Source of the DNA: Candidatus Latescibacterota bacterium
Lineage (GTDB): Bacteria; Latescibacterota; UBA2968; UBA8231
Direction: 5' to 3'
NCBI GenBank assembly: GCA_965200315.1
Contig: OZ241362.1
Location: 1,728,001 to 1,792,000 of the forward strand
Length of the DNA stretch: 64,000 nt
The notes under the pieces were generated by a model, which was given only the letters and a program-made list of their open reading frames with translations, was not told where the DNA came from and did no database searches. Of the stretch, positions 1 to 64,000 are shown one piece after another. Position 1 is the stretch's first letter, and each line of letters opens with the position of its first letter. A program made the position numbers and the translations under genes.

Positions 1-1629
1 CTGATTCCACCCGAAGTATTCACCTCTGACTACGATATTGGGGTTTTTCGCGATGTCGCTCCCCAGTTGGGGCTGGATGTGCTCGGGCTTTCGGGGGGGG
101 CCATTATGGAAGACTTTGACGGCGATGGCTACCTCGATATCATGGCTTCATCTTGGGGACTGCGCGACCCACTCCGCTACTTCCGTAACCAAGGAGGAGG
201 CATCTTCGCAGATCGCACACAAGCGGCAGGTTTGGAGGGTATTGTAGGTGGCTTGAATATCTGCCAAGCCGACTACGATAATAACGGCTATGCGGACGTA
301 CTGGTGCTGCGCGGTGCTTGGCTCGACGAGGGACGCTACCCCAACTCACTGTTAGCCAATCGGGGAAATGGGCACTTTTTCGATGCGACCGAGGCTGCCG
401 GCTTGCTCACTTTCCACCCAACACAGACAGCGACTTGGGGCGATTTCGACAACGACGGTTGGGTCGACCTATTTGTCGGCAACGAATCGCAGGGGCAGGC
501 CATTCATCCGTGCGAGTTGTTCCGCAACGGAGGCGAAGACTCTGGACGCGGAGTATCGGCGGTACAATTCGTCGATGTAGCCGATACAGCGGGACTCGAT
601 GTGGTCGGATGGGTCAAAGGAGTGGCCTGGGGCGACTACAACAACGATGGACAACTAGATCTGTACATCTCGCGTTTGAAACCCGAAGAATCTAATCTGC
701 TCTTTCGCAATCAGGGGAGCGGGCGTTTCGCCGATGTGACGGCCTCGGCAGGCGTAGCCGGACCGTCCTATAGTTTTCCGACTTGGTTCTGGGACTACGA
801 CAACGATGGGTGGCAGGATATATTTGTCGCCGGTTTCAAGGGTGAGGTAGCGGACGTGGCGGCCGCTTATTTGGGCCTGCCGCACCGCGCTGAAGAGCCT
901 CATCTATACCGCAACAACGGCGACGATACTTTTACCGATGTCACACGCAAGGTAGGGCTCAACGAACCCCTCCTAGCCATGGGCAGCAATTTCGGCGACC
1001 TAGACAACGACGGGTACCAAGATTGTTATATAGGCACCGGCGACCCGTATATGGCTACGCTAGTCCCCAACCGCATGTTCCGCAATGCCGACGGCAACTT
1101 CTTCCAAGATGTCACCACCTCGGGCGGCTTTGGACATCTGCAAAAGGGCCACGGTGTGGCTTTTGGAGATATTGACCACGATGGCGACCAAGATGTTTTT
1201 TCGGTCATTGGCGGGGCTTTTACCGGCGATACCTATCAGAACGTCCTCTTCGCCAATCCGGGTCACGGCAATCGCTGGATCAAGCTCCGACTCGAGGGCC
1301 GGCGCACCAATCGGGCCGCCATTGGAGCACGCGTAAAGGTGAGCGTGAACACCGCACATGGCAGCCGCGACATTTATTCCACAGTGACCAGCGGAGGCAG
1401 TTTTGGTGCCTCTAGTCTACAATGCGAAATAGGCCTGGGACAGGCTGAGTCTATCGAGGCGATTGAAATCGTCTGGCCCACCAGTGGGGAAGTGCAGCAT
1501 TTCAATGACATTGAAATGGACCAAGGTCTATACATCCACGAAGGTGATTCGCATCCAACTCGCTGGCAGTTTAAATCTTTTGTCATCGCCCCGGGCAATG
1601 AATCGGACGGGCTGGCACACAACCACTAG
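1..1629 (+). CDS. ASPIC/UnbV (CRTAC1-like) FG-GAP beta-propeller protein, 5'-truncated by window edge
   Basis: Frame is open from base 1 (LIPPEVFTSDY...). Repeated DxDxDGxxD FG-GAP motifs; C-terminal N-R-x-A-I-G-A-R-V...GLG...WP ASPIC/UnbV domain. Confidence 0.9.
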   Translation: MIPPEVFTSDYDIGVFRDVAPQLGLDVLGLSGGAIMEDFDGDGYLDIMASSWGLRDPLRYFRNQGGGIFADRTQAAGLEGIVGGLNICQADYDNNGYADVLVLRGAWLDEGRYPNSLLANRGNGHFFDATEAAGLLTFHPTQTATWGDFDNDGWVDLFVGNESQGQAIHPCELFRNGGEDSGRGVSAVQFVDVADTAGLDVVGWVKGVAWGDYNNDGQLDLYISRLKPEESNLLFRNQGSGRFADVTASAGVAGPSYSFPTWFWDYDNDGWQDIFVAGFKGEVADVAAAYLGLPHRAEEPHLYRNNGDDTFTDVTRKVGLNEPLLAMGSNFGDLDNDGYQDCYIGTGDPYMATLVPNRMFRNADGNFFQDVTTSGGFGHLQKGHGVAFGDIDHDGDQDVFSVIGGAFTGDTYQNVLFANPGHGNRWIKLRLEGRRTNRAAIGARVKVSVNTAHGSRDIYSTVTSGGSFGASSLQCEIGLGQAESIEAIEIVWPTSGEVQHFNDIEMDQGLYIHEGDSHPTRWQFKSFVIAPGNESDGLAHNH

Positions 1630-1686
1630 TCTTCCCTGCCGGTTTGGCAAGACTCCCGACGCTCTTTGAGAGAGGATAACTTCTCT

Positions 1687-3249
1687 ATGTATTTTCCAAA
1701 GCTACGGAAGACATCGAGTACCATTTGCCGAATCGGTCATGCAATTTCATTGATATGTATCCTGTACCACGTTGGAGCCGTGCATGGACAGGGTGACGAG
1801 GCAAGTGCTTCCTCAAGGTCAAGGAGCCAAGAGCATTATAGGCTCGGCCTGCTCCATGCCCAAAAGGGCGACTATGAAAACGCGGAGAGGGAGTACAAGC
1901 AAGCGATAAAATTAGATGCCTATAACATCTATCCGCACGACGGCCTCGGTTTCATTTACGCCCTACAAAGCAGATTGGGCGAGGCGGAAGAAGAATTTGC
2001 CAAGGTACTCCAGATTGATCCGGGCTACGCACCGACACACTACAAGTTGGGTAAAATTTTTTTTATTCGCCAAGAGTACGACAAGGCTTTCGCTTCTTAC
2101 CAAAAGGCCATTGAGGCCAACCCCAAGTATTTTCCCGCCCACCACGGCTTGGGTGTCCTCTACGTGCAGACCCAAGAGCGGGCTAAGGCAGCAGAGCATT
2201 TCAAAGCAGCTATCGACCTCAACCCCAACTACGGGCCCTCTCGCTACCGGCTCGGAGCGATATATCTAGAAGAAGGGATCTATTCTCAAGCCGTAGAGGA
2301 ATTGCGGCAGGCGGCCCAGCTAGTCGCCAACGAACCGTCTATCCACTTTGTATTGGGGAATGCCTATATGTCAATAGGCAAGCTTTCAGAGGCCGCAGAA
2401 TCATTCCGCAGAACATTGCAACTGGAGCCGAGTTGGGCCGAGGTACACGATAAACTGGGCTTGGTCTACACCGATCAGTCCTTGGCCCTGCTGGGGGCCG
2501 TCATGGCGGACCAAGACAAGCTAGCAGCCGCTGTTGAGGAGCATCGCAAGGCCGTGGACTTGGCCCCTGAAAACGGTTGGTTCCAGCACAATCTAGGTAT
2601 GGCCTATGAACGCCAACGACAGTACGACGAAGCAGCGAAGCAGTTCGTCAAGGCACTCGCAGTCAATCCCGATATGGCCTACACCCGTTATCGGCTCGGT
2701 ATGATCTACTCGAGAGACAAAAAATACCAAGATGCTATTGAGGAATACCAAGATGCCATCCGGCTCGAGCCCGACCGGTCGGTTTTCCACTACGCCTTGG
2801 GGGCCGTATACGCCAAGATCGGCAGAGGGGAAGAAGCGATTGGCAAATTCAAAAAAGCCATCGAACTCGACTACTATAATGCCGAAGCACATTTCGGTCT
2901 GGCCAACGCCTATCTGAAACGGGGCAAAAGCGAGGCGGGCGCAAAGGAGATGGGAATCTTCAAAAAACTGCGCGAAGGCAATATAGCGGATCTGGAACAG
3001 CGGGTCGTCTTAGTGCCCGATAATCCAAAGTACCACGGCGAATTAGCCGCTCACTATACTCAACAGGGCAGATATATAAAGGCGATCAATGAGTACAAGC
3101 AGGCCATCGGTCTCGATCCGCATAATCTCGAGTATCGCCGGTTGCTCAAAGATGCCTATGTCAAAGCAGGGCGCTATCGGGAAGCGGAAGAGCAACAGGA
3201 GATTATCCAGCACTTGGACGCCAAACGACAGCAGACTCCCACCCCATAG
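1687..3249 (+). CDS. Tetratricopeptide repeat protein with N-terminal signal/hydrophobic segment
   Basis: About a dozen TPR-like units (A..HY.LG..Y...G.Y..A...Y.KAI.L.P). ATG 1687 preferred over TTG 1666 because GAGAGG lies upstream. Confidence 0.88.
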   Translation: MYFPKLRKTSSTICRIGHAISLICILYHVGAVHGQGDEASASSRSRSQEHYRLGLLHAQKGDYENAEREYKQAIKLDAYNIYPHDGLGFIYALQSRLGEAEEEFAKVLQIDPGYAPTHYKLGKIFFIRQEYDKAFASYQKAIEANPKYFPAHHGLGVLYVQTQERAKAAEHFKAAIDLNPNYGPSRYRLGAIYLEEGIYSQAVEELRQAAQLVANEPSIHFVLGNAYMSIGKLSEAAESFRRTLQLEPSWAEVHDKLGLVYTDQSLALLGAVMADQDKLAAAVEEHRKAVDLAPENGWFQHNLGMAYERQRQYDEAAKQFVKALAVNPDMAYTRYRLGMIYSRDKKYQDAIEEYQDAIRLEPDRSVFHYALGAVYAKIGRGEEAIGKFKKAIELDYYNAEAHFGLANAYLKRGKSEAGAKEMGIFKKLREGNIADLEQRVVLVPDNPKYHGELAAHYTQQGRYIKAINEYKQAIGLDPHNLEYRRLLKDAYVKAGRYREAEEQQEIIQHLDAKRQQTPTP

Positions 3250-3264
3250 AGACTGTTGGTTTAT

Positions 3265-4938
3265 ATGCATTTCTTTTTTCTCCTACTCATTTCCTCACGG
3301 CTTTTAGCTGTCGAAGGACGAGTAGAGGGGCGAGTCCAGTTCGTGGATGTAGCGGAGGAAGTGGGGATTGTGGCGCAGAACGTCTCCGGGGATAGCGAGC
3401 AGACGTACTTGGTCGACAGCATGATGGGAGGATCGGCTTTTTTCGACTACGACCAAGACGGCGATGTGGATTTGTACATCTTGAACGGGTCGAAGGTGGT
3501 TGGCTTTCCAGACCAAGAGCACCCGCGCAATACCTTTTATAGAAACGAACAGGGAAAATTCGTCGATGCTACCGATGAAGCGAACTTGGGTGACGCGGGC
3601 TGGGGTATGGGATGCGCCGTCGGCGATTATAACAACGATGGCGACTTGGACATTTATATAACCAACTACGGCAGGAACGTACTGTACGCTAACCAAGGCG
3701 ACGGGACTTTTGTCGATATGACCGAGTACGCCCAAGTAGGAGATGAGCGATTCGGTACAGGATGCGCCTTCCTCGATTACGACGGCGACGGATATCTAGA
3801 TATGTACGTAGCCAACTACGTCGATTTCAAGCACTTTCTGCAGACCACTCCCAATAAGTCCTATATGTGGAAAGGTTTAAGGGTTCACTTCGGACCGCGC
3901 GGAATGAAGGGGAGTGGGGATATCCTATATCGCAACCAAGGCGACGGGACTTTTGCCGATGTGACCGTAGAGGCGCGGGTGGTGGACCAAGATAAGCTCT
4001 ACGGTATGGGCGTGATCGGTGGCGATTACGACCGAGATGGCGATGTGGACATCTATGTGGCCAACGACACGGGGGCCAATTTCCTTTATCAGAACCAAGG
4101 CGACGGGACTTTTGCCGATATCGGCTGGATGACCGGTGCTGCCTATGGCGAAAGTGGCGAGGCTCAAGGCTGCATGGGTATTGCCTATGGGGATTACGAC
4201 AACGACCTGTACCAAGACATATTAGTCACCAACTTCTGGGAGCAGACCAATACGCTTTACCACAACGACCGCGGCACATTCTTTTCCGATTTCAGCTTTG
4301 ACGCCGGCGTGGGCAAGGAGAGTTTCCAGTTTTTGGCTTGGGGCACCGAGTTTTTCGACTATGACAACGACGGTGATAAAGATCTTTTCGTGGCCAATGG
4401 CCACCTCTTTCCACAATTGGACAGGGCCAATCTAGGCACTAGCTATGCCCAGACCAATCAACTCTTTGAAAATTTGGGCGACGGTACCTTCGTCGAGGTA
4501 TCGCCGTTATCGGGGCAGGGCTTAGGTATTAAAAAAGTGAGCAGAGGGGCTTCCTTTGGAGATTACGACGATGATGGGGATATAGACATATTTGTCCTGA
4601 ATATCAACGATCGCCCCACTTTGTTGCGCAATGATGGTGGTAACGAGAACAACTGGTTAGTGGTCAAGACTATAGGCACTGAAAGCAACAGAGACGGCAT
4701 AGGGGCTAGAATTGAGGTCCGCTGCGGCGAGCTCACGCAAAGCACCGAAATCCGGAGTGGTGCCAGCTATCTCTCGCACAATGACTTGAGAGCCCATTTC
4801 GGCTTGGGGCAAAGAGTAGCCATAGACTTGTTGGTAGTGCATTGGCCAAGTGGCCGACAAGAACGGTTTGAAAACCTCTCTGCCAATAGACTCGTGGTTC
4901 TGCAAGAGGGCGCGGGCATTGTCCACATAGGTCAATAG
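3265..4938 (+). CDS. ASPIC/UnbV (CRTAC1-like) FG-GAP protein, secreted
   Basis: Signal peptide MHFFFLLLISSRLLA; FG-GAP repeats; SRGASFGDYDDDGDID; NRDGIGARI...HFGLG...WPSG. Confidence 0.92.
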   Translation: MHFFFLLLISSRLLAVEGRVEGRVQFVDVAEEVGIVAQNVSGDSEQTYLVDSMMGGSAFFDYDQDGDVDLYILNGSKVVGFPDQEHPRNTFYRNEQGKFVDATDEANLGDAGWGMGCAVGDYNNDGDLDIYITNYGRNVLYANQGDGTFVDMTEYAQVGDERFGTGCAFLDYDGDGYLDMYVANYVDFKHFLQTTPNKSYMWKGLRVHFGPRGMKGSGDILYRNQGDGTFADVTVEARVVDQDKLYGMGVIGGDYDRDGDVDIYVANDTGANFLYQNQGDGTFADIGWMTGAAYGESGEAQGCMGIAYGDYDNDLYQDILVTNFWEQTNTLYHNDRGTFFSDFSFDAGVGKESFQFLAWGTEFFDYDNDGDKDLFVANGHLFPQLDRANLGTSYAQTNQLFENLGDGTFVEVSPLSGQGLGIKKVSRGASFGDYDDDGDIDIFVLNINDRPTLLRNDGGNENNWLVVKTIGTESNRDGIGARIEVRCGELTQSTEIRSGASYLSHNDLRAHFGLGQRVAIDLLVVHWPSGRQERFENLSANRLVVLQEGAGIVHIGQ

Positions 4939-5217
4939 TTCGTACTCTTCTTGCGATTTCGGCTAATTTTATAGAGATATTTCATATATAAGTATTTATA
5001 AATAAATATTTTATGTCTTTGTTATTGTGAGTTTCATAAAAACAATGCTTTACAAAAATCAGCTTGATTTCCCAGTCTTATTTCTTTATATGTTAATACG
5101 TTATTTTGTAGCTTCACCTACCTTACTACCGAAAAATATTTGAAAGGAGGAGACAAAAAGCCCTTTGAGCAACAAACCGCTAAAAAAGCAATTTTCTCCC
5201 ACAGGAAAGGACTTTGG
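4939..5217 (+). promoter_or_regulatory. AT-rich intergenic promoter region
   Basis: Abrupt AT-rich stretch; TTGATT at 5064 with TATATG/TATGTT 17-19 nt downstream; AGGAAAGG RBS before 5218/5221. Confidence 0.5.
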
Positions 5218-5220
5218 GTG

Positions 5221-6147
5221 ATGAGCAGAACAATGAGTTGTAGCCTCTTGGCATTAAGTTTTGTCCTTTTCACCGTCGTGGCCAGTTCGGCTCACCTGCG
5301 GACAGACAGAAACTGGGCCGCAGTTCAGGTGCCTATTGGCGTCGATGGCATAAGAGATGTCCAGATGGACGGAGACATAAGTGAATGGGACAACGTGCCT
5401 TCGGTCTTCTGGGTGACCCATGAAGATCTGATCGAGACCGTCACCGGCACCCAAGGGGATCCCGACCCTTCCAATCTAGCCGAGCGCATCATTTTCGGCT
5501 GGAGTCCAGTGACCAACATTTTGTATTTCATGGAGGAAAGGTTTGACGACCTCTTTTACGGGACCATCGAAAATAATTTCGATACGGTTGAGGTGACCTT
5601 GGACTTCGACCACAGCGGCGACGCCATCTTCCAGAATGTACAATCGGCGGATTTGGATCCAGAAAGGTGGGAAGGGGCCCTATCCCAGAATTACCGCTAC
5701 ACGCTACACCAAGAAAATCATATGTGGCTCTGGGGCGGAGCTCCATGGGCAGGAGTCGAGCCTTATTCTGGTGCCAAATGGAGTTTTGAGGGTGATATCA
5801 ACGGCGGTGCCGGTACCCTGTTCATGGAGATGTGGTTCACTCCCTTCGACGATTTGCCTACCAGCTCTACGGGCATAGATGACGAAGATGTGATCGTCCA
5901 CACTATGCAGGCGGGCGAAATCATGGGTATTGGTTTTGCCGTTCAGGACGATGACAACGGTGCCGAAGGCTCGTACAACGGCTACTGGACCAATAGCGGC
6001 GACACGGAAATCTATTTCAAAGCTACCGCTATGGTTGACTATGTCCTACTCCCCTTTGATGAGAGTATCTGGGTAGCAGGTGAAGACGTAGGTACTGCTG
6101 TCGAGTCGGATAGCTGGGGGGACATCAAGGCGAGTTTTTCCCGCTAA
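5221..6147 (+). CDS. Secreted acidic protein with CBM9/DOMON-like sugar-binding features and a C-terminal SWGxIK motif
   Basis: Signal peptide ending VVASSA; MDGDISEW and IGFAVQDDD resemble CBM9-like motifs; ends TAVESDSWGDIKASFSR. Start 5218/5221 by RBS. Confidence 0.7.
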   Translation: MSRTMSCSLLALSFVLFTVVASSAHLRTDRNWAAVQVPIGVDGIRDVQMDGDISEWDNVPSVFWVTHEDLIETVTGTQGDPDPSNLAERIIFGWSPVTNILYFMEERFDDLFYGTIENNFDTVEVTLDFDHSGDAIFQNVQSADLDPERWEGALSQNYRYTLHQENHMWLWGGAPWAGVEPYSGAKWSFEGDINGGAGTLFMEMWFTPFDDLPTSSTGIDDEDVIVHTMQAGEIMGIGFAVQDDDNGAEGSYNGYWTNSGDTEIYFKATAMVDYVLLPFDESIWVAGEDVGTAVESDSWGDIKASFSR

Positions 6148-6177
6148 GGATAAGAAGTAAGAGAAAATGAGCAGTTC

Positions 6178-6208
6178 AGGGGGCGAGGTCATCTTCGCCC
6201 CCTTTTTT
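6178..6208 (+). terminator. Rho-independent terminator
   Basis: AGGGGGCGA-ggtcatct-TCGCCCCCT followed by a T run. Confidence 0.85.
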
Positions 6209-6233
6209 AATAATTTTGCCAAAGGATTGGGCT

Positions 6234-8183
6234 GTGCTCTTACCTAAGTCAATAGGGTTCCTTTTACTCGTATTGCTGGGTGTCGGCCTCTGCCCTCAAA
6301 ATGTCTCCGGCGTGGTCATTTATAGAATTGGCACACCCTTTTCAACAACAGAAAAAGACAGTCTTGCAAGTCTTGGCATTGATTTCAGGGAAATCGACTG
6401 GTCGGTCTCCCAACTGCAGGATGGCCTCGACCTCGACTCTTTGCCGGCTGGTTCACTGCAACCTAACTACTTTGATGAGGACGAAGACATCGCCGCGACC
6501 CTATTGAGCAGAGGCGGCTGGGTACGGGTACGGCTTTTCGCCAACCAAAATAAACTGATTGGAGAGGTCTTGGTCGATGGCGATCCGACTACGGGCCTCA
6601 CATGGCCCGCCGTAGCTCCAGAGAGCTTTCAGGTGGGCACTTCGCGGACTCTCAGTGAACAATTGACTTTTGATTTGGGCGGGCGATTTCTCATCCGGGA
6701 AGTGAGATTCCGTCCTCTGGCGGAAAAGCCAGAGCACTTTGTGGAGCGGCTCTCCATTGGCTCTCTGGATGAGAGGCTGGTCAATATTGGCAACAGAATG
6801 TCCTATTTCCCGACCATAGCCGAGGTAAAAGAAAATACCGAACCTGAAGTCAGCGTGATTTTAGACCCACCGATATCGACTCAAACGATCCAATTACTGA
6901 TTCTTCGCGACACACCCAAGGAAATAGGACTCGCCGATTTTGAACTCTACGGCGGTGGTTTCGTAGCCCGAGCCTCGTATGAGTCCGAAGTAGTCGATCT
7001 AGGCGGCTTGGCCAGTTGGGGTGAAATTCGCTGGTCGGGCCGGCAAGATACGGACGCCCGGGTCGATATCCGCACTCGGACAGGCGCAGACCCACATCCC
7101 GACATTTTTTGGCAACTGCGACCCGAGCAGCGGGACAGCGTACAATTTCGCGATGGCGGTGGCGACTTGACCCTGAGCGAATACAAGCACCGCTACAGCA
7201 AGCTGCTCGATGTTCTCAAGCCGGTAGAACCCCGGGATAGAGTGAGCCCCGATACGGAAAACTGGAGTTTCTGGTCCAGTCCCTACCTGTTTGAAAACTC
7301 GGGGACCAGCATCGTTTCTCCTAGTCCTCGCCAATTTTTACAACTCAAAGTGGACTTCTTTTCCACAATCGAGGATGGGGGCAAGATCGATTATGTCGAG
7401 TTCAAGGCCTCAGTTCCGCCGGCCGTACACGGCTTAGTGGGAGAGATTTTCCCAGTGGATACCCAAGTGGGGCAAGCGACGCATTTCACTTACTTCATCC
7501 GGCCGAGCATCCGGGCCGGCGACACGGGCTTTGACGGCGTGGAGATTTCCACACCCTCGGGGGTGACTTCAGTCGATTCGCTACGTATAGATGGCATTAA
7601 CTACAACGACTTTATCTGGGCAAGGACTGCGGATGGCTTGGGTTTTGAGCTCAACTTTCCGCGCAAGCTGGAGCCGAACGACAGCGGGGCCCTGATCGAG
7701 GTGGTGTTCAACGCGCCGGTGCTGCGGGAAGTGGGCACCCTGTTTACTGGTAAAGTGTTCAATAGCGCCGAGCCGAATGAGGTGCGCCAGCGTATCAACC
7801 CGGGCAACGCCGCCGACGAGATTGAGAGCGACGGGATTGCAGTAAAAACATCGCTGAGCAGCTCACTGGTATTTGCACCACAGATTGGGCCCAATCCCTT
7901 TACGCCCAATGGCGATGCCATCAACGACATGGCGCATATTTCCTATAAGCTCTTGAGGGTGACATCCCAAGTTCCGGTCTCCGTGGCAATCTTCGACCTG
8001 TCCGGCCGACTACTTAAGCAAATATACGCTGGGGACATTCCCATCGGAGAGTATTCCCACTCTTGGGATGGGACTGACCACTTCAACCGGCTGGTTCCCC
8101 CAGGACTATACTTGTATCGAATAGCGGTAGACATCCAATCGGAAGAGGGTATCAAGAGTGGCGTTATAGCCGTGGCCTATTGA
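6234..8183 (+). CDS. Secreted protein with discoidin/F5-8C-like region and C-terminal FlgD/T9SS-like Ig domain (paralog 1)
   Basis: Signal peptide; C-terminus PNPFTPNGDAIND...IFDLSGRL...WDGTD...PGLYLYRI...AVAY. GTG 6234 follows AAGGA (ORF track starts at 6216). Confidence 0.75.
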   Translation: MLLPKSIGFLLLVLLGVGLCPQNVSGVVIYRIGTPFSTTEKDSLASLGIDFREIDWSVSQLQDGLDLDSLPAGSLQPNYFDEDEDIAATLLSRGGWVRVRLFANQNKLIGEVLVDGDPTTGLTWPAVAPESFQVGTSRTLSEQLTFDLGGRFLIREVRFRPLAEKPEHFVERLSIGSLDERLVNIGNRMSYFPTIAEVKENTEPEVSVILDPPISTQTIQLLILRDTPKEIGLADFELYGGGFVARASYESEVVDLGGLASWGEIRWSGRQDTDARVDIRTRTGADPHPDIFWQLRPEQRDSVQFRDGGGDLTLSEYKHRYSKLLDVLKPVEPRDRVSPDTENWSFWSSPYLFENSGTSIVSPSPRQFLQLKVDFFSTIEDGGKIDYVEFKASVPPAVHGLVGEIFPVDTQVGQATHFTYFIRPSIRAGDTGFDGVEISTPSGVTSVDSLRIDGINYNDFIWARTADGLGFELNFPRKLEPNDSGALIEVVFNAPVLREVGTLFTGKVFNSAEPNEVRQRINPGNAADEIESDGIAVKTSLSSSLVFAPQIGPNPFTPNGDAINDMAHISYKLLRVTSQVPVSVAIFDLSGRLLKQIYAGDIPIGEYSHSWDGTDHFNRLVPPGLYLYRIAVDIQSEEGIKSGVIAVAY

Positions 8184-8225
8184 TTTTTAATCGCTCCCCA
8201 GATGAATAAATACGAGAGAGGCCCA

Positions 8226-10868
8226 ATGTATGAGAGAACATTCAAGCTGGTAAGCATTAGCTTGGTCTGCCTCCTAGGTAGGATGACCCTAGGGGACGTG
8301 GCTTGGGGGCAAGAGGGCTTCTCTATCCAAGACGGCGCGGCTGTCATCGAGTCTAGGGATCACTGGGCTCGTTGGCAGTCGGTGGCAAAGACCATCCAGA
8401 TCACCGAGGAGGGCGTAAAACCAGCCTTTATACGCAAAAGCACCAAGCTCGAAATAGATGGCGTTGAACAGGTAGTCCCCGGCATTAACGCGGTTTTGAA
8501 TGCCTCCGAGTTCGGCGGCGGGATATGGGAGGCCGGCTCTAACCGCTCGAGCGCAGAAAATCTCATGGACGGCAAGATGGACACCTACTGGGAGCCGGAT
8601 ACTTCCACCCCCCTTAGGGATTGGTGGGTGCAAATCGATTTAGGGCGGGCCGTATCAGCCAATAAGATAGTCCTCAAGTTTGTCGGAGAGGATCTGGGAG
8701 ACCCCTTTCTCCAATTCAAGGTCCTCACCTCTCAGGGGGAGACGATCATCGGCCCACTGGTGTTCAGGAAACGCTTCTCAACGGATAAACCCATCAAGAA
8801 TGAACGGGTCTTTGAAGTCGATTTGACCAACCAGTTGCCGACCAAATGGACACAGGTACGCGGGGATTTTACCGGCGATGTGATCAGATTCGTCTCTGTC
8901 GGTGTCACGGACAGCGATTTTGGCAAGGCAAGACAAATTTCCCAGTCCGTTTATGAAAGTCTCGACCCCGACCAGCAGGGCGATATAGAATACTTCCGCC
9001 GAGAAACTTCGGGAAGGCTGAGATTGTTGGCGGGACGCGAAGATTGGGAAGCCTTGGCCGGCGGGGACAGTCAAGGCCCTGTAGTCTATTATCGCCGCGA
9101 GTTGCCTCGATTGGCGGAACTGGAAGTTTGGTCGATCGGCGACAATATCGGCGTTGGAGTCCTAGAACGGGGTGGCAAAGTAACGAGTTGGGAAAACAAC
9201 GGGGCTGAGGATGTGGTAGTAGATGGGATAATATATAGCGTAGATAAGGCGTTGTACTGGCCCGCTCAAGGAGGATACAACCCCGATAGGCTGCTGCCTT
9301 CGGAGCCACCGGATGTCGAACGTGCTTTAGTAGTGGATCTGGGAGGGGCCTTCTTCCTGGACAATATCCGCGTACTCCAAGCCAGCAGTAGCCCCCCTGG
9401 GCCTTTTCGCGCCTATCGCATTGAAGTCTCAGACGGTTCTACCAATGCTGGTGGAAGCCTAGCCTGGAAAACAGTAGGATCGCTTGATCATATCAACGGA
9501 AATGAATCGTACCACGATTTTAAATTTCCACTCACCAAAGTTGAGCATTTTTCTTTTACTTATAAACTCCATATAAGAGCCGGACGCCATGGCTTGTCAG
9601 AGATTCAGTTTTTCGGTGAAGGATACATGCCCGAGGCTCGGATCGAATCGGTTTTTGACGGCCCTTCGGCATTCATAGAATTAGGGGCCACTCCCCAAAA
9701 TTTGGCGTCTATAGAATGGGATGCAGATACACCGCCGGGCACGGATATTATTCTCCAGACCCGGACCGGCAATACGGCCAAAACTTCTACGCTTTACTAT
9801 AAAAAGAACGGTGAGTTGTATCCGGGCACCGAAGAAGAAGCAGCGGCAGCGCACGCTACGGACAAAAAGTTCTTTGGGGATGCCTCTGTCGGACCCGTCG
9901 TTGCCCAGACCAACCCGGGCAGCGACTGGAGCGGTTGGAGTCAACGATATTTCAATTCGGGCGACAAAATTACCTCGCCCAGTCCGCGTAAATTCGTCGC
10001 CATCCGGGCGGCCTTTCTCACGGAAAATCCCCTCGTGGCCGCTACACTGCGCTGGGTGAAACTCAACTTTGTAACGCCAGTCGCCAAAACAATTATTGGC
10101 GAGGTGTTGCCTCCTCAACTCGAGACGATTGGCGCTGAGCAACTGTTTTCCTATTTCGTCCGCACGACCTTCGAGCCGGCCAACGAGGGTTTTGACGAGA
10201 TTCTCATTGAAGCTCCCCCTAGCGTCAAAATGAAATTCCAGCAAGCCCATCTGAGCCTCACAGGGCAACCGACTCAAACCTATACCGCTCAAAGCGAGGG
10301 ATTTGAGGTCGTGTCTGATGATTCCGATTCGCTTTGGGTGCGTTTGCCTACTCCCATCAAGGGCGAGGCTGCGTTGGTCGAGCTCCAGTTTGGGGCGACC
10401 ATATTCGATTTTACCACATTCTTCAATGGCTCTATCCGCCATTCTTCCATTCCCAATTCGTGGCAAAGAGTGGATCCGGGCGATGCAAACGAGATTACAG
10501 ATAGCGAAAAGACCGTGATCCTAGCCCTTGAGAGAGGAGCCGTACTGGGGGATATCGAAGTGAAAAATAAAATCTTTACCCCTAACGGCGACGGCATCAA
10601 CGATGATATGGCTGTGAGTTTTTCACTCATGCGGGTGAAGGCATCAACGCCGTTACAGGTGCAAATATACGATCTAGGTGGGCGTCTCGTTCACCAACTA
10701 CGCGAAGAGTACATAACTACGGGACGGCATTCCGTGGTTTGGACCGGAGTCGATGCCGCCGGGACTTTGGTGGCCCCTGGCATATATGTGCTGAGAATCG
10801 ACACTAAGGTCGATTCAAAATCGAGTAGAAATACCTCGGACTACCGCTTAGTACACGTCTCCTATTGA
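8226..10868 (+). CDS. Secreted protein with two discoidin/F5-8C-like regions and C-terminal FlgD/T9SS-like Ig domain (paralog 2)
   Basis: Signal peptide ending VAWG; LMDGKMDTYW...WWVQIDLG discoidin-like motif; C-terminus FTPNGDGIND...IYDLGGR...PGIYVLRI...HVSY. Confidence 0.75.
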   Translation: MYERTFKLVSISLVCLLGRMTLGDVAWGQEGFSIQDGAAVIESRDHWARWQSVAKTIQITEEGVKPAFIRKSTKLEIDGVEQVVPGINAVLNASEFGGGIWEAGSNRSSAENLMDGKMDTYWEPDTSTPLRDWWVQIDLGRAVSANKIVLKFVGEDLGDPFLQFKVLTSQGETIIGPLVFRKRFSTDKPIKNERVFEVDLTNQLPTKWTQVRGDFTGDVIRFVSVGVTDSDFGKARQISQSVYESLDPDQQGDIEYFRRETSGRLRLLAGREDWEALAGGDSQGPVVYYRRELPRLAELEVWSIGDNIGVGVLERGGKVTSWENNGAEDVVVDGIIYSVDKALYWPAQGGYNPDRLLPSEPPDVERALVVDLGGAFFLDNIRVLQASSSPPGPFRAYRIEVSDGSTNAGGSLAWKTVGSLDHINGNESYHDFKFPLTKVEHFSFTYKLHIRAGRHGLSEIQFFGEGYMPEARIESVFDGPSAFIELGATPQNLASIEWDADTPPGTDIILQTRTGNTAKTSTLYYKKNGELYPGTEEEAAAAHATDKKFFGDASVGPVVAQTNPGSDWSGWSQRYFNSGDKITSPSPRKFVAIRAAFLTENPLVAATLRWVKLNFVTPVAKTIIGEVLPPQLETIGAEQLFSYFVRTTFEPANEGFDEILIEAPPSVKMKFQQAHLSLTGQPTQTYTAQSEGFEVVSDDSDSLWVRLPTPIKGEAALVELQFGATIFDFTTFFNGSIRHSSIPNSWQRVDPGDANEITDSEKTVILALERGAVLGDIEVKNKIFTPNGDGINDDMAVSFSLMRVKASTPLQVQIYDLGGRLVHQLREEYITTGRHSVVWTGVDAAGTLVAPGIYVLRIDTKVDSKSSRNTSDYRLVHVSY

Positions 10869-10893
10869 TCTTCTGCGATCCGAGAGGAACAGA

Positions 10894-12618
10894 TTGAACA
10901 AACCACCGTTGGTCAAGACCGCGCTATTAGCGTTTTCTTGCCTATTGCAGGGAGTTACGTCGCCCCAAAGCTATGGGGAAACGATCGTCATTGGCGGCGG
11001 TCCAAGCACCCTAGCGTGGGATGACCATTATTCCGCGACATCGGTTATTGATTTCGACACCAAGCCCGGCCAGATTCAGCCTGCTCAGACAGGTCCCGAA
11101 GACAATATCGTCCTGAAAATATTTGAAAGAGGAGGGACCGTAACGTCGCCCAATGCGAAAATAATACTCGAAATATCCTCGAGTCTTTTGAATGAACGAT
11201 TAGCGCATATGGTCAGTGGCGATACGACCAAGGCTTTTGAAGTGAAGGGCGGTTCCCCCACAGGCGTTATATTCAGGATAGATTTGGGCGAGCGCTTCGG
11301 AGTCAATCGGATCAAGTTTTTTCCGCGGAAGGGATTTGAAGAGTTTTTTCTGAAGGGCTATGAACTGCTGTTGAACGACGGCAGCGAGGAGCAGAAAACC
11401 CTAGCCGGGACGCCGGATTTCAAGGTTTTTAAAACCGAGGAACGCAATCTCAAGTCGACCGTTGATCTGACCGTCCCCCTGCAGTTTGTTCGTTTCATAG
11501 AGGTGAAGCAACTGGTGCGAGGGGAGTGGGAAATTGACGAGTTTCAAGTCTTTGGTGCGGGTTTTGCCTCTACGTCATCATATACCTCAAAAGTATTTGA
11601 TCGAGAACAACCCGCGGTCTTTGGCGACATAACATGGGCTAGGGGGAGCATCGGCGAACCAACGAAAACGGATGCCATCCTATCGACTCGGAGTGGTAAC
11701 ACACCCGACCCCAACGATTCGCTGTCTTGGAGCGCTTGGTCCCCTCCCTATCCTGCCGGAGTCCACACAGCGATTGAATCACCAGCCCCGCGTCGTTTTT
11801 TTCAGTTCCATTTACTCCTTAAAACCAGCGACATCCTAGCAGCGGCGACGGTTGACTCCCTCGCCTTTGAGATGTCTCCTGCCCTAGCTGACTCACTCGT
11901 GGGCGAGATATGGCCCCAACGTGCTCTGATCGGGCAGAATACCCCCTTTACCTATGCCGTGAGAACCGTCAACAGCCGCGGCTTTAACCGTCTCGAACTA
12001 AAAACTATGGCACCGGTAAATGTAGTGCGCTCTGTACAAATAGACGGAACCGATGTCGAATGGGAAAAGACGGATACAGAAGACGGGGTCCAAATTAGCT
12101 TCCCCCAGATTGTGGGAGACCGCACCTTACGAGTGGTTTTTGAGAATGTGGCTTTGCAGTACAATACCTTTTTTGCTGGCAGAGTCTCCGATAGCCAAGG
12201 CCCGGACAATCTGCCCCAAGTAGTCACCGAGGGAGACGCAGTCTCTGATTTTGAGGCACAGGGAGATGATCTTTCGGTCGAGATCTCGGTGGGCAAAGAC
12301 CTCATTTATTCTGTGAAAGTGGCTCCCGTTCCTTTTACTCCCAACGGCGATGGCCTAAATGATGAAGTCTTGGTGACTTACGACATAGTCAACCTGACGG
12401 GTGGTGCTTTGGTTTCGGTGGGGGCATACGATCTTTCTGGAAGACGTATAAAGGCGATCTATTCAGGATTGGACCCCAGTAGGAGATACCAAAGGGTTTG
12501 GGATGGAACGGACGCGAGCGGTGCCAAAGTGCTACCCGGAATCTATTTGGTGCGAGTGGAAATTGATGCGGATTCAGGGTCCGAGAGTAAGACGGAAATT
12601 GTCCCAATAGTCTATTAA
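10894..12618 (+). CDS. Secreted protein with C-terminal FlgD/T9SS-like Ig domain (paralog 3)
   Basis: TTG start after GAGAGG; shares WSAWSPPY..SPAPRRFFQ, LVGEIWP and PFTPNGDGLND...YDLSGR...WDGTD motifs with the two preceding genes. Confidence 0.75.
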   Translation: MNKPPLVKTALLAFSCLLQGVTSPQSYGETIVIGGGPSTLAWDDHYSATSVIDFDTKPGQIQPAQTGPEDNIVLKIFERGGTVTSPNAKIILEISSSLLNERLAHMVSGDTTKAFEVKGGSPTGVIFRIDLGERFGVNRIKFFPRKGFEEFFLKGYELLLNDGSEEQKTLAGTPDFKVFKTEERNLKSTVDLTVPLQFVRFIEVKQLVRGEWEIDEFQVFGAGFASTSSYTSKVFDREQPAVFGDITWARGSIGEPTKTDAILSTRSGNTPDPNDSLSWSAWSPPYPAGVHTAIESPAPRRFFQFHLLLKTSDILAAATVDSLAFEMSPALADSLVGEIWPQRALIGQNTPFTYAVRTVNSRGFNRLELKTMAPVNVVRSVQIDGTDVEWEKTDTEDGVQISFPQIVGDRTLRVVFENVALQYNTFFAGRVSDSQGPDNLPQVVTEGDAVSDFEAQGDDLSVEISVGKDLIYSVKVAPVPFTPNGDGLNDEVLVTYDIVNLTGGALVSVGAYDLSGRRIKAIYSGLDPSRRYQRVWDGTDASGAKVLPGIYLVRVEIDADSGSESKTEIVPIVY

Positions 12619-12656
12619 TTATTCCCATTTTACCTGAAAGCTAGGGTGAAATTCTC

Positions 12657-15368
12657 ATGCTGACCTGCCATATTTGCAACACCCTACTGCGCAGTATTAG
12701 TTCAGCTACCATAATTTACGCCTTTCTCTCGTCCATGTTAGCTTTCGACACTGACGTGCAAGCCCAAGATGTCGATCCGCTACGCATAAAAGGTGTGCGC
12801 CGAGGGGCCGAACTCACCTTTGAACCAACCGGATCCGGCGTACTGTTCGGCGCCTTGGATCCAGCGGTCAAAAAGTGGTACGTCCCGCAAGAACTTTTCT
12901 TAGAATATCGTTGGCAACAGTGGGAATACACCAACTACGCTAGGGATCACTATGATCGCTATGTAGATATCAATTTAGCCGGGGATTACTTCTACGACAT
13001 TTACGGTTCTTACATCACTAGAGGATGGTTGCTCTACGACTGGTCTCAGACGCAGCCCCAGCAAGGGGGCAGCAATTTATTCAAGACCCAGAAATTCCAA
13101 GATTGGTTCACCAACTTGGTCATTGCCTCGGATCAGAAGGGCCAACATAATTTAGCCATCACCATAGGCAATCAGATCCGCTCGACCCTTACCCCAATGA
13201 CCTTCTCAAAGCCAGCCATGGACGGGATCCAGGTAGACTACCAAGCCGACAAATACCAAGTCACGACGATCCTCTCGCGGATTTCTTCTCCCGGTGGGGC
13301 CGGTCCTCGCAATCCTGCGGTCAACCAAACGACCAGCCTGACAACGCTGATGGGTGGGCGAGCTGTTGCCCAAGTAGGCGATTTTATCAGCATCGGGGCC
13401 AACTATGTAAGTGCCCACAATTCCTTCCAACTCTTAGATGCCTTTGAAGGAACCCCTAGGAGTGGTTCGATCACTTCTAGTCAAAATGCTGAAAATATCA
13501 CCCAGCTCTTCGTCCGTCTGACCGACGATTCACCCGAAGATAACGAAGGTGGAGCTACTCTCTTCGCTTGGGATATGATCATAGAAGCCGAAGTCGAAAT
13601 CATCGATGAAGAGGGAGAACGGGGGTTTAGGCGGGAGGTTATCCGGGCCAGCGAAGCCGGTCTCAAACCCTCGCCTCAGGGCGGCTTTCAGCGCTTAGGT
13701 TTCTGGGAAGCTAGTGGCTCTGAGCAGATCGAATTAGTATACGATTTTTCCGAGGGAACCTACACCGGCCCCGACCCTTCGGAGATAAGAAGAGTGACTT
13801 TTGAACTGGTGGTTGCCAACGACTACAGAATCGAGGTGTCTTCAAACCGCCAGAATAATCGGCAAAATAACAACGTGTTTCTGCTGGCGGCCAGGGCCCA
13901 AGAAAACGTCAAAGATGGCTCCAATCTCAGAGTTCTCAAGATCCCGTACGGTCTGCCGACCGCCACCGAAATTTTCGGTTTTACTCTGGAGGCGAACGAT
14001 ATTGCGGGGCTTGATTTCTACGGCGAATTCGACCGCAGTAGGCGTTACCGAAAATATCCCAACCGGCAGCAGACAAAACACCTATCGGCTTTTGACCAAG
14101 GCGATGGCTGGATGTTGAATCTGTCGAGAACCGTTCAGCCGTGGTTCTTTTTTGGCGAGGCTTACAGTATGGACCACAATTATAATACAAGTGCTATCTT
14201 GGCCCGGGGCGAGGTCAACATAGATTACGAAGACCGAACGAGATTCTACTATGAACTCGTCGATGACAATGACGATCAGGATCGGTACCCCGATTGGCAG
14301 AGGATAAACGAAAGCATCGACTTGAATGTATTTCCCGGCTTGGACGAGAACGTCGATTTTATTTCCGACTTCAATCAAAACGACAGCGAAGATCTGCCCA
14401 ACTTAGTACCCGACTACGACGAGCCCTTTCTGCGCTATTCTACGGATCGCCCCGAGTATCTGTTCGGCATAGATATGAACAACAATATCTGGGTAGACCG
14501 GTTTGAAAACGACGATGAAGCAGATCTTCCCTACGGTAGGGATTTAAGTGGGTACAACCTTTATGCAGGCGTCAACATTACTCCAGAAATGAGATTGACG
14601 GTCGGCCGCACCGATGAGAGCCTCATTGCTGGCGATGGAGAAAACACCACCCATTATTTGCTTTTTACGCTGGAAAAGGACTACCCTGGACTAGGCAAGC
14701 TGAGGATTTTCGAGAACTTCAGACTGGCCAAGGACAATATAGAAAATGATCTCCGCCAATGGGACGAATTCGAGAGGCGAAACGTCCCTACCATTGATCC
14801 TCTGGCGGCCCGAAATACGTGGATAAATTCGTTCTATATAAGCCTCAACTATACCAAGCTGAGGAATCTAAATCTCATCAACAAGCTAAAATACGACCGC
14901 TGGCAGCAAAGGGAGAGACAACCCGATCTGCGACAGGACTTCGTTTTTGTCGGTCTGATCAATAAAATGGACTATGTTCTCAAATTCATTAATCTCGATA
15001 TCCAGCCAAAAATTAAAAACGAATTGAGGATAGAGTCTCCAGCGCTTAAATCAGATCCCAAACGAAAGGAAGACACCCTAATTTTTACTTTATTGGCCCG
15101 GTGGCCATTGTTTAATAACTCCACTATGCAGGCCGGCGTGGAGTACACTGTTTTCCAGCAGCTCAGGGATTCGGATGCAGCAGTCAAGGAAGGGCTGCTA
15201 GACGACTTCAGCGAAATTGTGGGCGCAGCCCAGTTCTCCAATAACTCAAACTACTTGGGCTACAATTTGACGACCCTGATGGGACTAAGGCTGACTAGAA
15301 GGGCCATAGACAACGAAACCGAAACGGGCAGAATGGCTTTTGCTACAGTATTTGCCGGGTTGGAGTAA
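12657..15368 (+). CDS. Large acidic secreted protein, probable outer-membrane beta-barrel
   Basis: 903-aa ORF; signal-like segment ending VQAQ; Asp-rich Ca-binding-like motifs; C-terminal third has alternating aromatic/hydrophobic strands ending FATVFAGLE. ORF is secure, function inferred, exact start uncertain. Confidence 0.6.
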   Translation: MLTCHICNTLLRSISSATIIYAFLSSMLAFDTDVQAQDVDPLRIKGVRRGAELTFEPTGSGVLFGALDPAVKKWYVPQELFLEYRWQQWEYTNYARDHYDRYVDINLAGDYFYDIYGSYITRGWLLYDWSQTQPQQGGSNLFKTQKFQDWFTNLVIASDQKGQHNLAITIGNQIRSTLTPMTFSKPAMDGIQVDYQADKYQVTTILSRISSPGGAGPRNPAVNQTTSLTTLMGGRAVAQVGDFISIGANYVSAHNSFQLLDAFEGTPRSGSITSSQNAENITQLFVRLTDDSPEDNEGGATLFAWDMIIEAEVEIIDEEGERGFRREVIRASEAGLKPSPQGGFQRLGFWEASGSEQIELVYDFSEGTYTGPDPSEIRRVTFELVVANDYRIEVSSNRQNNRQNNNVFLLAARAQENVKDGSNLRVLKIPYGLPTATEIFGFTLEANDIAGLDFYGEFDRSRRYRKYPNRQQTKHLSAFDQGDGWMLNLSRTVQPWFFFGEAYSMDHNYNTSAILARGEVNIDYEDRTRFYYELVDDNDDQDRYPDWQRINESIDLNVFPGLDENVDFISDFNQNDSEDLPNLVPDYDEPFLRYSTDRPEYLFGIDMNNNIWVDRFENDDEADLPYGRDLSGYNLYAGVNITPEMRLTVGRTDESLIAGDGENTTHYLLFTLEKDYPGLGKLRIFENFRLAKDNIENDLRQWDEFERRNVPTIDPLAARNTWINSFYISLNYTKLRNLNLINKLKYDRWQQRERQPDLRQDFVFVGLINKMDYVLKFINLDIQPKIKNELRIESPALKSDPKRKEDTLIFTLLARWPLFNNSTMQAGVEYTVFQQLRDSDAAVKEGLLDDFSEIVGAAQFSNNSNYLGYNLTTLMGLRLTRRAIDNETETGRMAFATVFAGLE

Positions 15369-15407
15369 CTTACCTATGCACAGGAATACAGAGGAGACCT
15401 GAGCTAC

Positions 15408-17072
15408 ATGCCAAAAAAAATGACTGCATTTTGGCTTTTGCCATTCGCGCTTTTTACCATGCTCATGGCTTGCACCGTAGAAATGGGAGACCGGGTCGTT
15501 GCTCAGATAGGTGATGAGGAGATAACAGTTGACCAGTTGCGGAAATTTATCGACGGCCTCTCAGGAGATGACAAGGCGGACACCACTAGGGTAAAAGAAG
15601 CGAAGAATCATTTGAACACCATGATCAATATCGAACTGCTGATCATGGAGGCGAAGGCGGCCGATCTCGACAAAAGCCCTGAATTTCGCGCTCGGCTGGA
15701 AAGGGTCCAGCGGGAAAAGTTGATCCGTATTTTCCAAGACAGAGCACTGGAAGTAGAGGAGGAAGTGGAGGAGGACGAAGTACGGGAATACGCTGAACGC
15801 ATGGGGCTCACTCGAGCAGTCAGATTGGCCGATATAATGGTTCCCAACCGCGAAAATGCCTTGGCCGCCCTCCGGGAGCTCAAAAATGGGGTGCCTTTTG
15901 GGCAAGTCGCTCAAAAATGGTCCATAAACAAAAAAACCTCGGCCCAAGGTGGTGACTTAGGCCGTTACACCACCCGGGAATACATGGTCATGCCCCTTCA
16001 GGACAAGCTATTTTCCCTCGCCTTGGGCGAAGTCTCCGATCCCATAAAAATCGGTGAAAATTATTCGATCTTCACAGTCATAGCCGACTCTACCATCGAA
16101 CTCAGTCCTCAGAGGAGATTGGCGATTCAAATGGGACTGAAAAAAGAAAAAAAGCAGCGGGCACTATCGACTCTAGTTGCTGAACTCAAGGAAAAATACC
16201 ACCTCGAATTGGATCGGGAAGGGATCGCGCTCATTGTTGAAAAAGTGCGTGGCGGTGCATCTTTTGCCTCAAAGACGGAACGCAATATAGTTCTCTATAG
16301 GTACGACGGCGGAGAAATAACCGCTCAGGACTTAGCAGATGCTGGCCATGTCCTGAAAGGCAATGCCTTGGCCCAACTCAGTGACTCCAGCCAAGTGATC
16401 GCTTTTGCCGAGCGCCATGTCGTGCCCAATGCAATGCTTGTGGAAGCGGCCCTGCGTACTGGCATAGACGAGGAAGCAGAGACGGTCGAGTGGTTGAAAA
16501 ATCAAGCAAATCAACTCTTGATAAGTGCCCTCAGGGCGCGGCTCCTGAGAGCTAAAGTGACCATCGCCGAAAACGAGTTACGCCAATTTTACAAGGCCCA
16601 TGCGGAAAGATATATGCACCCCGAGCAAATTGAAGTACAAGAGGTTCTGGTAGAGACAGAGGCCGAGGCACTGAGGTTGATGGAGCAGATCCAAAAAGGA
16701 GCCCGATTAGGCGATTTGGCCAATAAGTATTCTATCCGCTCGCTAGAGGAGCAAGATGAAGAGGGCCGATTCCACTTCCACCTTTTCGAAAAGGCCTTTC
16801 TCGGTGGTTTTGTAGAAGTCGCCGAAAAAGCCGAGATAGGAGCACTCACCGGTCCGGCCAAGGTAGATGAGGGTTATTCTATATTTAAGGTGCTTTCTAG
16901 GGAACGCAAGCGAGAGACTTTTCAGGAAGCCGAGTGGAGAGTCCGATCACAACTTAGAAGAGAAAAAAACCGAAAGGCCTTTAATCAGTTTATCGAAGAA
17001 GTGCGGAATAAATACGCATCGAAAGTAGTTATTCGGGAGAATAACCTCAAAGCCGCTTTCGGAGTAGAGTAG
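15408..17072 (+). CDS. Parvulin-type peptidyl-prolyl isomerase / SurA-PrsA-like foldase, probable lipoprotein
   Basis: GAGGAG RBS; lipobox-like LMAC; VVAQIGDEEITV; two rotamase domains (FGQVAQKWS...GGDLG and LGDLANKYS...). Confidence 0.85.
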   Translation: MPKKMTAFWLLPFALFTMLMACTVEMGDRVVAQIGDEEITVDQLRKFIDGLSGDDKADTTRVKEAKNHLNTMINIELLIMEAKAADLDKSPEFRARLERVQREKLIRIFQDRALEVEEEVEEDEVREYAERMGLTRAVRLADIMVPNRENALAALRELKNGVPFGQVAQKWSINKKTSAQGGDLGRYTTREYMVMPLQDKLFSLALGEVSDPIKIGENYSIFTVIADSTIELSPQRRLAIQMGLKKEKKQRALSTLVAELKEKYHLELDREGIALIVEKVRGGASFASKTERNIVLYRYDGGEITAQDLADAGHVLKGNALAQLSDSSQVIAFAERHVVPNAMLVEAALRTGIDEEAETVEWLKNQANQLLISALRARLLRAKVTIAENELRQFYKAHAERYMHPEQIEVQEVLVETEAEALRLMEQIQKGARLGDLANKYSIRSLEEQDEEGRFHFHLFEKAFLGGFVEVAEKAEIGALTGPAKVDEGYSIFKVLSRERKRETFQEAEWRVRSQLRREKNRKAFNQFIEEVRNKYASKVVIRENNLKAAFGVE

Positions 17073-17083
17073 GAATCGTAGTC

Positions 17084-18775
17084 CTACTCTACATAGGGGT
17101 TGGCCCCCATCTTCATAAAGGCGTAGGGACCGTTTTGGCGGATTACCAACAGCTTATTAGCCGGTGCCGCTGGCACTATCTGACGGGTACCGTCGGGCCA
17201 AGTGATTTCCACTTCATCTGCTCCTTCCGCCCTACCCAAGCCGAAAAAAATACGCATATCATTGTAGGAGAGATAGCTGGAAACACCATTAGCCGTGCGC
17301 CACTGGGATCGACCGCCGGCCAACAAACGGATTTTGGCACCGACAGCGTCGCGATTGGGACCACGGCCTAGGAGTTGGACCACGAGCCAGTTGTTGACGG
17401 GGGCGAAGTCGTTGCGCAGCAGGGTACTTGCCTGGTCCAAGTTGACGACGAAAATGTCTATATCGCCGTCGTTGTCGTAGTCGCCGAAACTGGCACCGCG
17501 GCTGACTCTTTTAAGAGTCATTCCCGGGCCAGCCATATCCCTTATATCGATTAAACGGTTGCCGCCGTCATTGCGGATCAATTGGTTGCGCTGGGGGTAG
17601 GAAGTGCCCGCAATAGTGCTAGCCGCCTGCGGATAGACATGGCCATTAGCGACGAATAGATCCAAGTCGCTATCCTTGTCATAGTCGAAAAATTGGGTCC
17701 CCCACCCCAGCATCCCAAGCGTGGGTTCTTCTAGACCGACCTGGGTCGTTATATCTTTGAAATGGCCCTGTCCGTCGTTGAGATAGAAGGTATTACTCTC
17801 GCGAAAAAAATGGGTTATATAGAGATCGAGGTCACCGTCGGCGTCATAGTCTCCACCGCTGACCCCCATACCCGCCTCTTCCTCGCCGTATTCGTTATAC
17901 GCGATGCCTGCTTTGAGGCCAATTTCGCTAAAGGTGCCATCGCGGTTGTTGTCGAAGAGCACATTGGGAGTTGCGTCATTGGCCACAAAGAGATCGGTGT
18001 CGCCATCGTTGTCGAAGTCTTCGGGCAGTACACCCAACCCGTAGTAGTGGTTAGCCCAAGAAATGCCCGAGGGACGGGTGACGTCGGTGAAGGTATCGTC
18101 CCCATTGTTGCGGTAGAACCGGTCAGCAGCTCCAGGTAGGCCCTGGGGACCGCAGAAAATCTCGATTCCTTCGTAGGTGCATATCTTATCTGGGGGGGCA
18201 TCAAAATCGTAGACGAGATAATTGGCGACGTATAAATCGAGATCGCCATCGCCATCGTAATCAAAAAAAGCGGCACTGGAGCTATAATCGTTCCCTGCTA
18301 CTCCAGCGGAAATGTCCACAAAGGTGCCGTTGGCTTGGTTGCGGTAGAGAACATTGGGACCATAATTGGTCACGTAAAGGTCGCGGTACCCATCGCCGTC
18401 GATGTCGCCCACAGTGCAGCCCATGCCCCAACTGCGGTCCCCAACGCCGGCAAGTAAAGTCACATCAGCAAAGGTGCCGTTGGCTTGGTTGCGGTAGAGA
18501 ACATTGCCCGGGCCGGATCTTTGCCGGTAGGTATTGACAGCGGCACCGTTGACAGCATATAGGTCAAGGGCACCATCGTTATCGTAGTCAAAGAAAGCAG
18601 CACCGCCGCCGGAGGTTTCGACAATGTGCTTTTTTTTAGATCCGCCGGCCACATGTTGGAAGGCGATACGCGCTTCCTTTGTTTGGTTGGTGAATTGGGG
18701 TAGAACAGATTTCGGCAGCAGCACGGCCAACGCTAGGGCAAAGGCAAGGACTCGACGGTAATAAAAAAAGTCCAT
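17084..18775 (-). CDS. ASPIC/UnbV (CRTAC1-like) FG-GAP protein, secreted
   Basis: Signal peptide; FG-GAP repeats; SRGASFGDYDNDGDID; NRDAVGAKI...FFGLG...WPDG. Confidence 0.92.
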   Translation of the reverse strand: MDFFYYRRVLAFALALAVLLPKSVLPQFTNQTKEARIAFQHVAGGSKKKHIVETSGGGAAFFDYDNDGALDLYAVNGAAVNTYRQRSGPGNVLYRNQANGTFADVTLLAGVGDRSWGMGCTVGDIDGDGYRDLYVTNYGPNVLYRNQANGTFVDISAGVAGNDYSSSAAFFDYDGDGDLDLYVANYLVYDFDAPPDKICTYEGIEIFCGPQGLPGAADRFYRNNGDDTFTDVTRPSGISWANHYYGLGVLPEDFDNDGDTDLFVANDATPNVLFDNNRDGTFSEIGLKAGIAYNEYGEEEAGMGVSGGDYDADGDLDLYITHFFRESNTFYLNDGQGHFKDITTQVGLEEPTLGMLGWGTQFFDYDKDSDLDLFVANGHVYPQAASTIAGTSYPQRNQLIRNDGGNRLIDIRDMAGPGMTLKRVSRGASFGDYDNDGDIDIFVVNLDQASTLLRNDFAPVNNWLVVQLLGRGPNRDAVGAKIRLLAGGRSQWRTANGVSSYLSYNDMRIFFGLGRAEGADEVEITWPDGTRQIVPAAPANKLLVIRQNGPYAFMKMGANPYVE

Positions 18776-18818
18776 ACACTCATCGCTGTAGAAGTAAACT
18801 AAGCAGAGAATGGTAGCA

Positions 18819-18847
18819 ATTATAGAAATTACCCTTTGCTACGGCAA
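18819..18847 (-). promoter_or_regulatory. Sigma70-type promoter for the 18775 ASPIC/UnbV gene
   Basis: Minus strand TTGCCG-17 nt-TATAAT. Confidence 0.6.
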
Positions 18848-18899
18848 GGACAGAGAATCCGTTGCACGCTGTCGTCATTCATGGATATGGAGGTGTGGA

Positions 18900-19694
18900 A
18901 TGAGGCAGATTTTTGCCGCCCTAATGATGGGTATCACGTGTGCGGCGATGGGGCGATCTGAGAACATTGTTGTAGAACTTCGCGACGGAGTCGCGATGGA
19001 ATTTGTGTGGATCGAGCCAGGTACTTTTCTGATGGGATCGCCAGCTTCAGCCTCTACACGGGGCGAAGACGAAGTTCCACAGCACGAAGTCTCGATCAGT
19101 AAGGGATTTTACTTGGGTAAATTTGAGATTACCCAAGCCCAATGGGTCGCGGTGATGGGAACCGCGCCGTGGACCCGGCGCAAGTACGTACAGGCCGCGC
19201 CGAATCATCCGGCAGTCTATATCTCGTGGATCGATATGCAGGAATTCCGCCGCCGCTTGAACCAAGCCGCCGATAGAGATTTGTACCGCCTACCCACCGA
19301 AGCCGAGTGGGAATACGCCTGCCGGGCCGGAACCTCGACGAGCCGTTCCTTTGGGGACGACGAAAGCCAGTTGGGCGACTATGCATGGTACCTAGAAAAC
19401 GTGAGTGAAGCGGCGGAGAAATTTGCCCAGCCAGTAGGTTCAAAACAGCCAAATCCCTGGGGCCTATACGATATGCACGGTAATGTATGGGAGTGGGTGC
19501 AAGACTGGTACAGCAACGCCTATTCAAGCGCCAAACAAGTGGACCCTACTGGAGCTGCTTCGGGAACTGCTCGCGTTATGCGCGGCGGCAGCTTTGTCAA
19601 TCACGCACGCAACGTGCGGTCGGCCAAACGCTTCAGCTTTGATCCATCGCTCCGCTACTGTGCTATTGGAGCGCGCCTAGTGATGACAAAATAA
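18900..19694 (+). CDS. Formylglycine-generating enzyme (FGE-sulfatase/SUMF1) fold protein
   Basis: FLMGS, RLPTEAEWEYACRAG, PNPWGLYDMHGNVWEW, RVMRGGSF. ATG 18900 follows GGAGG. Confidence 0.9.
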   Translation: MRQIFAALMMGITCAAMGRSENIVVELRDGVAMEFVWIEPGTFLMGSPASASTRGEDEVPQHEVSISKGFYLGKFEITQAQWVAVMGTAPWTRRKYVQAAPNHPAVYISWIDMQEFRRRLNQAADRDLYRLPTEAEWEYACRAGTSTSRSFGDDESQLGDYAWYLENVSEAAEKFAQPVGSKQPNPWGLYDMHGNVWEWVQDWYSNAYSSAKQVDPTGAASGTARVMRGGSFVNHARNVRSAKRFSFDPSLRYCAIGARLVMTK

Positions 19695-19769
19695 ACGGCC
19701 TCTCTTTGTCGCTCAAACGACTTATTCGACGCCAATCTAACTGTCGGCATGGTAGCCCATACGCGCCAC

Positions 19770-22037
19770 TCAGTAAGGAATCCTTTGAACTTCCTCTGGA
19801 TCGTAAAACAAATACTCCAAGTCGTTGTGCTGATCGCTGAGTACGCGCCCCGATCCGAGGCGGCGTAATTCGACGTCATTGCGGATCACGCGGGCAACTA
19901 GCGCAGAGGGAGTTGAGAGACCGATCCGCAAGAGATCAGTCCTAACCCTGTCGGATTGATAGAAGCGTTCGGACAGTTGCTCGAAACGGACCGGTGAGCG
20001 GCTGCCCAGCAAGATCAGGTGTTGACCTGCCCCCTCGAACAACAGACTGTAGGGAAACACCGCGACGAAGGTTCTGGTCACCAGTTCAATCGCGTCGTTG
20101 GGCAACTGGCCGATAGGTAGCCATTGGCTCATCAATCCATCCGGGCTCAGATGCGCAAGAACCTGCTCGTAGTACTCCCGTGAATACAGGCGATACACTC
20201 CCCCGGCCATGGGCGGCGGCGGTTCACTGGTGATCAAGTCGTACGTCTCGTTGCTCAGCGCGAGGAAGTTGCGCCCGTCGTCGTTGATCATCCGCAGCCG
20301 TGGATCCAAATGTACGAAGCCGTGATGCTCGGCAAAGGCCGGTGCCATCTTAAATACGTTCTCGTTGAGATCGACGGCGTCAATCCGTGTGATGCTCTCG
20401 TGAGCGGCGATAGCCGAGGCGGTGTTGCCGACGCCGAAACAAATCAGCAGGACTTTCTCTGGATGAGGATGGGCGAGCAAGGGAAAGTGCGCCATCAGAC
20501 GCATATACTGCTGGGATCGCGGCGATGTGCCCGACATGGACAGACGGCCGAAGAAAAGCTTCATATTGTTGTTCGGAAGCCCGAGGAAATACGTAGTATG
20601 GGCGGCATTGCTCCTCACGCCTTGGGCCGCAACAGTGTTGGGCCACATCAAGGGCGTAAAAAAATTGCGGTCGAATCTTCTTGGCGTGGCAATACAGGCG
20701 ATGGCGACAAAGGCCACCAAGACAGCGATCTGCCACGCTTTTATGGGACGGAATTCCGAAATGCACGCTAGAGCAATCGCAGCGAGTGCCATGAAGGTCA
20801 GGAAGAGCTTCAACGAATAGAAGATATTCAGGCGGGGTGCCACCAGCGTGAAGGCGATTAGGCCGAGACAGAACCCCACCGTATTCAGACCATAGGCTAA
20901 CCCCAAGTGTTTCCCTATGCCCTGCAGTCGATTGCAGACATAGGGCAAGAGCAGAGAGATTAACAAGTACGAAGGCAGTACATAGATGCCAGTATAAATG
21001 AAGAGCTGGGAGAGACTCACGGGGAAGTGATGTACGCCATGCACGTCCGGTGGGTTGCTCACCAAGTAGGTCAGCTCGTCGCTAAACCACCAGAGCGCAA
21101 AATAGTAGAGCGCGGCGAAACTGTACGCGCCCTTGATATGAGCGAGCTGGATGCGCTCGACGTGCCGCACGATAATGCTGGCCAAAAAAATGCCCAGCAC
21201 TGCCCAGAAGGAGATAAACGACATGGTCGCCCCAGGGCTAAGCACGACAATGAAGTCGATTCGCTTGAACATATCGCCTTCAAGTGCTCCGGCGAGCAAG
21301 CCGCTCAGCGCGGCACAAGCAATGAGGGCACTTCCCGCCCTAGGTGGCACCCCAGCACTTGGGAATGCTGCGCAGGTAGTGTCTGCCGCTTCGTCGCTAT
21401 CGGGTGTGCCGCCGCTGGCTAGGAAGTATAATCCTAGCAGTATGTTCAAGCTAGTCATCAACCAGAAGGTTGGCTCGTGCCCGATCTCCGGTATCAGGAT
21501 GAACTGGCAAGCGAGTACGCCGGCACACGCACCCATAGTGTTCCACGCGTACAGAGTGGAGGGGAGGTGCCCGTTGCTCGGTATTGAGCGGCGGAAAAAG
21601 TCGCACAGCAAGGGGAAGGTCATTCCCATGAACAGACAAGGAATGAAGAGGCTGACCGTGGCGATAGCTACTTGGGCTATCCGGTAGCGAATCGTCTGGA
21701 CCCAGATCCCATCGTCTAGATGATACGGGAAAGAACCCCAGAGGTCCGTCGGCAGATATTCGGCCGCTACGGTCACAAGGGCCGATACCCCGACTAGAAG
21801 TTCTATCAGCCCGTACAAACGCAGTTTGTCCCCGATGCCGGTCCGACCGGCCAGCAGCCGGGTGATTCGTTGGCTCAAGAGCGCGCCGCAGCCCAAGCCC
21901 CCGATGAAGTTGCACACCACTAGGGCGAAGGTGAGGTTGGTCGAGCCAAACCAATCGACAAAAATGCGGAACCACGCTACTTGGTAGCCGAGGCTGACGA
22001 AGCCCGAAAGGGCATACAAGGGAAAGACGCGTCGCAA
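19770..22037 (-). CDS. Fused membrane (MFS-like) / spermidine synthase-like SAM-binding protein
   Basis: Many TM segments (SGFVSLGYQVAW, LYAWNTMG), then PEKVLLICFGVGNT, DDGRNFL, YDLITSEP, LYSREYY. Confidence 0.85.
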   Translation of the reverse strand: MRRVFPLYALSGFVSLGYQVAWFRIFVDWFGSTNLTFALVVCNFIGGLGCGALLSQRITRLLAGRTGIGDKLRLYGLIELLVGVSALVTVAAEYLPTDLWGSFPYHLDDGIWVQTIRYRIAQVAIATVSLFIPCLFMGMTFPLLCDFFRRSIPSNGHLPSTLYAWNTMGACAGVLACQFILIPEIGHEPTFWLMTSLNILLGLYFLASGGTPDSDEAADTTCAAFPSAGVPPRAGSALIACAALSGLLAGALEGDMFKRIDFIVVLSPGATMSFISFWAVLGIFLASIIVRHVERIQLAHIKGAYSFAALYYFALWWFSDELTYLVSNPPDVHGVHHFPVSLSQLFIYTGIYVLPSYLLISLLLPYVCNRLQGIGKHLGLAYGLNTVGFCLGLIAFTLVAPRLNIFYSLKLFLTFMALAAIALACISEFRPIKAWQIAVLVAFVAIACIATPRRFDRNFFTPLMWPNTVAAQGVRSNAAHTTYFLGLPNNNMKLFFGRLSMSGTSPRSQQYMRLMAHFPLLAHPHPEKVLLICFGVGNTASAIAAHESITRIDAVDLNENVFKMAPAFAEHHGFVHLDPRLRMINDDGRNFLALSNETYDLITSEPPPPMAGGVYRLYSREYYEQVLAHLSPDGLMSQWLPIGQLPNDAIELVTRTFVAVFPYSLLFEGAGQHLILLGSRSPVRFEQLSERFYQSDRVRTDLLRIGLSTPSALVARVIRNDVELRRLGSGRVLSDQHNDLEYLFYDPEEVQRIPY

Positions 22038-22114
22038 AGAGAGTTATACCTTGTATTCTATAATCCCTATAACAAAACGTCTTCCCAGCACATAAGCGCT
22101 AGCTCCGGGGCTTA

Positions 22115-23392
22115 TTAACCGCGCAGGTATTCGTCCGGTTTGGCTGCATTGGGTGGCCAGTATCCGTCCCGCGATTGACGCCATTGTGTGCCGCACAGGC
22201 CGCTGATCACACTCCACTCGGACGGACTGGGGTCCGGGTCTGGGTGGAAGAGAAAACGCTGGGCACCAGCGGCCTGCGAAGCTTTGAGAATGCCGGCCAA
22301 GTCGCGGGCTGGCATGGCGTCTCCGGCGTGCGGGGAGCGGCCAGTGGACACCCAAAAGATGGTTTTGTCGACGTCTTTGATGGCCTCTAGGGCGCGCCGC
22401 GTTTCGCTGTACACAACTTCTGAGAAGAATTCGTCGGAAAAACCCATCTCCATATCCAGCAGCGACTCGACATGGGGCAGGCGCAGGCCGAACAGCGATT
22501 CGACCAGCAGGAAGCAATCGGCCTCGGTCAGGGAGGGGTTCCACTCGGCGAACTTTTGCACCCAGCGGGCAATGGTGCCGTACATGCCGTCGAAGCCGCG
22601 ATGCCAGTAGTAGTGCTTGGGAAAGATGTAGTCGAAGTGCGGCGGCATCTGCTGGTAATCTTGGCCGGTCAGGGCGGAAAAAGTAGTAATGCGCGGAATG
22701 CCGCCTAGTTCGACATAGCGATTCACTCCGTCCAAGTCGGCGCGGGCCCGCTCCCAAGAACGCCGCGACCTTTCCCCTCGCGCCCGCAACCAGTAGAGGG
22801 CGTCTTCGTTGATGTCAAAAAGATTCAGACCGGCTAAAGTCCCGCCTGGGGCCCAATAACGCACGAGATCGGGGGTCAGGTTGTGGAAACGCTGGCGCAG
22901 ATGGGCAATGCCGCGCTCTAGCCGGTCGACGGCAAAGCCCAAGTTGGCGAACTCGCGACGTTCGCCATCGCGCAATTCAAAGAGTTCGCCGCCGTGATGC
23001 CAAGCCAGTTCGTAGTGGTTCTCGCCAGGTCCGTCGATGATCACTCCGTTGACCTGGGGATAGCGGTTTATCAAGCTCTGCACGTGGGCCGTGGTGCCGC
23101 TGTCGAATACCATGATATGCCAGCCGCGCCCGGCGGCGTCATCCAGCATTGCACTTAGTCCCCGCTCCTTTTCCAGATTGCGGGGCTGCTCCTCGGGCGC
23201 TTCTAGGCCCAAGTCAGCGTAGGCTTGGGGATCTTGGGGAAAGGCGGGGATTTGGCCGCCGTCGTCCTCCATAAAAAACATGCGCCCTACTACAATACCG
23301 CGCACTCCGGCCTCTTCCCAAGCGTCGAAGATGTGCTTGTAGTTGGCCATGTAGCGTTCGAGCGGATTGAAAACGAAAATCCAGCATTGCAT
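22115..23392 (-). CDS. Hypothetical cytoplasmic protein (possibly TIM-barrel-like)
   Basis: 425-aa ORF with AGGAG RBS and core-like codon usage; no motif recognised. Confidence 0.7.
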   Translation of the reverse strand: MQCWIFVFNPLERYMANYKHIFDAWEEAGVRGIVVGRMFFMEDDGGQIPAFPQDPQAYADLGLEAPEEQPRNLEKERGLSAMLDDAAGRGWHIMVFDSGTTAHVQSLINRYPQVNGVIIDGPGENHYELAWHHGGELFELRDGERREFANLGFAVDRLERGIAHLRQRFHNLTPDLVRYWAPGGTLAGLNLFDINEDALYWLRARGERSRRSWERARADLDGVNRYVELGGIPRITTFSALTGQDYQQMPPHFDYIFPKHYYWHRGFDGMYGTIARWVQKFAEWNPSLTEADCFLLVESLFGLRLPHVESLLDMEMGFSDEFFSEVVYSETRRALEAIKDVDKTIFWVSTGRSPHAGDAMPARDLAGILKASQAAGAQRFLFHPDPDPSPSEWSVISGLCGTQWRQSRDGYWPPNAAKPDEYLRG

Positions 23393-23450
23393 CGTCCGAT
23401 CTCCTAGGTTAAAGAGCTATCTCTGGCCGGTCCGGGACTGAACGACCTCC

Positions 23451-24263
23451 TTATTTCGGCTTGTAAAGCCGCGACCCCTTGTCTTCTCCCCGGTACTGCG
23501 GCGGCGTGACCACCGCCTGCTGCTCCTCCGTCAACTCGGCGTAAAAGTCCGGCGGTGTGTAGGTCCCCATCAGCGATTCGGCTTGGACGCCGTGGTTATA
23601 GCGCAAAATCACCGAGCGCCGCTGGTGTTTGGCCGTCCACGGTAAGGCCCCGTGCATCAGCGTCTCGACAAAAAGGATCGCGTCGCCCGCTTGGGCCGGG
23701 ATCTGCGCGATGCGATCTTGGTGCGCCTCGTACAGTCGGATCTCGTCTGGGCAGGGATAGTTGGCCTTATGGCTGCCGGGCAAACAGGCGAAACCCCCAT
23801 CCTCCGGCCCCACATCCGCCAACTGCACGGCGATGTTGGTCATCCCGCAAAACATCCGGCCATTGCGGTAGAGGAACCCCCGCGAGCGGTCGAGCGGCTC
23901 GCCGCCCTCGTGGAACCAGAAGCCTTCGGCCCCCTCGTCCATGGTGATAATCCCTAGGCCCTCCAAGCGAAAACCCGGCCCCAGCAATTCTTCGAGATAA
24001 GGCTTGAACCGCACGTGGGCGATCATCGCCCTAAATGGATCGCAATGCGGTTTGTCCCACGTCAGCATCCCACCCAAATCGCCGCGTCCCTGCGTGCCCT
24101 TGAGCGTCTCCGACTCGTGGGCTAGGTCATTGGGGCGGATGCCGATTTGATCGGTGTGGTGATCAATCGCCGCATTGGCCGCTGCCACCTCCTCCGACGA
24201 GAGTGCCCCCTCGATCACCAGATAGCCGTGTACTTCAAAGAGATACTTTTCCGTTGCGTCCAT
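23451..24263 (-). CDS. Phytanoyl-CoA dioxygenase (PhyH) family protein
   Basis: EKYLFEVHGYLVIEGALS, GGFACLPGSHK, AGDAILF.E.LMHG. Start at MDATEK (24263). Confidence 0.88.
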   Translation of the reverse strand: MDATEKYLFEVHGYLVIEGALSSEEVAAANAAIDHHTDQIGIRPNDLAHESETLKGTQGRGDLGGMLTWDKPHCDPFRAMIAHVRFKPYLEELLGPGFRLEGLGIITMDEGAEGFWFHEGGEPLDRSRGFLYRNGRMFCGMTNIAVQLADVGPEDGGFACLPGSHKANYPCPDEIRLYEAHQDRIAQIPAQAGDAILFVETLMHGALPWTAKHQRRSVILRYNHGVQAESLMGTYTPPDFYAELTEEQQAVVTPPQYRGEDKGSRLYKPK

Positions 24264-24282
24264 CGTCAACCTCAGTCTCCAG

Positions 24283-25338
24283 TTAAGCGGGCAGCACCTC
24301 GCGCAAGACCCGCAGATAATTCCCGCCGCAGATCTTGCGCGCGTCCTCCTCGGTAAGTCCAGCATCCAGCAAGCCCTCTACCACCCAGGGCAACACCGCA
24401 CTGTTGAAATGGGTGCCGATCCCCACGCCGTCCACCCCCATCACATCAACGGCGTAGCGAACCTGCACCAAGGTCTGCTCCAACTGGTCTGGCGCGACCG
24501 CCTGATAGGGCGCGTCCCCCGGCGGCCGGGTGATCGGCGGCGGGATCCCCAATACGCCGCCGCGCTCGGCCAACGCCCTCATAACCTCGTCGGGAGCCGC
24601 CCTAGGCTCATCGATCAAGGCCCGCGGATGCGAGTGCGAATCAACCACCGGCTTGGCCGATACTTCGATGATATCGAGGGCGCAGGGGTCATTGCTATGG
24701 GCTAGGTCGATAAGGATCCCGGCCGCGTTCATCGCCGCAATCATCCGCACCCCCAACTCGGTCATCCGCCCGCCCGAACGAGTCTCATTGGAGGCGTCCC
24801 AACCCAACTCGCGGGTCGCTTGACCCAAGGTAATCATCCGCAGCCCGAGGCGGGCAAACATCCGCAGGATGCCGGGGCCGTCGCCGAACCAGTCGCTGCG
24901 ATTGGCCCCCATCAATACCGCGACCTTGCCGGCCGCTCGCGCAGCATCCAAATCCCGGGCCGTCCTCACCAACAGCACCTGCTCGGGATAGGCTTCGACG
25001 TTTAGCAAAAAACGGTCGAGCACCCCCAGCACCAGTTGGGTCGGATTCTTGATCGCCAGACTCAGGAACATATCCTCGCTGCCGCGGCCCGGACGCCATT
25101 CCGACTCCTGCCGCCACAGCGGTTTGTAGTTCTCGTCGTAGTAGGCCGCTCCCCCCTTGCACATCACCACCCCCACCCCCCATTCGGTAAACTTGGGGAA
25201 GTCGCCGCGACAAGTACTCGCGTCTTTTTTCCCTAGGTCAATATCGTCTATCACGAAACGGGGATGGGTCAGATTTAACCCCAACATGTCGCATACTAAG
25301 TGCGGCCAAATGCGGCCGGAGGGCAATCTCATGGTCAT
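24283..25338 (-). CDS. Membrane dipeptidase (M19)-like amidohydrolase with degenerate active site
   Basis: GLRMITL, TELGVRMIAAMNAAGILIDLAH, PVVDSHS, KICGGNYLRV. Start at MTMRL (25338), just after the aldolase stop. Confidence 0.8.
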   Translation of the reverse strand: MTMRLPSGRIWPHLVCDMLGLNLTHPRFVIDDIDLGKKDASTCRGDFPKFTEWGVGVVMCKGGAAYYDENYKPLWRQESEWRPGRGSEDMFLSLAIKNPTQLVLGVLDRFLLNVEAYPEQVLLVRTARDLDAARAAGKVAVLMGANRSDWFGDGPGILRMFARLGLRMITLGQATRELGWDASNETRSGGRMTELGVRMIAAMNAAGILIDLAHSNDPCALDIIEVSAKPVVDSHSHPRALIDEPRAAPDEVMRALAERGGVLGIPPPITRPPGDAPYQAVAPDQLEQTLVQVRYAVDVMGVDGVGIGTHFNSAVLPWVVEGLLDAGLTEEDARKICGGNYLRVLREVLPA

Positions 25339-25339
25339 C

Positions 25340-26116
25340 TTATTCACCGAGCGCTTGGTCGAAATCCCGACGGCAATCGGCCAAAACCTGAGCCAAAGCA
25401 AAATCGCCGCCATAAGCCAGCATCTGCGCCCCTTGTGCGCGGTATTTGGCGAGCAACTCGGGCGTACCAGCGGGTATTCCCCAGGCTTTACCGTGTTTTT
25501 GCGCGGCCGCTGCGACTTTGGCGACGGCCTGAGCCAGATCGACATCTCCCCCGGCCAAACCGAGCCGCAACCCCAAGTCCGCCGGGCCGACGAAGAGCGC
25601 GTCCACTCCTTCGACCGCGGCGATCTCCTCGACATTGGCCAGTGCTTGCGGGGTTTCGATCTGCAAGACGACAAAAGTCTCGCGATTGGCATCGTCGATA
25701 TAGGTACTGCCCTCATGCCATACGTCGAGACCGAAATCGCCGTCCAAGCCCGCCCCGTCCAGACCGCGATTGCCCAAGGGTGGGTACTTCACCGCCTCGA
25801 CGATTTGGCGCGCCAAGGCCGCATCGGAAACCAGCGGCATCATCAGACCGGTCGCGCCGTCTTCGAGATAGCGGTAGAGGCGGGTGCGCTCAAGCGTCGG
25901 GGCCCGCAACATGCAATCGATATCGCAGGCGCGACATAAGGCCAACAGGCCCTGGACCTCGCGCTGATCCATCGCCCGGTGTTCCAAGTCGAGCCAGATG
26001 CCGTCATAGCCGTTGTGGGCGGCATAGCGCACAAAAAACGGCAGATAATGCCCTAGGCCACAGATGCGGGCACACCGCCCCGTGCGCACTTTGTCTAAGA
26101 CTTTGCTCTTTCTCAT
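25340..26116 (-). CDS. HpcH/HpaI aldolase family protein
   Basis: DGIWLDLEH, KYPPLGNRG, QIETPQALANVEEIAAVEGVDALFVGPADL. Confidence 0.92.
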   Translation of the reverse strand: MRKSKVLDKVRTGRCARICGLGHYLPFFVRYAAHNGYDGIWLDLEHRAMDQREVQGLLALCRACDIDCMLRAPTLERTRLYRYLEDGATGLMMPLVSDAALARQIVEAVKYPPLGNRGLDGAGLDGDFGLDVWHEGSTYIDDANRETFVVLQIETPQALANVEEIAAVEGVDALFVGPADLGLRLGLAGGDVDLAQAVAKVAAAAQKHGKAWGIPAGTPELLAKYRAQGAQMLAYGGDFALAQVLADCRRDFDQALGE

Positions 26117-26158
26117 ATTCCCCGCTTTGCTAAAGGGTTGCGTTGCGCCCATAGTATA

Positions 26159-26192
26159 CTACTACAAACACGCCCGCTCCACCTTCGCAAAC
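26159..26192 (-). repeat. Direct repeat copy 1: duplicate of the DegT gene 3' end
   Basis: 31/34 identical to 27209-27242; reads FAKVERACL** against FAKVERAYLR*. Confidence 0.9.
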
Positions 26193-26533
26193 TCTGTACG
26201 TGGCCAGCCGAAGTTGAATATGAGCGCCTGTGTGCTATAGAAGAAGATTTCGCGGATATGGTGGCGGCGCGGACCGTCGAGGCGAGGATTGCCAGCGGTG
26301 TGGAAGAACTCGTACCAGCGCATGTAGCCGACCGGCTCATCGACCGAGAATCCCCTTTGAGGGTGTGGCGTGAATACCGTGGACTATCTCAATCCGCCTT
26401 AGCACGCGCCTCTGGTGTCAACCGAGTGCAGATCGTCGAGATCGAGACAGGACGCAACAGTGGGTCTGTGTACACCCTTCGCAAACTGGCCGATGTCCTT
26501 GAGGTAGCGGTGGATGACATCATCCCCGCGTGA
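26193..26533 (+). pseudogene. XRE-family HTH antitoxin (HigA-like), N-terminally truncated
   Basis: EYERL...EELVPAHVADRLIDRESPLRVWREYRGLSQSALARASGVNRVQIVEIETG; the 5' part runs into the direct repeat with no credible start or RBS. Confidence 0.7.
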
Positions 26534-27108
26534 GAAGCTTCGAGACCGCGTTTCGTCCGTTCTCGGCGCACCTGTGACATTTCACAAGATCATACCAGAG
26601 TACGAAGTGAAGTTCGACCAACATGGCAAAGGTCGCTTCCATGATTCCATGACCTTGGGATCTGTGGGAAAACCCCGTCCGGCAAGAGCCTTTTCTTGGG
26701 AGTGGAAGCAAAAGTAGATGAGCCGTTCGGTGCCTATGTCGCAGATGAGTGGCGAAAGGCCCAAGAAATAAGGGAAAGCGGAAAGAGAACGCGCCTGCCT
26801 AGGCGGATAATGCAACTATGCGACAGGTTTGATGACGGACTAGGAATCAGCAAATGCGATAGTTACTCTATGGCACGGCTGGAACCGTAGATTCCAAAGC
26901 GGATGTATCAGTGTTCTACGTGGCCGTATTCAAAACCGACTGCTACGATACCGCGATTGGAGAATCGAACCATCGGGATTACCGGCAGTTCATAGAACGC
27001 GCTGGCGGAGTCCCTACGCAGGACAACGGCAAGGGAGCGTCCTCCCACATTCTAACGCTTGGCGGCAAACGACTGATAGCCATCTACGAATACTTTGACC
27101 TCAGATGA
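26534..27108 (+). pseudogene. Decayed PD-(D/E)xK nuclease-like gene (DUF6946-like)
   Basis: Three frame segments join as IPEYEVKFDQHGKGRFHD / LGICG...LGVEAKVDEPFG / LLYGTAGT...VFYVAVFKT. Frameshifts at an 8-bp duplication TTCCATGA (26637-26652) and near 26860. Confidence 0.6.
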
Positions 27109-27208
27109 CGAGATGAAAAGGCTCCCGTCCGTTCAATCTTCCCCAAATTAAAATATCTGGTTTATCCGGTATTGCGGTGCACTCGCCGGTCGTCTCGTTT
27201 CTACGCTT

Positions 27209-27242
27209 CTACCGCAAATACGCCCGCTCCACCTTCGCAAAC
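27209..27242 (-). repeat. Direct repeat copy 2: current DegT gene 3' end
   Basis: Matches 26159-26192, offset exactly 1050 bp. Confidence 0.9.
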
Positions 27243-28441
27243 GTCTCGGCAATATCCGCCACTTCCCGTGCGGCAAAATTCTCGTGAATCGACATGATGA
27301 AGTGGCTCTCAACCGAGGCGACGGCGTTGGGACAAGGGAACTCTGCATTGCGGTCTCCCCCATACGCCGGCAATCCCCACGGATAGTCGCTGCCGGGAAA
27401 GACCTGCCGCTGCTTAAACCAGATCGCCTCGGAAGGGATATAGCGATACGTAGCTGTCACCGGAATACCCTCGGCGGCCACGGCCCGAGCAAAGCTGTCT
27501 TTATCCACCCGCAGTTTGTCAGCATCTACGTGGAAGCGCATAAACCAGTACACCCCCTCCGACTCGGCCACCTGCCATCCCAACCGCACCGCCTTGCGCT
27601 CGGCAATGGCCTCTTCGATTTGTGCCGCTACCCGACGCCGCTTGGCGATCATCGCCTCGAGCTTTCTCAGTTGCACCCGCCCAATGGCGGCCGACAGATC
27701 GTTGCCGTTGAGATTGAGTCCGGCGCGCAGGTTGGAGGTCGCATCCGTGTTAAAAGGTTTGCCCCGGTCGGCAAAGCGCTTGGCTTCCCAGCAGAGTTCC
27801 TCGTCGCAGGTAAAGACTACCCCGCCCTGCGGACCCGTCGCGTGGTGCTTGCCGCTCATGGTCGAAAAGGCCGCCACCGTGCCCAACGAGCCCGCTAGCT
27901 GCCCCTCGTAGCGCGCCCCGTGGGCTTGGGCGCAATCCTCGATGACCGGTAGGCCGCGCTCCTCGGCCAGCGCCAAAATCGGCGTCATATCTGCTGGTTC
28001 GCCGGCAATATGAGCTACGACAATGGCGCGGGTGTGGGGCGTCAGCACCGCCTCGATCTGCTCCGCACCGGCATTAAAAGATCCTCGCGCAGCATCAGCA
28101 ACCACTGGCACTTGGCACAACAGGACCGCGGGCATCGCCCCACCCGGATCCGTAATCGGCGGGATCACGACCTCGCCAGCCGCTTCTAGCTTGAGTGCGC
28201 CCAATGCCGCGTAGAGCGCCGAAGTCCCCGAATTGACCAAATCGGCGTAGCCACCCCCCATAAACGCGGCGAACTCCTGCTCATAGGCCAACTCCTCTGG
28301 ACCACTGTAGCCGATTGCATTGCCGCTTTCCTGCGCTTCAGAGAACAGCCGCAGCGCGGCCTGACGCTCCTCAGCCCCAAAGAGATGCCGCTTGGGAAAT
28401 GGCGTCTCGCGGACCTTGGTTCCCCCGTCTATTGCCAACAT
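27209..28441 (-). CDS. DegT/DnrJ/EryC1/StrS PLP-dependent aminotransferase
   Basis: VNSGTSAL, TRAIVVAH, VIEDCAQAHGA, FSTMSGKH, AAIGRVQLRKL. Confidence 0.93.
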   Translation of the reverse strand: MLAIDGGTKVRETPFPKRHLFGAEERQAALRLFSEAQESGNAIGYSGPEELAYEQEFAAFMGGGYADLVNSGTSALYAALGALKLEAAGEVVIPPITDPGGAMPAVLLCQVPVVADAARGSFNAGAEQIEAVLTPHTRAIVVAHIAGEPADMTPILALAEERGLPVIEDCAQAHGARYEGQLAGSLGTVAAFSTMSGKHHATGPQGGVVFTCDEELCWEAKRFADRGKPFNTDATSNLRAGLNLNGNDLSAAIGRVQLRKLEAMIAKRRRVAAQIEEAIAERKAVRLGWQVAESEGVYWFMRFHVDADKLRVDKDSFARAVAAEGIPVTATYRYIPSEAIWFKQRQVFPGSDYPWGLPAYGGDRNAEFPCPNAVASVESHFIMSIHENFAAREVADIAETFAKVERAYLR

Positions 28442-28549
28442 GGCAAACTTCCTTTCTCAATGGTGAGCCACTGGCGCTAGTCAGAAACTCACCGGTAATT
28501 TAGCAAAATCGCACCGCTCGCCGCCCATAACTAGCACCGCACTACTGAT

Positions 28550-29809
28550 TTGCACAAAAGACACGACCCCTACTCCAGCCTGCGCGTCCCGCTCTTCCGG
28601 CGTTATCTCATCGCTTCCTCGCTGGTGAGGATGGGTACGGCCGCCCAAGGTTTGGCCATCGGTTGGGAGATGTACGATCGCACCGGCCAAGCCCTTTCCC
28701 TCGGCATGGTCGGCCTCGTCCAAGCCATCCCCATGCTGCTGTTGACGCTGCCGGCCGGGTATCTAGCCGACGTCTTCGACCGCCGCAAACTGATGATGCT
28801 CAGTCTAGCCGGCGCCACACTCGCTTCGCTGGGCTTGGCTGTATTTAGCTGGTACCAGATGCCGACCTACTGGATGTACGTGCTGCTCTTTTTGGACTCG
28901 TCCTTCCTCCGCTTGGGCTGGCCCGCCCAACGAGCCATCGCGCCCTTGCTGGTGCCGGACGCGCTCTTTGAAAACGCCGCCAAGTGGTCAACCAGCTTGC
29001 AGCAGATCATCGGCATCGCCGGACCGGCCATCGGCGGTTTTGTCATCGCCTTCAATCTCCAAGCCGCCTATGTCCTCAGCGCCGTTTCCTCGGCGGCCTT
29101 CATCTTCTTCCTCAGCACCATGATCTTGCCGCCTGCTCCGCGCATTCAAGGGGGCAAGATGTTCGCTCAAATCGCCGTTGGGCTGCGCTTCGTCCGCGAC
29201 CAGCCGCTCCTCCTCGGCGCGATCTCGCTCGATCTGTTCGCCGTCCTCTTAGGCGGCGCAGTGTATCTCTTGCCCATCTTCGCCCGCGAGATCATCGACC
29301 TCAGTTCCGTCGGCCTCGCACCCGAAGCCGCGCTCGGCTGGCTGGTCGCGGCCCCGGCCATCGGTGCCAGCATCACCGCCTTGGCCATCGCCCATTTGCC
29401 GCCGATTCGCCGCGCTGGCAAGACCCTACTCTGGTGCGTGGCCGGCTTTGGCGCGGCGACCATTCTCTTTGGCCTCTCGCAAAACTTCTGGTTCTCGCTG
29501 CTGATGCTGGCGCTGACCGGAGCCTTCGACAACGTCAGCATGGTCATCCGTCGCGTCATCTCGCAGATAGGTACACCCAACGAGATGCGGGGCCGGGTCC
29601 AAGCTGTCTCCGCCATCTTCGTCGGTGCTTCCAACGAGATCGGCGGCTTTGAGTCCGGGCTGGTAGCTCAGCTTTTCAACCCGGTCTTCTCCGTCGTCAG
29701 CGGCGGCATCGGCACGTTGCTGATCGTGGCCGCTTGGACGGGCCTTTTCCCCTCGCTGAGAAACTTGGGCAGCCTCGCGTCCCTGACGACCCAGCGCTCG
29801 GCGAAATGA
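28550..29809 (+). CDS. MFS transporter (EntS/H+ antiporter-like)
   Basis: About 12 TM segments; GYLADVFDRRKLM; LDLFAVLLGG; TPNEMRGRV. Confidence 0.9.
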   Translation: MHKRHDPYSSLRVPLFRRYLIASSLVRMGTAAQGLAIGWEMYDRTGQALSLGMVGLVQAIPMLLLTLPAGYLADVFDRRKLMMLSLAGATLASLGLAVFSWYQMPTYWMYVLLFLDSSFLRLGWPAQRAIAPLLVPDALFENAAKWSTSLQQIIGIAGPAIGGFVIAFNLQAAYVLSAVSSAAFIFFLSTMILPPAPRIQGGKMFAQIAVGLRFVRDQPLLLGAISLDLFAVLLGGAVYLLPIFAREIIDLSSVGLAPEAALGWLVAAPAIGASITALAIAHLPPIRRAGKTLLWCVAGFGAATILFGLSQNFWFSLLMLALTGAFDNVSMVIRRVISQIGTPNEMRGRVQAVSAIFVGASNEIGGFESGLVAQLFNPVFSVVSGGIGTLLIVAAWTGLFPSLRNLGSLASLTTQRSAK

Positions 29810-29893
29810 GAGACCGGTGCTTTCTAGCGACTTTGCTTTTGACTATAGTATAGACCGCGACTCAATAGACGCCGCCAAACACGGGGAAGGGAC

Positions 29894-30628
29894 ATGAAGA
29901 AAAAACTTTTCATCACCGGCGCGGCCGGCAAAGTCGGGTCTGGCCTGCGCCGCCATCTCAAAGACCGCTACGACTTCCGCCTACTCTTTCACCGCAACAT
30001 CCCCGAAGTCGAACCAAACGACGAAATCGTGGTCTCCGACCTCGCCAACTTCGAGAACATGGTCGAGGCCTGCGAAGGTATCGACACCATCGTCCACCTC
30101 GGCATCGCCATCGTCCAGCGAGGCTATCCGCGCACGCGCTACAACCAGATGATCATGGAGACCAACATCGAGGGCACCTACAACATCTTTGAGGCCGCCC
30201 GCATCAACAAGGTCCCGGTCGTCGTCTTTGCCAGCACCAATCACGTAACGGGCTTCTACGAGCAAGAAGACATCTACACCACCCCCGAGATGCCGATCCG
30301 CCCCGACAGCATGTACGGCGTCAGCAAGGCATTCGGCGAAGCCCTCGGCCGCTTTTACTACGACGAATACGGCATCTCCTCCTACTGCCTCCGCATCGCC
30401 AACTACCCGGACACCGAGGAAGTCAACAGCTCCTATCCCCCCGGCGAAAACCGCTGGCTCAGCGCCCGCGATGTCTCCGAGCTGACTGCCTGCTGCATCG
30501 AGGCTCCCCGGCCCCAATTCGGCATTTTCTACGGGGTCTCACTCGGCGCAGACAAAAAATGGGACCTCGCCAACGCCAAAGAACTCGTCGGCTGGGAGCC
30601 CCAGGACCGCGGTGCCCCCTCGCCGTGA
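29894..30628 (+). CDS. NAD-dependent epimerase/dehydrogenase (uronate dehydrogenase-like SDR)
   Basis: ITGAAGKVG, FASTNHVTGFY, RPDSMYGVSKAFGEALGR. Confidence 0.88.
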   Translation: MKKKLFITGAAGKVGSGLRRHLKDRYDFRLLFHRNIPEVEPNDEIVVSDLANFENMVEACEGIDTIVHLGIAIVQRGYPRTRYNQMIMETNIEGTYNIFEAARINKVPVVVFASTNHVTGFYEQEDIYTTPEMPIRPDSMYGVSKAFGEALGRFYYDEYGISSYCLRIANYPDTEEVNSSYPPGENRWLSARDVSELTACCIEAPRPQFGIFYGVSLGADKKWDLANAKELVGWEPQDRGAPSP

Positions 30629-31275
30629 CGGATGTGGCCCACTTGGGCGGCGGCTACGCAGAGTCCGCACCCGACCCCGGCCCCACCGTAACAGCCCTCC
30701 TACAAGCCGCCCGCCCCGGTAGCCCGTCTTCTCGCCTCGTGATTTTGGGCGGGCCGCCCGGAGTCGGCAAAACCACCGTCGCCCAATCCCTGCTCGCCCT
30801 CTGCCCCAACACCTTTCTCCTCGACAAAGACCAAACGGCCGCGGGCTTTATCCTCGAAGCGGCCGCGCTGCGGGGGGACACACCCGACGCGGCTTACGGC
30901 ACTCCTCATTACTGGCAAAAGCTCCGTCCTCTCGAATACGCCAGTGCCCTCGCCGCCGCTTGCGCCAACCTCGTCGGCACCCGCCAAGTCCTCCTCGTTG
31001 GCGGCTTTGGCCCCGAATTGGGTGTGGATGTTCTCTGGGAAGGGCTAGCAGCAAACATCGCCCCAGCCGCTCTCTGCGTCCTCCACCTCGACCCGCCCCC
31101 CCTAGACATTTGGTGCGCCCGCATGGCCGGTCGCGGCTCTCGCGCCGACGCTTCGTACTTTGCCCATCTCGCGCAGGCCCTCGGCGATCTTCCCGTCTGG
31201 GCCGGGGCCGTCCGCATCCCGACCAACGGCCCCCTGCACTCGGTCGTCCAACGCGCCCTCAACGCCTTCGGCTGA
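30625..31275 (+). CDS. P-loop kinase/AAA_33-like protein
   Basis: Walker A GPPGVGKT, LLDKD; GTG 30625 overlaps the upstream stop. Confidence 0.75.
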   Translation: MTDVAHLGGGYAESAPDPGPTVTALLQAARPGSPSSRLVILGGPPGVGKTTVAQSLLALCPNTFLLDKDQTAAGFILEAAALRGDTPDAAYGTPHYWQKLRPLEYASALAAACANLVGTRQVLLVGGFGPELGVDVLWEGLAANIAPAALCVLHLDPPPLDIWCARMAGRGSRADASYFAHLAQALGDLPVWAGAVRIPTNGPLHSVVQRALNAFG

Positions 31276-31341
31276 AGGTGTGTGGACCGGGCGCACTACG
31301 GTTGACTTTTCTCGGCTCTACCCTTTACTTGTTAGGATGTT

Positions 31342-32595
31342 ATGTTAATCGTCCACAGTGCCTTAGGCTACTGCGTTCTTCTCGCCATCGCCTACCTCAT
31401 CGGTCGCCGCACTCGCTTTCCTTGGAAGACTCTCGGCGTGGCCACAGTGCTCCAGCTCCTGTTGGCCGCCATCCTGCTGCAACCAGCCATCCGCTCGCTG
31501 GTGTTTGGCCTCGCCAGCGACTTGACGACCCTGCTCAAAAAAATCGCGCTCACTGCCAATGAGTCGCTGCTGTTTAGCGGCGTGAGCGCCGAGTCGTTTG
31601 CCCGCGAACACGGCCCGGTGGTCGCACTCGAAATTGCGGCGATCCTCATCTTTGTGGCCTCGCTTTCGCGCGTGCTCTACCACTACCGGCTCCTTCCTTG
31701 GGTCATCGCCCGGCTCAGCCGGTTCATGCAGAAGTCTATGGGCCTCAGTTCAGCCGAGAGCGTCGGCATGAGCGCCAATATTTTTCTCGGCATGACCGAA
31801 GCCCCGCTCCTGATCCGTCCCTATGTGGCCCGCCTCACCGAGAGCGAACTGCTGTGCTTGATGATCGGCGGCATGGCCACCATCGCCGGCACCGTGATGA
31901 CCATCTACGCGACTATGCTCGGAGCGATCCACCCGGATATTGCCGGGTATCTCTTCGTGGCTTCGCTGATCAGTGCGCCGGCTGCTATCGCCGTATCCAA
32001 GCTCATGATCCCAGAAACGGAACGAGCGGAAACGGCCCAAGAGAAGGCAGAGTTGCCCCCTAGGGACACCCTCAATGGCCTCGACGCGGCCGCCCGTGGC
32101 GCGGCCGAAGGCATGCACTTGGTCCTCAACATCCTCGCCATGCTCGTCGCCTTTCTCGGGCTAGTCGCCTTGGTCAACTACGGCCTGAGCTACCTCGACG
32201 CCCTGTTCAACGGCGCACCGAGCGGCTGGAGCCTGCAAACCATAGCAGGCGTCCTCTTCCACCCCTTGACGTGGTTGATGGGCATCCCTTGGGCAGAAGC
32301 GCGGCTCGTCGGCGAACTCATGGGCCTGAAGACTATTCTCAACGAATTCGTTGCCTACCTTGCGCTCGCTCAGCAAATGGAAGGCAATGCCGTCTTGAGC
32401 ACACGCTCGTTCATCATCGCCACGTACGCCCTCTGCGGCTTTGCCAACTTCGGCTCGGTAGCTATTATGATCGGCGGCATCGGCGGCATCGCGCCCGAGC
32501 GACGCGGCGACCTAGCGCGCTTGGGGCTGCGCTCGCTCGTGGGCGGTACGCTCGCGACCATGGCGACCGGCTGCGTGATTGGGCTATATCTGTGA
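31342..32595 (+). CDS. nupC: Concentrative nucleoside transporter (NupC/CNT family)
   Basis: ANIFLGMTEAPLLIRPY, GGMATIAG, NEFVAY, YALCGFANFGS. Confidence 0.92.
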   Translation: MLIVHSALGYCVLLAIAYLIGRRTRFPWKTLGVATVLQLLLAAILLQPAIRSLVFGLASDLTTLLKKIALTANESLLFSGVSAESFAREHGPVVALEIAAILIFVASLSRVLYHYRLLPWVIARLSRFMQKSMGLSSAESVGMSANIFLGMTEAPLLIRPYVARLTESELLCLMIGGMATIAGTVMTIYATMLGAIHPDIAGYLFVASLISAPAAIAVSKLMIPETERAETAQEKAELPPRDTLNGLDAAARGAAEGMHLVLNILAMLVAFLGLVALVNYGLSYLDALFNGAPSGWSLQTIAGVLFHPLTWLMGIPWAEARLVGELMGLKTILNEFVAYLALAQQMEGNAVLSTRSFIIATYALCGFANFGSVAIMIGGIGGIAPERRGDLARLGLRSLVGGTLATMATGCVIGLYL

Positions 32596-32660
32596 AACTC
32601 CAGCGGCACTTGGGGCGTTTTATACTATCTCTAGCTAATGCGAACTAATGCGAAAAGCAG

Positions 32661-32909
32661 ATGACGACAAAAAAGACGACCTATCGCGCCCGGTTTGACG
32701 GCCATCGGCGGCTCGCTGCCGCCGTCATCATCCAAGCCGTCAAAGACATGCAGACCGCGGATTGCAATCAAGAGCGGCAGACAGCTATCGACTTCCTCTC
32801 AGGGGACATGTGGCCCTTTTCCGACGTGCTCGACCTGCCGTTAGACGGTCGCGCCCTCTGCGAGTACCTACGCACCATGGAGATCGCTTCCGCCGAATCG
32901 CTTGGCTGA
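32661..32909 (+). CDS. Small hypothetical protein
   Basis: 82-aa ORF with LAAAVIIQAVKD helix; fills the gap between nupC and the PhyH gene. Confidence 0.6.
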   Translation: MTTKKTTYRARFDGHRRLAAAVIIQAVKDMQTADCNQERQTAIDFLSGDMWPFSDVLDLPLDGRALCEYLRTMEIASAESLG

Positions 32910-32945
32910 CCTACACAGAAGCGGTATCTTCCGTGGTGCATCTAA

Positions 32946-32971
32946 CCTTCGGCTGAGCTTAGGTCGAAACC
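32946..32971 (+). repeat. 22-bp palindromic mini-element flanked by CC, copy 1 (5' UTR of PhyH gene)
   Basis: CC-TTCGGCTGAGCTTAGGTCGAAA-CC; 2 mismatches to copies 2 and 4. Confidence 0.85.
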
Positions 32972-32985
32972 CGGAGACGATCCCC

Positions 32986-33798
32986 ATGGAACTTTCGCCC
33001 GCGCAGATTCGCTTCTTCAAGAGCTTCGGCTATCTCTACTTTCCGCAGCTTTTCGCCGCCGATGAGATCGCTTGGATCACCGAGGAGTTTGAGCAATCCA
33101 TCCAAGCCTATGGCAACGGCGCGCAACACGACGGCAGCAAGCGCACCATGTTCGGCGGCCCCATTGAGCACCGCGAGCGGCTGTGTACTCTCGTAGACGA
33201 CGAGCGCATCGTCGGGATCTGCAACGGCGTCCTCGGCGAAAACTTCAACTACGCCAGCGGCGACGGCAACTATTACAGCGGCGATACTGGCTGGCACCCC
33301 GATGGCAATTGGGGTCAGCTTTTCTCGGTCAAAATCGCCTTCTACCTAGACGATCTGACCCGCGACACCGGCTGCCTGCGCATAATCCCCGGCAGCCACC
33401 ACCCCAACCATTTCGTCCGCGCCGAGGGCCTTGACCTTAACAACTCCTTGGAGTTATTCGGCATCGAGCCGCGCGACTTTCCCGGCAGCCTCGCGCTCGA
33501 GACAACCCCCGGCGACCTCGTCATCTTCAACCACGACCTCTATCACTCTTCCTTCGGCGGCAACCAGCGGCGGCGCATGTTTACCATGAACCTCACCCGC
33601 CCCTGCACCAACGACGCCGACCGAGCTACCCTCAGGGACTATCTCAGCCGGCACTCTCCCGGCGGCTACCAAGTCGTCACTGGCGGCGGCATGTTCTATC
33701 CCACCATGCTCGATACCGCCAGCCCGGAGCGCATGGTGCACTTGCGCCAATGCGCCGAAGTCCACGACGAACTCTTCCCAGAATTAGCGCCGCATTGA
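32986..33798 (+). CDS. Phytanoyl-CoA dioxygenase (PhyH) family protein
   Basis: QIRFFKSFGYL, WHPD (HxD), GCLRIIPGSH, PGDLVIFNHDLYH. ATG 32986 follows GGAG. Confidence 0.9.
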   Translation: MELSPAQIRFFKSFGYLYFPQLFAADEIAWITEEFEQSIQAYGNGAQHDGSKRTMFGGPIEHRERLCTLVDDERIVGICNGVLGENFNYASGDGNYYSGDTGWHPDGNWGQLFSVKIAFYLDDLTRDTGCLRIIPGSHHPNHFVRAEGLDLNNSLELFGIEPRDFPGSLALETTPGDLVIFNHDLYHSSFGGNQRRRMFTMNLTRPCTNDADRATLRDYLSRHSPGGYQVVTGGGMFYPTMLDTASPERMVHLRQCAEVHDELFPELAPH

Positions 33799-33829
33799 CG
33801 GCCAGCCCACTCGTGCAGATATTTTTTCT

Positions 33830-33905
<76 letters not shown>

Positions 33906-33910
33906 TCTTT

Positions 33911-33951
33911 GCCAAAGGGGGTGCGAACGCCGTTTCCGCACCCCCTTTGGC
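33911..33951 (+). terminator. Strong hairpin downstream of tRNA (terminator or processing stem)
   Basis: Perfect 15-bp stem GCCAAAGGGGGTGCG/CGCACCCCCTTTGGC; no long 3' T tail. Confidence 0.65.
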
Positions 33952-33987
33952 CGCCAATTCGCGCCTTCCCATCGTCCTCCCCCATCC

Positions 33988-34016
33988 TTGACATCTCGCA
34001 GTTCAAAGCATAAAAT
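33988..34016 (+). promoter_or_regulatory. Sigma70 promoter for the TPR-efp-acc operon
   Basis: TTGACA-17 nt-TAAAAT. Confidence 0.8.
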
Positions 34017-34060
34017 AGCCCTCGTTTCGGCCGCCTTAGCACCTCCCATTCCTCATCGCC

Positions 34061-34867
34061 ATGGCCAACTCCATAGCCAAACTGGAAAAAGCACTCCGGC
34101 GCGACCCGGATTCCCCGCGCTTTGCCCGCCTCGCCGATCTCTATCTCAAGCACGGACGCATTGAGCAGGCCCTCGAGCTTTGCCAAAAGGGCTGTGTGAG
34201 TTTTCCCGATTACGCCACCGGCTTTGTCGTCCTCAGCAAGTGCTATGAGAAACGAGGGGACTTAGAAGAAGCGCGCGAGGCCATGGGACAAGCTCTGCGA
34301 ATCGACCCAGAAAACCCCAGTGGGTACAAGCGCCTCGCCCACCTTTTTGAGCAACTCGACGTCGCGCCACTGGTCTTGCAAAGTCTGCGCCAAGCCGCGT
34401 ATTTCGACCCTTTCGACACCTCTCTAGCCGAGCAAATCGACCGCTTCTCCAGCCAAACCCACCAAGAGGCACCAACGCCCGAACCCGAAGAGGTCGTCGC
34501 TAGCACGGCCCCGGTCGAAGCCACTCAGCCCCAAGCACTGCCGCCGAACCAGGCACCGGACGACCGCGACGACCTGTACGGCGACACCGACGACCGCGAA
34601 CTGCTCCGCCTCTTGCAGGAGATCGAAGAGGAGGAAGCCGCCGAACCAGCGCCCGAACCCGAAGAGCCACCCCCCCCGGCCGACAGCGAGCCAAGCGCAC
34701 CGAAAAGCAAGCGCATTGCCACCATGACGCTGGCCGAGATCTACACCACGCAGGGCTTGACCCAAAAGGCGATCGAAACGTATCGCGAGCTGCTCGAAAA
34801 GGAGCCGAACAACACCATCATCCGCAGCAAGCTAGCTTCGCTAGAACAAAGCAGCAAAGCACACTAA
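34061..34867 (+). CDS. Tetratricopeptide repeat protein
   Basis: N-terminal TPRs (DPDSPRFARLADLY), acidic Pro-rich linker, C-terminal ATMTLAEIYTTQG TPR. Confidence 0.85.
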   Translation: MANSIAKLEKALRRDPDSPRFARLADLYLKHGRIEQALELCQKGCVSFPDYATGFVVLSKCYEKRGDLEEAREAMGQALRIDPENPSGYKRLAHLFEQLDVAPLVLQSLRQAAYFDPFDTSLAEQIDRFSSQTHQEAPTPEPEEVVASTAPVEATQPQALPPNQAPDDRDDLYGDTDDRELLRLLQEIEEEEAAEPAPEPEEPPPPADSEPSAPKSKRIATMTLAEIYTTQGLTQKAIETYRELLEKEPNNTIIRSKLASLEQSSKAH

Positions 34868-34877
34868 CGGGAGCGAT

Positions 34878-35435
34878 ATGGCAGACACCACGGATTTTAG
34901 AAACGGCTTTACCATGTCCCTTGACGGTGAGATATTCTCCATCGTCGAATTTCAGCATGTCAAGCCGGGCAAGGGCAGCGCCTTCGTGCGCACTAAGCTC
35001 AAAAACACCAAGACAGGTGCCGTGCTCGACCGCACCTTCCGCTCGGGCGACAAAGTCGAGCAAATCCGACTCGAAAAGCGCCAGATGCAGTACCTATATT
35101 CCGACCAAGGGCTGTACTACTTCATGGACTTGGATACCTACGATCAGATCCCGGTGTCCGCCGAGACCGTCGGCACAGCCAGCGCGCTCCTCAAAGAAAG
35201 CGAGAACGCCTTCCTCCTCGTAGCGGGCGAGGAGATCGTCTCCGTCGAACTACCCAACTTCGTTTCCCTTGTCGTCACCCACACCGAACCGGGCGTCAAG
35301 GGCGACACCGCCACCGGTGCGGTCAAGCCAGCCACCCTAGAAACCGGCTACGTGGTGCAAGTACCGCTCTTTATCAACAAGGGCGACCGGCTCAAGGTCG
35401 ATACCCGCACGGGCGAATACGTAGAGCGCGTTTGA
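34878..35435 (+). CDS. efp: Elongation factor P
   Basis: FQHVKPGKGSAFVRTKLK, PGVKGDTA, KPATLETG, VDTRTGEYVER. Confidence 0.98.
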   Translation: MADTTDFRNGFTMSLDGEIFSIVEFQHVKPGKGSAFVRTKLKNTKTGAVLDRTFRSGDKVEQIRLEKRQMQYLYSDQGLYYFMDLDTYDQIPVSAETVGTASALLKESENAFLLVAGEEIVSVELPNFVSLVVTHTEPGVKGDTATGAVKPATLETGYVVQVPLFINKGDRLKVDTRTGEYVERV

Positions 35436-35453
35436 GAAAGGACGACACCTCCT

Positions 35454-35918
35454 GTGAACGAAGACAAGCTCCGCAAACTGCTAGCGCTTTTTCACGATAG
35501 CGACATAGAAGAGCTAGAGGTCCAACACAGCTTCTGGCACGGCACACGCATCCGCTTAACTCGCAGGCGTGCGCCCTCCCCTGTGGCCCCTGCTGCCTCC
35601 ATGCCCGTTGCGCCCATGGTGTCCACTGCGCCCACTGAGCCTACGGCCCCAGCACCCCCTGAAAAGACCGACGACGGCCTCCACGAGGTGCTATCGCCCA
35701 TGGTCGGCACGTTTTACCGGGCCGCCTCACCCGAAGCCGATCCCTTTGTGCGCGAGGGAAATCGCATCGAAAACGGTCAGACCCTCTGCATCGTTGAGGC
35801 CATGAAGATCATGAACGAGATTCCAGCGGATGTCCGAGGCGAAGTAGTCGAAATCCTCGTCGGCGACGCCCAGCCTGTTGAATACAACCAAGCGCTGTTC
35901 AAAATTCGCCCTGACTAA
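35454..35918 (+). CDS. accB: Acetyl-CoA carboxylase biotin carboxyl carrier protein
   Basis: [17 protein letters not shown] biotinylation motif. Confidence 0.96.
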
Positions 35919-35924
35919 GAGGCT

Positions 35925-37271
35925 GTGTTCAAGAAAATCCTCATTGCCGACCGCGGCGAAATCGCGCTGCGCGTCATCCGCGCCTGCAAGGAAATGGGCA
36001 TCGCGACGGTGGCTGTCCACTCCCAAGCCGACACCTGCTCCTTGCACGTATCGTTTGCCGACGAGGACGTCTGCATCGGGCCGGCGGCTGGCAAAGATAG
36101 CTACCGCAACATCGTCAATATCATCAGCGCCGCCCAACTGACCAACGCCGACGCGATCCACCCCGGCTATGGCCCCTTGGCCGAAAACGCCGACTTCTCC
36201 GAAATCTGCGCCGATTGCGGCATCCAGTTCATCGGCCCGCCGACTGAGGCCATCCGCAAAATGGGCGACAAGGCCGTCGCCCGCCACACCATGCAGGAGG
36301 CCGGCGTACCCGTAGTGCCGGGCAGCGAGGGCGCGCTCCACTCGCTAGACGACGCCCGTCAATGGGCGAAAAAAGTCGGCTTCCCGCTACGGCTTAAGGC
36401 GGCGGCTGGCGGCGGTGGGCGCGGGATGCGAGTCGTCCGCGCAATGGATGAATTGGAGGAAGCTTGGCAGATGGCGCGCCGCGAAGCGCGCACCGCTTTT
36501 ACCAGCGACGCCGTGTACATGGAGCGCTCCATTGAAGAGGCGCGCCACATCGAAATCCAAGTTCTCGGCGACCAGCACGGGCATCTCGTCCACCTCGGCG
36601 AGCGCGAGTGCTCCATTCAGCGACGGCACCAAAAGCTCTTGGAAGAAAGCCCCTCGCCGGTAGTTGACCCCGACTTGCGCCAGCAGCTTGGCGCGTCCGC
36701 CCTCGCCGGAGCCGCCGCGGTCGGCTACTACAGCGCGGGCACCATTGAACTCCTCGTCGATTCAGACCACAACTTCTACTTCATGGAGATGAATACCCGC
36801 ATCCAAGTCGAACATCCGGTTACTGAGATGGTCGCCGGCATCGATTTAGTCGGGGAACAGATTCGCATCGCGGCCGGCGAATCCCTCTGCTTTAGCCAAG
36901 AAGACGTCCAACTCACCGGGCACGCCATTGAATGCCGGATTAACGCCGAGGACCCCACACGCAACTTCATTCCCTCCTCGGGCATCATCGAAGCTCTCCA
37001 CCTGCCGGGCGGCCCCGGCGTCCGCATCGACAGCCACATCTACCAAGGCTATGAGATTCCTCCTTACTACGATTCCCTGCTGGCCAAAATCATCGCCTAC
37101 GGCACCGATCGCCAAAGTGCCATAGCGCGGATGCGTCGCATCTTAGGCGAATGCACAATAGAAGGCGTGGCCACCACCTTGCCCTTTCACCGAACCCTAC
37201 TCACCGAACCCGACTTTATCGCCGGGCAATTCGACACCAACTACGTAGCCAACTCAAAGTGGTCGTCTTAA
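35925..37271 (+). CDS. accC: Biotin carboxylase
   Basis: RGEIALRVIRAC, GGGGRGMR, ERECSIQRRHQK, FMEMNTRIQVEHPVTE. Confidence 0.96.
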   Translation: MFKKILIADRGEIALRVIRACKEMGIATVAVHSQADTCSLHVSFADEDVCIGPAAGKDSYRNIVNIISAAQLTNADAIHPGYGPLAENADFSEICADCGIQFIGPPTEAIRKMGDKAVARHTMQEAGVPVVPGSEGALHSLDDARQWAKKVGFPLRLKAAAGGGGRGMRVVRAMDELEEAWQMARREARTAFTSDAVYMERSIEEARHIEIQVLGDQHGHLVHLGERECSIQRRHQKLLEESPSPVVDPDLRQQLGASALAGAAAVGYYSAGTIELLVDSDHNFYFMEMNTRIQVEHPVTEMVAGIDLVGEQIRIAAGESLCFSQEDVQLTGHAIECRINAEDPTRNFIPSSGIIEALHLPGGPGVRIDSHIYQGYEIPPYYDSLLAKIIAYGTDRQSAIARMRRILGECTIEGVATTLPFHRTLLTEPDFIAGQFDTNYVANSKWSS

Positions 37272-37290
37272 GCAAGCACGAGAGGCAATT

Positions 37291-37683
37291 ATGAACCAGA
37301 CCCAGATTCCCGAGCACTTGATCTACTCGGAAAGCCACGAATGGCTTCAGCTGGAAAGCGACATCGCCACTATCGGCATTACGGATTTCGCGCAAACCGA
37401 GTTGGGCGACATCGTATTCGCCGAGTTGCCCGAGGTGGGCGAACACCTCGAACGAGGCGAGACCTTTGGCACGCTTGAGGCGGTTAAGACCGTTGCCGAC
37501 CTGATCGCCCCGGCTTCCGGCGAGGTGCTTGAAGTCAACGACAGCCTCGCGGAAGAAGCCGAACAGATCAACGAAGACCCTTACGGCGGCGGTTGGCTGC
37601 TCAAAATCCGCATCAACGACTCTGCGGACTTGGAGGACTTGCTCAGCGCCCAAGACTACGCCGACCTGATCGCCGATCATTGA
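37291..37683 (+). CDS. gcvH: Glycine cleavage system H protein
   Basis: HEW, GITDFAQTELGDIVF, EAVK lipoyl Lys, INEDPYGGGW. Confidence 0.96.
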   Translation: MNQTQIPEHLIYSESHEWLQLESDIATIGITDFAQTELGDIVFAELPEVGEHLERGETFGTLEAVKTVADLIAPASGEVLEVNDSLAEEAEQINEDPYGGGWLLKIRINDSADLEDLLSAQDYADLIADH

Positions 37684-37811
37684 CCTTGCATTTGTTCACT
37701 ATAAGTGCGCTTTTAAGGAATGTGTATTGTATCATGGGAAGCTGGATAATAAATCCAATCCCGAGTATTGGAACATGCCAAAAGTAGCTTAAATTTAATT
37801 AGCTCTACCCT

Positions 37812-38327
37812 GTGAATAGACTCTTGTTGGAAAGAACTGTACTCGTCCTCAATCAAAACTACGAGCCCTTGAGCGTATGCAGCGTGCGCCGGGCCTTACT
37901 GCTGATTTTGCGCGGCAAGGCCGAAGCCGTCGAGAAGATGAATGAGGTAATCCATGCGGTCTCCCAAGAGTATCCGGTGCCCAGCGTCGTCCGTCTAGGG
38001 CGCTACATCCGCGCACCGCGCCGACGAGTCGTGCTGTCCAAGCGCAACATCCTCAAGCGCGACAACCACCAGTGCCAGTACTGCGGCAGCAAAGACGGTA
38101 AGCTAACGGTCGATCACATTGTGCCGCGCACCAAAGGAGGCCAAGGGACTTGGGAAAACCTCGTCTGCGCCTGCGCCCTGTGCAACAACAAGAAAGGCGA
38201 ATACCGGCCCGAGCAGGTCGGCCTCGTGCTGCGCAGCAAACCCAAGCGCCCCAATAACGTGAGCTTCATCCGCAATTTCGTCGGCATCGACGATCAGCGC
38301 TGGAAACCCTATCTTTTTATCGACTAA
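37812..38327 (+). CDS. HNH endonuclease
   Basis: LVLNQNYEPL, RDNHQCQYCG, TVDHIVP, WENLVCACALCNNKK. Confidence 0.93.
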   Translation: MNRLLLERTVLVLNQNYEPLSVCSVRRALLLILRGKAEAVEKMNEVIHAVSQEYPVPSVVRLGRYIRAPRRRVVLSKRNILKRDNHQCQYCGSKDGKLTVDHIVPRTKGGQGTWENLVCACALCNNKKGEYRPEQVGLVLRSKPKRPNNVSFIRNFVGIDDQRWKPYLFID

Positions 38328-38340
38328 GGCAGGCGCTCTC

Positions 38341-39153
38341 ATGGAACGCGACGCAATCGAACAGGAAGAAGCGGCTCTCTACGAAGTCAAGCTCGACGTC
38401 TTTGAAGGTCCGATGGACCTGTTGCTCTATCTGATACGCAAAGACGAGTTAGACATCTACGACATTCCCATCGCCCACATCACCACCCAGTACTTGGGCT
38501 TCTTGCAACACATCCACCAACTCGACATTGAACAGGCCAGCGACTTCATCCTCATGGCCGCCACCCTACTGAGGATCAAGTCGCAGATGATGTTGCCCCG
38601 CGAAGAACTTGGTCTCGACAGCGAGGGCGAGGGCGAGGCGGATCCACAGGCCGATCTGATCCGCCGCCTGCTAGAGTATCAGCAGTTTAAGGACATTGCC
38701 GACTGGCTCGGCGTGCGTAAAGACGAGCGGCGCGATGTGTACCTGCGCCGCCAAGGGCCTAGCGATGGCGTCGAGGAGTCGGCCCAGCTACGGCCTATAT
38801 CCCTCTTCGACCTCTTGGTCGTGTACAAGCACGTGCTCGACACGGTGCCCGAAAACTTGGTCCACCAAATCGTCGACGAAGAAGTCTCGGTCGCCGAGTG
38901 CATCAACTACCTGTTGGCAGTGCTTGAGCGCAACTCGCGCATCAACTTCATGGACTTGCTCCAAGGCCGCGACCGCCAAGCCCTAATCGCCACCTTCGTC
39001 GGGGTTCTAGAACTGCTCAAGACGCAGCGCGTCCGCGTGCAGCAGGCGCGGCCCTTCGACGAGATCTGGATCGAGCAATCGCCACCCCAACCTTCGGCTG
39101 AGCTCAGGTCGAAGCCAACCGCAGCGGGGGCTGTGCAGACCCGTGAGTCATGA
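38341..39153 (+). CDS. scpA: Segregation and condensation protein A
   Basis: FEGPMDLLLYLI, DIYDIPIA, MAATLLRIKS. Confidence 0.95.
   Translation: MERDAIEQEEAALYEVKLDVFEGPMDLLLYLIRKDELDIYDIPIAHITTQYLGFLQHIHQLDIEQASDFILMAATLLRIKSQMMLPREELGLDSEGEGEADPQADLIRRLLEYQQFKDIADWLGVRKDERRDVYLRRQGPSDGVEESAQLRPISLFDLLVVYKHVLDTVPENLVHQIVDEEVSVAECINYLLAVLERNSRINFMDLLQGRDRQALIATFVGVLELLKTQRVRVQQARPFDEIWIEQSPPQPSAELRSKPTAAGAVQTRES
39091..39116 (+). repeat. 22-bp palindromic mini-element, copy 2 (within scpA tail)
   Basis: CC-TTCGGCTGAGCTCAGGTCGAAG-CC; read as PSAELRSKP. Confidence 0.92.
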
Positions 39154-39799
39154 ATCCACAGCGGCCTCGCGCGACGTCAACCCTGCGCGGGCGCGGGCTA
39201 TCATTGAGGCCATCCTGCTAACCGCAACCGAGCCGGTAACCCCAGGTCGCCTCGTCGATCTGCTCGCCGGGTACAACGGCCGCGATATCCGCGAGGCCAT
39301 CGACGCGCTCAACGCCCAGTACGAAGCGGCCGGGCACGGAATCGAAGTCGTCGAATTGGCCGGCGGCTATCAACTCGCCTCGCGCCAGCAATGCGGCCCT
39401 TGGCTGCGCAAGTACCACAAGACCTCGCGCCAAGTCCGCCTCACGCCAGCGGGCCTCGAAGTCCTCTCCATCGTCGCCTTCAAGCAGCCAGTGACCCGCG
39501 TCGAGATCGACAACATCCGCGGCGTTAGTTCGGCCAGCGTGTTGCAAACGCTGATGGAACTCAACATGGTCCGCCTCGCTGGCCGCTCCGAGGGCATTGG
39601 CAAACCCATGCTCTTTGGCACGACCCGAGAATTTTTGGTTCACTTTGGGCTGCGGGGGCTGGGCGAATTGCCCAAGCCCAAGGAATTAGCAGAGCTGCTC
39701 GCCGAGGGCCAGCAGCCCACTGCCGCCCGCCAACTCGCCTCCGAGTTGAATGAGTTGCAAAAGCAGGCCGAGGAAGGGGGCGCAAGTGAACGCTCCTGA
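39143..39799 (+). CDS. scpB: Segregation and condensation protein B
   Basis: IIEAILL, AGGYQL, QPVTRVEIDNIRGV, GKPMLFGTT. Confidence 0.95.
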   Translation: MSHESTAASRDVNPARARAIIEAILLTATEPVTPGRLVDLLAGYNGRDIREAIDALNAQYEAAGHGIEVVELAGGYQLASRQQCGPWLRKYHKTSRQVRLTPAGLEVLSIVAFKQPVTRVEIDNIRGVSSASVLQTLMELNMVRLAGRSEGIGKPMLFGTTREFLVHFGLRGLGELPKPKELAELLAEGQQPTAARQLASELNELQKQAEEGGASERS

Positions 39800-40535
39800 G
39801 CCGCAAATGCGCCTCAACCGGTTCTTGGCTCGCTGCGGAGTGGCCTCGCGCCGCCACAGCGATGCGCTGATCCAAAGCGGTGCCGTGCGCGTCAACGGCG
39901 AGGTCGTCGCCGAGCCGGGGCGAGTGGTCGCAGTGAGAGCCGACCGAGTAGAGTGCCACGGCCGGGTCCTCATCCTGCCCGGCCAGTACGAATACGTGCT
40001 TTTGCACAAGCCGGCCGGATATCTAGTCACCCGCACCGACCCACGCGACCGTCCCACGGTTTTCGACCTTTTGCCCGACCTCCACCCAGGCACCGTACCC
40101 GTCGGTCGTCTCGACCTCGACACCACCGGGCTTTTGCTGCTGACCGACGACGGTGCCCTCGGCCATCGGCTGCTGCACCCGCGCTTCGTCGTCACCAAGC
40201 GCTACGAGGCCATCGTCAGCGGCGACCCGCACGAAGCCCAACTCGACCGGCTGCGCGCAGGCATCGCACTCGGCGACGGCCCCACAGCACCGGCTCAGGT
40301 GCAAGTCGAGGAGCGCTGGACCCGTGGTTGGATCAAGCAAGCGCGGCTGAGCCTTTGCATTCACGAGGGGCGCAAGCGTCAAGTCCGCCGCATGCTCCGC
40401 GCCGTCGGCTACCCAGTGCGGCAATTGACGCGGGTCGAATTTGCCGGGCTGACCCTCGGCCCACTCGCCGCCGGCCAGCACCGCCGCCTCAGCCTCGGGG
40501 AAGTTCGCCGTCTCAAAACCGAGGTTGGCTTGTGA
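39786..40535 (+). CDS. rluB: RsuA/RluB family pseudouridine synthase
   Basis: MRLNRFLARCGVASRR S4 domain, VGRLDLDTTGLLLLTDDG, EGRKRQVRRM. Start 39786 (GTG) or 39807. Confidence 0.9.
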   Translation: MNAPEPQMRLNRFLARCGVASRRHSDALIQSGAVRVNGEVVAEPGRVVAVRADRVECHGRVLILPGQYEYVLLHKPAGYLVTRTDPRDRPTVFDLLPDLHPGTVPVGRLDLDTTGLLLLTDDGALGHRLLHPRFVVTKRYEAIVSGDPHEAQLDRLRAGIALGDGPTAPAQVQVEERWTRGWIKQARLSLCIHEGRKRQVRRMLRAVGYPVRQLTRVEFAGLTLGPLAAGQHRRLSLGEVRRLKTEVGL

Positions 40536-41203
40536 AACGGCGCGGGCTAGTCATCGCCATTGACGGCACGGTCGGCACCGGCAAGACCACTACGGCGCGG
40601 CGGGTAGCTGAGCGGTTGGGCTATCGCCACCTCGACACCGGAGCCATGTACCGGGCCGTGGCCTTAGCGGCGACCCGTCGCGGGGTAGCCCCCGAGGACG
40701 AGGACGCGCTGAAGGTCCTATTGGCGACCGCGACCATAGACTTGGACTCTGGCTGGGGGCGCGTTCTTCTCGACGGACAGGACATCAGCGAGGCCATTCG
40801 CCAGCCCGACATCACCCGCCGAGCGGGTGCATACGCAAATGTGCCCTTGGTCCGCCACTCCTTGGTCGCCCAGCAGCAGCAGTTGGGGCGGGAAGGCGGC
40901 GTAGTCGCCGAAGGGCGCGACACAGCCGCGGTGGTCTTTCCCGCTGCCGAGCTAAAAATCGCCTTGGTCGCCGACCTCGATGAGCGCACCCGGCGGCGGC
41001 ATCGGGAGTTGACCACCAAAGGAGTGTGTATCACATTGGAACAAGTCCGCTCCGATATCCAAACTCGAGACCGGCAAGACGCCGAGCGCGACTACGGAGG
41101 TACGAGCGCAGCGGCCGAGATCGTCGAGATCGACACGACTCGCATGACTTTGGAAGCCCAAGTCGATTGCGTCGTCGCATTGGCCCGCCAACGCGGTGCC
41201 TAA
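40532..41203 (+). CDS. cmk: Cytidylate kinase
   Basis: IAIDGTVGTGKTT, LDTGAMYR, VAEGRD; directly upstream of rpsA. Confidence 0.94.
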   Translation: MKRRGLVIAIDGTVGTGKTTTARRVAERLGYRHLDTGAMYRAVALAATRRGVAPEDEDALKVLLATATIDLDSGWGRVLLDGQDISEAIRQPDITRRAGAYANVPLVRHSLVAQQQQLGREGGVVAEGRDTAAVVFPAAELKIALVADLDERTRRRHRELTTKGVCITLEQVRSDIQTRDRQDAERDYGGTSAAAEIVEIDTTRMTLEAQVDCVVALARQRGA

Positions 41204-41284
41204 CTCTGGTGCGGAAAGCCCGCGCCAGTATTACACTACGCGAAGTGCGCGCTTCGCCTTAACCTTTTTGAGGATCTGCGCAAC

Positions 41285-43078
41285 ATGACTGAAGAAACCA
41301 CAGTAACAGAAGAGCCGCAGGAAACTCCTGTGTACGGCAACGTCAGCGTCGAAGAGCTGGAAAAGCCCGAGTACGATCAGGCCCAACTCGACGAATTCAT
41401 GGCCCTCTACGAAGAGAGCATCTCCGGCATCAAAGAGGGCCAGATAGTCAAGGGCACGGTCGTCTCCATCGGCCCCAGCGAGGTGATGGTCGATATCGGC
41501 TTCAAGTCCGAAGGCGCAGTGCCGATCAAAGAGTTTTCCGACCCCGAGTCCATTGAGCAAGGCCAAGAAATCGAAGTCTTCTTAGAGGACGTCGAAGACC
41601 AAGAGGGCCAAGTCGTGCTCTCCAAGCAAAAGGCCGACTTCATGCGGGTCTGGGATTTGATCAAGGATGCACACGACACCGGCAACACGGTCGAAGGCCG
41701 GCTGATGCGGCGCATCAAGGGCGGCATCGTCGTCAACCTCTTTGGCGTCGAGGCCTTCCTGCCCGGCTCGCAGATCGACATCCGCCAAGTCAAAAACTTC
41801 GACCAGTTCATCGGCCACCAGTTTCCCTTCAAAATCATCAAGCTCAACAAGGCGCGGCGCAACATCGTCGTCTCACGCCGCGCCGTGCTAGAAGAAGAGC
41901 GTGCGCGGATGCGCGAGCAGATCGTCAAGGTGTTGGAGGAAGGCCAAATCCGCGAGGGCGTCGTCAAGAACATCACCGACTTTGGCGCTTTCATCGACTT
42001 GGGCGGCGTCGATGGCCTGCTCCACATCACCGACATGTCATGGGGGCGCGTCAGCCACCCCTCGGAGTTGGTCTCTATCGGCGACCGCATCAAGGTCAAG
42101 GTGCTCAGCTACGACCGCCAGCGCGAGCGCATCTCCTTGGGGCTGAAGCAGCTAACTGCCCATCCGTGGGAGAACATCGAGAAGAAGTACCCGATTGAGA
42201 GCCAAGTGCGCGGCAAGGTGGTCTCCATCACCGACTACGGCGCCTTCGTCGAGTTGGAGGAAGGCATTGAGGGCCTAGTCCACATCTCTGAGATGTCCTG
42301 GACCCAGCACGTCCGCCACCCTTCCAAGCTGGTCAACATCGGCGACATCGTCGAAGTGAAGGTGCTCAAGATCGACAGCGAGAGCCAGAAGATCTCACTT
42401 GGCATGAAGCAAACCGAGGACGATCCGTGGGATACGCTCGACACTAAGTATCCCCTTGGCACCAAGCTCGAGGGCACGGTATGCAGCCTGACCAACTTCG
42501 GTGCCTTCGTCGAGATCGAGGCAAACATTGACGGGCTCGTACACATTTCGGATATGTCTTGGACCAAACGCATTCGCCAAGCCAGCGAAATGTTCAAAAA
42601 GGGCGACGTGATCCCCGTGGTCGTCACCGAAATCGACATCAAGCGCCGTCGCATCTCGCTCAGCCACAAGGATGCCTTTGAAAACCCCTGGCCTCGCTTT
42701 GCCGAGCAATACGCCGTAGGCGTCGAGGTGCGAGGTGCGATCTCGCGCATTCTCGAGCGCGGCGCGGTCGTCTCACTCGTCGACGAAGTCGATGGGTTCG
42801 TGCCGCTGTCACATTTGGCCATCGACGGGTTGCAAACCCCGCGCCAGAGCTTTACCGAAGGGCGGGAACTCCCGCTAGAGGTCATCGAATTCGACAAGAA
42901 CCAGAAAAAGATCGTCCTCAGTGTGCGCGAGTACTTCAAGGACAAGGATCAAGCCGAATACGAAGCCTACTTAGCCGAGCATCCCGTCCAAGAGATCGCC
43001 GCCGAAGTCGCCGCCGACAAGGACGACGAGATGGAAAGCTGGGGAGACTCCCACGCCGGCCAGCAAGACGAGTCGTAA
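41285..43078 (+). CDS. rpsA: 30S ribosomal protein S1
   Basis: Six S1 repeats ([27 protein letters not shown] etc.). Confidence 0.98.
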
Positions 43079-43097
43079 GCCCCGCAACAACAATCAA

Positions 43098-43138
43098 GCG
43101 CGGTGGGACGAACAATCGTTCCACCGCGTTTTTGTTTT
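43098..43138 (+). terminator. Rho-independent terminator after rpsA
   Basis: GCGCGGTGGGACGA-acaa-TCGTTCCACCGCGT followed by TTTTGTTTT. Confidence 0.85.
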
Positions 43139-43169
43139 GCCAACCCCAACCCACGAACCCATCCAAATC

Positions 43170-45815
43170 ATGTCATCGAGAGCCAAACTCACGCCGGGCA
43201 GTAAGCTCACGCCGGCGATGGAGCAGTACATGCACTTTAAGCGTCAGCACCCCGACGCGATTCTCTTCTTCCGCATGGGCGACTTCTACGAGATGTTCTA
43301 CGACGACGCCAAAGAGGCCGCCCAGCTTTTGGGCCTCACCTTGACGGCACGCAATCACGGCAAGGCTTCCGGCGAGGTGCCCTTAGCTGGCGTGCCCCAT
43401 CACGCCATGGAAGGCTATCTGGCCAAACTCATCCAGCTCGGGCGCAAGGTCGCCATCTGCGAGCAAATCGAAGATCCGAAAAAGGCCAAGGGCGTCGTCA
43501 AGCGCGACGTAGTTGAAGTCGTCTCCCCAGGCACCGCGCTTTCCGACGCCATGCTCGATCAGCAGCGCAACAACTTCCTCGTCGGTCTCTGTGCGCATAC
43601 CGACCACGTCGGCCTCGCCAGCGTCGATTTGTCAACCGGAGACTTTGCGCTCGACGAGATTCCCCAAGGAGACCTCGCCGACGAGTTGGAGAGCTTAGGG
43701 CCAGCCGAACTGCTCATCGCCGAAGGAGCCGACGAACAGTGGGTCTCCGCCCTGCAAAACGCCCTACCGCGCGTGGCGCTCAGCCGCCTCGCGGACTGGC
43801 ACTTCGCCGCCGATACCGCGTATGAAACCCTCACCAGCCAACTCCGCGTCCAGACTCTGAAGGGCTTTGGCTGCGAGGACATGAAAGCCGCCATCCGCGC
43901 TGGCGGAGCAACGGTGGCCTATTTGCGCGAAAACCAGCGCGGCGCAGTCGAGCACATCAACCGCCTCCAGCGCAAGTACCGAGAGCACTTTGCCCTCATC
44001 GACGCCACGGCCCAGCGCAACCTAGAGCTGCTCGTCAATCGCCAAGATGGGGGCCGCGCCAACACCTTACTCGAAATCCTCGACCGCACCCGAACCCCCA
44101 TGGGCGCGCGTCTGTTGCGCCAATGGGTGGCCCAGCCGCTCAAGTCCCCGCCCTTAATTATCGCCCGCTTAGAGGCCGTTGACGAGCTGCGACGCCAGCG
44201 CAAGATCCGCCGCACCCTCGGCCAATGCCTAGAACAGGTCGGCGACCTAGAGAGACTGATTGCGCGGATTTGCTGCCTGCGGGCCAATGCCCGCGACATG
44301 GTGGCCCTCGCCCGCTCGCTCAACGTCGCGCCCGCCATTGGCACCGCGCTATCCACCGCGCAGAGTGCGCTCCTGCAGGAGCTATGCTCTAAGGGACTGC
44401 CCGACGTCAGCGAATTGATCGCCGAAATCCTCGACTCACTGGTTGACGCACCTCCGGCAACCCTGACCGAAGGCGGCCTAATCCGCGACGGCTATCACCC
44501 GGACATCGATCAATTGCGGCAGATCGCCCGCGGCGGCAAGGACTACATCGCCCGCTTGCAGGCCACCGAGCGCGAGCGCACTGGCATTGCCTCGCTCAAG
44601 ATCGGCTACAACCAAGTCTTTGGCTACTACATCGAAATCAGCAAGGTCAACCTCGACAAAACCCCCGCCGAGTACCATCGCAAACAAACCTTGGTCAATG
44701 CCGAGCGCTTCATCACGCCCGAGCTAAAGGAGTACGAAGAAAAAGTCCTCGGGGCCGAGGAGCGCCTCAAAGAGCTGGAAAACGAGTTGTTCCTAGCCCT
44801 GCGCGACCGCGCCGCCCATTGGACACCCCAAGTCCAGCAAATTGCCCGCGCCATCGCGCGCATCGACGTGCTGTATTCTCTCGCCGAAGTCGCCGAGAGC
44901 GAATCCTACACCCGGCCCCAAGTTGACGACGGTCAGCTAATCAAAATCCGCGATGGCCGCCACCCAGTCGTCGAGCGCCAACTCCGCACGGGCAGCTTCG
45001 TGCCCAACGACGTGCGCCTCGACGCCGACGGGGCGCAGATCATGCTCATCACCGGCCCGAATATGGCCGGCAAGAGCACCATCATCCGCCAAGTGGGTCT
45101 CATTGCGCTGATGGCGCAGATGGGCAGCTTCGTCCCTGCGCGCCAAGCTACCATCGGCGTCGTCGATCGCATCTTCACCCGCGTAGGCGCATCCGACAAT
45201 CTCGCCGGTGGCGAAAGCACCTTTATGGTAGAGATGCACGAGGCCGCCAACATCCTCAACAACGCCACCAGCCGCAGCTTGCTGCTCATCGACGAGCTTG
45301 GCCGCGGCACGAGCACCTTCGACGGCCTGAGCATTGCCTGGGCCATTGTCGAATACTTGCACCAGCACCACGAGCTCCATCCGCGCACCCTTTTTGCCAC
45401 GCACTATCACGAGATGACCGAACTCGAAAGCCACTTAGAGCGCGTCGTCAACTTCAATGTGCAGGTGCGCGAAGAAGGCGACCGCGTGGTGTTCCTCCAC
45501 CGCCTCGCACCAGGGTCTGCCGACCAAAGCTACGGCATCAACGTCGCACAGATGGCCGGGATGCCGGCCCAAGTCGTCGCACGCGCCCAAGAAATTCTCG
45601 CCCGCCTCGAAAAAGACCAGATCGACACCAAGGACATCCATCACGTCCGCGAAACAGCTCCGTCCCCCCAGCAGCAACTTTCCCTTTTCTCCACCGCGTC
45701 TGCGGACGCGCCGTGGGTGGCGGAGCTGCGCGACATGGACCTCGGCCAGATTACGCCGCTTCAGGCGTTGCTCAAGCTGAATGAGTGGAAAGAGAAAATT
45801 AAGACGGAGGAATGA
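43170..45815 (+). CDS. mutS: DNA mismatch repair protein MutS
   Basis: [38 protein letters not shown]. Confidence 0.98.
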
Positions 45816-45826
45816 GGTTGAATTAG

Positions 45827-46042
45827 AAAACAATCGGCGACAGCGCGTTAAGGATAGTCGCCGAACGAAAAGAAATCGAAGTCCACGGCGTTTTATGGGT
45901 AACGGATGAACTGGAATCGCACGGGATCGTACCCCCGCGTAAATTGTACGATGTGCGACGGCTGCTGCACGATGCCCCTCTGGTATTTCTGCCGGATAAC
46001 GAAGTCCAGCACCGCATAAGGCCCCTAGCGAGGCTTTTTTAG
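45827..46042 (+). pseudogene. C-terminal fragment of a PIN-domain (VapC/DUF3368-like) toxin
   Basis: Start-less open stretch, absent from the ORF track: GDSALRIVAERKEIEVHGVLWVTDELESHG...; in-frame TAG at 45824. Confidence 0.65.
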
Positions 46043-46099
46043 GAAAATTTACAATTAGCCGATCTCAGAGATCCGGTTATACCTGCGCCTAGCCACTCC

Positions 46100-46867
46100 A
46101 TGACCGATAAACAAACGCCCGACGACCTAATTTGGGGCCGTCACCCCGTGCTCGAAGCCCTCCGCGCCGAACGCCCCCTGCGCCGCCTGCTCATCGCCAA
46201 GGGCGCGCACGGCCCGGTCATCGACGAAATTTTCGCGCACGCCCGGCAGGCTCGCATCCCTTATGATCTGCGCGACAAGGTCCAGCTTGACCGCCTCGCC
46301 GGTCCCCACCACCAAAGCGTCGTCGCCTATGCAGCCGCCGCAACGTACGCGGACTTCGACTCCGTGCTCGCCCACCTGCCGCCCCTTCAGCTAAGCTCAG
46401 GTCGAAGCCCGGCTCTACTCATCTTTCTCGATCAAGTGCAGGACCCCCACAACCTCGGCGCCATCATCCGCAGCGCCCACGCGCTCGGCGCACAAGGCGT
46501 AGTCGTGCCCGCCCGATCTGCCGCCGGCCTCTCCCCAGCCGTGCTCAAAGCCGCAGCCGGTGCCGCCCAGCACCTACCCGTCTGCCGAGTTGACAACTTG
46601 CAAAAAGCACTGCAAAAAGCCGCGGCCTGTGGGCTTTTTATCGCCGGACTCGACTCCCAAGGAGAGCAGTCCTTGACGACCGCAGACTTTACCCAGCCTT
46701 GCTCCCTAGTCATCGGCAGCGAGGGCAAGGGACTACGGCGCATGGTGCAAAAGCGCTGCGACGTACTCTTGCACATCCCCATGCAGCGCGAGGCCATCGG
46801 CTCGCTCAACGCCTCGGTGGCCGCTGGCATCGCCCTGTACGAAGTGCTGCGCCAGCGCCAGCCATGA
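46100..46867 (+). CDS. rlmB: 23S rRNA (Gm2251) methyltransferase, TrmH/SpoU family
   Basis: IWGRHPVLEAL, LDQVQDPHNLGAIIRS, GSEGKG, SLNASVA. Confidence 0.93.
   Translation: MTDKQTPDDLIWGRHPVLEALRAERPLRRLLIAKGAHGPVIDEIFAHARQARIPYDLRDKVQLDRLAGPHHQSVVAYAAAATYADFDSVLAHLPPLQLSSGRSPALLIFLDQVQDPHNLGAIIRSAHALGAQGVVVPARSAAGLSPAVLKAAAGAAQHLPVCRVDNLQKALQKAAACGLFIAGLDSQGEQSLTTADFTQPCSLVIGSEGKGLRRMVQKRCDVLLHIPMQREAIGSLNASVAAGIALYEVLRQRQP
46384..46409 (+). repeat. 22-bp palindromic mini-element, copy 3 (within rlmB linker)
   Basis: CC-TTCAGCTAAGCTCAGGTCGAAG-CC; 2 mismatches; read in a different frame as LQLSSGRS. Confidence 0.88.
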
Positions 46868-49317
46868 TCGGCCTACCAGTCCTCTGCCTCGCCCTCGCCC
46901 TAGTGAGCGGCAGCGAGGCGTCCGAAACCCAACTGCAAGAGACCCGCGCCCTGTTGACCCAAGCCAAGGGCCAAGACAAAGACCAAGGCTTTGCATACCA
47001 AGCCACCTATATGCGCTACTACGAGGTCGGCGACTCGCTCCTGTTGCAGGGACAGGCCCGCATCTCGTACAAAGGTGCTGAGCTAGAGGCCGCCGAAATC
47101 GTCTTCCGCCGCGCCCTCGACCAAGTCGAAGCGCGCGCCGCCCTTGATTCGCTTGGGCGCGTCGTCGGCCGCCCGGTGTTGCGCCAAGGCGACCAAACGC
47201 TGCGCGGCGAGCGCATCCTCTACGACCTCTCTACCGAACAAGGAACCATCCTCAAAGGCAAGATCCACCACGACAAAGGGTTTTACGCCGGACACTTGAT
47301 CCAGACCCGCAGCAGCACTGAGTTCCACGTCCACCAAGGCTCGTACACCACGTGCGACGCCGACCACCCGCACTTTGACTTCTACAGCCCGCGCATCAAG
47401 GTCATAGCTGGCGACATGGCCGTGGCGCGCCCAGTGTATTTCCGCATCAAGGAGCGGCGGCTGCTGTGGATCCCCTTCTACGTATTCTCGCTGCGCGAAG
47501 ACCGCCAGTCTGGGATTTTGACGCCGAGTTTTGGGCAACGCGCCCTTAGATTTGGGGCGCGGCAAAGCGAGTGGGAGCTGCGCAACTTGGGCTACTATCT
47601 CGCACCCAACGACTATTGGGACCTGTCCCTCGCGGCCGATCTGCGGCAGCACTCGGGCTGGCTAGGACGCGCCCGCCTCAACTACGCCGCGCGCTACCGA
47701 TTCAGAGGACGTGTCACCACCCAGTTTGAAAACCGCCAAGAGGGCCGCATAGCCTCGCGCAACTGGCGGCTCGAATTCAGGCACAGCCAAGAGTTGGGAC
47801 GCGACGCGAGCTTGCGGGCCGATGGCACCTTCCAGAGCAACAACAGCTTTGCCCAAGACAACAGCACCAGCCTCCAAGACCGCCTCAACCGCACCCTGCG
47901 CTCCAACCTCAGCTACACTCGGCGCTGGCGCGGCTCGGGCAATAGCTTGAGCCTAAAAGCGAGCCAGACCAAAAACCTCGACACCGAAAGTTTCTCCACC
48001 AGCCTGCCCGAGCTCCGCCTGCGCAAGAGCCGCAAGCCGATTTGGGGCCAAGCAAGCCAAAGCCGCCAAAATAGCCAAAACCTCCCCTGGTACAGCCGCA
48101 TTTACTACGACGGCAACGCCAGCCTGCGCAACACCCAGCGCGGCAGCCGCACGGACACCACCAGCCAAACCAAAGCCCAAGTAAGCTGGCGCGTCAGTGC
48201 GCAGTACCGCCCGTTCTCTTGGCTCAACCTCAGCCCGGCGCTCAACCAAGACTGGAGCGACCCAGATCTGCGCGAAGGCGCAATCCGCGGCCGGCGCAGG
48301 GACCGCTTCTCCACCCGCACGGCCCTGAGCCAGACCTTCTACGGGCTTTTTAACCCGTCCATCGGCCCGCTCCAAGCCCTGCGCCACGTACTCAAACCCA
48401 GCGTCTCGTTCAGCTATCAAGCCTCGCGCACCGATACCGGCGGCGTCTTGGGCTTTGGCGGCGACAGCAGCCGGCTCCAACACCGGCGGACCCTGAACCT
48501 GAGCCTCGGCAACACCTTCTGGGCCAAAATTTTGCGCGACGAAGAAGAGCACAAAGTGCGCCTAGTCCAGCTCAATTTCTCTACGGCCTATAACTTTGAG
48601 AAAAAGGAGCGCCAGCTAGCAGACCTGCGGACGACCCTAAGCGTCGCGGCGGGTCGCTACCTAAACTCGCAGCTAACCTTGCGCCACGAATTCTACGACG
48701 AGCAAGACCGATTGCACCTCTTGGCACCGCGCCGCGAGCAGCTCGAAGTACGGACCTCAGCTAGCTGGTCGCGGCGGTCAGCAGCGTCGCGCATGGACGC
48801 CAACCAGCTTGGTAATTTTGGCTCTTCCAGCCGATACGGACAGAGCAGTTTCGGTGCCTCCAGCCCCTACGGACAAAGTAGTTTTGGCACCTCCAGCCCC
48901 TACGGCCGGGAATCCTTTGGCTTTGAAAGCGGCCTCATGCGCGACATCGACAACCGCCGGCGCCGCACCCGCTTCCAACTCAGCCACTACATCTCGCACC
49001 GCCGCGCCACGGCTACGACTCCTCGCTTCATCCGCTCTTGGATACGGGGTGCGACTGGCTTTAGCTTGGGGGCGAGCTGGCATTGCAATTATTCGCTCAA
49101 CTACAATCTGCGCGTCCCGCGGACGCGGCTTTTAGCTACCGAGCGCATCACTTCCGAGCTGTTGTCCCTGCGAAAGGAATTCCACGACTGGACTGCGACC
49201 CTCAACGTGCAGCCGAGCACCTTTCACAAAAATCGGGCGTTCTTTTTTAAGGTGCAGCTAAAGGACATTCCGCAGCTCAAACTCGAGCGCGGCCAGCGGC
49301 GTTTCTACGGTAGTTGA
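46864..49317 (+). CDS. lptD: LPS-assembly protein LptD-like (FCB type)
   Basis: Signal peptide; GSYTTCD.DHPHF, RQSGILTP, LRNLGYY, LRHVLKP; C-terminal beta-strands. Confidence 0.8.
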   Translation: MIGLPVLCLALALVSGSEASETQLQETRALLTQAKGQDKDQGFAYQATYMRYYEVGDSLLLQGQARISYKGAELEAAEIVFRRALDQVEARAALDSLGRVVGRPVLRQGDQTLRGERILYDLSTEQGTILKGKIHHDKGFYAGHLIQTRSSTEFHVHQGSYTTCDADHPHFDFYSPRIKVIAGDMAVARPVYFRIKERRLLWIPFYVFSLREDRQSGILTPSFGQRALRFGARQSEWELRNLGYYLAPNDYWDLSLAADLRQHSGWLGRARLNYAARYRFRGRVTTQFENRQEGRIASRNWRLEFRHSQELGRDASLRADGTFQSNNSFAQDNSTSLQDRLNRTLRSNLSYTRRWRGSGNSLSLKASQTKNLDTESFSTSLPELRLRKSRKPIWGQASQSRQNSQNLPWYSRIYYDGNASLRNTQRGSRTDTTSQTKAQVSWRVSAQYRPFSWLNLSPALNQDWSDPDLREGAIRGRRRDRFSTRTALSQTFYGLFNPSIGPLQALRHVLKPSVSFSYQASRTDTGGVLGFGGDSSRLQHRRTLNLSLGNTFWAKILRDEEEHKVRLVQLNFSTAYNFEKKERQLADLRTTLSVAAGRYLNSQLTLRHEFYDEQDRLHLLAPRREQLEVRTSASWSRRSAASRMDANQLGNFGSSSRYGQSSFGASSPYGQSSFGTSSPYGRESFGFESGLMRDIDNRRRRTRFQLSHYISHRRATATTPRFIRSWIRGATGFSLGASWHCNYSLNYNLRVPRTRLLATERITSELLSLRKEFHDWTATLNVQPSTFHKNRAFFFKVQLKDIPQLKLERGQRRFYGS
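48817..48921 (+). repeat. 33-bp tandem repeat x3 in LptD-like gene
   Basis: Encodes FGSSSRYGQSS / FGASSPYGQSS / FGTSSPYGRES / FG. Confidence 0.9.
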
Positions 49318-49341
49318 CAGAGGTGCGGCGAGGGGTACATT
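49314..49341 (+). promoter_or_regulatory. Sigma70-type promoter upstream of dtd
   Basis: TTGACA-16 nt-TACATT. Confidence 0.65.
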
Positions 49342-49403
49342 TGAAACGCATGCGACGATTCCCAAGCCTCAAAGACTTGGATTTTTGAGAACTCGCATCA
49401 TGG

Positions 49404-49430
49404 TAATCACAATAATCACAATAATCACAG
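49404..49430 (+). repeat. 9-bp tandem repeat (TAATCACAA) x3 in dtd leader
   Basis: TAATCACAA TAATCACAA TAATCACAG. Confidence 0.9.
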
Positions 49431-49443
49431 TCCACTCCCCCCC

Positions 49444-49887
49444 GTGAAAGTCCTCGTCCAGCGCGTCAGCCACGCTAGCGTCCACGTCGATGGCCAACTC
49501 CACGGCCAAATCGGCCAAGGCCTAGTCCTGCTCGTCGGCTTCGGTCCCGACGACGACGAGCAAGCGTTGCGCTTCTGCGCTGAAAAGTGCGCTAACTTGC
49601 GCATCTTTGCCGACGACCAAGGCAAGATGAATCGCTCGGTGCTCGACATCGGCGGCGGCGTACTCGCCATCTCCCAGTTTACCCTGTACGGCGACTGTCG
49701 CAAGGGCCGTCGCCCCAGCTTCGTCCAAGCCGCTCCGCCTTCGGTTGCCGAGTGCCTGTACGAGCGCTTTCTCGCCCTGCTCGCCGAACAGGGCTTGCCG
49801 CCCGAGTGCGGTGTCTTCGGCGCGTACATGCAGGTCGAAATCCACAACGACGGTCCGGTCACCTTAATGGTGGAGTATCCAGCGTGA
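49444..49887 (+). CDS. dtd: D-aminoacyl-tRNA deacylase
   Basis: VQRV, LRIFADDQGKMN, SQFTL, KGRRPSF, NDGPVT. Confidence 0.97.
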   Translation: MKVLVQRVSHASVHVDGQLHGQIGQGLVLLVGFGPDDDEQALRFCAEKCANLRIFADDQGKMNRSVLDIGGGVLAISQFTLYGDCRKGRRPSFVQAAPPSVAECLYERFLALLAEQGLPPECGVFGAYMQVEIHNDGPVTLMVEYPA

Positions 49888-50471
49888 AGCCGCTCATCCT
49901 CGGCTCGGCCTCGCCGCGGCGCGCCGCCCTGTTGCGCCAACTCGCCCTGCCCTTTACAGTCGTCCCCAGTCCGCTGCAAGAGCCGGTGCCCGCAACGTCC
50001 ATTCCGGCCGACTATGCACTCGAATCGGCCGGGGCCAAAGCCCGCGCCGTGGCCAGCGTAGTCGCTGCGGACGCCATCGTCATCGCCGCAGACACCATCG
50101 TCTATAGCAACGGCGCAATATTGGGCAAGCCCGCCGACGCAGCCGATGCGGCCTCCATGCTCGGTCGCCTCTCGGGCCAGGTCCATCAGGTCTATACCGG
50201 CCTAGCCATCCAAAGCGGTGATCAGCTTCTGCAGGAAGCTGTTTGCACCCAAGTGGAGATGCGGACCTTGACCGCCGCCAACATCGCCGCTTACGTCACC
50301 AGCGGCGAACCTCTCGACAAGGCCGGAGGCTATGGCATACAGGGGCTAGGGGCGCGCTTTATTGAACGCATCGCAGGTTGTTATTATAATGTAGTTGGTC
50401 TGCCCTTAGCTCGGCTTTGCGTCCTTTTGAGCGCGGTGGGGTGCGACCTAAACGATCAGGCCACAAAATGA
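49884..50471 (+). CDS. maf: Maf family nucleotide pyrophosphatase
   Basis: LILGSASPRR, IAADTIV, ILGKP, DKAGGYGIQG, NVVGLP. Confidence 0.95.
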   Translation: MKPLILGSASPRRAALLRQLALPFTVVPSPLQEPVPATSIPADYALESAGAKARAVASVVAADAIVIAADTIVYSNGAILGKPADAADAASMLGRLSGQVHQVYTGLAIQSGDQLLQEAVCTQVEMRTLTAANIAAYVTSGEPLDKAGGYGIQGLGARFIERIAGCYYNVVGLPLARLCVLLSAVGCDLNDQATK

Positions 50472-51382
50472 GCGAAGAAAAACGACAAACCATCGGCGAA
50501 GAATTGTCTGCCGCACGCCAAGCGCACGGCCTTGAGCTCGAAGAAGTCCAGAAAAAAAGCGGCGTTAGTATTTTCGTCTTACAGGGCATAGAAGCCGACG
50601 ATCTCGAGGTAGTTGAGCCGGTATTCGTCCGCTTAGCCCTGAAAGCATACGCTGAATGCCTCGACCTCGATCCTGATCCGTTCCTGAGCCGCTTTGACCA
50701 ACAATACGGCCGAATCATGCAAGCTCGCTCCCGACCTGTGGTCGTCCTATCGCAGCCTACTCAGCGCCGCTCTCATAAGCCGCTGATCGTCACCGGCTCG
50801 ATAATAGGTGCCTGCTGCATCCTCGCTGTGGTGTTCTTCTACCTTTACGCGCCGTCACAGCCTCCAACGCAAGCGCCTAGCACCCCAACCCAAGCGGCTG
50901 ACATCCCAACGCAAACGCCTAGCACTCCAACCCAAGCGGCTGACACCTCGGCCCAATCTCAGCCGGCAGCCACTCCAAGCGACCCGTCCGTCCAGTCCTC
51001 CACCGAACCAGATGCGGCTGATCCTATCGCAACCACAGCGGCTGCACAAGCCACCGAACCCGCCCCCGTAGTCCTCGAACTGGAGGCCCGCGACTCCACT
51101 TGGGTGCAGATCCGCTGGGATAACGCAGCAGAAAACTTTGAGGCCATCGTTCCACCCGGCGAGCGCCACCGATTTGAGGCCCGCGACCACTTCGACGTGC
51201 TCTCGACCCGTCCCCACGGCTTGCGCTATTGGTTGAACGGCCAATTACTCGGCGACGGCCAGCTCGGCGACCCCAATCAAGTGCTGCGCTTCCGCGCCAC
51301 AGCCGACAGCATCAAATTCCTAGAACCGATAAGACCGAATTTACAGCCCCCCACAGGAGAGGCCCCCGACGCCCAACCATGA
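50468..51382 (+). CDS. rodZ: RodZ-like cytoskeletal membrane protein (HTH + TM + DUF4115)
   Basis: IGEELSAARQAHGL HTH, YAECLDLDP, single TM, Pro/Thr linker, LELEARDSTWVQI. Confidence 0.85.
   Translation: MSEEKRQTIGEELSAARQAHGLELEEVQKKSGVSIFVLQGIEADDLEVVEPVFVRLALKAYAECLDLDPDPFLSRFDQQYGRIMQARSRPVVVLSQPTQRRSHKPLIVTGSIIGACCILAVVFFYLYAPSQPPTQAPSTPTQAADIPTQTPSTPTQAADTSAQSQPAATPSDPSVQSSTEPDAADPIATTAAAQATEPAPVVLELEARDSTWVQIRWDNAAENFEAIVPPGERHRFEARDHFDVLSTRPHGLRYWLNGQLLGDGQLGDPNQVLRFRATADSIKFLEPIRPNLQPPTGEAPDAQP
50864..50947 (+). repeat. 42-bp tandem duplication in RodZ linker
   Basis: PTQAPSTPTQAADI / PTQTPSTPTQAADT. Confidence 0.9.
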
Positions 51383-53853
51383 TCCAAGGCTACGTAGAGG
51401 TCTCCCTGCCACCCCCCGTAGTGCGCGAGTTGACCTATGGCGTACCTGCTGAATTTGCCGCAGAAGCGCAGCCTGGGGCCTTAGTGTTGGTGCCGGTAGT
51501 CCAGCGTCGGCTCACCGGCATTGTCTTAGGGCCAGCTACACTCGGCGACTTTCCCCCAAGCAAGATCCGCCCTATCGAACAAATTCTCGACACCTCGCTC
51601 CTCAGTCCAGAGGTCGTCGCACTCTGCCGCTGGATGGCTTCCTACTACATGGCTCCCCTCGGCAGTGCGCTGATGGCCGCGCTGCCCCCAGGCGTCAAAC
51701 TCAGCTCCAATCGCCTCGTACAATTGCGCGACGCACCCACTGGCCACCACGCGGGTATAGAGGCGCAGATCATCGGCGAACTCCAGCGCAGCGGCCCCCT
51801 CAAAGTTAGCACCCTCAAGCGCCGACTCGGCAGCCGGGGCTTGGAAAAGGGCGTACGCGCCCTGCGCCGCAGCGGACACATCGAAATCGCGCCCGTGCTC
51901 GAAGACCGGCGACCCCGCGCCCTGAGTCAACGCTGCTTCCTCCTAAACGACGAACCAGCCGCGCACACAGCCATAGCCGCCATCGAAAAGCGCGCACCGC
52001 GCCAAGCGGCCTGTCTGCGCTACTTGCTCGACCACCCCACGGCTGCGCACAGTGAACTGAGCGCGGCTGGTTTTTCCTCGGCTGTACTCAAGGCACTCGA
52101 AGGCCGCGGCTTGATTTCACCAACGACCGAGGAAGTCATCCGCAATCCCCTCGCCCACATCGCCAGCGGCACCCCCCCGGACCTCGTCCCTACAGCCGAC
52201 CAGCAACAGGTCCTCAACGACCTATCGGCCGCGCTCGACGCCCGCACATTCTATCCGGCCTTGCTGCACGGCGTCACCGGCTCGGGCAAAACCCTTGTGT
52301 ACGTCCAACTTGTGGCGCAAGCGTTGGCTGCCGGGCGCGGCGCGATCATCTTGGTGCCAGAAATCGCCCTCGCCTGGCAGATGGTGCGGCGCTTCAAGGA
52401 GCACTTCGGCGAGGCGGTCGCCGTTTTCCACAGCCAGCTTTCGGCTGGAGAGCGCTACGACACTTGGCGTCGCTTGCGCCGGCGCTCCCAGCGCGTACTC
52501 ATCGGCGCTCGCTCGGCCATCCTCGCACCGGTAGAAGATCTGGGGCTGATTGTCGTGGACGAAGAGCACGACACCTCGTACAAGCAAGAAGATCTAGACA
52601 GCAGCCACCCCCTCACCTACAACGCCCGCGACCTCGCCTTAGTGCGCGGGCAGCGCTGCAACGCCGTCGTGGTCCTCGGCTCGGCCACGCCCAGCTTAGA
52701 GTCGCACTGGAATGCCGCCACCGGCAAGTACCACCGCCACACCTTGCCCCGCCGCATCGACGACCGCCCCTTGCCACAAGTGACGGTCGTCGATATGAAA
52801 CAGGAGCCTTTCCAAAGAAAGCAGCGCACCATCTTCTCGCACGACTTGCGGCGCAAGATGCAAGATCGCCTCGTGCGCGGCGAGAAAATCATCCTGTTGC
52901 AAAATCGCCGCGGCTTCGCTCCCTTCATTAGCTGCACTGCCTGTGGCGAGCCGATCCAGTGCCCTAGTTGCCGCGTCTCGCTGACTTATCATCGGCGACC
53001 TTCGGCTGAGCTCAGGTCGAAGCCCACCGCCTCTGAGACGCGCTGTCATTACTGCGACTTTGAGGCTCCACCGCCGCCGGTCTGTCCGTCCTGCGGCAGC
53101 TCGGAACTGCGCTTTGCCGGCGTGGGCACTCAACGAGTCGAAAGCGCCCTTTTGGCCCAATTTCCCGGCATTCGCGTCATCCGCATGGACGTGGATACCA
53201 CCGCTTGGAAAGGCGCACACGACGCGCTCGTCGAGCGCTTCCGCAACGGCGAGGCCGATGTGCTGCTCGGCACCCAAATGGTCGCCAAGGGCCTCGATCT
53301 GCCCGAAGTCACGCTTGTCGGCGTGATTTCCGCCGACACCGGCATGCACCTGCCCGACTTCCGCGCGGCCGAGCGCAGCTTCCAGCTTCTAACCCAAGTC
53401 GCCGGCCGTGCGGGGCGCGGCCACACAGCCGGTGAGGTCGTCATCCAGACGCTCCTGCCCGACGACGCAGCCTTGCGCGAGGCCGCCAACCAAAATTACG
53501 CGGCCTTTGCCCACAACGAACTAGCCCAGCGGCGGCAGGCCGGATTCCCTCCGTTTGGCCGCCTCATTGTCTTCCGCTGGCGCGGCCCCTGCGAGCAAGC
53601 CGTCGAAACCGGGGCGCAACAGGGCGTCAACGCCTTGCGGCAGGGCCTCGACCAAGATGCGCTCGTGCTCGGGCCGGCACCAGCCCCACTGGCGCGGCTG
53701 CGCGGTCACTACCGCTGGCAAGCCCTCTTGCGCGGCTCCTCGGTGCGCCATTTGCGCACAACGGCCCTCAGCGCATTGCCAGCCATGCGCGAGGCCGCCA
53801 AAGATCACGCCCTCCACTTTTCTATCAACATTGACCCTCTAACAATGATGTAG
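51379..53853 (+). CDS. priA: Primosomal protein N'
   Basis: LLHGVTGSGKT, VDEEHD, NRRGF, four CxxC pairs, GTQMVAKG, QVAGRAGR. Confidence 0.97.
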   Translation: MIQGYVEVSLPPPVVRELTYGVPAEFAAEAQPGALVLVPVVQRRLTGIVLGPATLGDFPPSKIRPIEQILDTSLLSPEVVALCRWMASYYMAPLGSALMAALPPGVKLSSNRLVQLRDAPTGHHAGIEAQIIGELQRSGPLKVSTLKRRLGSRGLEKGVRALRRSGHIEIAPVLEDRRPRALSQRCFLLNDEPAAHTAIAAIEKRAPRQAACLRYLLDHPTAAHSELSAAGFSSAVLKALEGRGLISPTTEEVIRNPLAHIASGTPPDLVPTADQQQVLNDLSAALDARTFYPALLHGVTGSGKTLVYVQLVAQALAAGRGAIILVPEIALAWQMVRRFKEHFGEAVAVFHSQLSAGERYDTWRRLRRRSQRVLIGARSAILAPVEDLGLIVVDEEHDTSYKQEDLDSSHPLTYNARDLALVRGQRCNAVVVLGSATPSLESHWNAATGKYHRHTLPRRIDDRPLPQVTVVDMKQEPFQRKQRTIFSHDLRRKMQDRLVRGEKIILLQNRRGFAPFISCTACGEPIQCPSCRVSLTYHRRPSAELRSKPTASETRCHYCDFEAPPPPVCPSCGSSELRFAGVGTQRVESALLAQFPGIRVIRMDVDTTAWKGAHDALVERFRNGEADVLLGTQMVAKGLDLPEVTLVGVISADTGMHLPDFRAAERSFQLLTQVAGRAGRGHTAGEVVIQTLLPDDAALREAANQNYAAFAHNELAQRRQAGFPPFGRLIVFRWRGPCEQAVETGAQQGVNALRQGLDQDALVLGPAPAPLARLRGHYRWQALLRGSSVRHLRTTALSALPAMREAAKDHALHFSINIDPLTMM
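52999..53024 (+). repeat. 22-bp palindromic mini-element, copy 4 (within priA Zn-binding region)
   Basis: CC-TTCGGCTGAGCTCAGGTCGAAG-CC; identical to copy 2. Confidence 0.92.
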
Positions 53854-53863
53854 GCCGTCCCCT

Positions 53864-56068
53864 ATGCTCTTGCTCCGCCTTGCTCCACTGCTGCTTGTGG
53901 CTCTGCCCTGCCGCGCCCAGCTATCTGGCACCCAATGGGAAGCCCACACCAGTATGCGCCAAATCAACCGAGTCCTCGTCCACCAAGACGCGGTCTGGGC
54001 CGGCACCCACGGCGGTGTCCTACGCTACGATCAGCAGACCCAATCCTATACGCGCTTCACCCGCCGCGACGGCCTGCCGGGCAACCTCATCTTGAGCCTA
54101 TCTGTAGATGCCAACGGTCACCTGTGGTTTGGTACGCACACTCAGGGTTTGAGCCGCTATCGGCCCGAGCAAAACCGCTTCGACCCGCCCTTTCTCGACT
54201 TCCAAAACCTTCGCATCAACGCCCTTGAGCCTCATGGGGACATCCTCTACGTCGGCAGCGAGCGCGGCGTCAGCGCGTTTGTCATCAGCAAGGAAGAGGT
54301 CAAGGAAACCTATCGCCGCTTGGGAGCGCTGCCCAAAGACACCGAGGTGACCAGCATTGAAGTGTTTGCCGGTCGCCTGTGGGCCGGGACCGTCAATGGC
54401 CTAGTGTGGGCGGATTTGGACCAGCCCAATCTCCAAGACCCCAGCAGTTGGGAGGCTGAGCCAATAAGGGGCGAGGTGCGCGACGTGCTGATCTATCAAG
54501 ACACGCTCTTCGTCGCGGCCACGAGCGGCCTCTGGCGGGTACATCCCGCGCTTGACCGGCCCGAACTCGATTACTCCACGACCAACAGCGTTGCCCTCGG
54601 CCTCTTTGAGGGGAGCATCGTCACTGGGGCGGCTGACGGGACCTTATCCCAGCGCCAAGGCTCTCGCTGGCAACCCCTCGGGGCACCGCATATTCGCAGC
54701 ACCGCCGACCTGTCCGACACCGACGACCACCTGTGGGTCGCCAGCGAGAGCGGCCTGCGCGTCCTCGGCACCAACCAACCGCCACCACCCCGCGAGCCTA
54801 TAGGCAACTTCTTCTTCGACATAGCGCAGACTCCCAACGGCCACCTGTGGGTCGCCTCCGTGCCCAAGGACAATCTGCCCGCTTTTGGTCTGTACGAATT
54901 CGACGGAGAGGGTTGGACTACCCACACCACCAATACCGACCTGTCGTCCAATACCGTCTCGGCTTTGGAGACCGACGACGAGGGCCTGCTGTGGGTAGGC
55001 CATTGGGGCCTAGGCATTAACGTGCGCGACACCAACGGCCAGTGGCAGCATCTCACCGCCAACAACTCGGCTCTCGAAGGCATCAACGGCGGTTCCTTTG
55101 TCCCCATCAGCGACATCGACCGCGACGCCAACGGCGCGCTGTGGATCGCCAACGTCCGCAATGGGCTCGTCGTCATGGATGGGTGGCCGCCCCAACAGGC
55201 CGCGCTCAACAGCCAGTTGAACTTCGGCATGTCCTCAGGCCGCGACATGACCAAAATCGCCATTGGTCCCGACGGCCTAAAGTGGATTGGGACGGCACTC
55301 GACGGCTTCTGCCTCTTAGACGATGGCGGCACCCCTTTTGAGATCGGCGATGAGACCGGCTTCATTTTCGACACAATCGGTTATCCAGACCTGACCAGCA
55401 ACGCCGTCATCGACATCCACGTCGATCGCTCAGAGCGAGTGTGGGTCGCCACGAACAACGGCCTTAATGCAGTGCGCGGCGAGTATTCGCGCACCAACGC
55501 GGACTTTGCTGTCACAAGCTGGAAGGTGTACAACACCGACAACGGCCTGCCATCCAACGCGACCACGTCGCTGGCCGAAGACGACTGGGGGCGCATTTGG
55601 GTCGGCACTGAAGGCGGCTTGGCCCGCATCAGCACCGAGGGCCAAGTCGAGTTTGCACTCGACACTAGCGACGGCCTCGTCAACAACCGCGTCAACTCGC
55701 TCTATTTCGATCAGGAAAGTGGCTCGCTGTGGATTGGCACACTTGGCGGGATGAGCCGCCTGCAACTCGGTACCTCGGGGACCGCCTCTGGTCCTCAGGC
55801 ATACGCGTATCCCAACCCCTTTCACATCGGCGTACGCGACGCAGCTTTGACCTTTGCCGACCTGCCGCTGGGGGCCGGTGTACACATTTTCACCGCAGCC
55901 GGCGAATTCGTCCGCCAGCTCGAAGGCGCAGCCGGCGAAGGCGCGGTCACTTGGAATGGGCAGAGCGCGGCGGGTTTTCTCGTGGGATCGGGTATTTACT
56001 ACTTTGTAGCACAGGCAGAAACCGGCGACGCCGTGCGCGGCAAATTCGCCGTAATCAACAACCGCTGA
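53864..56068 (+). CDS. PorZ-like double beta-propeller protein with C-terminal T9SS/FlgD-like domain
   Basis: Signal peptide; Reg_prop repeats (GLPGNLI.SL.VD..G.LWFGT); C-terminus AYPNPF...IFTAAGEFVRQL...WNG...GSGIYY. Confidence 0.78.
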   Translation: MLLLRLAPLLLVALPCRAQLSGTQWEAHTSMRQINRVLVHQDAVWAGTHGGVLRYDQQTQSYTRFTRRDGLPGNLILSLSVDANGHLWFGTHTQGLSRYRPEQNRFDPPFLDFQNLRINALEPHGDILYVGSERGVSAFVISKEEVKETYRRLGALPKDTEVTSIEVFAGRLWAGTVNGLVWADLDQPNLQDPSSWEAEPIRGEVRDVLIYQDTLFVAATSGLWRVHPALDRPELDYSTTNSVALGLFEGSIVTGAADGTLSQRQGSRWQPLGAPHIRSTADLSDTDDHLWVASESGLRVLGTNQPPPPREPIGNFFFDIAQTPNGHLWVASVPKDNLPAFGLYEFDGEGWTTHTTNTDLSSNTVSALETDDEGLLWVGHWGLGINVRDTNGQWQHLTANNSALEGINGGSFVPISDIDRDANGALWIANVRNGLVVMDGWPPQQAALNSQLNFGMSSGRDMTKIAIGPDGLKWIGTALDGFCLLDDGGTPFEIGDETGFIFDTIGYPDLTSNAVIDIHVDRSERVWVATNNGLNAVRGEYSRTNADFAVTSWKVYNTDNGLPSNATTSLAEDDWGRIWVGTEGGLARISTEGQVEFALDTSDGLVNNRVNSLYFDQESGSLWIGTLGGMSRLQLGTSGTASGPQAYAYPNPFHIGVRDAALTFADLPLGAGVHIFTAAGEFVRQLEGAAGEGAVTWNGQSAAGFLVGSGIYYFVAQAETGDAVRGKFAVINNR

Positions 56069-56069
56069 C

Positions 56070-56729
56070 ATGCGCGGCTTCGCCCTCTACGCCTCGCTCT
56101 CCATCGCGCTCCTCGCCGCAGACAGCCCGGCCCAGCCCCTATTTACCATTGCGCGGCTGCAATACGGCGGCGGCGGCGACTGGTACAGCGACCCCTCTTC
56201 CCTGCCCAACTTGCTCCGCTTCTTGCGGGAGCACACCCAAATCGACGCGGCCGAGGCTGAGGCACGTGTGCAAATCATGGATGAGGAGCTGTTCTCCTAT
56301 CCGTACCTCTACATGACCGGGCACGGCAATGTGGCCTTTTCCACTGAGGAGGCGGCGCGGCTTCGGCACTACTTGGAAAGCGGCGGCTTTCTGCACGCCG
56401 ACGACAACTACGGCATGGACGAGAGCTTCCGCCGCGCCATGCACCAAGTCTTCCCCAACGCCGAATGGGTGGAGCTGCCGCCCGACCATCCCCTGTTCCA
56501 CTGCCACTTTGAGTTGCCAGCCGGCCTGCCCAAGGTCCACGAACACGACGGCAAGAGGCCGCAAGCCCTCGCACTTTTCACCGGTGAGCACCTAGCCGTG
56601 CTGTACACGTATGAGGCCGACCTAGGCGACGGCTGGGAGGACCCCGACGTCCACAGCGACCCGGAGAGCAAGCGACTCGACGCCCTCAAAATGGGGGCCA
56701 ATATCGCGGTGTGGGCGCTGAGCCGCTAG
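56070..56729 (+). CDS. DUF4159 domain protein
   Basis: IARLQYGGGGDWY, PYLYMTGHG, GGFLHADDNYG, DLGDGWED. Confidence 0.88.
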   Translation: MRGFALYASLSIALLAADSPAQPLFTIARLQYGGGGDWYSDPSSLPNLLRFLREHTQIDAAEAEARVQIMDEELFSYPYLYMTGHGNVAFSTEEAARLRHYLESGGFLHADDNYGMDESFRRAMHQVFPNAEWVELPPDHPLFHCHFELPAGLPKVHEHDGKRPQALALFTGEHLAVLYTYEADLGDGWEDPDVHSDPESKRLDALKMGANIAVWALSR

Positions 56730-57200
56730 CGTCCAGGTCTGAACCGAAGCAAAACATAGACAGCGAATGCGCGACGGTCCTTTAACGGCACACGTTCAAG
56801 TAGGTTGATCGCCGCGGCGGCTTGGGCTATATCGTCCGCCACTTCGGACTTCAGCCAATGTCCCTCAGATGCGTAGTCCGCTCGATGGCGTTTCCGCTGC
56901 ATGTCCACGAACGATCCGGCAAATTCTTGAATTTCTGGAGGGAGCTGCTGGATTCGGCTCTGTTCGCACCGCTTGGCAGCGTCGCGGTGTTCTAGGGCGC
57001 GATAGGCTTGCACGCCATGCGGGTTCGCTTCGATTGGCTCTAGCAGTTCCTACTAGGGAGTCGGCGCAACATCTCGCCAAGCAATGGAATAGAGCATAAT
57101 AGGCCGTGCTGACAGCCCGGCGAAGATTCGCCTGCCGTGGAGCACCTTGGCCCTCGCCAACTAAGTCTTGCGCGGTGGAAACGAGGTCATACGGCGTCAC
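56726..57200 (-). pseudogene. HEPN-domain protein, frameshifted
   Basis: LRRAVSTAYYALFH in one frame joins QAYRALEH...KRHRADY in another; one extra base near 57011. Confidence 0.72.
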
Positions 57201-57504
57201 TTGGATGCTCGTCCCAGTCGGATTTTGCGATGTAGCGCATGATCGGAAACGCGGTGACGCCCGACTCCTGTAGGCGTCGCCTCAGCAGGGGAATCACTCC
57301 GACCATCCGCTCACCGCGCAATTGCCCAGCGACTCCATCGTAAATCGCCTTGACTTCGATAAATTCGTCGTCGTCGTCGTCCCACTCTTCTATATCGGGC
57401 TGGACGGAGACCATCACGAAGTCAATGTCGGCAAATTGCTCGCCCAACGTGGTTTCGACCACATGCTTCGCGTCATTCAATTGCTGTTGCGTGACTTCCG
57501 GCAT
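57187..57504 (-). CDS. Small acidic protein, putative nucleotidyltransferase-like antitoxin partner of the HEPN gene
   Basis: 105 aa; GGAGGA RBS; overlaps the HEPN start by 14 nt; acidic loop and AFP motif. Confidence 0.6.
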   Translation of the reverse strand: MPEVTQQQLNDAKHVVETTLGEQFADIDFVMVSVQPDIEEWDDDDDEFIEVKAIYDGVAGQLRGERMVGVIPLLRRRLQESGVTAFPIMRYIAKSDWDEHPSDAV

Positions 57505-57879
57505 TGTCGTCCTCCGTATCTGCGCTCGTCCATCCCCGCTGTTTTCTTAACATGTCTGATGGTTGTAGCCATTTATGCGATTCAAACTGGGCTTGCGACT
57601 CTTGAGACAGGGGATGATATCTGGCCTGAGCATTTCTCGGAAAAAGCGTTGGAGGCTGCCAAGACGATGGGCGAAGTGGTGTCCAAGTCCGCAGGGGAGT
57701 TAAGTGCAGTAAAAGTCCGATATAATGGACAGGCTACTAAAATGTCGTCCCGCTCTATTGCGTCTGTCGACCAATCACTGTTGAGAAACTTAGAGAACTT
57801 CGTCCAAAAAGCGAATTTCTACTCCAGATATACCAGATCAGCTTTCTATTCCGTTTGCATAACTCACTTTGACCCAGAC

Positions 57880-59487
57880 CTACCCCCCCTCCACAACCCT
57901 CACATACCTATCAATCGGCAACTCAGTCAGCCGTTGCAGCGCACCACTCGGCCAATAGATATGCAGCGAGTCGGCCCGGCCCGCCGCGCCCAAGCCAAAA
58001 TGCACGCGCCGGTCGCCGCTGCCCAAGAAGCTCTCGCCGCACAGCACGTCCCGCTGCTGCCTTTGACCGCCGCTCCACAATACGACCTTCGCGCCGACAG
58101 CCTCGCGGTTTTTTCCCGCACCCAAAAGACGCAGACCGAGCCAGTGATGACCTGTAGCCGTCTGGTTGTGCAGCAGGGAGGGCCGGCCATTGAGGTTGGT
58201 GACGAACAGATCCACGCGGCCGTCGTCGTCAAAATCCCCGGCCACCGCACCGCGACTGACCGCCCGCTCCTCGCCCAACTCGACGAGACTGAAATGACCA
58301 GCGTCATTGGCAAACAAGTGATTGGCTTGCGCGTAGGTCGCGCCGCTGCCCGGGCGTTCGATCTGCGGATACACGTGCCCGTTGGCCACGAACAAGTCTT
58401 GGTCAGCGTCGTTGTCAAAATCGAGAAAGACCGCGCCGAACCCCACGTAGGGCAGGCTGATGCGGCCCAAGCCCACAGCAAAGCTCACGTCCGCAAACGT
58501 GCCGCCGCCTGTGTTGCGATAGAGCGTGTTGTAGTCGTCCTCAAAATTGGTGACCAGCAAATCGCCGTCGCCGTCGTTGTCGTAATCGCCCCAAGCCGCG
58601 CCCATGCCGGCCTGCGCCAAGCCGGTTTCCCCCAGCGCGGCATTGGCCTGTAGCCCCACTTCGGCAAAGGTGCCAGTGCCATCGTTGCGGTAGAGGAAAT
58701 TGGGCGTTGAGTCATTGGCCACATACAGATCCAAATCCCCGTCGCCGTCGCTGTCGATGAAGAGCACGGCAAACCCATAGCCCGGGTCGTGCTGTCCAAG
58801 GCCGCTAGCCGCTGTCACCTCGGCAAAAATGCCAGCACCATCGTTGCGGTAGAGCGCGTCCGGCAACGCGGGCAAGCCCAGCGGACCGACGAATACGTCC
58901 CGGCCCTTCCACTGAGTCCCCAAGGGCCGCACTGCAGCCGAATCAAAATCCGCGTAATTGGCCACGTACAAATCCAAGTCGCCGTCCAAGTCCGCGTCGC
59001 CCATGGCCGCGCCCGTGCTCCACACCGGCAGCGCCAGCCCGGCGCGGGCCGTGGCATCGGCGAATTGCTCTAATCCGTCGTTGCGATAGAGGATGTTTTC
59101 TCGCAGGCACGTGATGTACAGGTCGGCATCGCCATCGGCATCGTAGTCCGCGCTCAGTGCGCCCATGCCCCAGCCGCGACCCGCAGCCCCGGCCGCGGCC
59201 GCTCGATCGACAAAGCCCCGGCCGCGGTCGTTGCGGTAGAGGGCATTGTCACCGCCCTCTCCGTTGACCCAATAGATGTCCAAATCGCCGTCGCCGTCCG
59301 CGTCGAGGAGCGCGGCCCCACCGCCTTTGGCTTCGACGATATAGCGCTTTTCCGCGCCGCCGCCGACGTGGGAGCGCTCCAAACCCCACTCACTGGCCTT
59401 GTCGATGAAGGGAAAGGAAGGGCCGTCGGCAGGCGCGCAGGCCACCATGCACAGCGGCAACAGCCCCCCCCACTTCAATCGCGCCAC
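57880..59487 (-). CDS. ASPIC/UnbV (CRTAC1-like) FG-GAP protein, probable lipoprotein
   Basis: LLPLCMVAC signal; FG-GAP repeats; NREAVGAKV...HFGLG...WPSG. Confidence 0.92.
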   Translation of the reverse strand: MARLKWGGLLPLCMVACAPADGPSFPFIDKASEWGLERSHVGGGAEKRYIVEAKGGGAALLDADGDGDLDIYWVNGEGGDNALYRNDRGRGFVDRAAAAGAAGRGWGMGALSADYDADGDADLYITCLRENILYRNDGLEQFADATARAGLALPVWSTGAAMGDADLDGDLDLYVANYADFDSAAVRPLGTQWKGRDVFVGPLGLPALPDALYRNDGAGIFAEVTAASGLGQHDPGYGFAVLFIDSDGDGDLDLYVANDSTPNFLYRNDGTGTFAEVGLQANAALGETGLAQAGMGAAWGDYDNDGDGDLLVTNFEDDYNTLYRNTGGGTFADVSFAVGLGRISLPYVGFGAVFLDFDNDADQDLFVANGHVYPQIERPGSGATYAQANHLFANDAGHFSLVELGEERAVSRGAVAGDFDDDGRVDLFVTNLNGRPSLLHNQTATGHHWLGLRLLGAGKNREAVGAKVVLWSGGQRQQRDVLCGESFLGSGDRRVHFGLGAAGRADSLHIYWPSGALQRLTELPIDRYVRVVEGG

Positions 59488-59493
59488 AACCCC

Positions 59494-62400
59494 TCAAGAC
59501 CCGGTAACTGGCGCGACCTCGGCGGTTTCATCCTCGCTCAACCGCCCCCAAAGCCCTTGGACGTCCACCAGCAGGCGCATTCCCACCGGGACGCCTAGCA
59601 AAATGATGAAGGTGGCAAAGAGGATGCCAAAGCCTAGGCTGACGGCCATGGGCATCAGGAACTGCGCCTGGAGGCTCTCTTCGAGGATCATCGGTAGTAG
59701 CCCGAAGAAGGTCGTCAGGGAGGTGAGCAGGATGGGACGGAAGCGTGCGACCCCGGCCGAGACTAGAGCTTCCTCGTGCGACGTACCCTCGCGCCGCATC
59801 TGATTGTACAAGCTCAGCAGCACCAGCGAATCGTTGACCACCACACCCGACAGCGCGACGATCCCAAAGAGGCTCAAAAGCGCCAAGTCCAAGCCCATGA
59901 GAAGATGCCCCCAAACCGCACCGATGATGCCGAAGGGAATCGCGCTCATGACGACGAGGGGCTGGGTGTACGATCTGAATGGCACGGCTAGCAGCACGTA
60001 GATGGCAAAAAGAGCGATGATAAAGTTGAACAACAGGCTCTGTAGCGAGTCCTGCTGCTCCTGCTGCTCGCCCGCGAAGCGGTAGCGCAGCTCGGGATAG
60101 TCTTGGACCAGCGCGGGCAGAAAAGACGCTTCGAGATCGCGGTTTATTTCATCGGCATTGGCAGCTTGGTCATCTACTGAGGCACTTACCCGCACGACGC
60201 GCTGGCCATCGGTGCGCTGGATGGACGCATAGGCGTGGCCGACGGTGACGGTGGCCACCTCGGCAAAGGGCACCTCGGCACCCGAAGGGGTGCGGACGCG
60301 CATTGAGCGCACGTCGCCTACGTTGCGACGCTCGTCTTTGGGATACCGTACCATCACCCGCACGTCGTCCGAGCCGCGCTGGAATCTCAGTACTTGGTCG
60401 CCGTAGAAGCCCTGGCGCACCTGCCGCGCCAAATCCGCGAGGGTGAGGCCGAGGGTGCGGGCTTGGGGCTTGAGCTGGAGTTTCATCTCTAGCTTGCCCT
60501 CCGCAAAGCTGTCTTGGATATCACCGACGCCGGCGTACTCGGCGATCTTGCCCTTGAGACGCTCGACAGCCAACAAGAGCTGGTCAAAGTTTTTTGAGGC
60601 TAGCTCGACCTCAATGGGATTGCCCACGGAAAACAGCGTCGAAGAAAAAACAATGGATTCGGGGCCGGGGACCTCGCCAACCAGTTGGCGCAACCGCGCC
60701 TCAATCTCCGCGCTGGCGAGATCGCGTTCCTCGGAAGGTAAGAGTTCGACGGTAACTTCGGCTAGATGTCCTTGGCCCGCCCCTCGGACACTGACTAAAG
60801 AAGAACGCCGGGCCATAGGTTGGTCGCCGATGTAGGTAAAGACATTGCGGTAGATTGAATCCCCACCTCCGCGCTCGGCGTCGATCTGGTCGCGCAGGAC
60901 GATGGCCTGTTCCTCGATGTGTCGCACGACCTTGGCAGTCTGAGTCGCCGTGGTGCCCTGCGGCATGTTGACCGCGATCGTCACCCAATCGGACCCAATG
61001 CCAGGCATAACCACTAACTTGATATGACCGCCAGTGACCAGCCCAGCGGTACACAGCATCAGCGATAAGGCCAAAGCGGCCGTGGAAATCGGATGGGCCA
61101 GCGCCAAACGCAACGTGGGCTTATAGGTGTTGCGAATGACGTGCTGGAGGCCGCGGTCAAAGAGGACGACGACCCGGGCGTGCCAATCGAGCGGGCGTAT
61201 GAAAATCCGGCGAAACAAGCGGCTGAGTGGCCCGTCCCCCTTAGAGGATAAGTGCGCCGGCAGAATGAACAGGCTCTCGATCAGCGACAGCAGCAACACG
61301 GAGATGACGATCACCGGGATGACCGACAGGAACTTACCTATCATGCCCTCGACGAAAAACAATGGCATAAAGGCCGCAATCGAGGTCATAATCGAGAACG
61401 CGACCGGCGTACCCACTTCAAGCGCGCCATCAATGGCGGCGCGGCCAAAGGATTTACCCTGTACGCGATGGGAAAAAATGTTTTCGCCGACGATGATCGC
61501 GTCGTCCACGACGATGCCCAAGGCCACGATAAAGGCAAACAGCGACAGCATGTTGATTGAGGCGTCAAAAGGCTCCATTAGCACAAAGGCCCCCAAAAAG
61601 CTGATCGGGATACCCATCATTACCCAGAAAGCCAAGCGCAAGTCGAGGAAGAGGCTCAGACAGATGAAGACCAGCACCAGACCAAGGCGGGCGTTGCGAA
61701 TAAGCAAATCGATGCGGCTGCGCAGGATGCGTGCGTCGTCGCGCGCGTAGCCGATGTGGATCCCGGCCGGCAGGGTTTGGCGTTTGTCCTCAATGTACTG
61801 GTGGACATAGTCGGAGATGTCGAGGGCGTTCTGATCGCCAATGCGATAGACCTGCACCACGGCCGCTGGCTGGCCGTTGAAGCGCGCGACGAGTTCGGTA
61901 TCCTCAAACCCATCGACGACCGTGGCCACGTCTTTGAGCTTGAGGGCCGTGCCGTCGGGGCGGGTCAGCACGACGACCTCTTCGTATGCTCGCCCTGTGC
62001 GCATCAGCCCCTGAGTACGGAGCAAAATCGCGCCATCCTCGCTCTCGACGCTGCCAGCGGGCAGGTCAACGCTCGTGCGGCGGACTGCAGCGGCGACCTG
62101 CGCGAAGGTCAAGCCGTAGCGGCGCAGAGCCTCTTCGGAGACCTCAATGGCAATTTCATCGACGCGTACGCCCTTGAGCTCGACCTGCGAAATGACGCCG
62201 CTGCTGCGCAGATCGTCGCGCACTCGTTCGGCCGCGACTTTGAGCGCCTTCTCCTCAACATCACCGTAGAGCACCACGTGAATGGCTTGATTGCGGCGAG
62301 TCAGCTCTTTGACGACCGGCTCCTCGGTCTCAGCGGGAAAGGTGTCGATGCGGTCGAGCTCGTTTTTGATATCGTCGAGGCTCTTATCTATATCGGCACC

Positions 62401-62694
62401 GCGCTCTAGCTCGACGCTGACTACGCCCATACCCTCAGAAGCAGTGGAGCGCACGTGGCGCACCCCATCTAGGCCGCGCACCCGCTCCTCAATGCGCTTG
62501 CAAACGGCATCCTCAACCTCGGCCGGCGTCGCGCCTAAGTAGGGCACTTGGATTTGCACCTGATCGAGCGACATCTCGGGGAAGGTCTCTTTCTTGGTAT
62601 GCATCATGGCAAACAGACCGCTCAACATGATGAAGCCCATCAGCAGATTGGCGGCGACGTGGTTCTTGGCCATCCAAGATACGGGTGCTTTCAC
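59494..62694 (-). CDS. RND efflux transporter permease (AcrB/AcrD/AcrF family)
   Basis: LGIVVDDAIIVGEN, GVVVNDSLVL, RFRPILLTSLTT; 1066 aa. Confidence 0.95.
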   Translation of the reverse strand: MKAPVSWMAKNHVAANLLMGFIMLSGLFAMMHTKKETFPEMSLDQVQIQVPYLGATPAEVEDAVCKRIEERVRGLDGVRHVRSTASEGMGVVSVELERGADIDKSLDDIKNELDRIDTFPAETEEPVVKELTRRNQAIHVVLYGDVEEKALKVAAERVRDDLRSSGVISQVELKGVRVDEIAIEVSEEALRRYGLTFAQVAAAVRRTSVDLPAGSVESEDGAILLRTQGLMRTGRAYEEVVVLTRPDGTALKLKDVATVVDGFEDTELVARFNGQPAAVVQVYRIGDQNALDISDYVHQYIEDKRQTLPAGIHIGYARDDARILRSRIDLLIRNARLGLVLVFICLSLFLDLRLAFWVMMGIPISFLGAFVLMEPFDASINMLSLFAFIVALGIVVDDAIIVGENIFSHRVQGKSFGRAAIDGALEVGTPVAFSIMTSIAAFMPLFFVEGMIGKFLSVIPVIVISVLLLSLIESLFILPAHLSSKGDGPLSRLFRRIFIRPLDWHARVVVLFDRGLQHVIRNTYKPTLRLALAHPISTAALALSLMLCTAGLVTGGHIKLVVMPGIGSDWVTIAVNMPQGTTATQTAKVVRHIEEQAIVLRDQIDAERGGGDSIYRNVFTYIGDQPMARRSSLVSVRGAGQGHLAEVTVELLPSEERDLASAEIEARLRQLVGEVPGPESIVFSSTLFSVGNPIEVELASKNFDQLLLAVERLKGKIAEYAGVGDIQDSFAEGKLEMKLQLKPQARTLGLTLADLARQVRQGFYGDQVLRFQRGSDDVRVMVRYPKDERRNVGDVRSMRVRTPSGAEVPFAEVATVTVGHAYASIQRTDGQRVVRVSASVDDQAANADEINRDLEASFLPALVQDYPELRYRFAGEQQEQQDSLQSLLFNFIIALFAIYVLLAVPFRSYTQPLVVMSAIPFGIIGAVWGHLLMGLDLALLSLFGIVALSGVVVNDSLVLLSLYNQMRREGTSHEEALVSAGVARFRPILLTSLTTFFGLLPMILEESLQAQFLMPMAVSLGFGILFATFIILLGVPVGMRLLVDVQGLWGRLSEDETAEVAPVTGS

Positions 62695-63932
62695 GGTTGA
62701 GCTCCTAGGTTGCCGTCCGCGAGGCGCACCTGCATCCCGTCGGTAACGCCGCTGAGCTGAGAGACGATGACCCGCTCTTCCGGGGCCATATCGATATAGG
62801 CCAGCACTTCATCTTCAAGTGCGCGCGCCACTTGCACTTGGCGGATGCGGAGGACGCCGTCGCGGCCCACCGCCCACACGCGGTCGCCCTCGCGCAAAGC
62901 GACGCGGGGCAGGACGCGGACGCCGTCGACCGTGCGGCCGGCGATAGCCACCTCGACGAACATCCCCACCGTCAGCGGCGGGGTCCCATCGGCAATGCCA
63001 CCGTAGGGAGCTTCGACCTCAACGACTAAGCGGACCATGCGGCTTTGCGGGTCGAGCTCGCCCTCGGTGCGGACTACGCGCCCATCCCACTGGTGCCGAC
63101 GGCCGGCAAAGGCCCCGCGGACCACAACACTGGCACCCTCTCGGCTAAAGGCAAAGGCGTGGGAACGGCCCTCGGCGTTGCGCTCGGCAACAGCATTGGG
63201 CGTACTGGCCGCCGCGATAGCAATGGGCAGCGGTAGGGTGAACCACCCGAGGTCTTCGTCGGGGACGGGAACGACGATCTCGGCCTTTTCGATACTGTAT
63301 AGTTGGGCGATGGCTTGGCCGGCGTTGAGGTGCTGGCCGACATCGACGCGAGCCGTGCGCACCCGACCGGCAAACGGCGCGTACACCTTGGTGCGGTCTA
63401 AGCGCAACCGCGCTTCGGCGAGCCGCGCTTCCGCTCCTTGGAGGCTGGCCTCGGCCGCCCGTAGCTGGGGTTGGCGCAGCACCAAGTCAGTGGGAGCTTC
63501 TTCGGCGTGCAGCCGCTGCCACTCCTGCTTGGCAATAGCGGCTTCCTCTCGGGCCAAGTCGAGTTGATAGCTCGCCTGCGCCACTTGGGCGGCGGCCTGT
63601 TGCACGGCGAGTTCGTAGTCGCGCGGGTCAATCCGAAACAGCAGCGCGCCCTTGGCAAAGGTCCCGCCGGGTTTGAAATCGGCGTCCTTCCACACCACAA
63701 TACCCGACACCTGCGGCACTAGATCAATCTGGGCGTCGGGACGCACTGTACCCTGCCCCTCAACTACGACTTGAACCTGCTGGAGCGGGGCGGCTACGGC
63801 TTCGACGAGCGGGCCGACATAGGAGCGTGAGACGCGCTGGGGCGGCTCGCGCATTGAGTCCAGCAGTTGGAAGGCCCCAAAGCCGAGGGCGAGAATGAGA
63901 ATCGGCAAAGCTATTTTGAAGACGCGCATCAT
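62691..63932 (-). CDS. RND periplasmic adaptor (membrane fusion protein)
   Basis: N-terminal TM, PQVSG, LFRIDPRDY, RTKVYAPFAGRV, GMFVEV. Confidence 0.94.
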   Translation of the reverse strand: MMRVFKIALPILILALGFGAFQLLDSMREPPQRVSRSYVGPLVEAVAAPLQQVQVVVEGQGTVRPDAQIDLVPQVSGIVVWKDADFKPGGTFAKGALLFRIDPRDYELAVQQAAAQVAQASYQLDLAREEAAIAKQEWQRLHAEEAPTDLVLRQPQLRAAEASLQGAEARLAEARLRLDRTKVYAPFAGRVRTARVDVGQHLNAGQAIAQLYSIEKAEIVVPVPDEDLGWFTLPLPIAIAAASTPNAVAERNAEGRSHAFAFSREGASVVVRGAFAGRRHQWDGRVVRTEGELDPQSRMVRLVVEVEAPYGGIADGTPPLTVGMFVEVAIAGRTVDGVRVLPRVALREGDRVWAVGRDGVLRIRQVQVARALEDEVLAYIDMAPEERVIVSQLSGVTDGMQVRLADGNLGAQP

Positions 63933-64000
63933 TGCTGAATCTCCGCGTACTGAGAGGCAAGGGTAAAGCCGCCGCCAAGGGCTAGGTGCAAATCGATCCG
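63929..64000 (-). CDS. C-terminus of TolC/OprM-family outer-membrane efflux protein (cut by window edge)
   Basis: RIDLHLALGGGF...QQ*; stop overlaps the adaptor start. Confidence 0.8.
   Translation of the reverse strand, partial: RIDLHLALGGGFTLASQYAEIQQ

Follow-up and report, generated by a model that had tools for sequence, protein, structure and literature searches.

The window analysed here is a 64,000-nt stretch of contig OZ241362.1 (positions 1,728,001 to 1,792,000, forward strand) in the 5.36-Mb genome of a sponge-associated Candidatus Latescibacterota bacterium (GCA_965200315.1). It contains four copies of a 22-mer, here called family A, each bordered by CC on both sides and all on the plus strand. 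Copy 1 (32946..32971; CC + 22-mer with 2 mismatches + CC) lies 15 nt 5′ of a PhyH-family gene (32986..33798, +; Pfam PF05721), whose likely ATG is at 32986. Copy 2 (39091..39116, exact) is read in frame as PSAELRSKP in the C-terminal tail of ScpA (scpA, 38341..39153, +; PF02616, E 6.6e-35), C-terminal to the ScpA domain, which Pfam ends at residue 245. Copy 3 (46384..46409, 2 mismatches) is read in frame as LQLSSGRS, residues 95-102 of a SpoU/RlmB-type rRNA methylase (46100..46867, +), and occupies the inter-domain linker between PF08032 (residues 10-83) and PF00588 (residues 106-247). Copy 4 (52999..53024, exact), again in frame as PSAELRSKP, lies between the Cys pairs of the zinc-binding region of PriA (priA, 51379..53853, +; assigned by Pfam, with the start set at the Met of MIQGYVEV). 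The bare 22-mers are found at 32948-32969 (2 mismatches), 39093-39114 (0), 46386-46407 (2) and 53001-53022 (0), and 100 dinucleotide-preserving shuffles of the window gave 0 matches.

An earlier sequence-only reading of the window had placed all four copies correctly, together with their CC borders. The reading frames that it claimed are seen in the translations, and Pfam agrees with its identification of PriA, ScpA and the SpoU/RlmB-type methylase. Its 'UTR' label for copy 1 is reasonable because the likely start codon lies so close downstream. In PriA, the LTYH-to-CHYC spacing is indeed 17 residues, but the 'about 7' residues taken as normal should be 9, since the empty orthologs are shorter by 24 nt (8 codons). 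Likewise, its statement that all copies lie in the sense orientation is true within the window, whereas genome-wide family A copies occur on both strands and, inside genes, in both sense and antisense.

The prediction of further genomic copies was borne out. The genome contains 10 exact copies and 27 at ≤3 mismatches, and family A is also present in 16 of 24 genomes of the same genus, while control searches with the reversed pattern gave 0 matches in all 41 genomes scanned. CC borders both sides of 22 of the 27 copies in the window's genome and of 63 of the 65 copies on genus-like loci. Of the 27, about 13 lie within coding sequence, with coding signal on both sides and no stop within 180 nt, and several further copies lie in gene tails. 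Four of the six frames of the 26-mer (CC + 22-mer + CC) are free of stops, and all four are in use among the intragenic copies, which upholds the earlier claim that conservation acts at the DNA rather than the protein level.

A comparison of 118 exact copies from other assemblies with the window's genome allowed 65 to be mapped with both flanks, corresponding to 47 unique sites, 36 of which are empty in the window's genome. All 28 unique sites that are cleanly empty there carry a single CC where the relatives have CC-22mer-CC; the net gain per insertion is 24 nt, i.e., the 22-mer and a second copy of the target CC. The sites of the window's own copies were compared in the same way. Among 10 aligned loci related to the copy 1 site, one (G000) has the copy, seven are empty with a single CC, one has a larger deletion, and G022 carries, at the same position, a different subfamily with one extra G. 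The scpA site is filled in 3 of 29 related loci, filled with a nested family B element (described below) in 2 and empty in 24, and the rlmB site is filled solely in the window's genome (1 of 26 loci) and empty in the other 25. At priA, 3 of 29 loci have the insert, 1 has the insert plus a nested 24 nt, and 25 are shorter by 24 nt (one by 26), the alignment of the site covering 25 of the loci. Orthologous empty sites in relatives prove insertion, and the empty alleles that the sequence-only reading had proposed to look for are found at the priA, scpA, rlmB and UTR sites as well as at the 28 clean sites. Its proposal of a CC target duplication stands in part: the CC junctions and single-CC empty sites agree with it, but a transposase-made duplication and an insertion beside or within CC by another mechanism fit these data equally, and the corresponding ambiguity in family B is 1 nt.

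Most carriers are metagenome-assembled genomes, and an identical short sequence in unrelated assemblies can look like contamination, as would be produced by a sequencing or assembly artefact such as an adapter or spike-in. However, the same insertion sites recur in assemblies of different species with diverged flanks, the copies carry substitutions, and reading frames are preserved. In addition, a contig from a different study's run spans the rlmB and priA copies with 0 differences, and records of cultured cyanobacteria carry a copy. These observations refute an artefact, the chance of which we regard as negligible.

A related 24-nt family, family B, is the sister of family A and inserts at G|T sites. 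Comparison with its empty sites gives a gain of 24 nt at G|T, with a junction ambiguity of 1 nt; 13 copies at ≤2 mismatches are present in the window's genome, and the family occurs in 17 of 31 genus genomes. Family B often lands inside family A, and one and the same nested A(B) composite is shared by the priA gene of one genome and the scpA genes of two others. A Caldilineales genome has nests of two and three levels, and there the element is also found at the centre of a longer palindromic repeat. Forms of 29 nt are accounted for by the collapse of nests.

The top strands of A and B share a fold, which is best as RNA and comprises an 8-bp stem with G.U/G.T wobbles and a 7-nt loop, GAGCUCA. 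RNA folding gives −9.5 (A) and −9.6 kcal/mol (B) for the top strands and −7.0 and −4.0 kcal/mol for the bottom strands. At two pairs of the lower stem, A and B have different bases on either side yet keep the pairing; the distinct sequences are too few for a formal test, and one subfamily breaks stem pairs, as judged by eye. As single-stranded DNA the hairpins are weak (−4.0 to −2.4 kcal/mol; z-scores −1.35 to +0.42). A and B belong to one superfamily.

A fold that is stronger as RNA, specific to the top strand and with G.U pairs is what would be expected if a transcribed RNA hairpin were reverse-transcribed and then integrated, a route reportedly proposed for the cyanobacterial small dispersed repeats. 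Copies do lie within RNA-library contigs, in libraries where DNA carry-over is possible. However, reverse transcriptase (PF00078) was not found in the window's genome (27 A at ≤3 mismatches, 13 B) or in G010 (20 A, 17 B), both element-rich, and is present in both element-free genomes tested, a comparison covering five genomes and one RT family. Such retro-mobility is therefore very unlikely in our judgement.

The sequence-only reading had modelled the element as non-autonomous and mobilised in trans with a CC target duplication, which corresponds to a classical MITE, that is, two joined terminal inverted repeats of an IS, moved by the cut-and-paste action of a parent DDE transposase with a 2-bp stagger at CC. 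The left (CTTCGGC) and right (GTCGAAG) ends of family A do look like imperfect inverted repeats, with six Watson-Crick pairs and one G.T, and every clean empty site has the single CC that this model predicts. Family A further resembles MITEs in being non-coding and in having copies in and around genes. However, a self-megablast of the window's genome returned 37 repeated intervals, of which the IS-like ones have unrelated AT-rich termini and none shares the element's ends, and a half-site search found no long element bounded by the two halves; an IS with the motif at its ends, which had been suggested as a source, is therefore not found in this genome. The 1-nt junction ambiguity of family B also fits the 2-bp stagger poorly, and a 22-bp duplex would, judging from DNA persistence length, be too stiff to bring its ends to positions 2 bp apart. 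Bacterial MITEs (Nezha, Correia/NEMIS, RUP) are given a size of 70-300 bp in the relevant passage of PMC3733652, whereas family A totals 22 nt, far under that range. MITEs also have terminal repeats of 15-30 bp and a parental IS, and no such IS was found in the genome. Thus, a classical MITE appears unlikely.

Size and imperfect palindromy also match the REPs, so that a REP/REPIN-type element moved as a single-stranded hairpin by a RAYT (Y1 HUH) transposase has to be considered. Passages of Di Nocera et al. 2013 (PMC3733652) describe REPs as short imperfect palindromes of 20-40 bp with G.T stem pairs, some of them intragenic, notably in replication/repair genes, and CGTC REPs as lacking a dedicated transposase; family A has the same size range, G.T pairs and intragenic copies. 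The genome encodes one RAYT-like domain, and one subfamily sits in the loops of GTAG-tagged hairpins in 10 viral-collection contigs. However, that sole domain is flanked by a different repeat, and PF01797 (Y1/RAYT), although 15 of 31 genus genomes have it, does not follow the distribution of the element, with no match in genus genomes that hold 20, 19, 15, 15, 10 and 8 copies. The link to a RAYT/IS200-type transposase raised by the sequence-only reading thus fails among these 31 genomes. A GTAG or CGTC tag is on neither strand of the family A 26-mer, and the CGTC of family B arises solely across the target junction. REPs are mainly extragenic, whereas about half of the family A copies are intragenic; the copies are mostly single units rather than doublets, with only one inverted pair in the window's genome. 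The main text of PMC3733652 uses 'duplication', 'target site' and 'empty site' 0 times, and its passages on REPs describe no empty sites or 2-nt junction duplication. We consider mobilisation by a RAYT highly improbable.

The searches for a mobiliser (PF01797, PF00078, IS ends) having found none, the element might require no dedicated enzyme, with gain by replication template switching and loss by slippage across the hairpin, the switch being guided by the junction homology of 1-2 nt (CC, or G). Junction microhomology of the kind expected is present (2 nt for A, 1 nt for B), and one site shows what look like repeated precise losses or gains: on the local tree, the filled state of scpA requires at least 5 changes, and placing the filled loci in one clade is rejected (p-AU 1e-7). 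At priA, non-monophyly of the four filled genomes falls short of significance (p-AU 0.061), and this distribution is not decisive for repeated flips. Homoplasy of this kind could also arise from short-patch homologous recombination between co-resident species. Nested copies do collapse between direct repeats, and slippage therefore does act on these sequences. However, 1-2 bases are too little to steer a polymerase to a single donor out of millions of sites, and the exact 22-mer kept across phyla, together with the existence of discrete subfamilies, indicates sequence-specific recognition. Template switching alone is accordingly quite unlikely. A form skipping the 24 nt was absent from contigs of four public runs, which says little because contigs drop rare variants; exact copies also break k-mer assemblies.

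The exact 22-mer occurs in at least 114 stretches among the matches listed, and their labels extend to other phyla, namely anammox Planctomycetota, Binatia, Verrucomicrobiota, Cyanobacteriota, Bacteroidota, Chloroflexota, 'Deltaproteobacteria' and Ca. Uhrbacteria; by our own arithmetic, about 0.07 chance matches would be expected in 596 Gb. Family A (as the exact 22-mer) and family B are found in at least 8 phylum-level groups besides Latescibacterota, and family B is present in all five tested other-phylum genomes that carry the exact 22-mer. Copies in other phyla are likewise read in frame, in an acyl-CoA mutase and in a copper ATPase, at positions missing from solved homologs.

The closest known kinds of element are the cyanobacterial small dispersed repeats (SDRs) and intragenic REPs, with SDR1-8 compared by description rather than by sequence. 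The SDR1-8 of Nostocaceae, as set out by Elhai et al. in Genome Research in 2008 (18:1484), are said to nest in their own copies and in mini-transposons and reportedly share a common hairpin with compensatory changes. Nests are equally seen here, with B inside A at priA and scpA and at multiple levels in Caldilineales, and no mobiliser is known for either kind. As described in sections of the SDR literature, SDRs are 21-27 nt long, dispersed and precisely inserted at a defined short target, for example between nucleotides 3 and 4 of HIP1 for SDR5 (PMC4390886), and family A behaves likewise when compared with its orthologs; both SDRs and REPINs with RAYTs are covered in part of PMC3116915. However, SDRs are reported in a passage of PMC5861425 as confined to Nostocaceae, whereas family A occurs in Latescibacterota and at least 8 other phylum-level groups. 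The target here is CC (A) or G|T (B), and many copies are in frame in conserved enzymes, which also sets the present element apart from the SDRs.

Two further systems are related in behaviour. Rickettsia palindromic elements, roughly 100-150 bp long, sit within protein-coding genes without breaking the frame and so lengthen the encoded proteins by peptide segments; to our knowledge they are restricted to Rickettsia. The present element is likewise palindromic, in frame and a source of added peptide segments, but it adds 24 nt and occurs in many phyla. The 'peel and paste' transposition of IS200/IS605 depends on hairpins, inserts beside a short specific target and excises precisely, features that would be shared here; it needs a Y1 transposase and shows a strong, consistent replication-strand bias. 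In contrast, Y1 does not track our element, and the strand bias is inconsistent between A and B. For family A, 33 of 47 mapped sites and 18 of 27 copies in the window's genome have the top strand on the C-rich strand, whereas family B leans the opposite way (G-rich; 12 of 18 copies, 16 of 23 mapped sites), and other-phylum copies show no strand bias (26 vs 23). A general preference for hairpin-loop targets was not found, flank stems of ≥6 bp being present at 6 of 67 other-phylum copies and at 3 of 62 copies within the genus, compared with 3-4% in controls.

Taken together, the empty sites, the 27 genomic copies and the use of all four open frames agree with the earlier proposal of a very small non-autonomous mobile element inserting as 24 nt. 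Family A is very probably a genuine palindromic element of very small size that is non-autonomous and either mobile or self-propagating, a mobile mini-element. It has repeatedly entered genes and spacers of this bacterium and of its relatives, and it is among the smallest mobile DNA elements seen. As a whole, the best explanation, to which we assign a probability of roughly 65%, is a tiny mobile palindrome of the A/B superfamily for which the hairpin would be the moving form. We tentatively suggest that this form is single-stranded, its 5′ and 3′ ends meeting at the foot of the stem, and that the hairpin may be cut out and then joined into a single-stranded target by a trans-acting factor. A hairpin is favoured because it can bring both ends to positions 2 bp apart, which the stiffness of a 22-bp duplex would prevent; even so, the single-strand mechanism itself is doubtful enough to be held only as a possibility. 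Since the gain is a multiple of three and four of six frames are stop-free, insertions into genes survive where eight extra residues are tolerated, which would be in linkers, loops, tails and signal peptides.

On a broader and more speculative view, A and B may form a pan-bacterial superfamily of 24-nt hairpins, the smallest mobile DNA known, with 1-2 nt targets and precise excision, moving without known transposase, RAYT or reverse-transcriptase families. They might rely on a host activity that is widely conserved and acts on single-stranded hairpins, or on an enzyme not yet described that travels between phyla, and core proteins of unrelated bacteria would in this way receive identical eight-residue peptides. 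If a sequence of 22 nt can spread, and also leave with precision, in the absence of any recognisable transposase, then a mechanism is missing from the known transposition schemes, and the minimal size of a mobile element would fall far below the MITE range. The same 22 bases are found in at least 9 phylum-level groups, and any carrier could therefore be used to look for a shared enzyme; a shared substrate also bears on what moves SDR- and REP-like repeats. For the host proteins, eight-residue indels in PriA, ScpA, the rRNA methylase, acyl-CoA mutase, copper ATPase and PrmC-like proteins can mislead alignment and annotation, and the elements provide fine-scale presence/absence markers among closely related symbiont species.

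The imperfect 22-nt palindrome that defines family A occurs four times in the window, always on the + strand and with CC on either side (4/4), as against no occurrence in 100 shuffles. A PhyH-family gene follows the first copy (32948, two mismatches), its likely ATG 15 nt further on, and just downstream of this gene a tRNA gene is found at 33830-33902 (Rfam RF00005, 69.7 bits). This tRNA was the sole match in an Rfam scan of the window, with no match at the element. The other three copies are read in frame: at 39093 (no mismatches) in ScpA as PSAELRSKP, after the ScpA domain; at 46386 (two mismatches) in a SpoU/RlmB-type methylase as LQLSSGRS, in the inter-domain linker; and at 53001 (no mismatches) in PriA, again as PSAELRSKP, between the helicase lobes, all three placements being based on Pfam. 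The sequence-only reading had described four CC-flanked copies at these places, read in two different frames, in genes that it called priA, scpA and rlmB; the search recovered all four, the translations gave the same two frames, and Pfam supported the identities of the three genes.

The same reading had proposed a mobile mini-element, mobilised in trans and inserted with duplication of CC, and the part of this proposal that concerns insertion is borne out by empty sites in orthologs at all four positions. Among 29 priA loci of the genus, three are filled, a fourth has another 24 nt on top of the insert, and the remaining 25 are missing exactly 24 nt (26 in one of them). In the alignment of the site, which covers 25 of these loci, empty GGCGA-CC-CAC stands against filled GGCGA-CC-22mer-CC-CAC; the gap of 24 nt is equally present in the four loci omitted, for which BLAST matches were truncated, and locus L030 is a fragment that lacks the site. 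At scpA (29 loci), three genomes are filled, two are filled with a nested second element and 24 are empty, and at rlmB (26 loci) the genome containing the window, G000, alone is filled. The UTR site (10 loci) carries family A in G000 and another subfamily with one extra G in one relative, seven loci being empty and one having a larger deletion. Genome-wide, the flanks of 118 exact copies from other assemblies were mapped onto G000. Both flanks were placed for 65 copies, giving 47 unique sites (pairs with flanks mapping more than 100 nt apart excluded), 36 of which are empty in G000. All 28 clean empty sites, defined by a flank overlap of exactly 2, show a single CC. No further strong consensus was seen beyond the CC at the target sites, and the three-base periodicity around them reflects coding sequence.

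The window sits at bases 1,728,001-1,792,000 of a single 5.36-Mb contig of 59% G+C, and the scan of the whole genome that the sequence-only reading had called for gave 10 exact family A copies, rising to 19, 24 and 27 at up to one, two and three mismatches, on both strands (substitutions only, without indels). The 27 copies are flanked by CC/CC in 22 cases, CT/CC in four and TT/CA in one. Read by hand, the 26-mer has four open frames out of six, with one TGA-containing frame per orientation. About 13 of the 27 copies lie inside coding sequence, judged by codon-usage score on both sides and by the absence of a stop within 180 nt. Each of the four open frames is represented (PSAELRSKP and LRLSSGRS sense, GFDLSSAEG and LRPELSRR antisense), and the stop-containing frames are seen only between genes or at gene ends. 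One TPR lipoprotein-like ORF (L243:1165-2736, G000 3672047-3673618) holds five mini-element insertions, two of family A and three of the sister family B; the family A copies read LRLELSRK in the signal-peptide region and PSAELRSKP after the Cys, and the three family B copies read DSTELAEV in turns between TPR repeats. The genome also has CRISPR-like arrays at 129093-147653, 592796-601209 and 3780260-3782123, with 246, 109 and 27 exact repeat cores, respectively, and all three repeats end in the common ATTGAAAC-type motif.

The additional 24 nt found within some family A copies proved to be a dispersed family in its own right, family B. In G000, its 24-mer is present 13 times at up to two mismatches and its 20-nt core 18 times. 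Of 31 genus genomes, 17 carry family B, the highest count being 26 copies, and genomes with many copies of A also have many of B. Empty sites of family B show a 24-nt gain at G/T with a one-base ambiguity, and one such target lies inside family A itself (CTCAGG/TCGAAG, the slash marking the insertion point). An identical composite of B within A is shared by three genomes, one having it in priA and two in scpA, and 29-nt forms in G000 are the remainder of a nested pair collapsed between direct repeats; at two of the 29-nt sites, relatives still have the plain 22-mer. Folded as single-stranded DNA, the top and bottom strands give -4.0 and -4.5 kcal/mol for A and -2.8 and -2.4 kcal/mol for B, and as RNA -9.5 and -7.0 kcal/mol for A and -9.6 and -4.0 kcal/mol for B. 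Hairpin formation is weak in DNA, z-scores ranging between -1.35 and +0.42 for the five sequences that were folded. The RNA folds of the two top strands share a shape of eight pairs, including G.U, with a seven-base loop GAGCUCA, and two lower-stem pairs differ between the families on both sides with pairing kept. These paired changes, which are not a formal covariation test, are suggestive of a shared fold.

The distribution of filled and empty sites also bears on how often the state of a site has changed. In a maximum-likelihood tree built from 3.9 kb of sequence surrounding scpA, from which the element had been deleted (25 loci, excluding L192 and the four distant loci L193-L196), each of the five filled genomes stands alone or is sister to an empty genome. 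The tree requires five or more state changes, and the log-likelihood falls by 466 units when the filled genomes are forced into one clade (p-AU 1e-7). At priA, two changes are counted on the gene tree and three on the 5.4-kb locus tree, and monophyly of the filled genomes was not rejected (p-AU 0.061). The changes at scpA may be due to recurrent insertion at one CC, to precise excision or to short-patch recombination between co-resident species. Among public sequencing runs, the window DNA is present in sponge-metagenome runs of two studies; four runs have contigs over the region, which are interrupted at exact copies. One contig of the second study extends across both the rlmB and the priA copy and matches without a difference. 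No contig of the four runs skips the 24 nt, contigs being unable to show rare alleles, and contigs from RNA libraries keep the elements, which cannot prove transcription. Elsewhere in the window, at 45821-45832, 10 bases are replaced by 357 others in contigs of all four runs, a strain-level indel or replacement that separates the window from the populations of these runs.

At up to two mismatches, the 22-mer is found in 16 of 24 genomes of the same genus vs. none of 16 genomes of other families in the class, and reversed-pattern controls gave no match; G001, G023 and G009 are among the element-free sisters. A scan of the whole collection (one genome per species) returned the exact 22-mer in at least 114 stretches, with about 0.07 expected by chance according to our own arithmetic. 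By record title, the matches listed include, besides Latescibacterota, an anammox planctomycete, Binatia, Bacteroidota, Ca. Uhrbacteria, Chthoniobacterales, Opitutales and other Verrucomicrobiota, Caldilineales, Anaerolineae, two 'Deltaproteobacteria' and five cyanobacterial records, two of which bear strain names rather than a MAG label, cyanobacterial cultures holding one copy each; some 'Gemmatimonadetes' MAGs were counted with the genus because their flanks match G000. Five other-phylum genomes hold 14, 2, 13, 42 and 4 family A copies at up to two mismatches, in discrete subfamilies, and all five also hold family B, with 62 copies in the Caldilineales genome, where elements lie within longer palindromic repeats and are nested to a depth of two or three. 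Of 53 copies in these genomes, 29 have CC/CC flanks and 18 have CG/CC; the latter are apparently copies of a 23-nt form with one more G, likewise inserted at CC, such as that seen at the UTR site. In-frame copies occur in an anammox acyl-CoA mutase and a 'Deltaproteobacteria' copper ATPase, each at a gap relative to solved homologs, and in PrmC-like methylase, glycosyltransferase and cyanobacterial tail-sheath-like ORFs named by translation alone. A search centred on the family of the anammox genome returned that genome alone, and Rfam, at E up to 1, gave no relevant family at four other-phylum loci. The viral collection has the exact 22-mer in no contig and a degenerate pattern in 10 contigs. 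There, at loci L159-L163 and L166 (IMG/VR contigs), the loops of GTAG-tagged hairpins hold a CACGTC-type subfamily with a CG left flank. The hairpin stems vary between copies yet stay complementary; either REP loops are a favoured target or this is a composite REP family. Of nine plasmid records at E up to 10, the one credible match is a cyanobacterial megaplasmid with a CACGTC-type copy.

The RAYT/IS200-type transposase and the IS that the sequence-only reading had suggested as mobilisers fared less well than the insertion itself. The one RAYT-like domain of G000 is fused in frame in a large methylase-like ORF, and a repeat other than family A flanks it. PF01797 was found in 15 of 31 genus genomes and not in genus genomes with 20, 19, 15, 15, 10 and 8 element copies, which speaks against a RAYT/IS200-type transposase. 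The RAYT-like Y1 transposase domain itself (L145:1501-1731, G000 707139-707369; PF01797, E 3.6e-10, HUH-like NHVHVL) belongs to an ORF of 1241 aa whose remainder is DNA-methylase-like, as named by translation only, and the same long fusion is seen in three relatives (1217, 1203 and 1288 aa). On either side of the domain stands one and the same REP-like repeat (a 15-mer core with 35 exact copies in G000), together with the repeated peptide GARASR. The PF00078 reverse transcriptase, searched in five genomes, is absent in G000 and another element-rich genome and present in two element-free ones. As to an IS whose ends carry the motif, no IS-like repeat of G000 has related ends. The main long repeats are two IS-like families with AT-rich inverted termini, of about 1.85 kb (3528006-3529859, 3840040-3841897, 4412373-4414223 and 4595586-4597439) and 3.6 kb (3353601-3357202, 4804267-4807874 and 5158129-5161734). 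A half-site search for long elements gave chance matches and indel variants only. No transposase lies between inverted element pairs at one Chthoniobacterales and one Verrucomicrobiota locus, where the genes read by translation are metallophosphoesterase-like, multicopper-oxidase-like and acetyltransferase-like ORFs. IS607-type mobility was dropped, IS607 being described in an abstract as having neither terminal repeats nor target duplication. Families A and B lean opposite ways relative to the replication strand, and therefore no mechanism is drawn from strand bias; a flank-hairpin test gave no general signal. Given the Y1/RAYT, reverse transcriptase, parent-IS, phage and strand tests, we commit only to the following. 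Family A would be mobilised in trans by an as yet unrecognised factor, and the most economical moving form would be a single-stranded hairpin with both ends meeting at the stem foot, since target phosphates separated by 2 bp would both be beyond the simultaneous reach of the ends of a 22-bp duplex.

A literature search by sequence, encoded peptides and repeat class returned no description of the element, supplementary lists (such as the intragenic REPs of Additional file 3, PMC3733652) being outside its scope. Among the nearest described kinds are REPs, which, in passages of one study, have copies within genes, often ones for replication and repair, and include a CGTC class without a dedicated transposase (PMC3733652). 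Small dispersed repeats (SDRs) of Nostocaceae, 21-27 nt in length, are another, according to passages of three papers (PMC4390886, PMC5861425, PMC3116915). Family A differs in that it has another target, carries no tag, lies inside genes in a high share of copies, shows no link to a RAYT and, above all, is found with an identical sequence across many phyla. We conclude that the element is real, that the sequence-only reading was essentially right, and that it is a very small REP/SDR-like mobile repeat with signs of precise gain and loss. Its enzyme is missing among the candidates examined, and the breadth of the element across phyla was unexpected.
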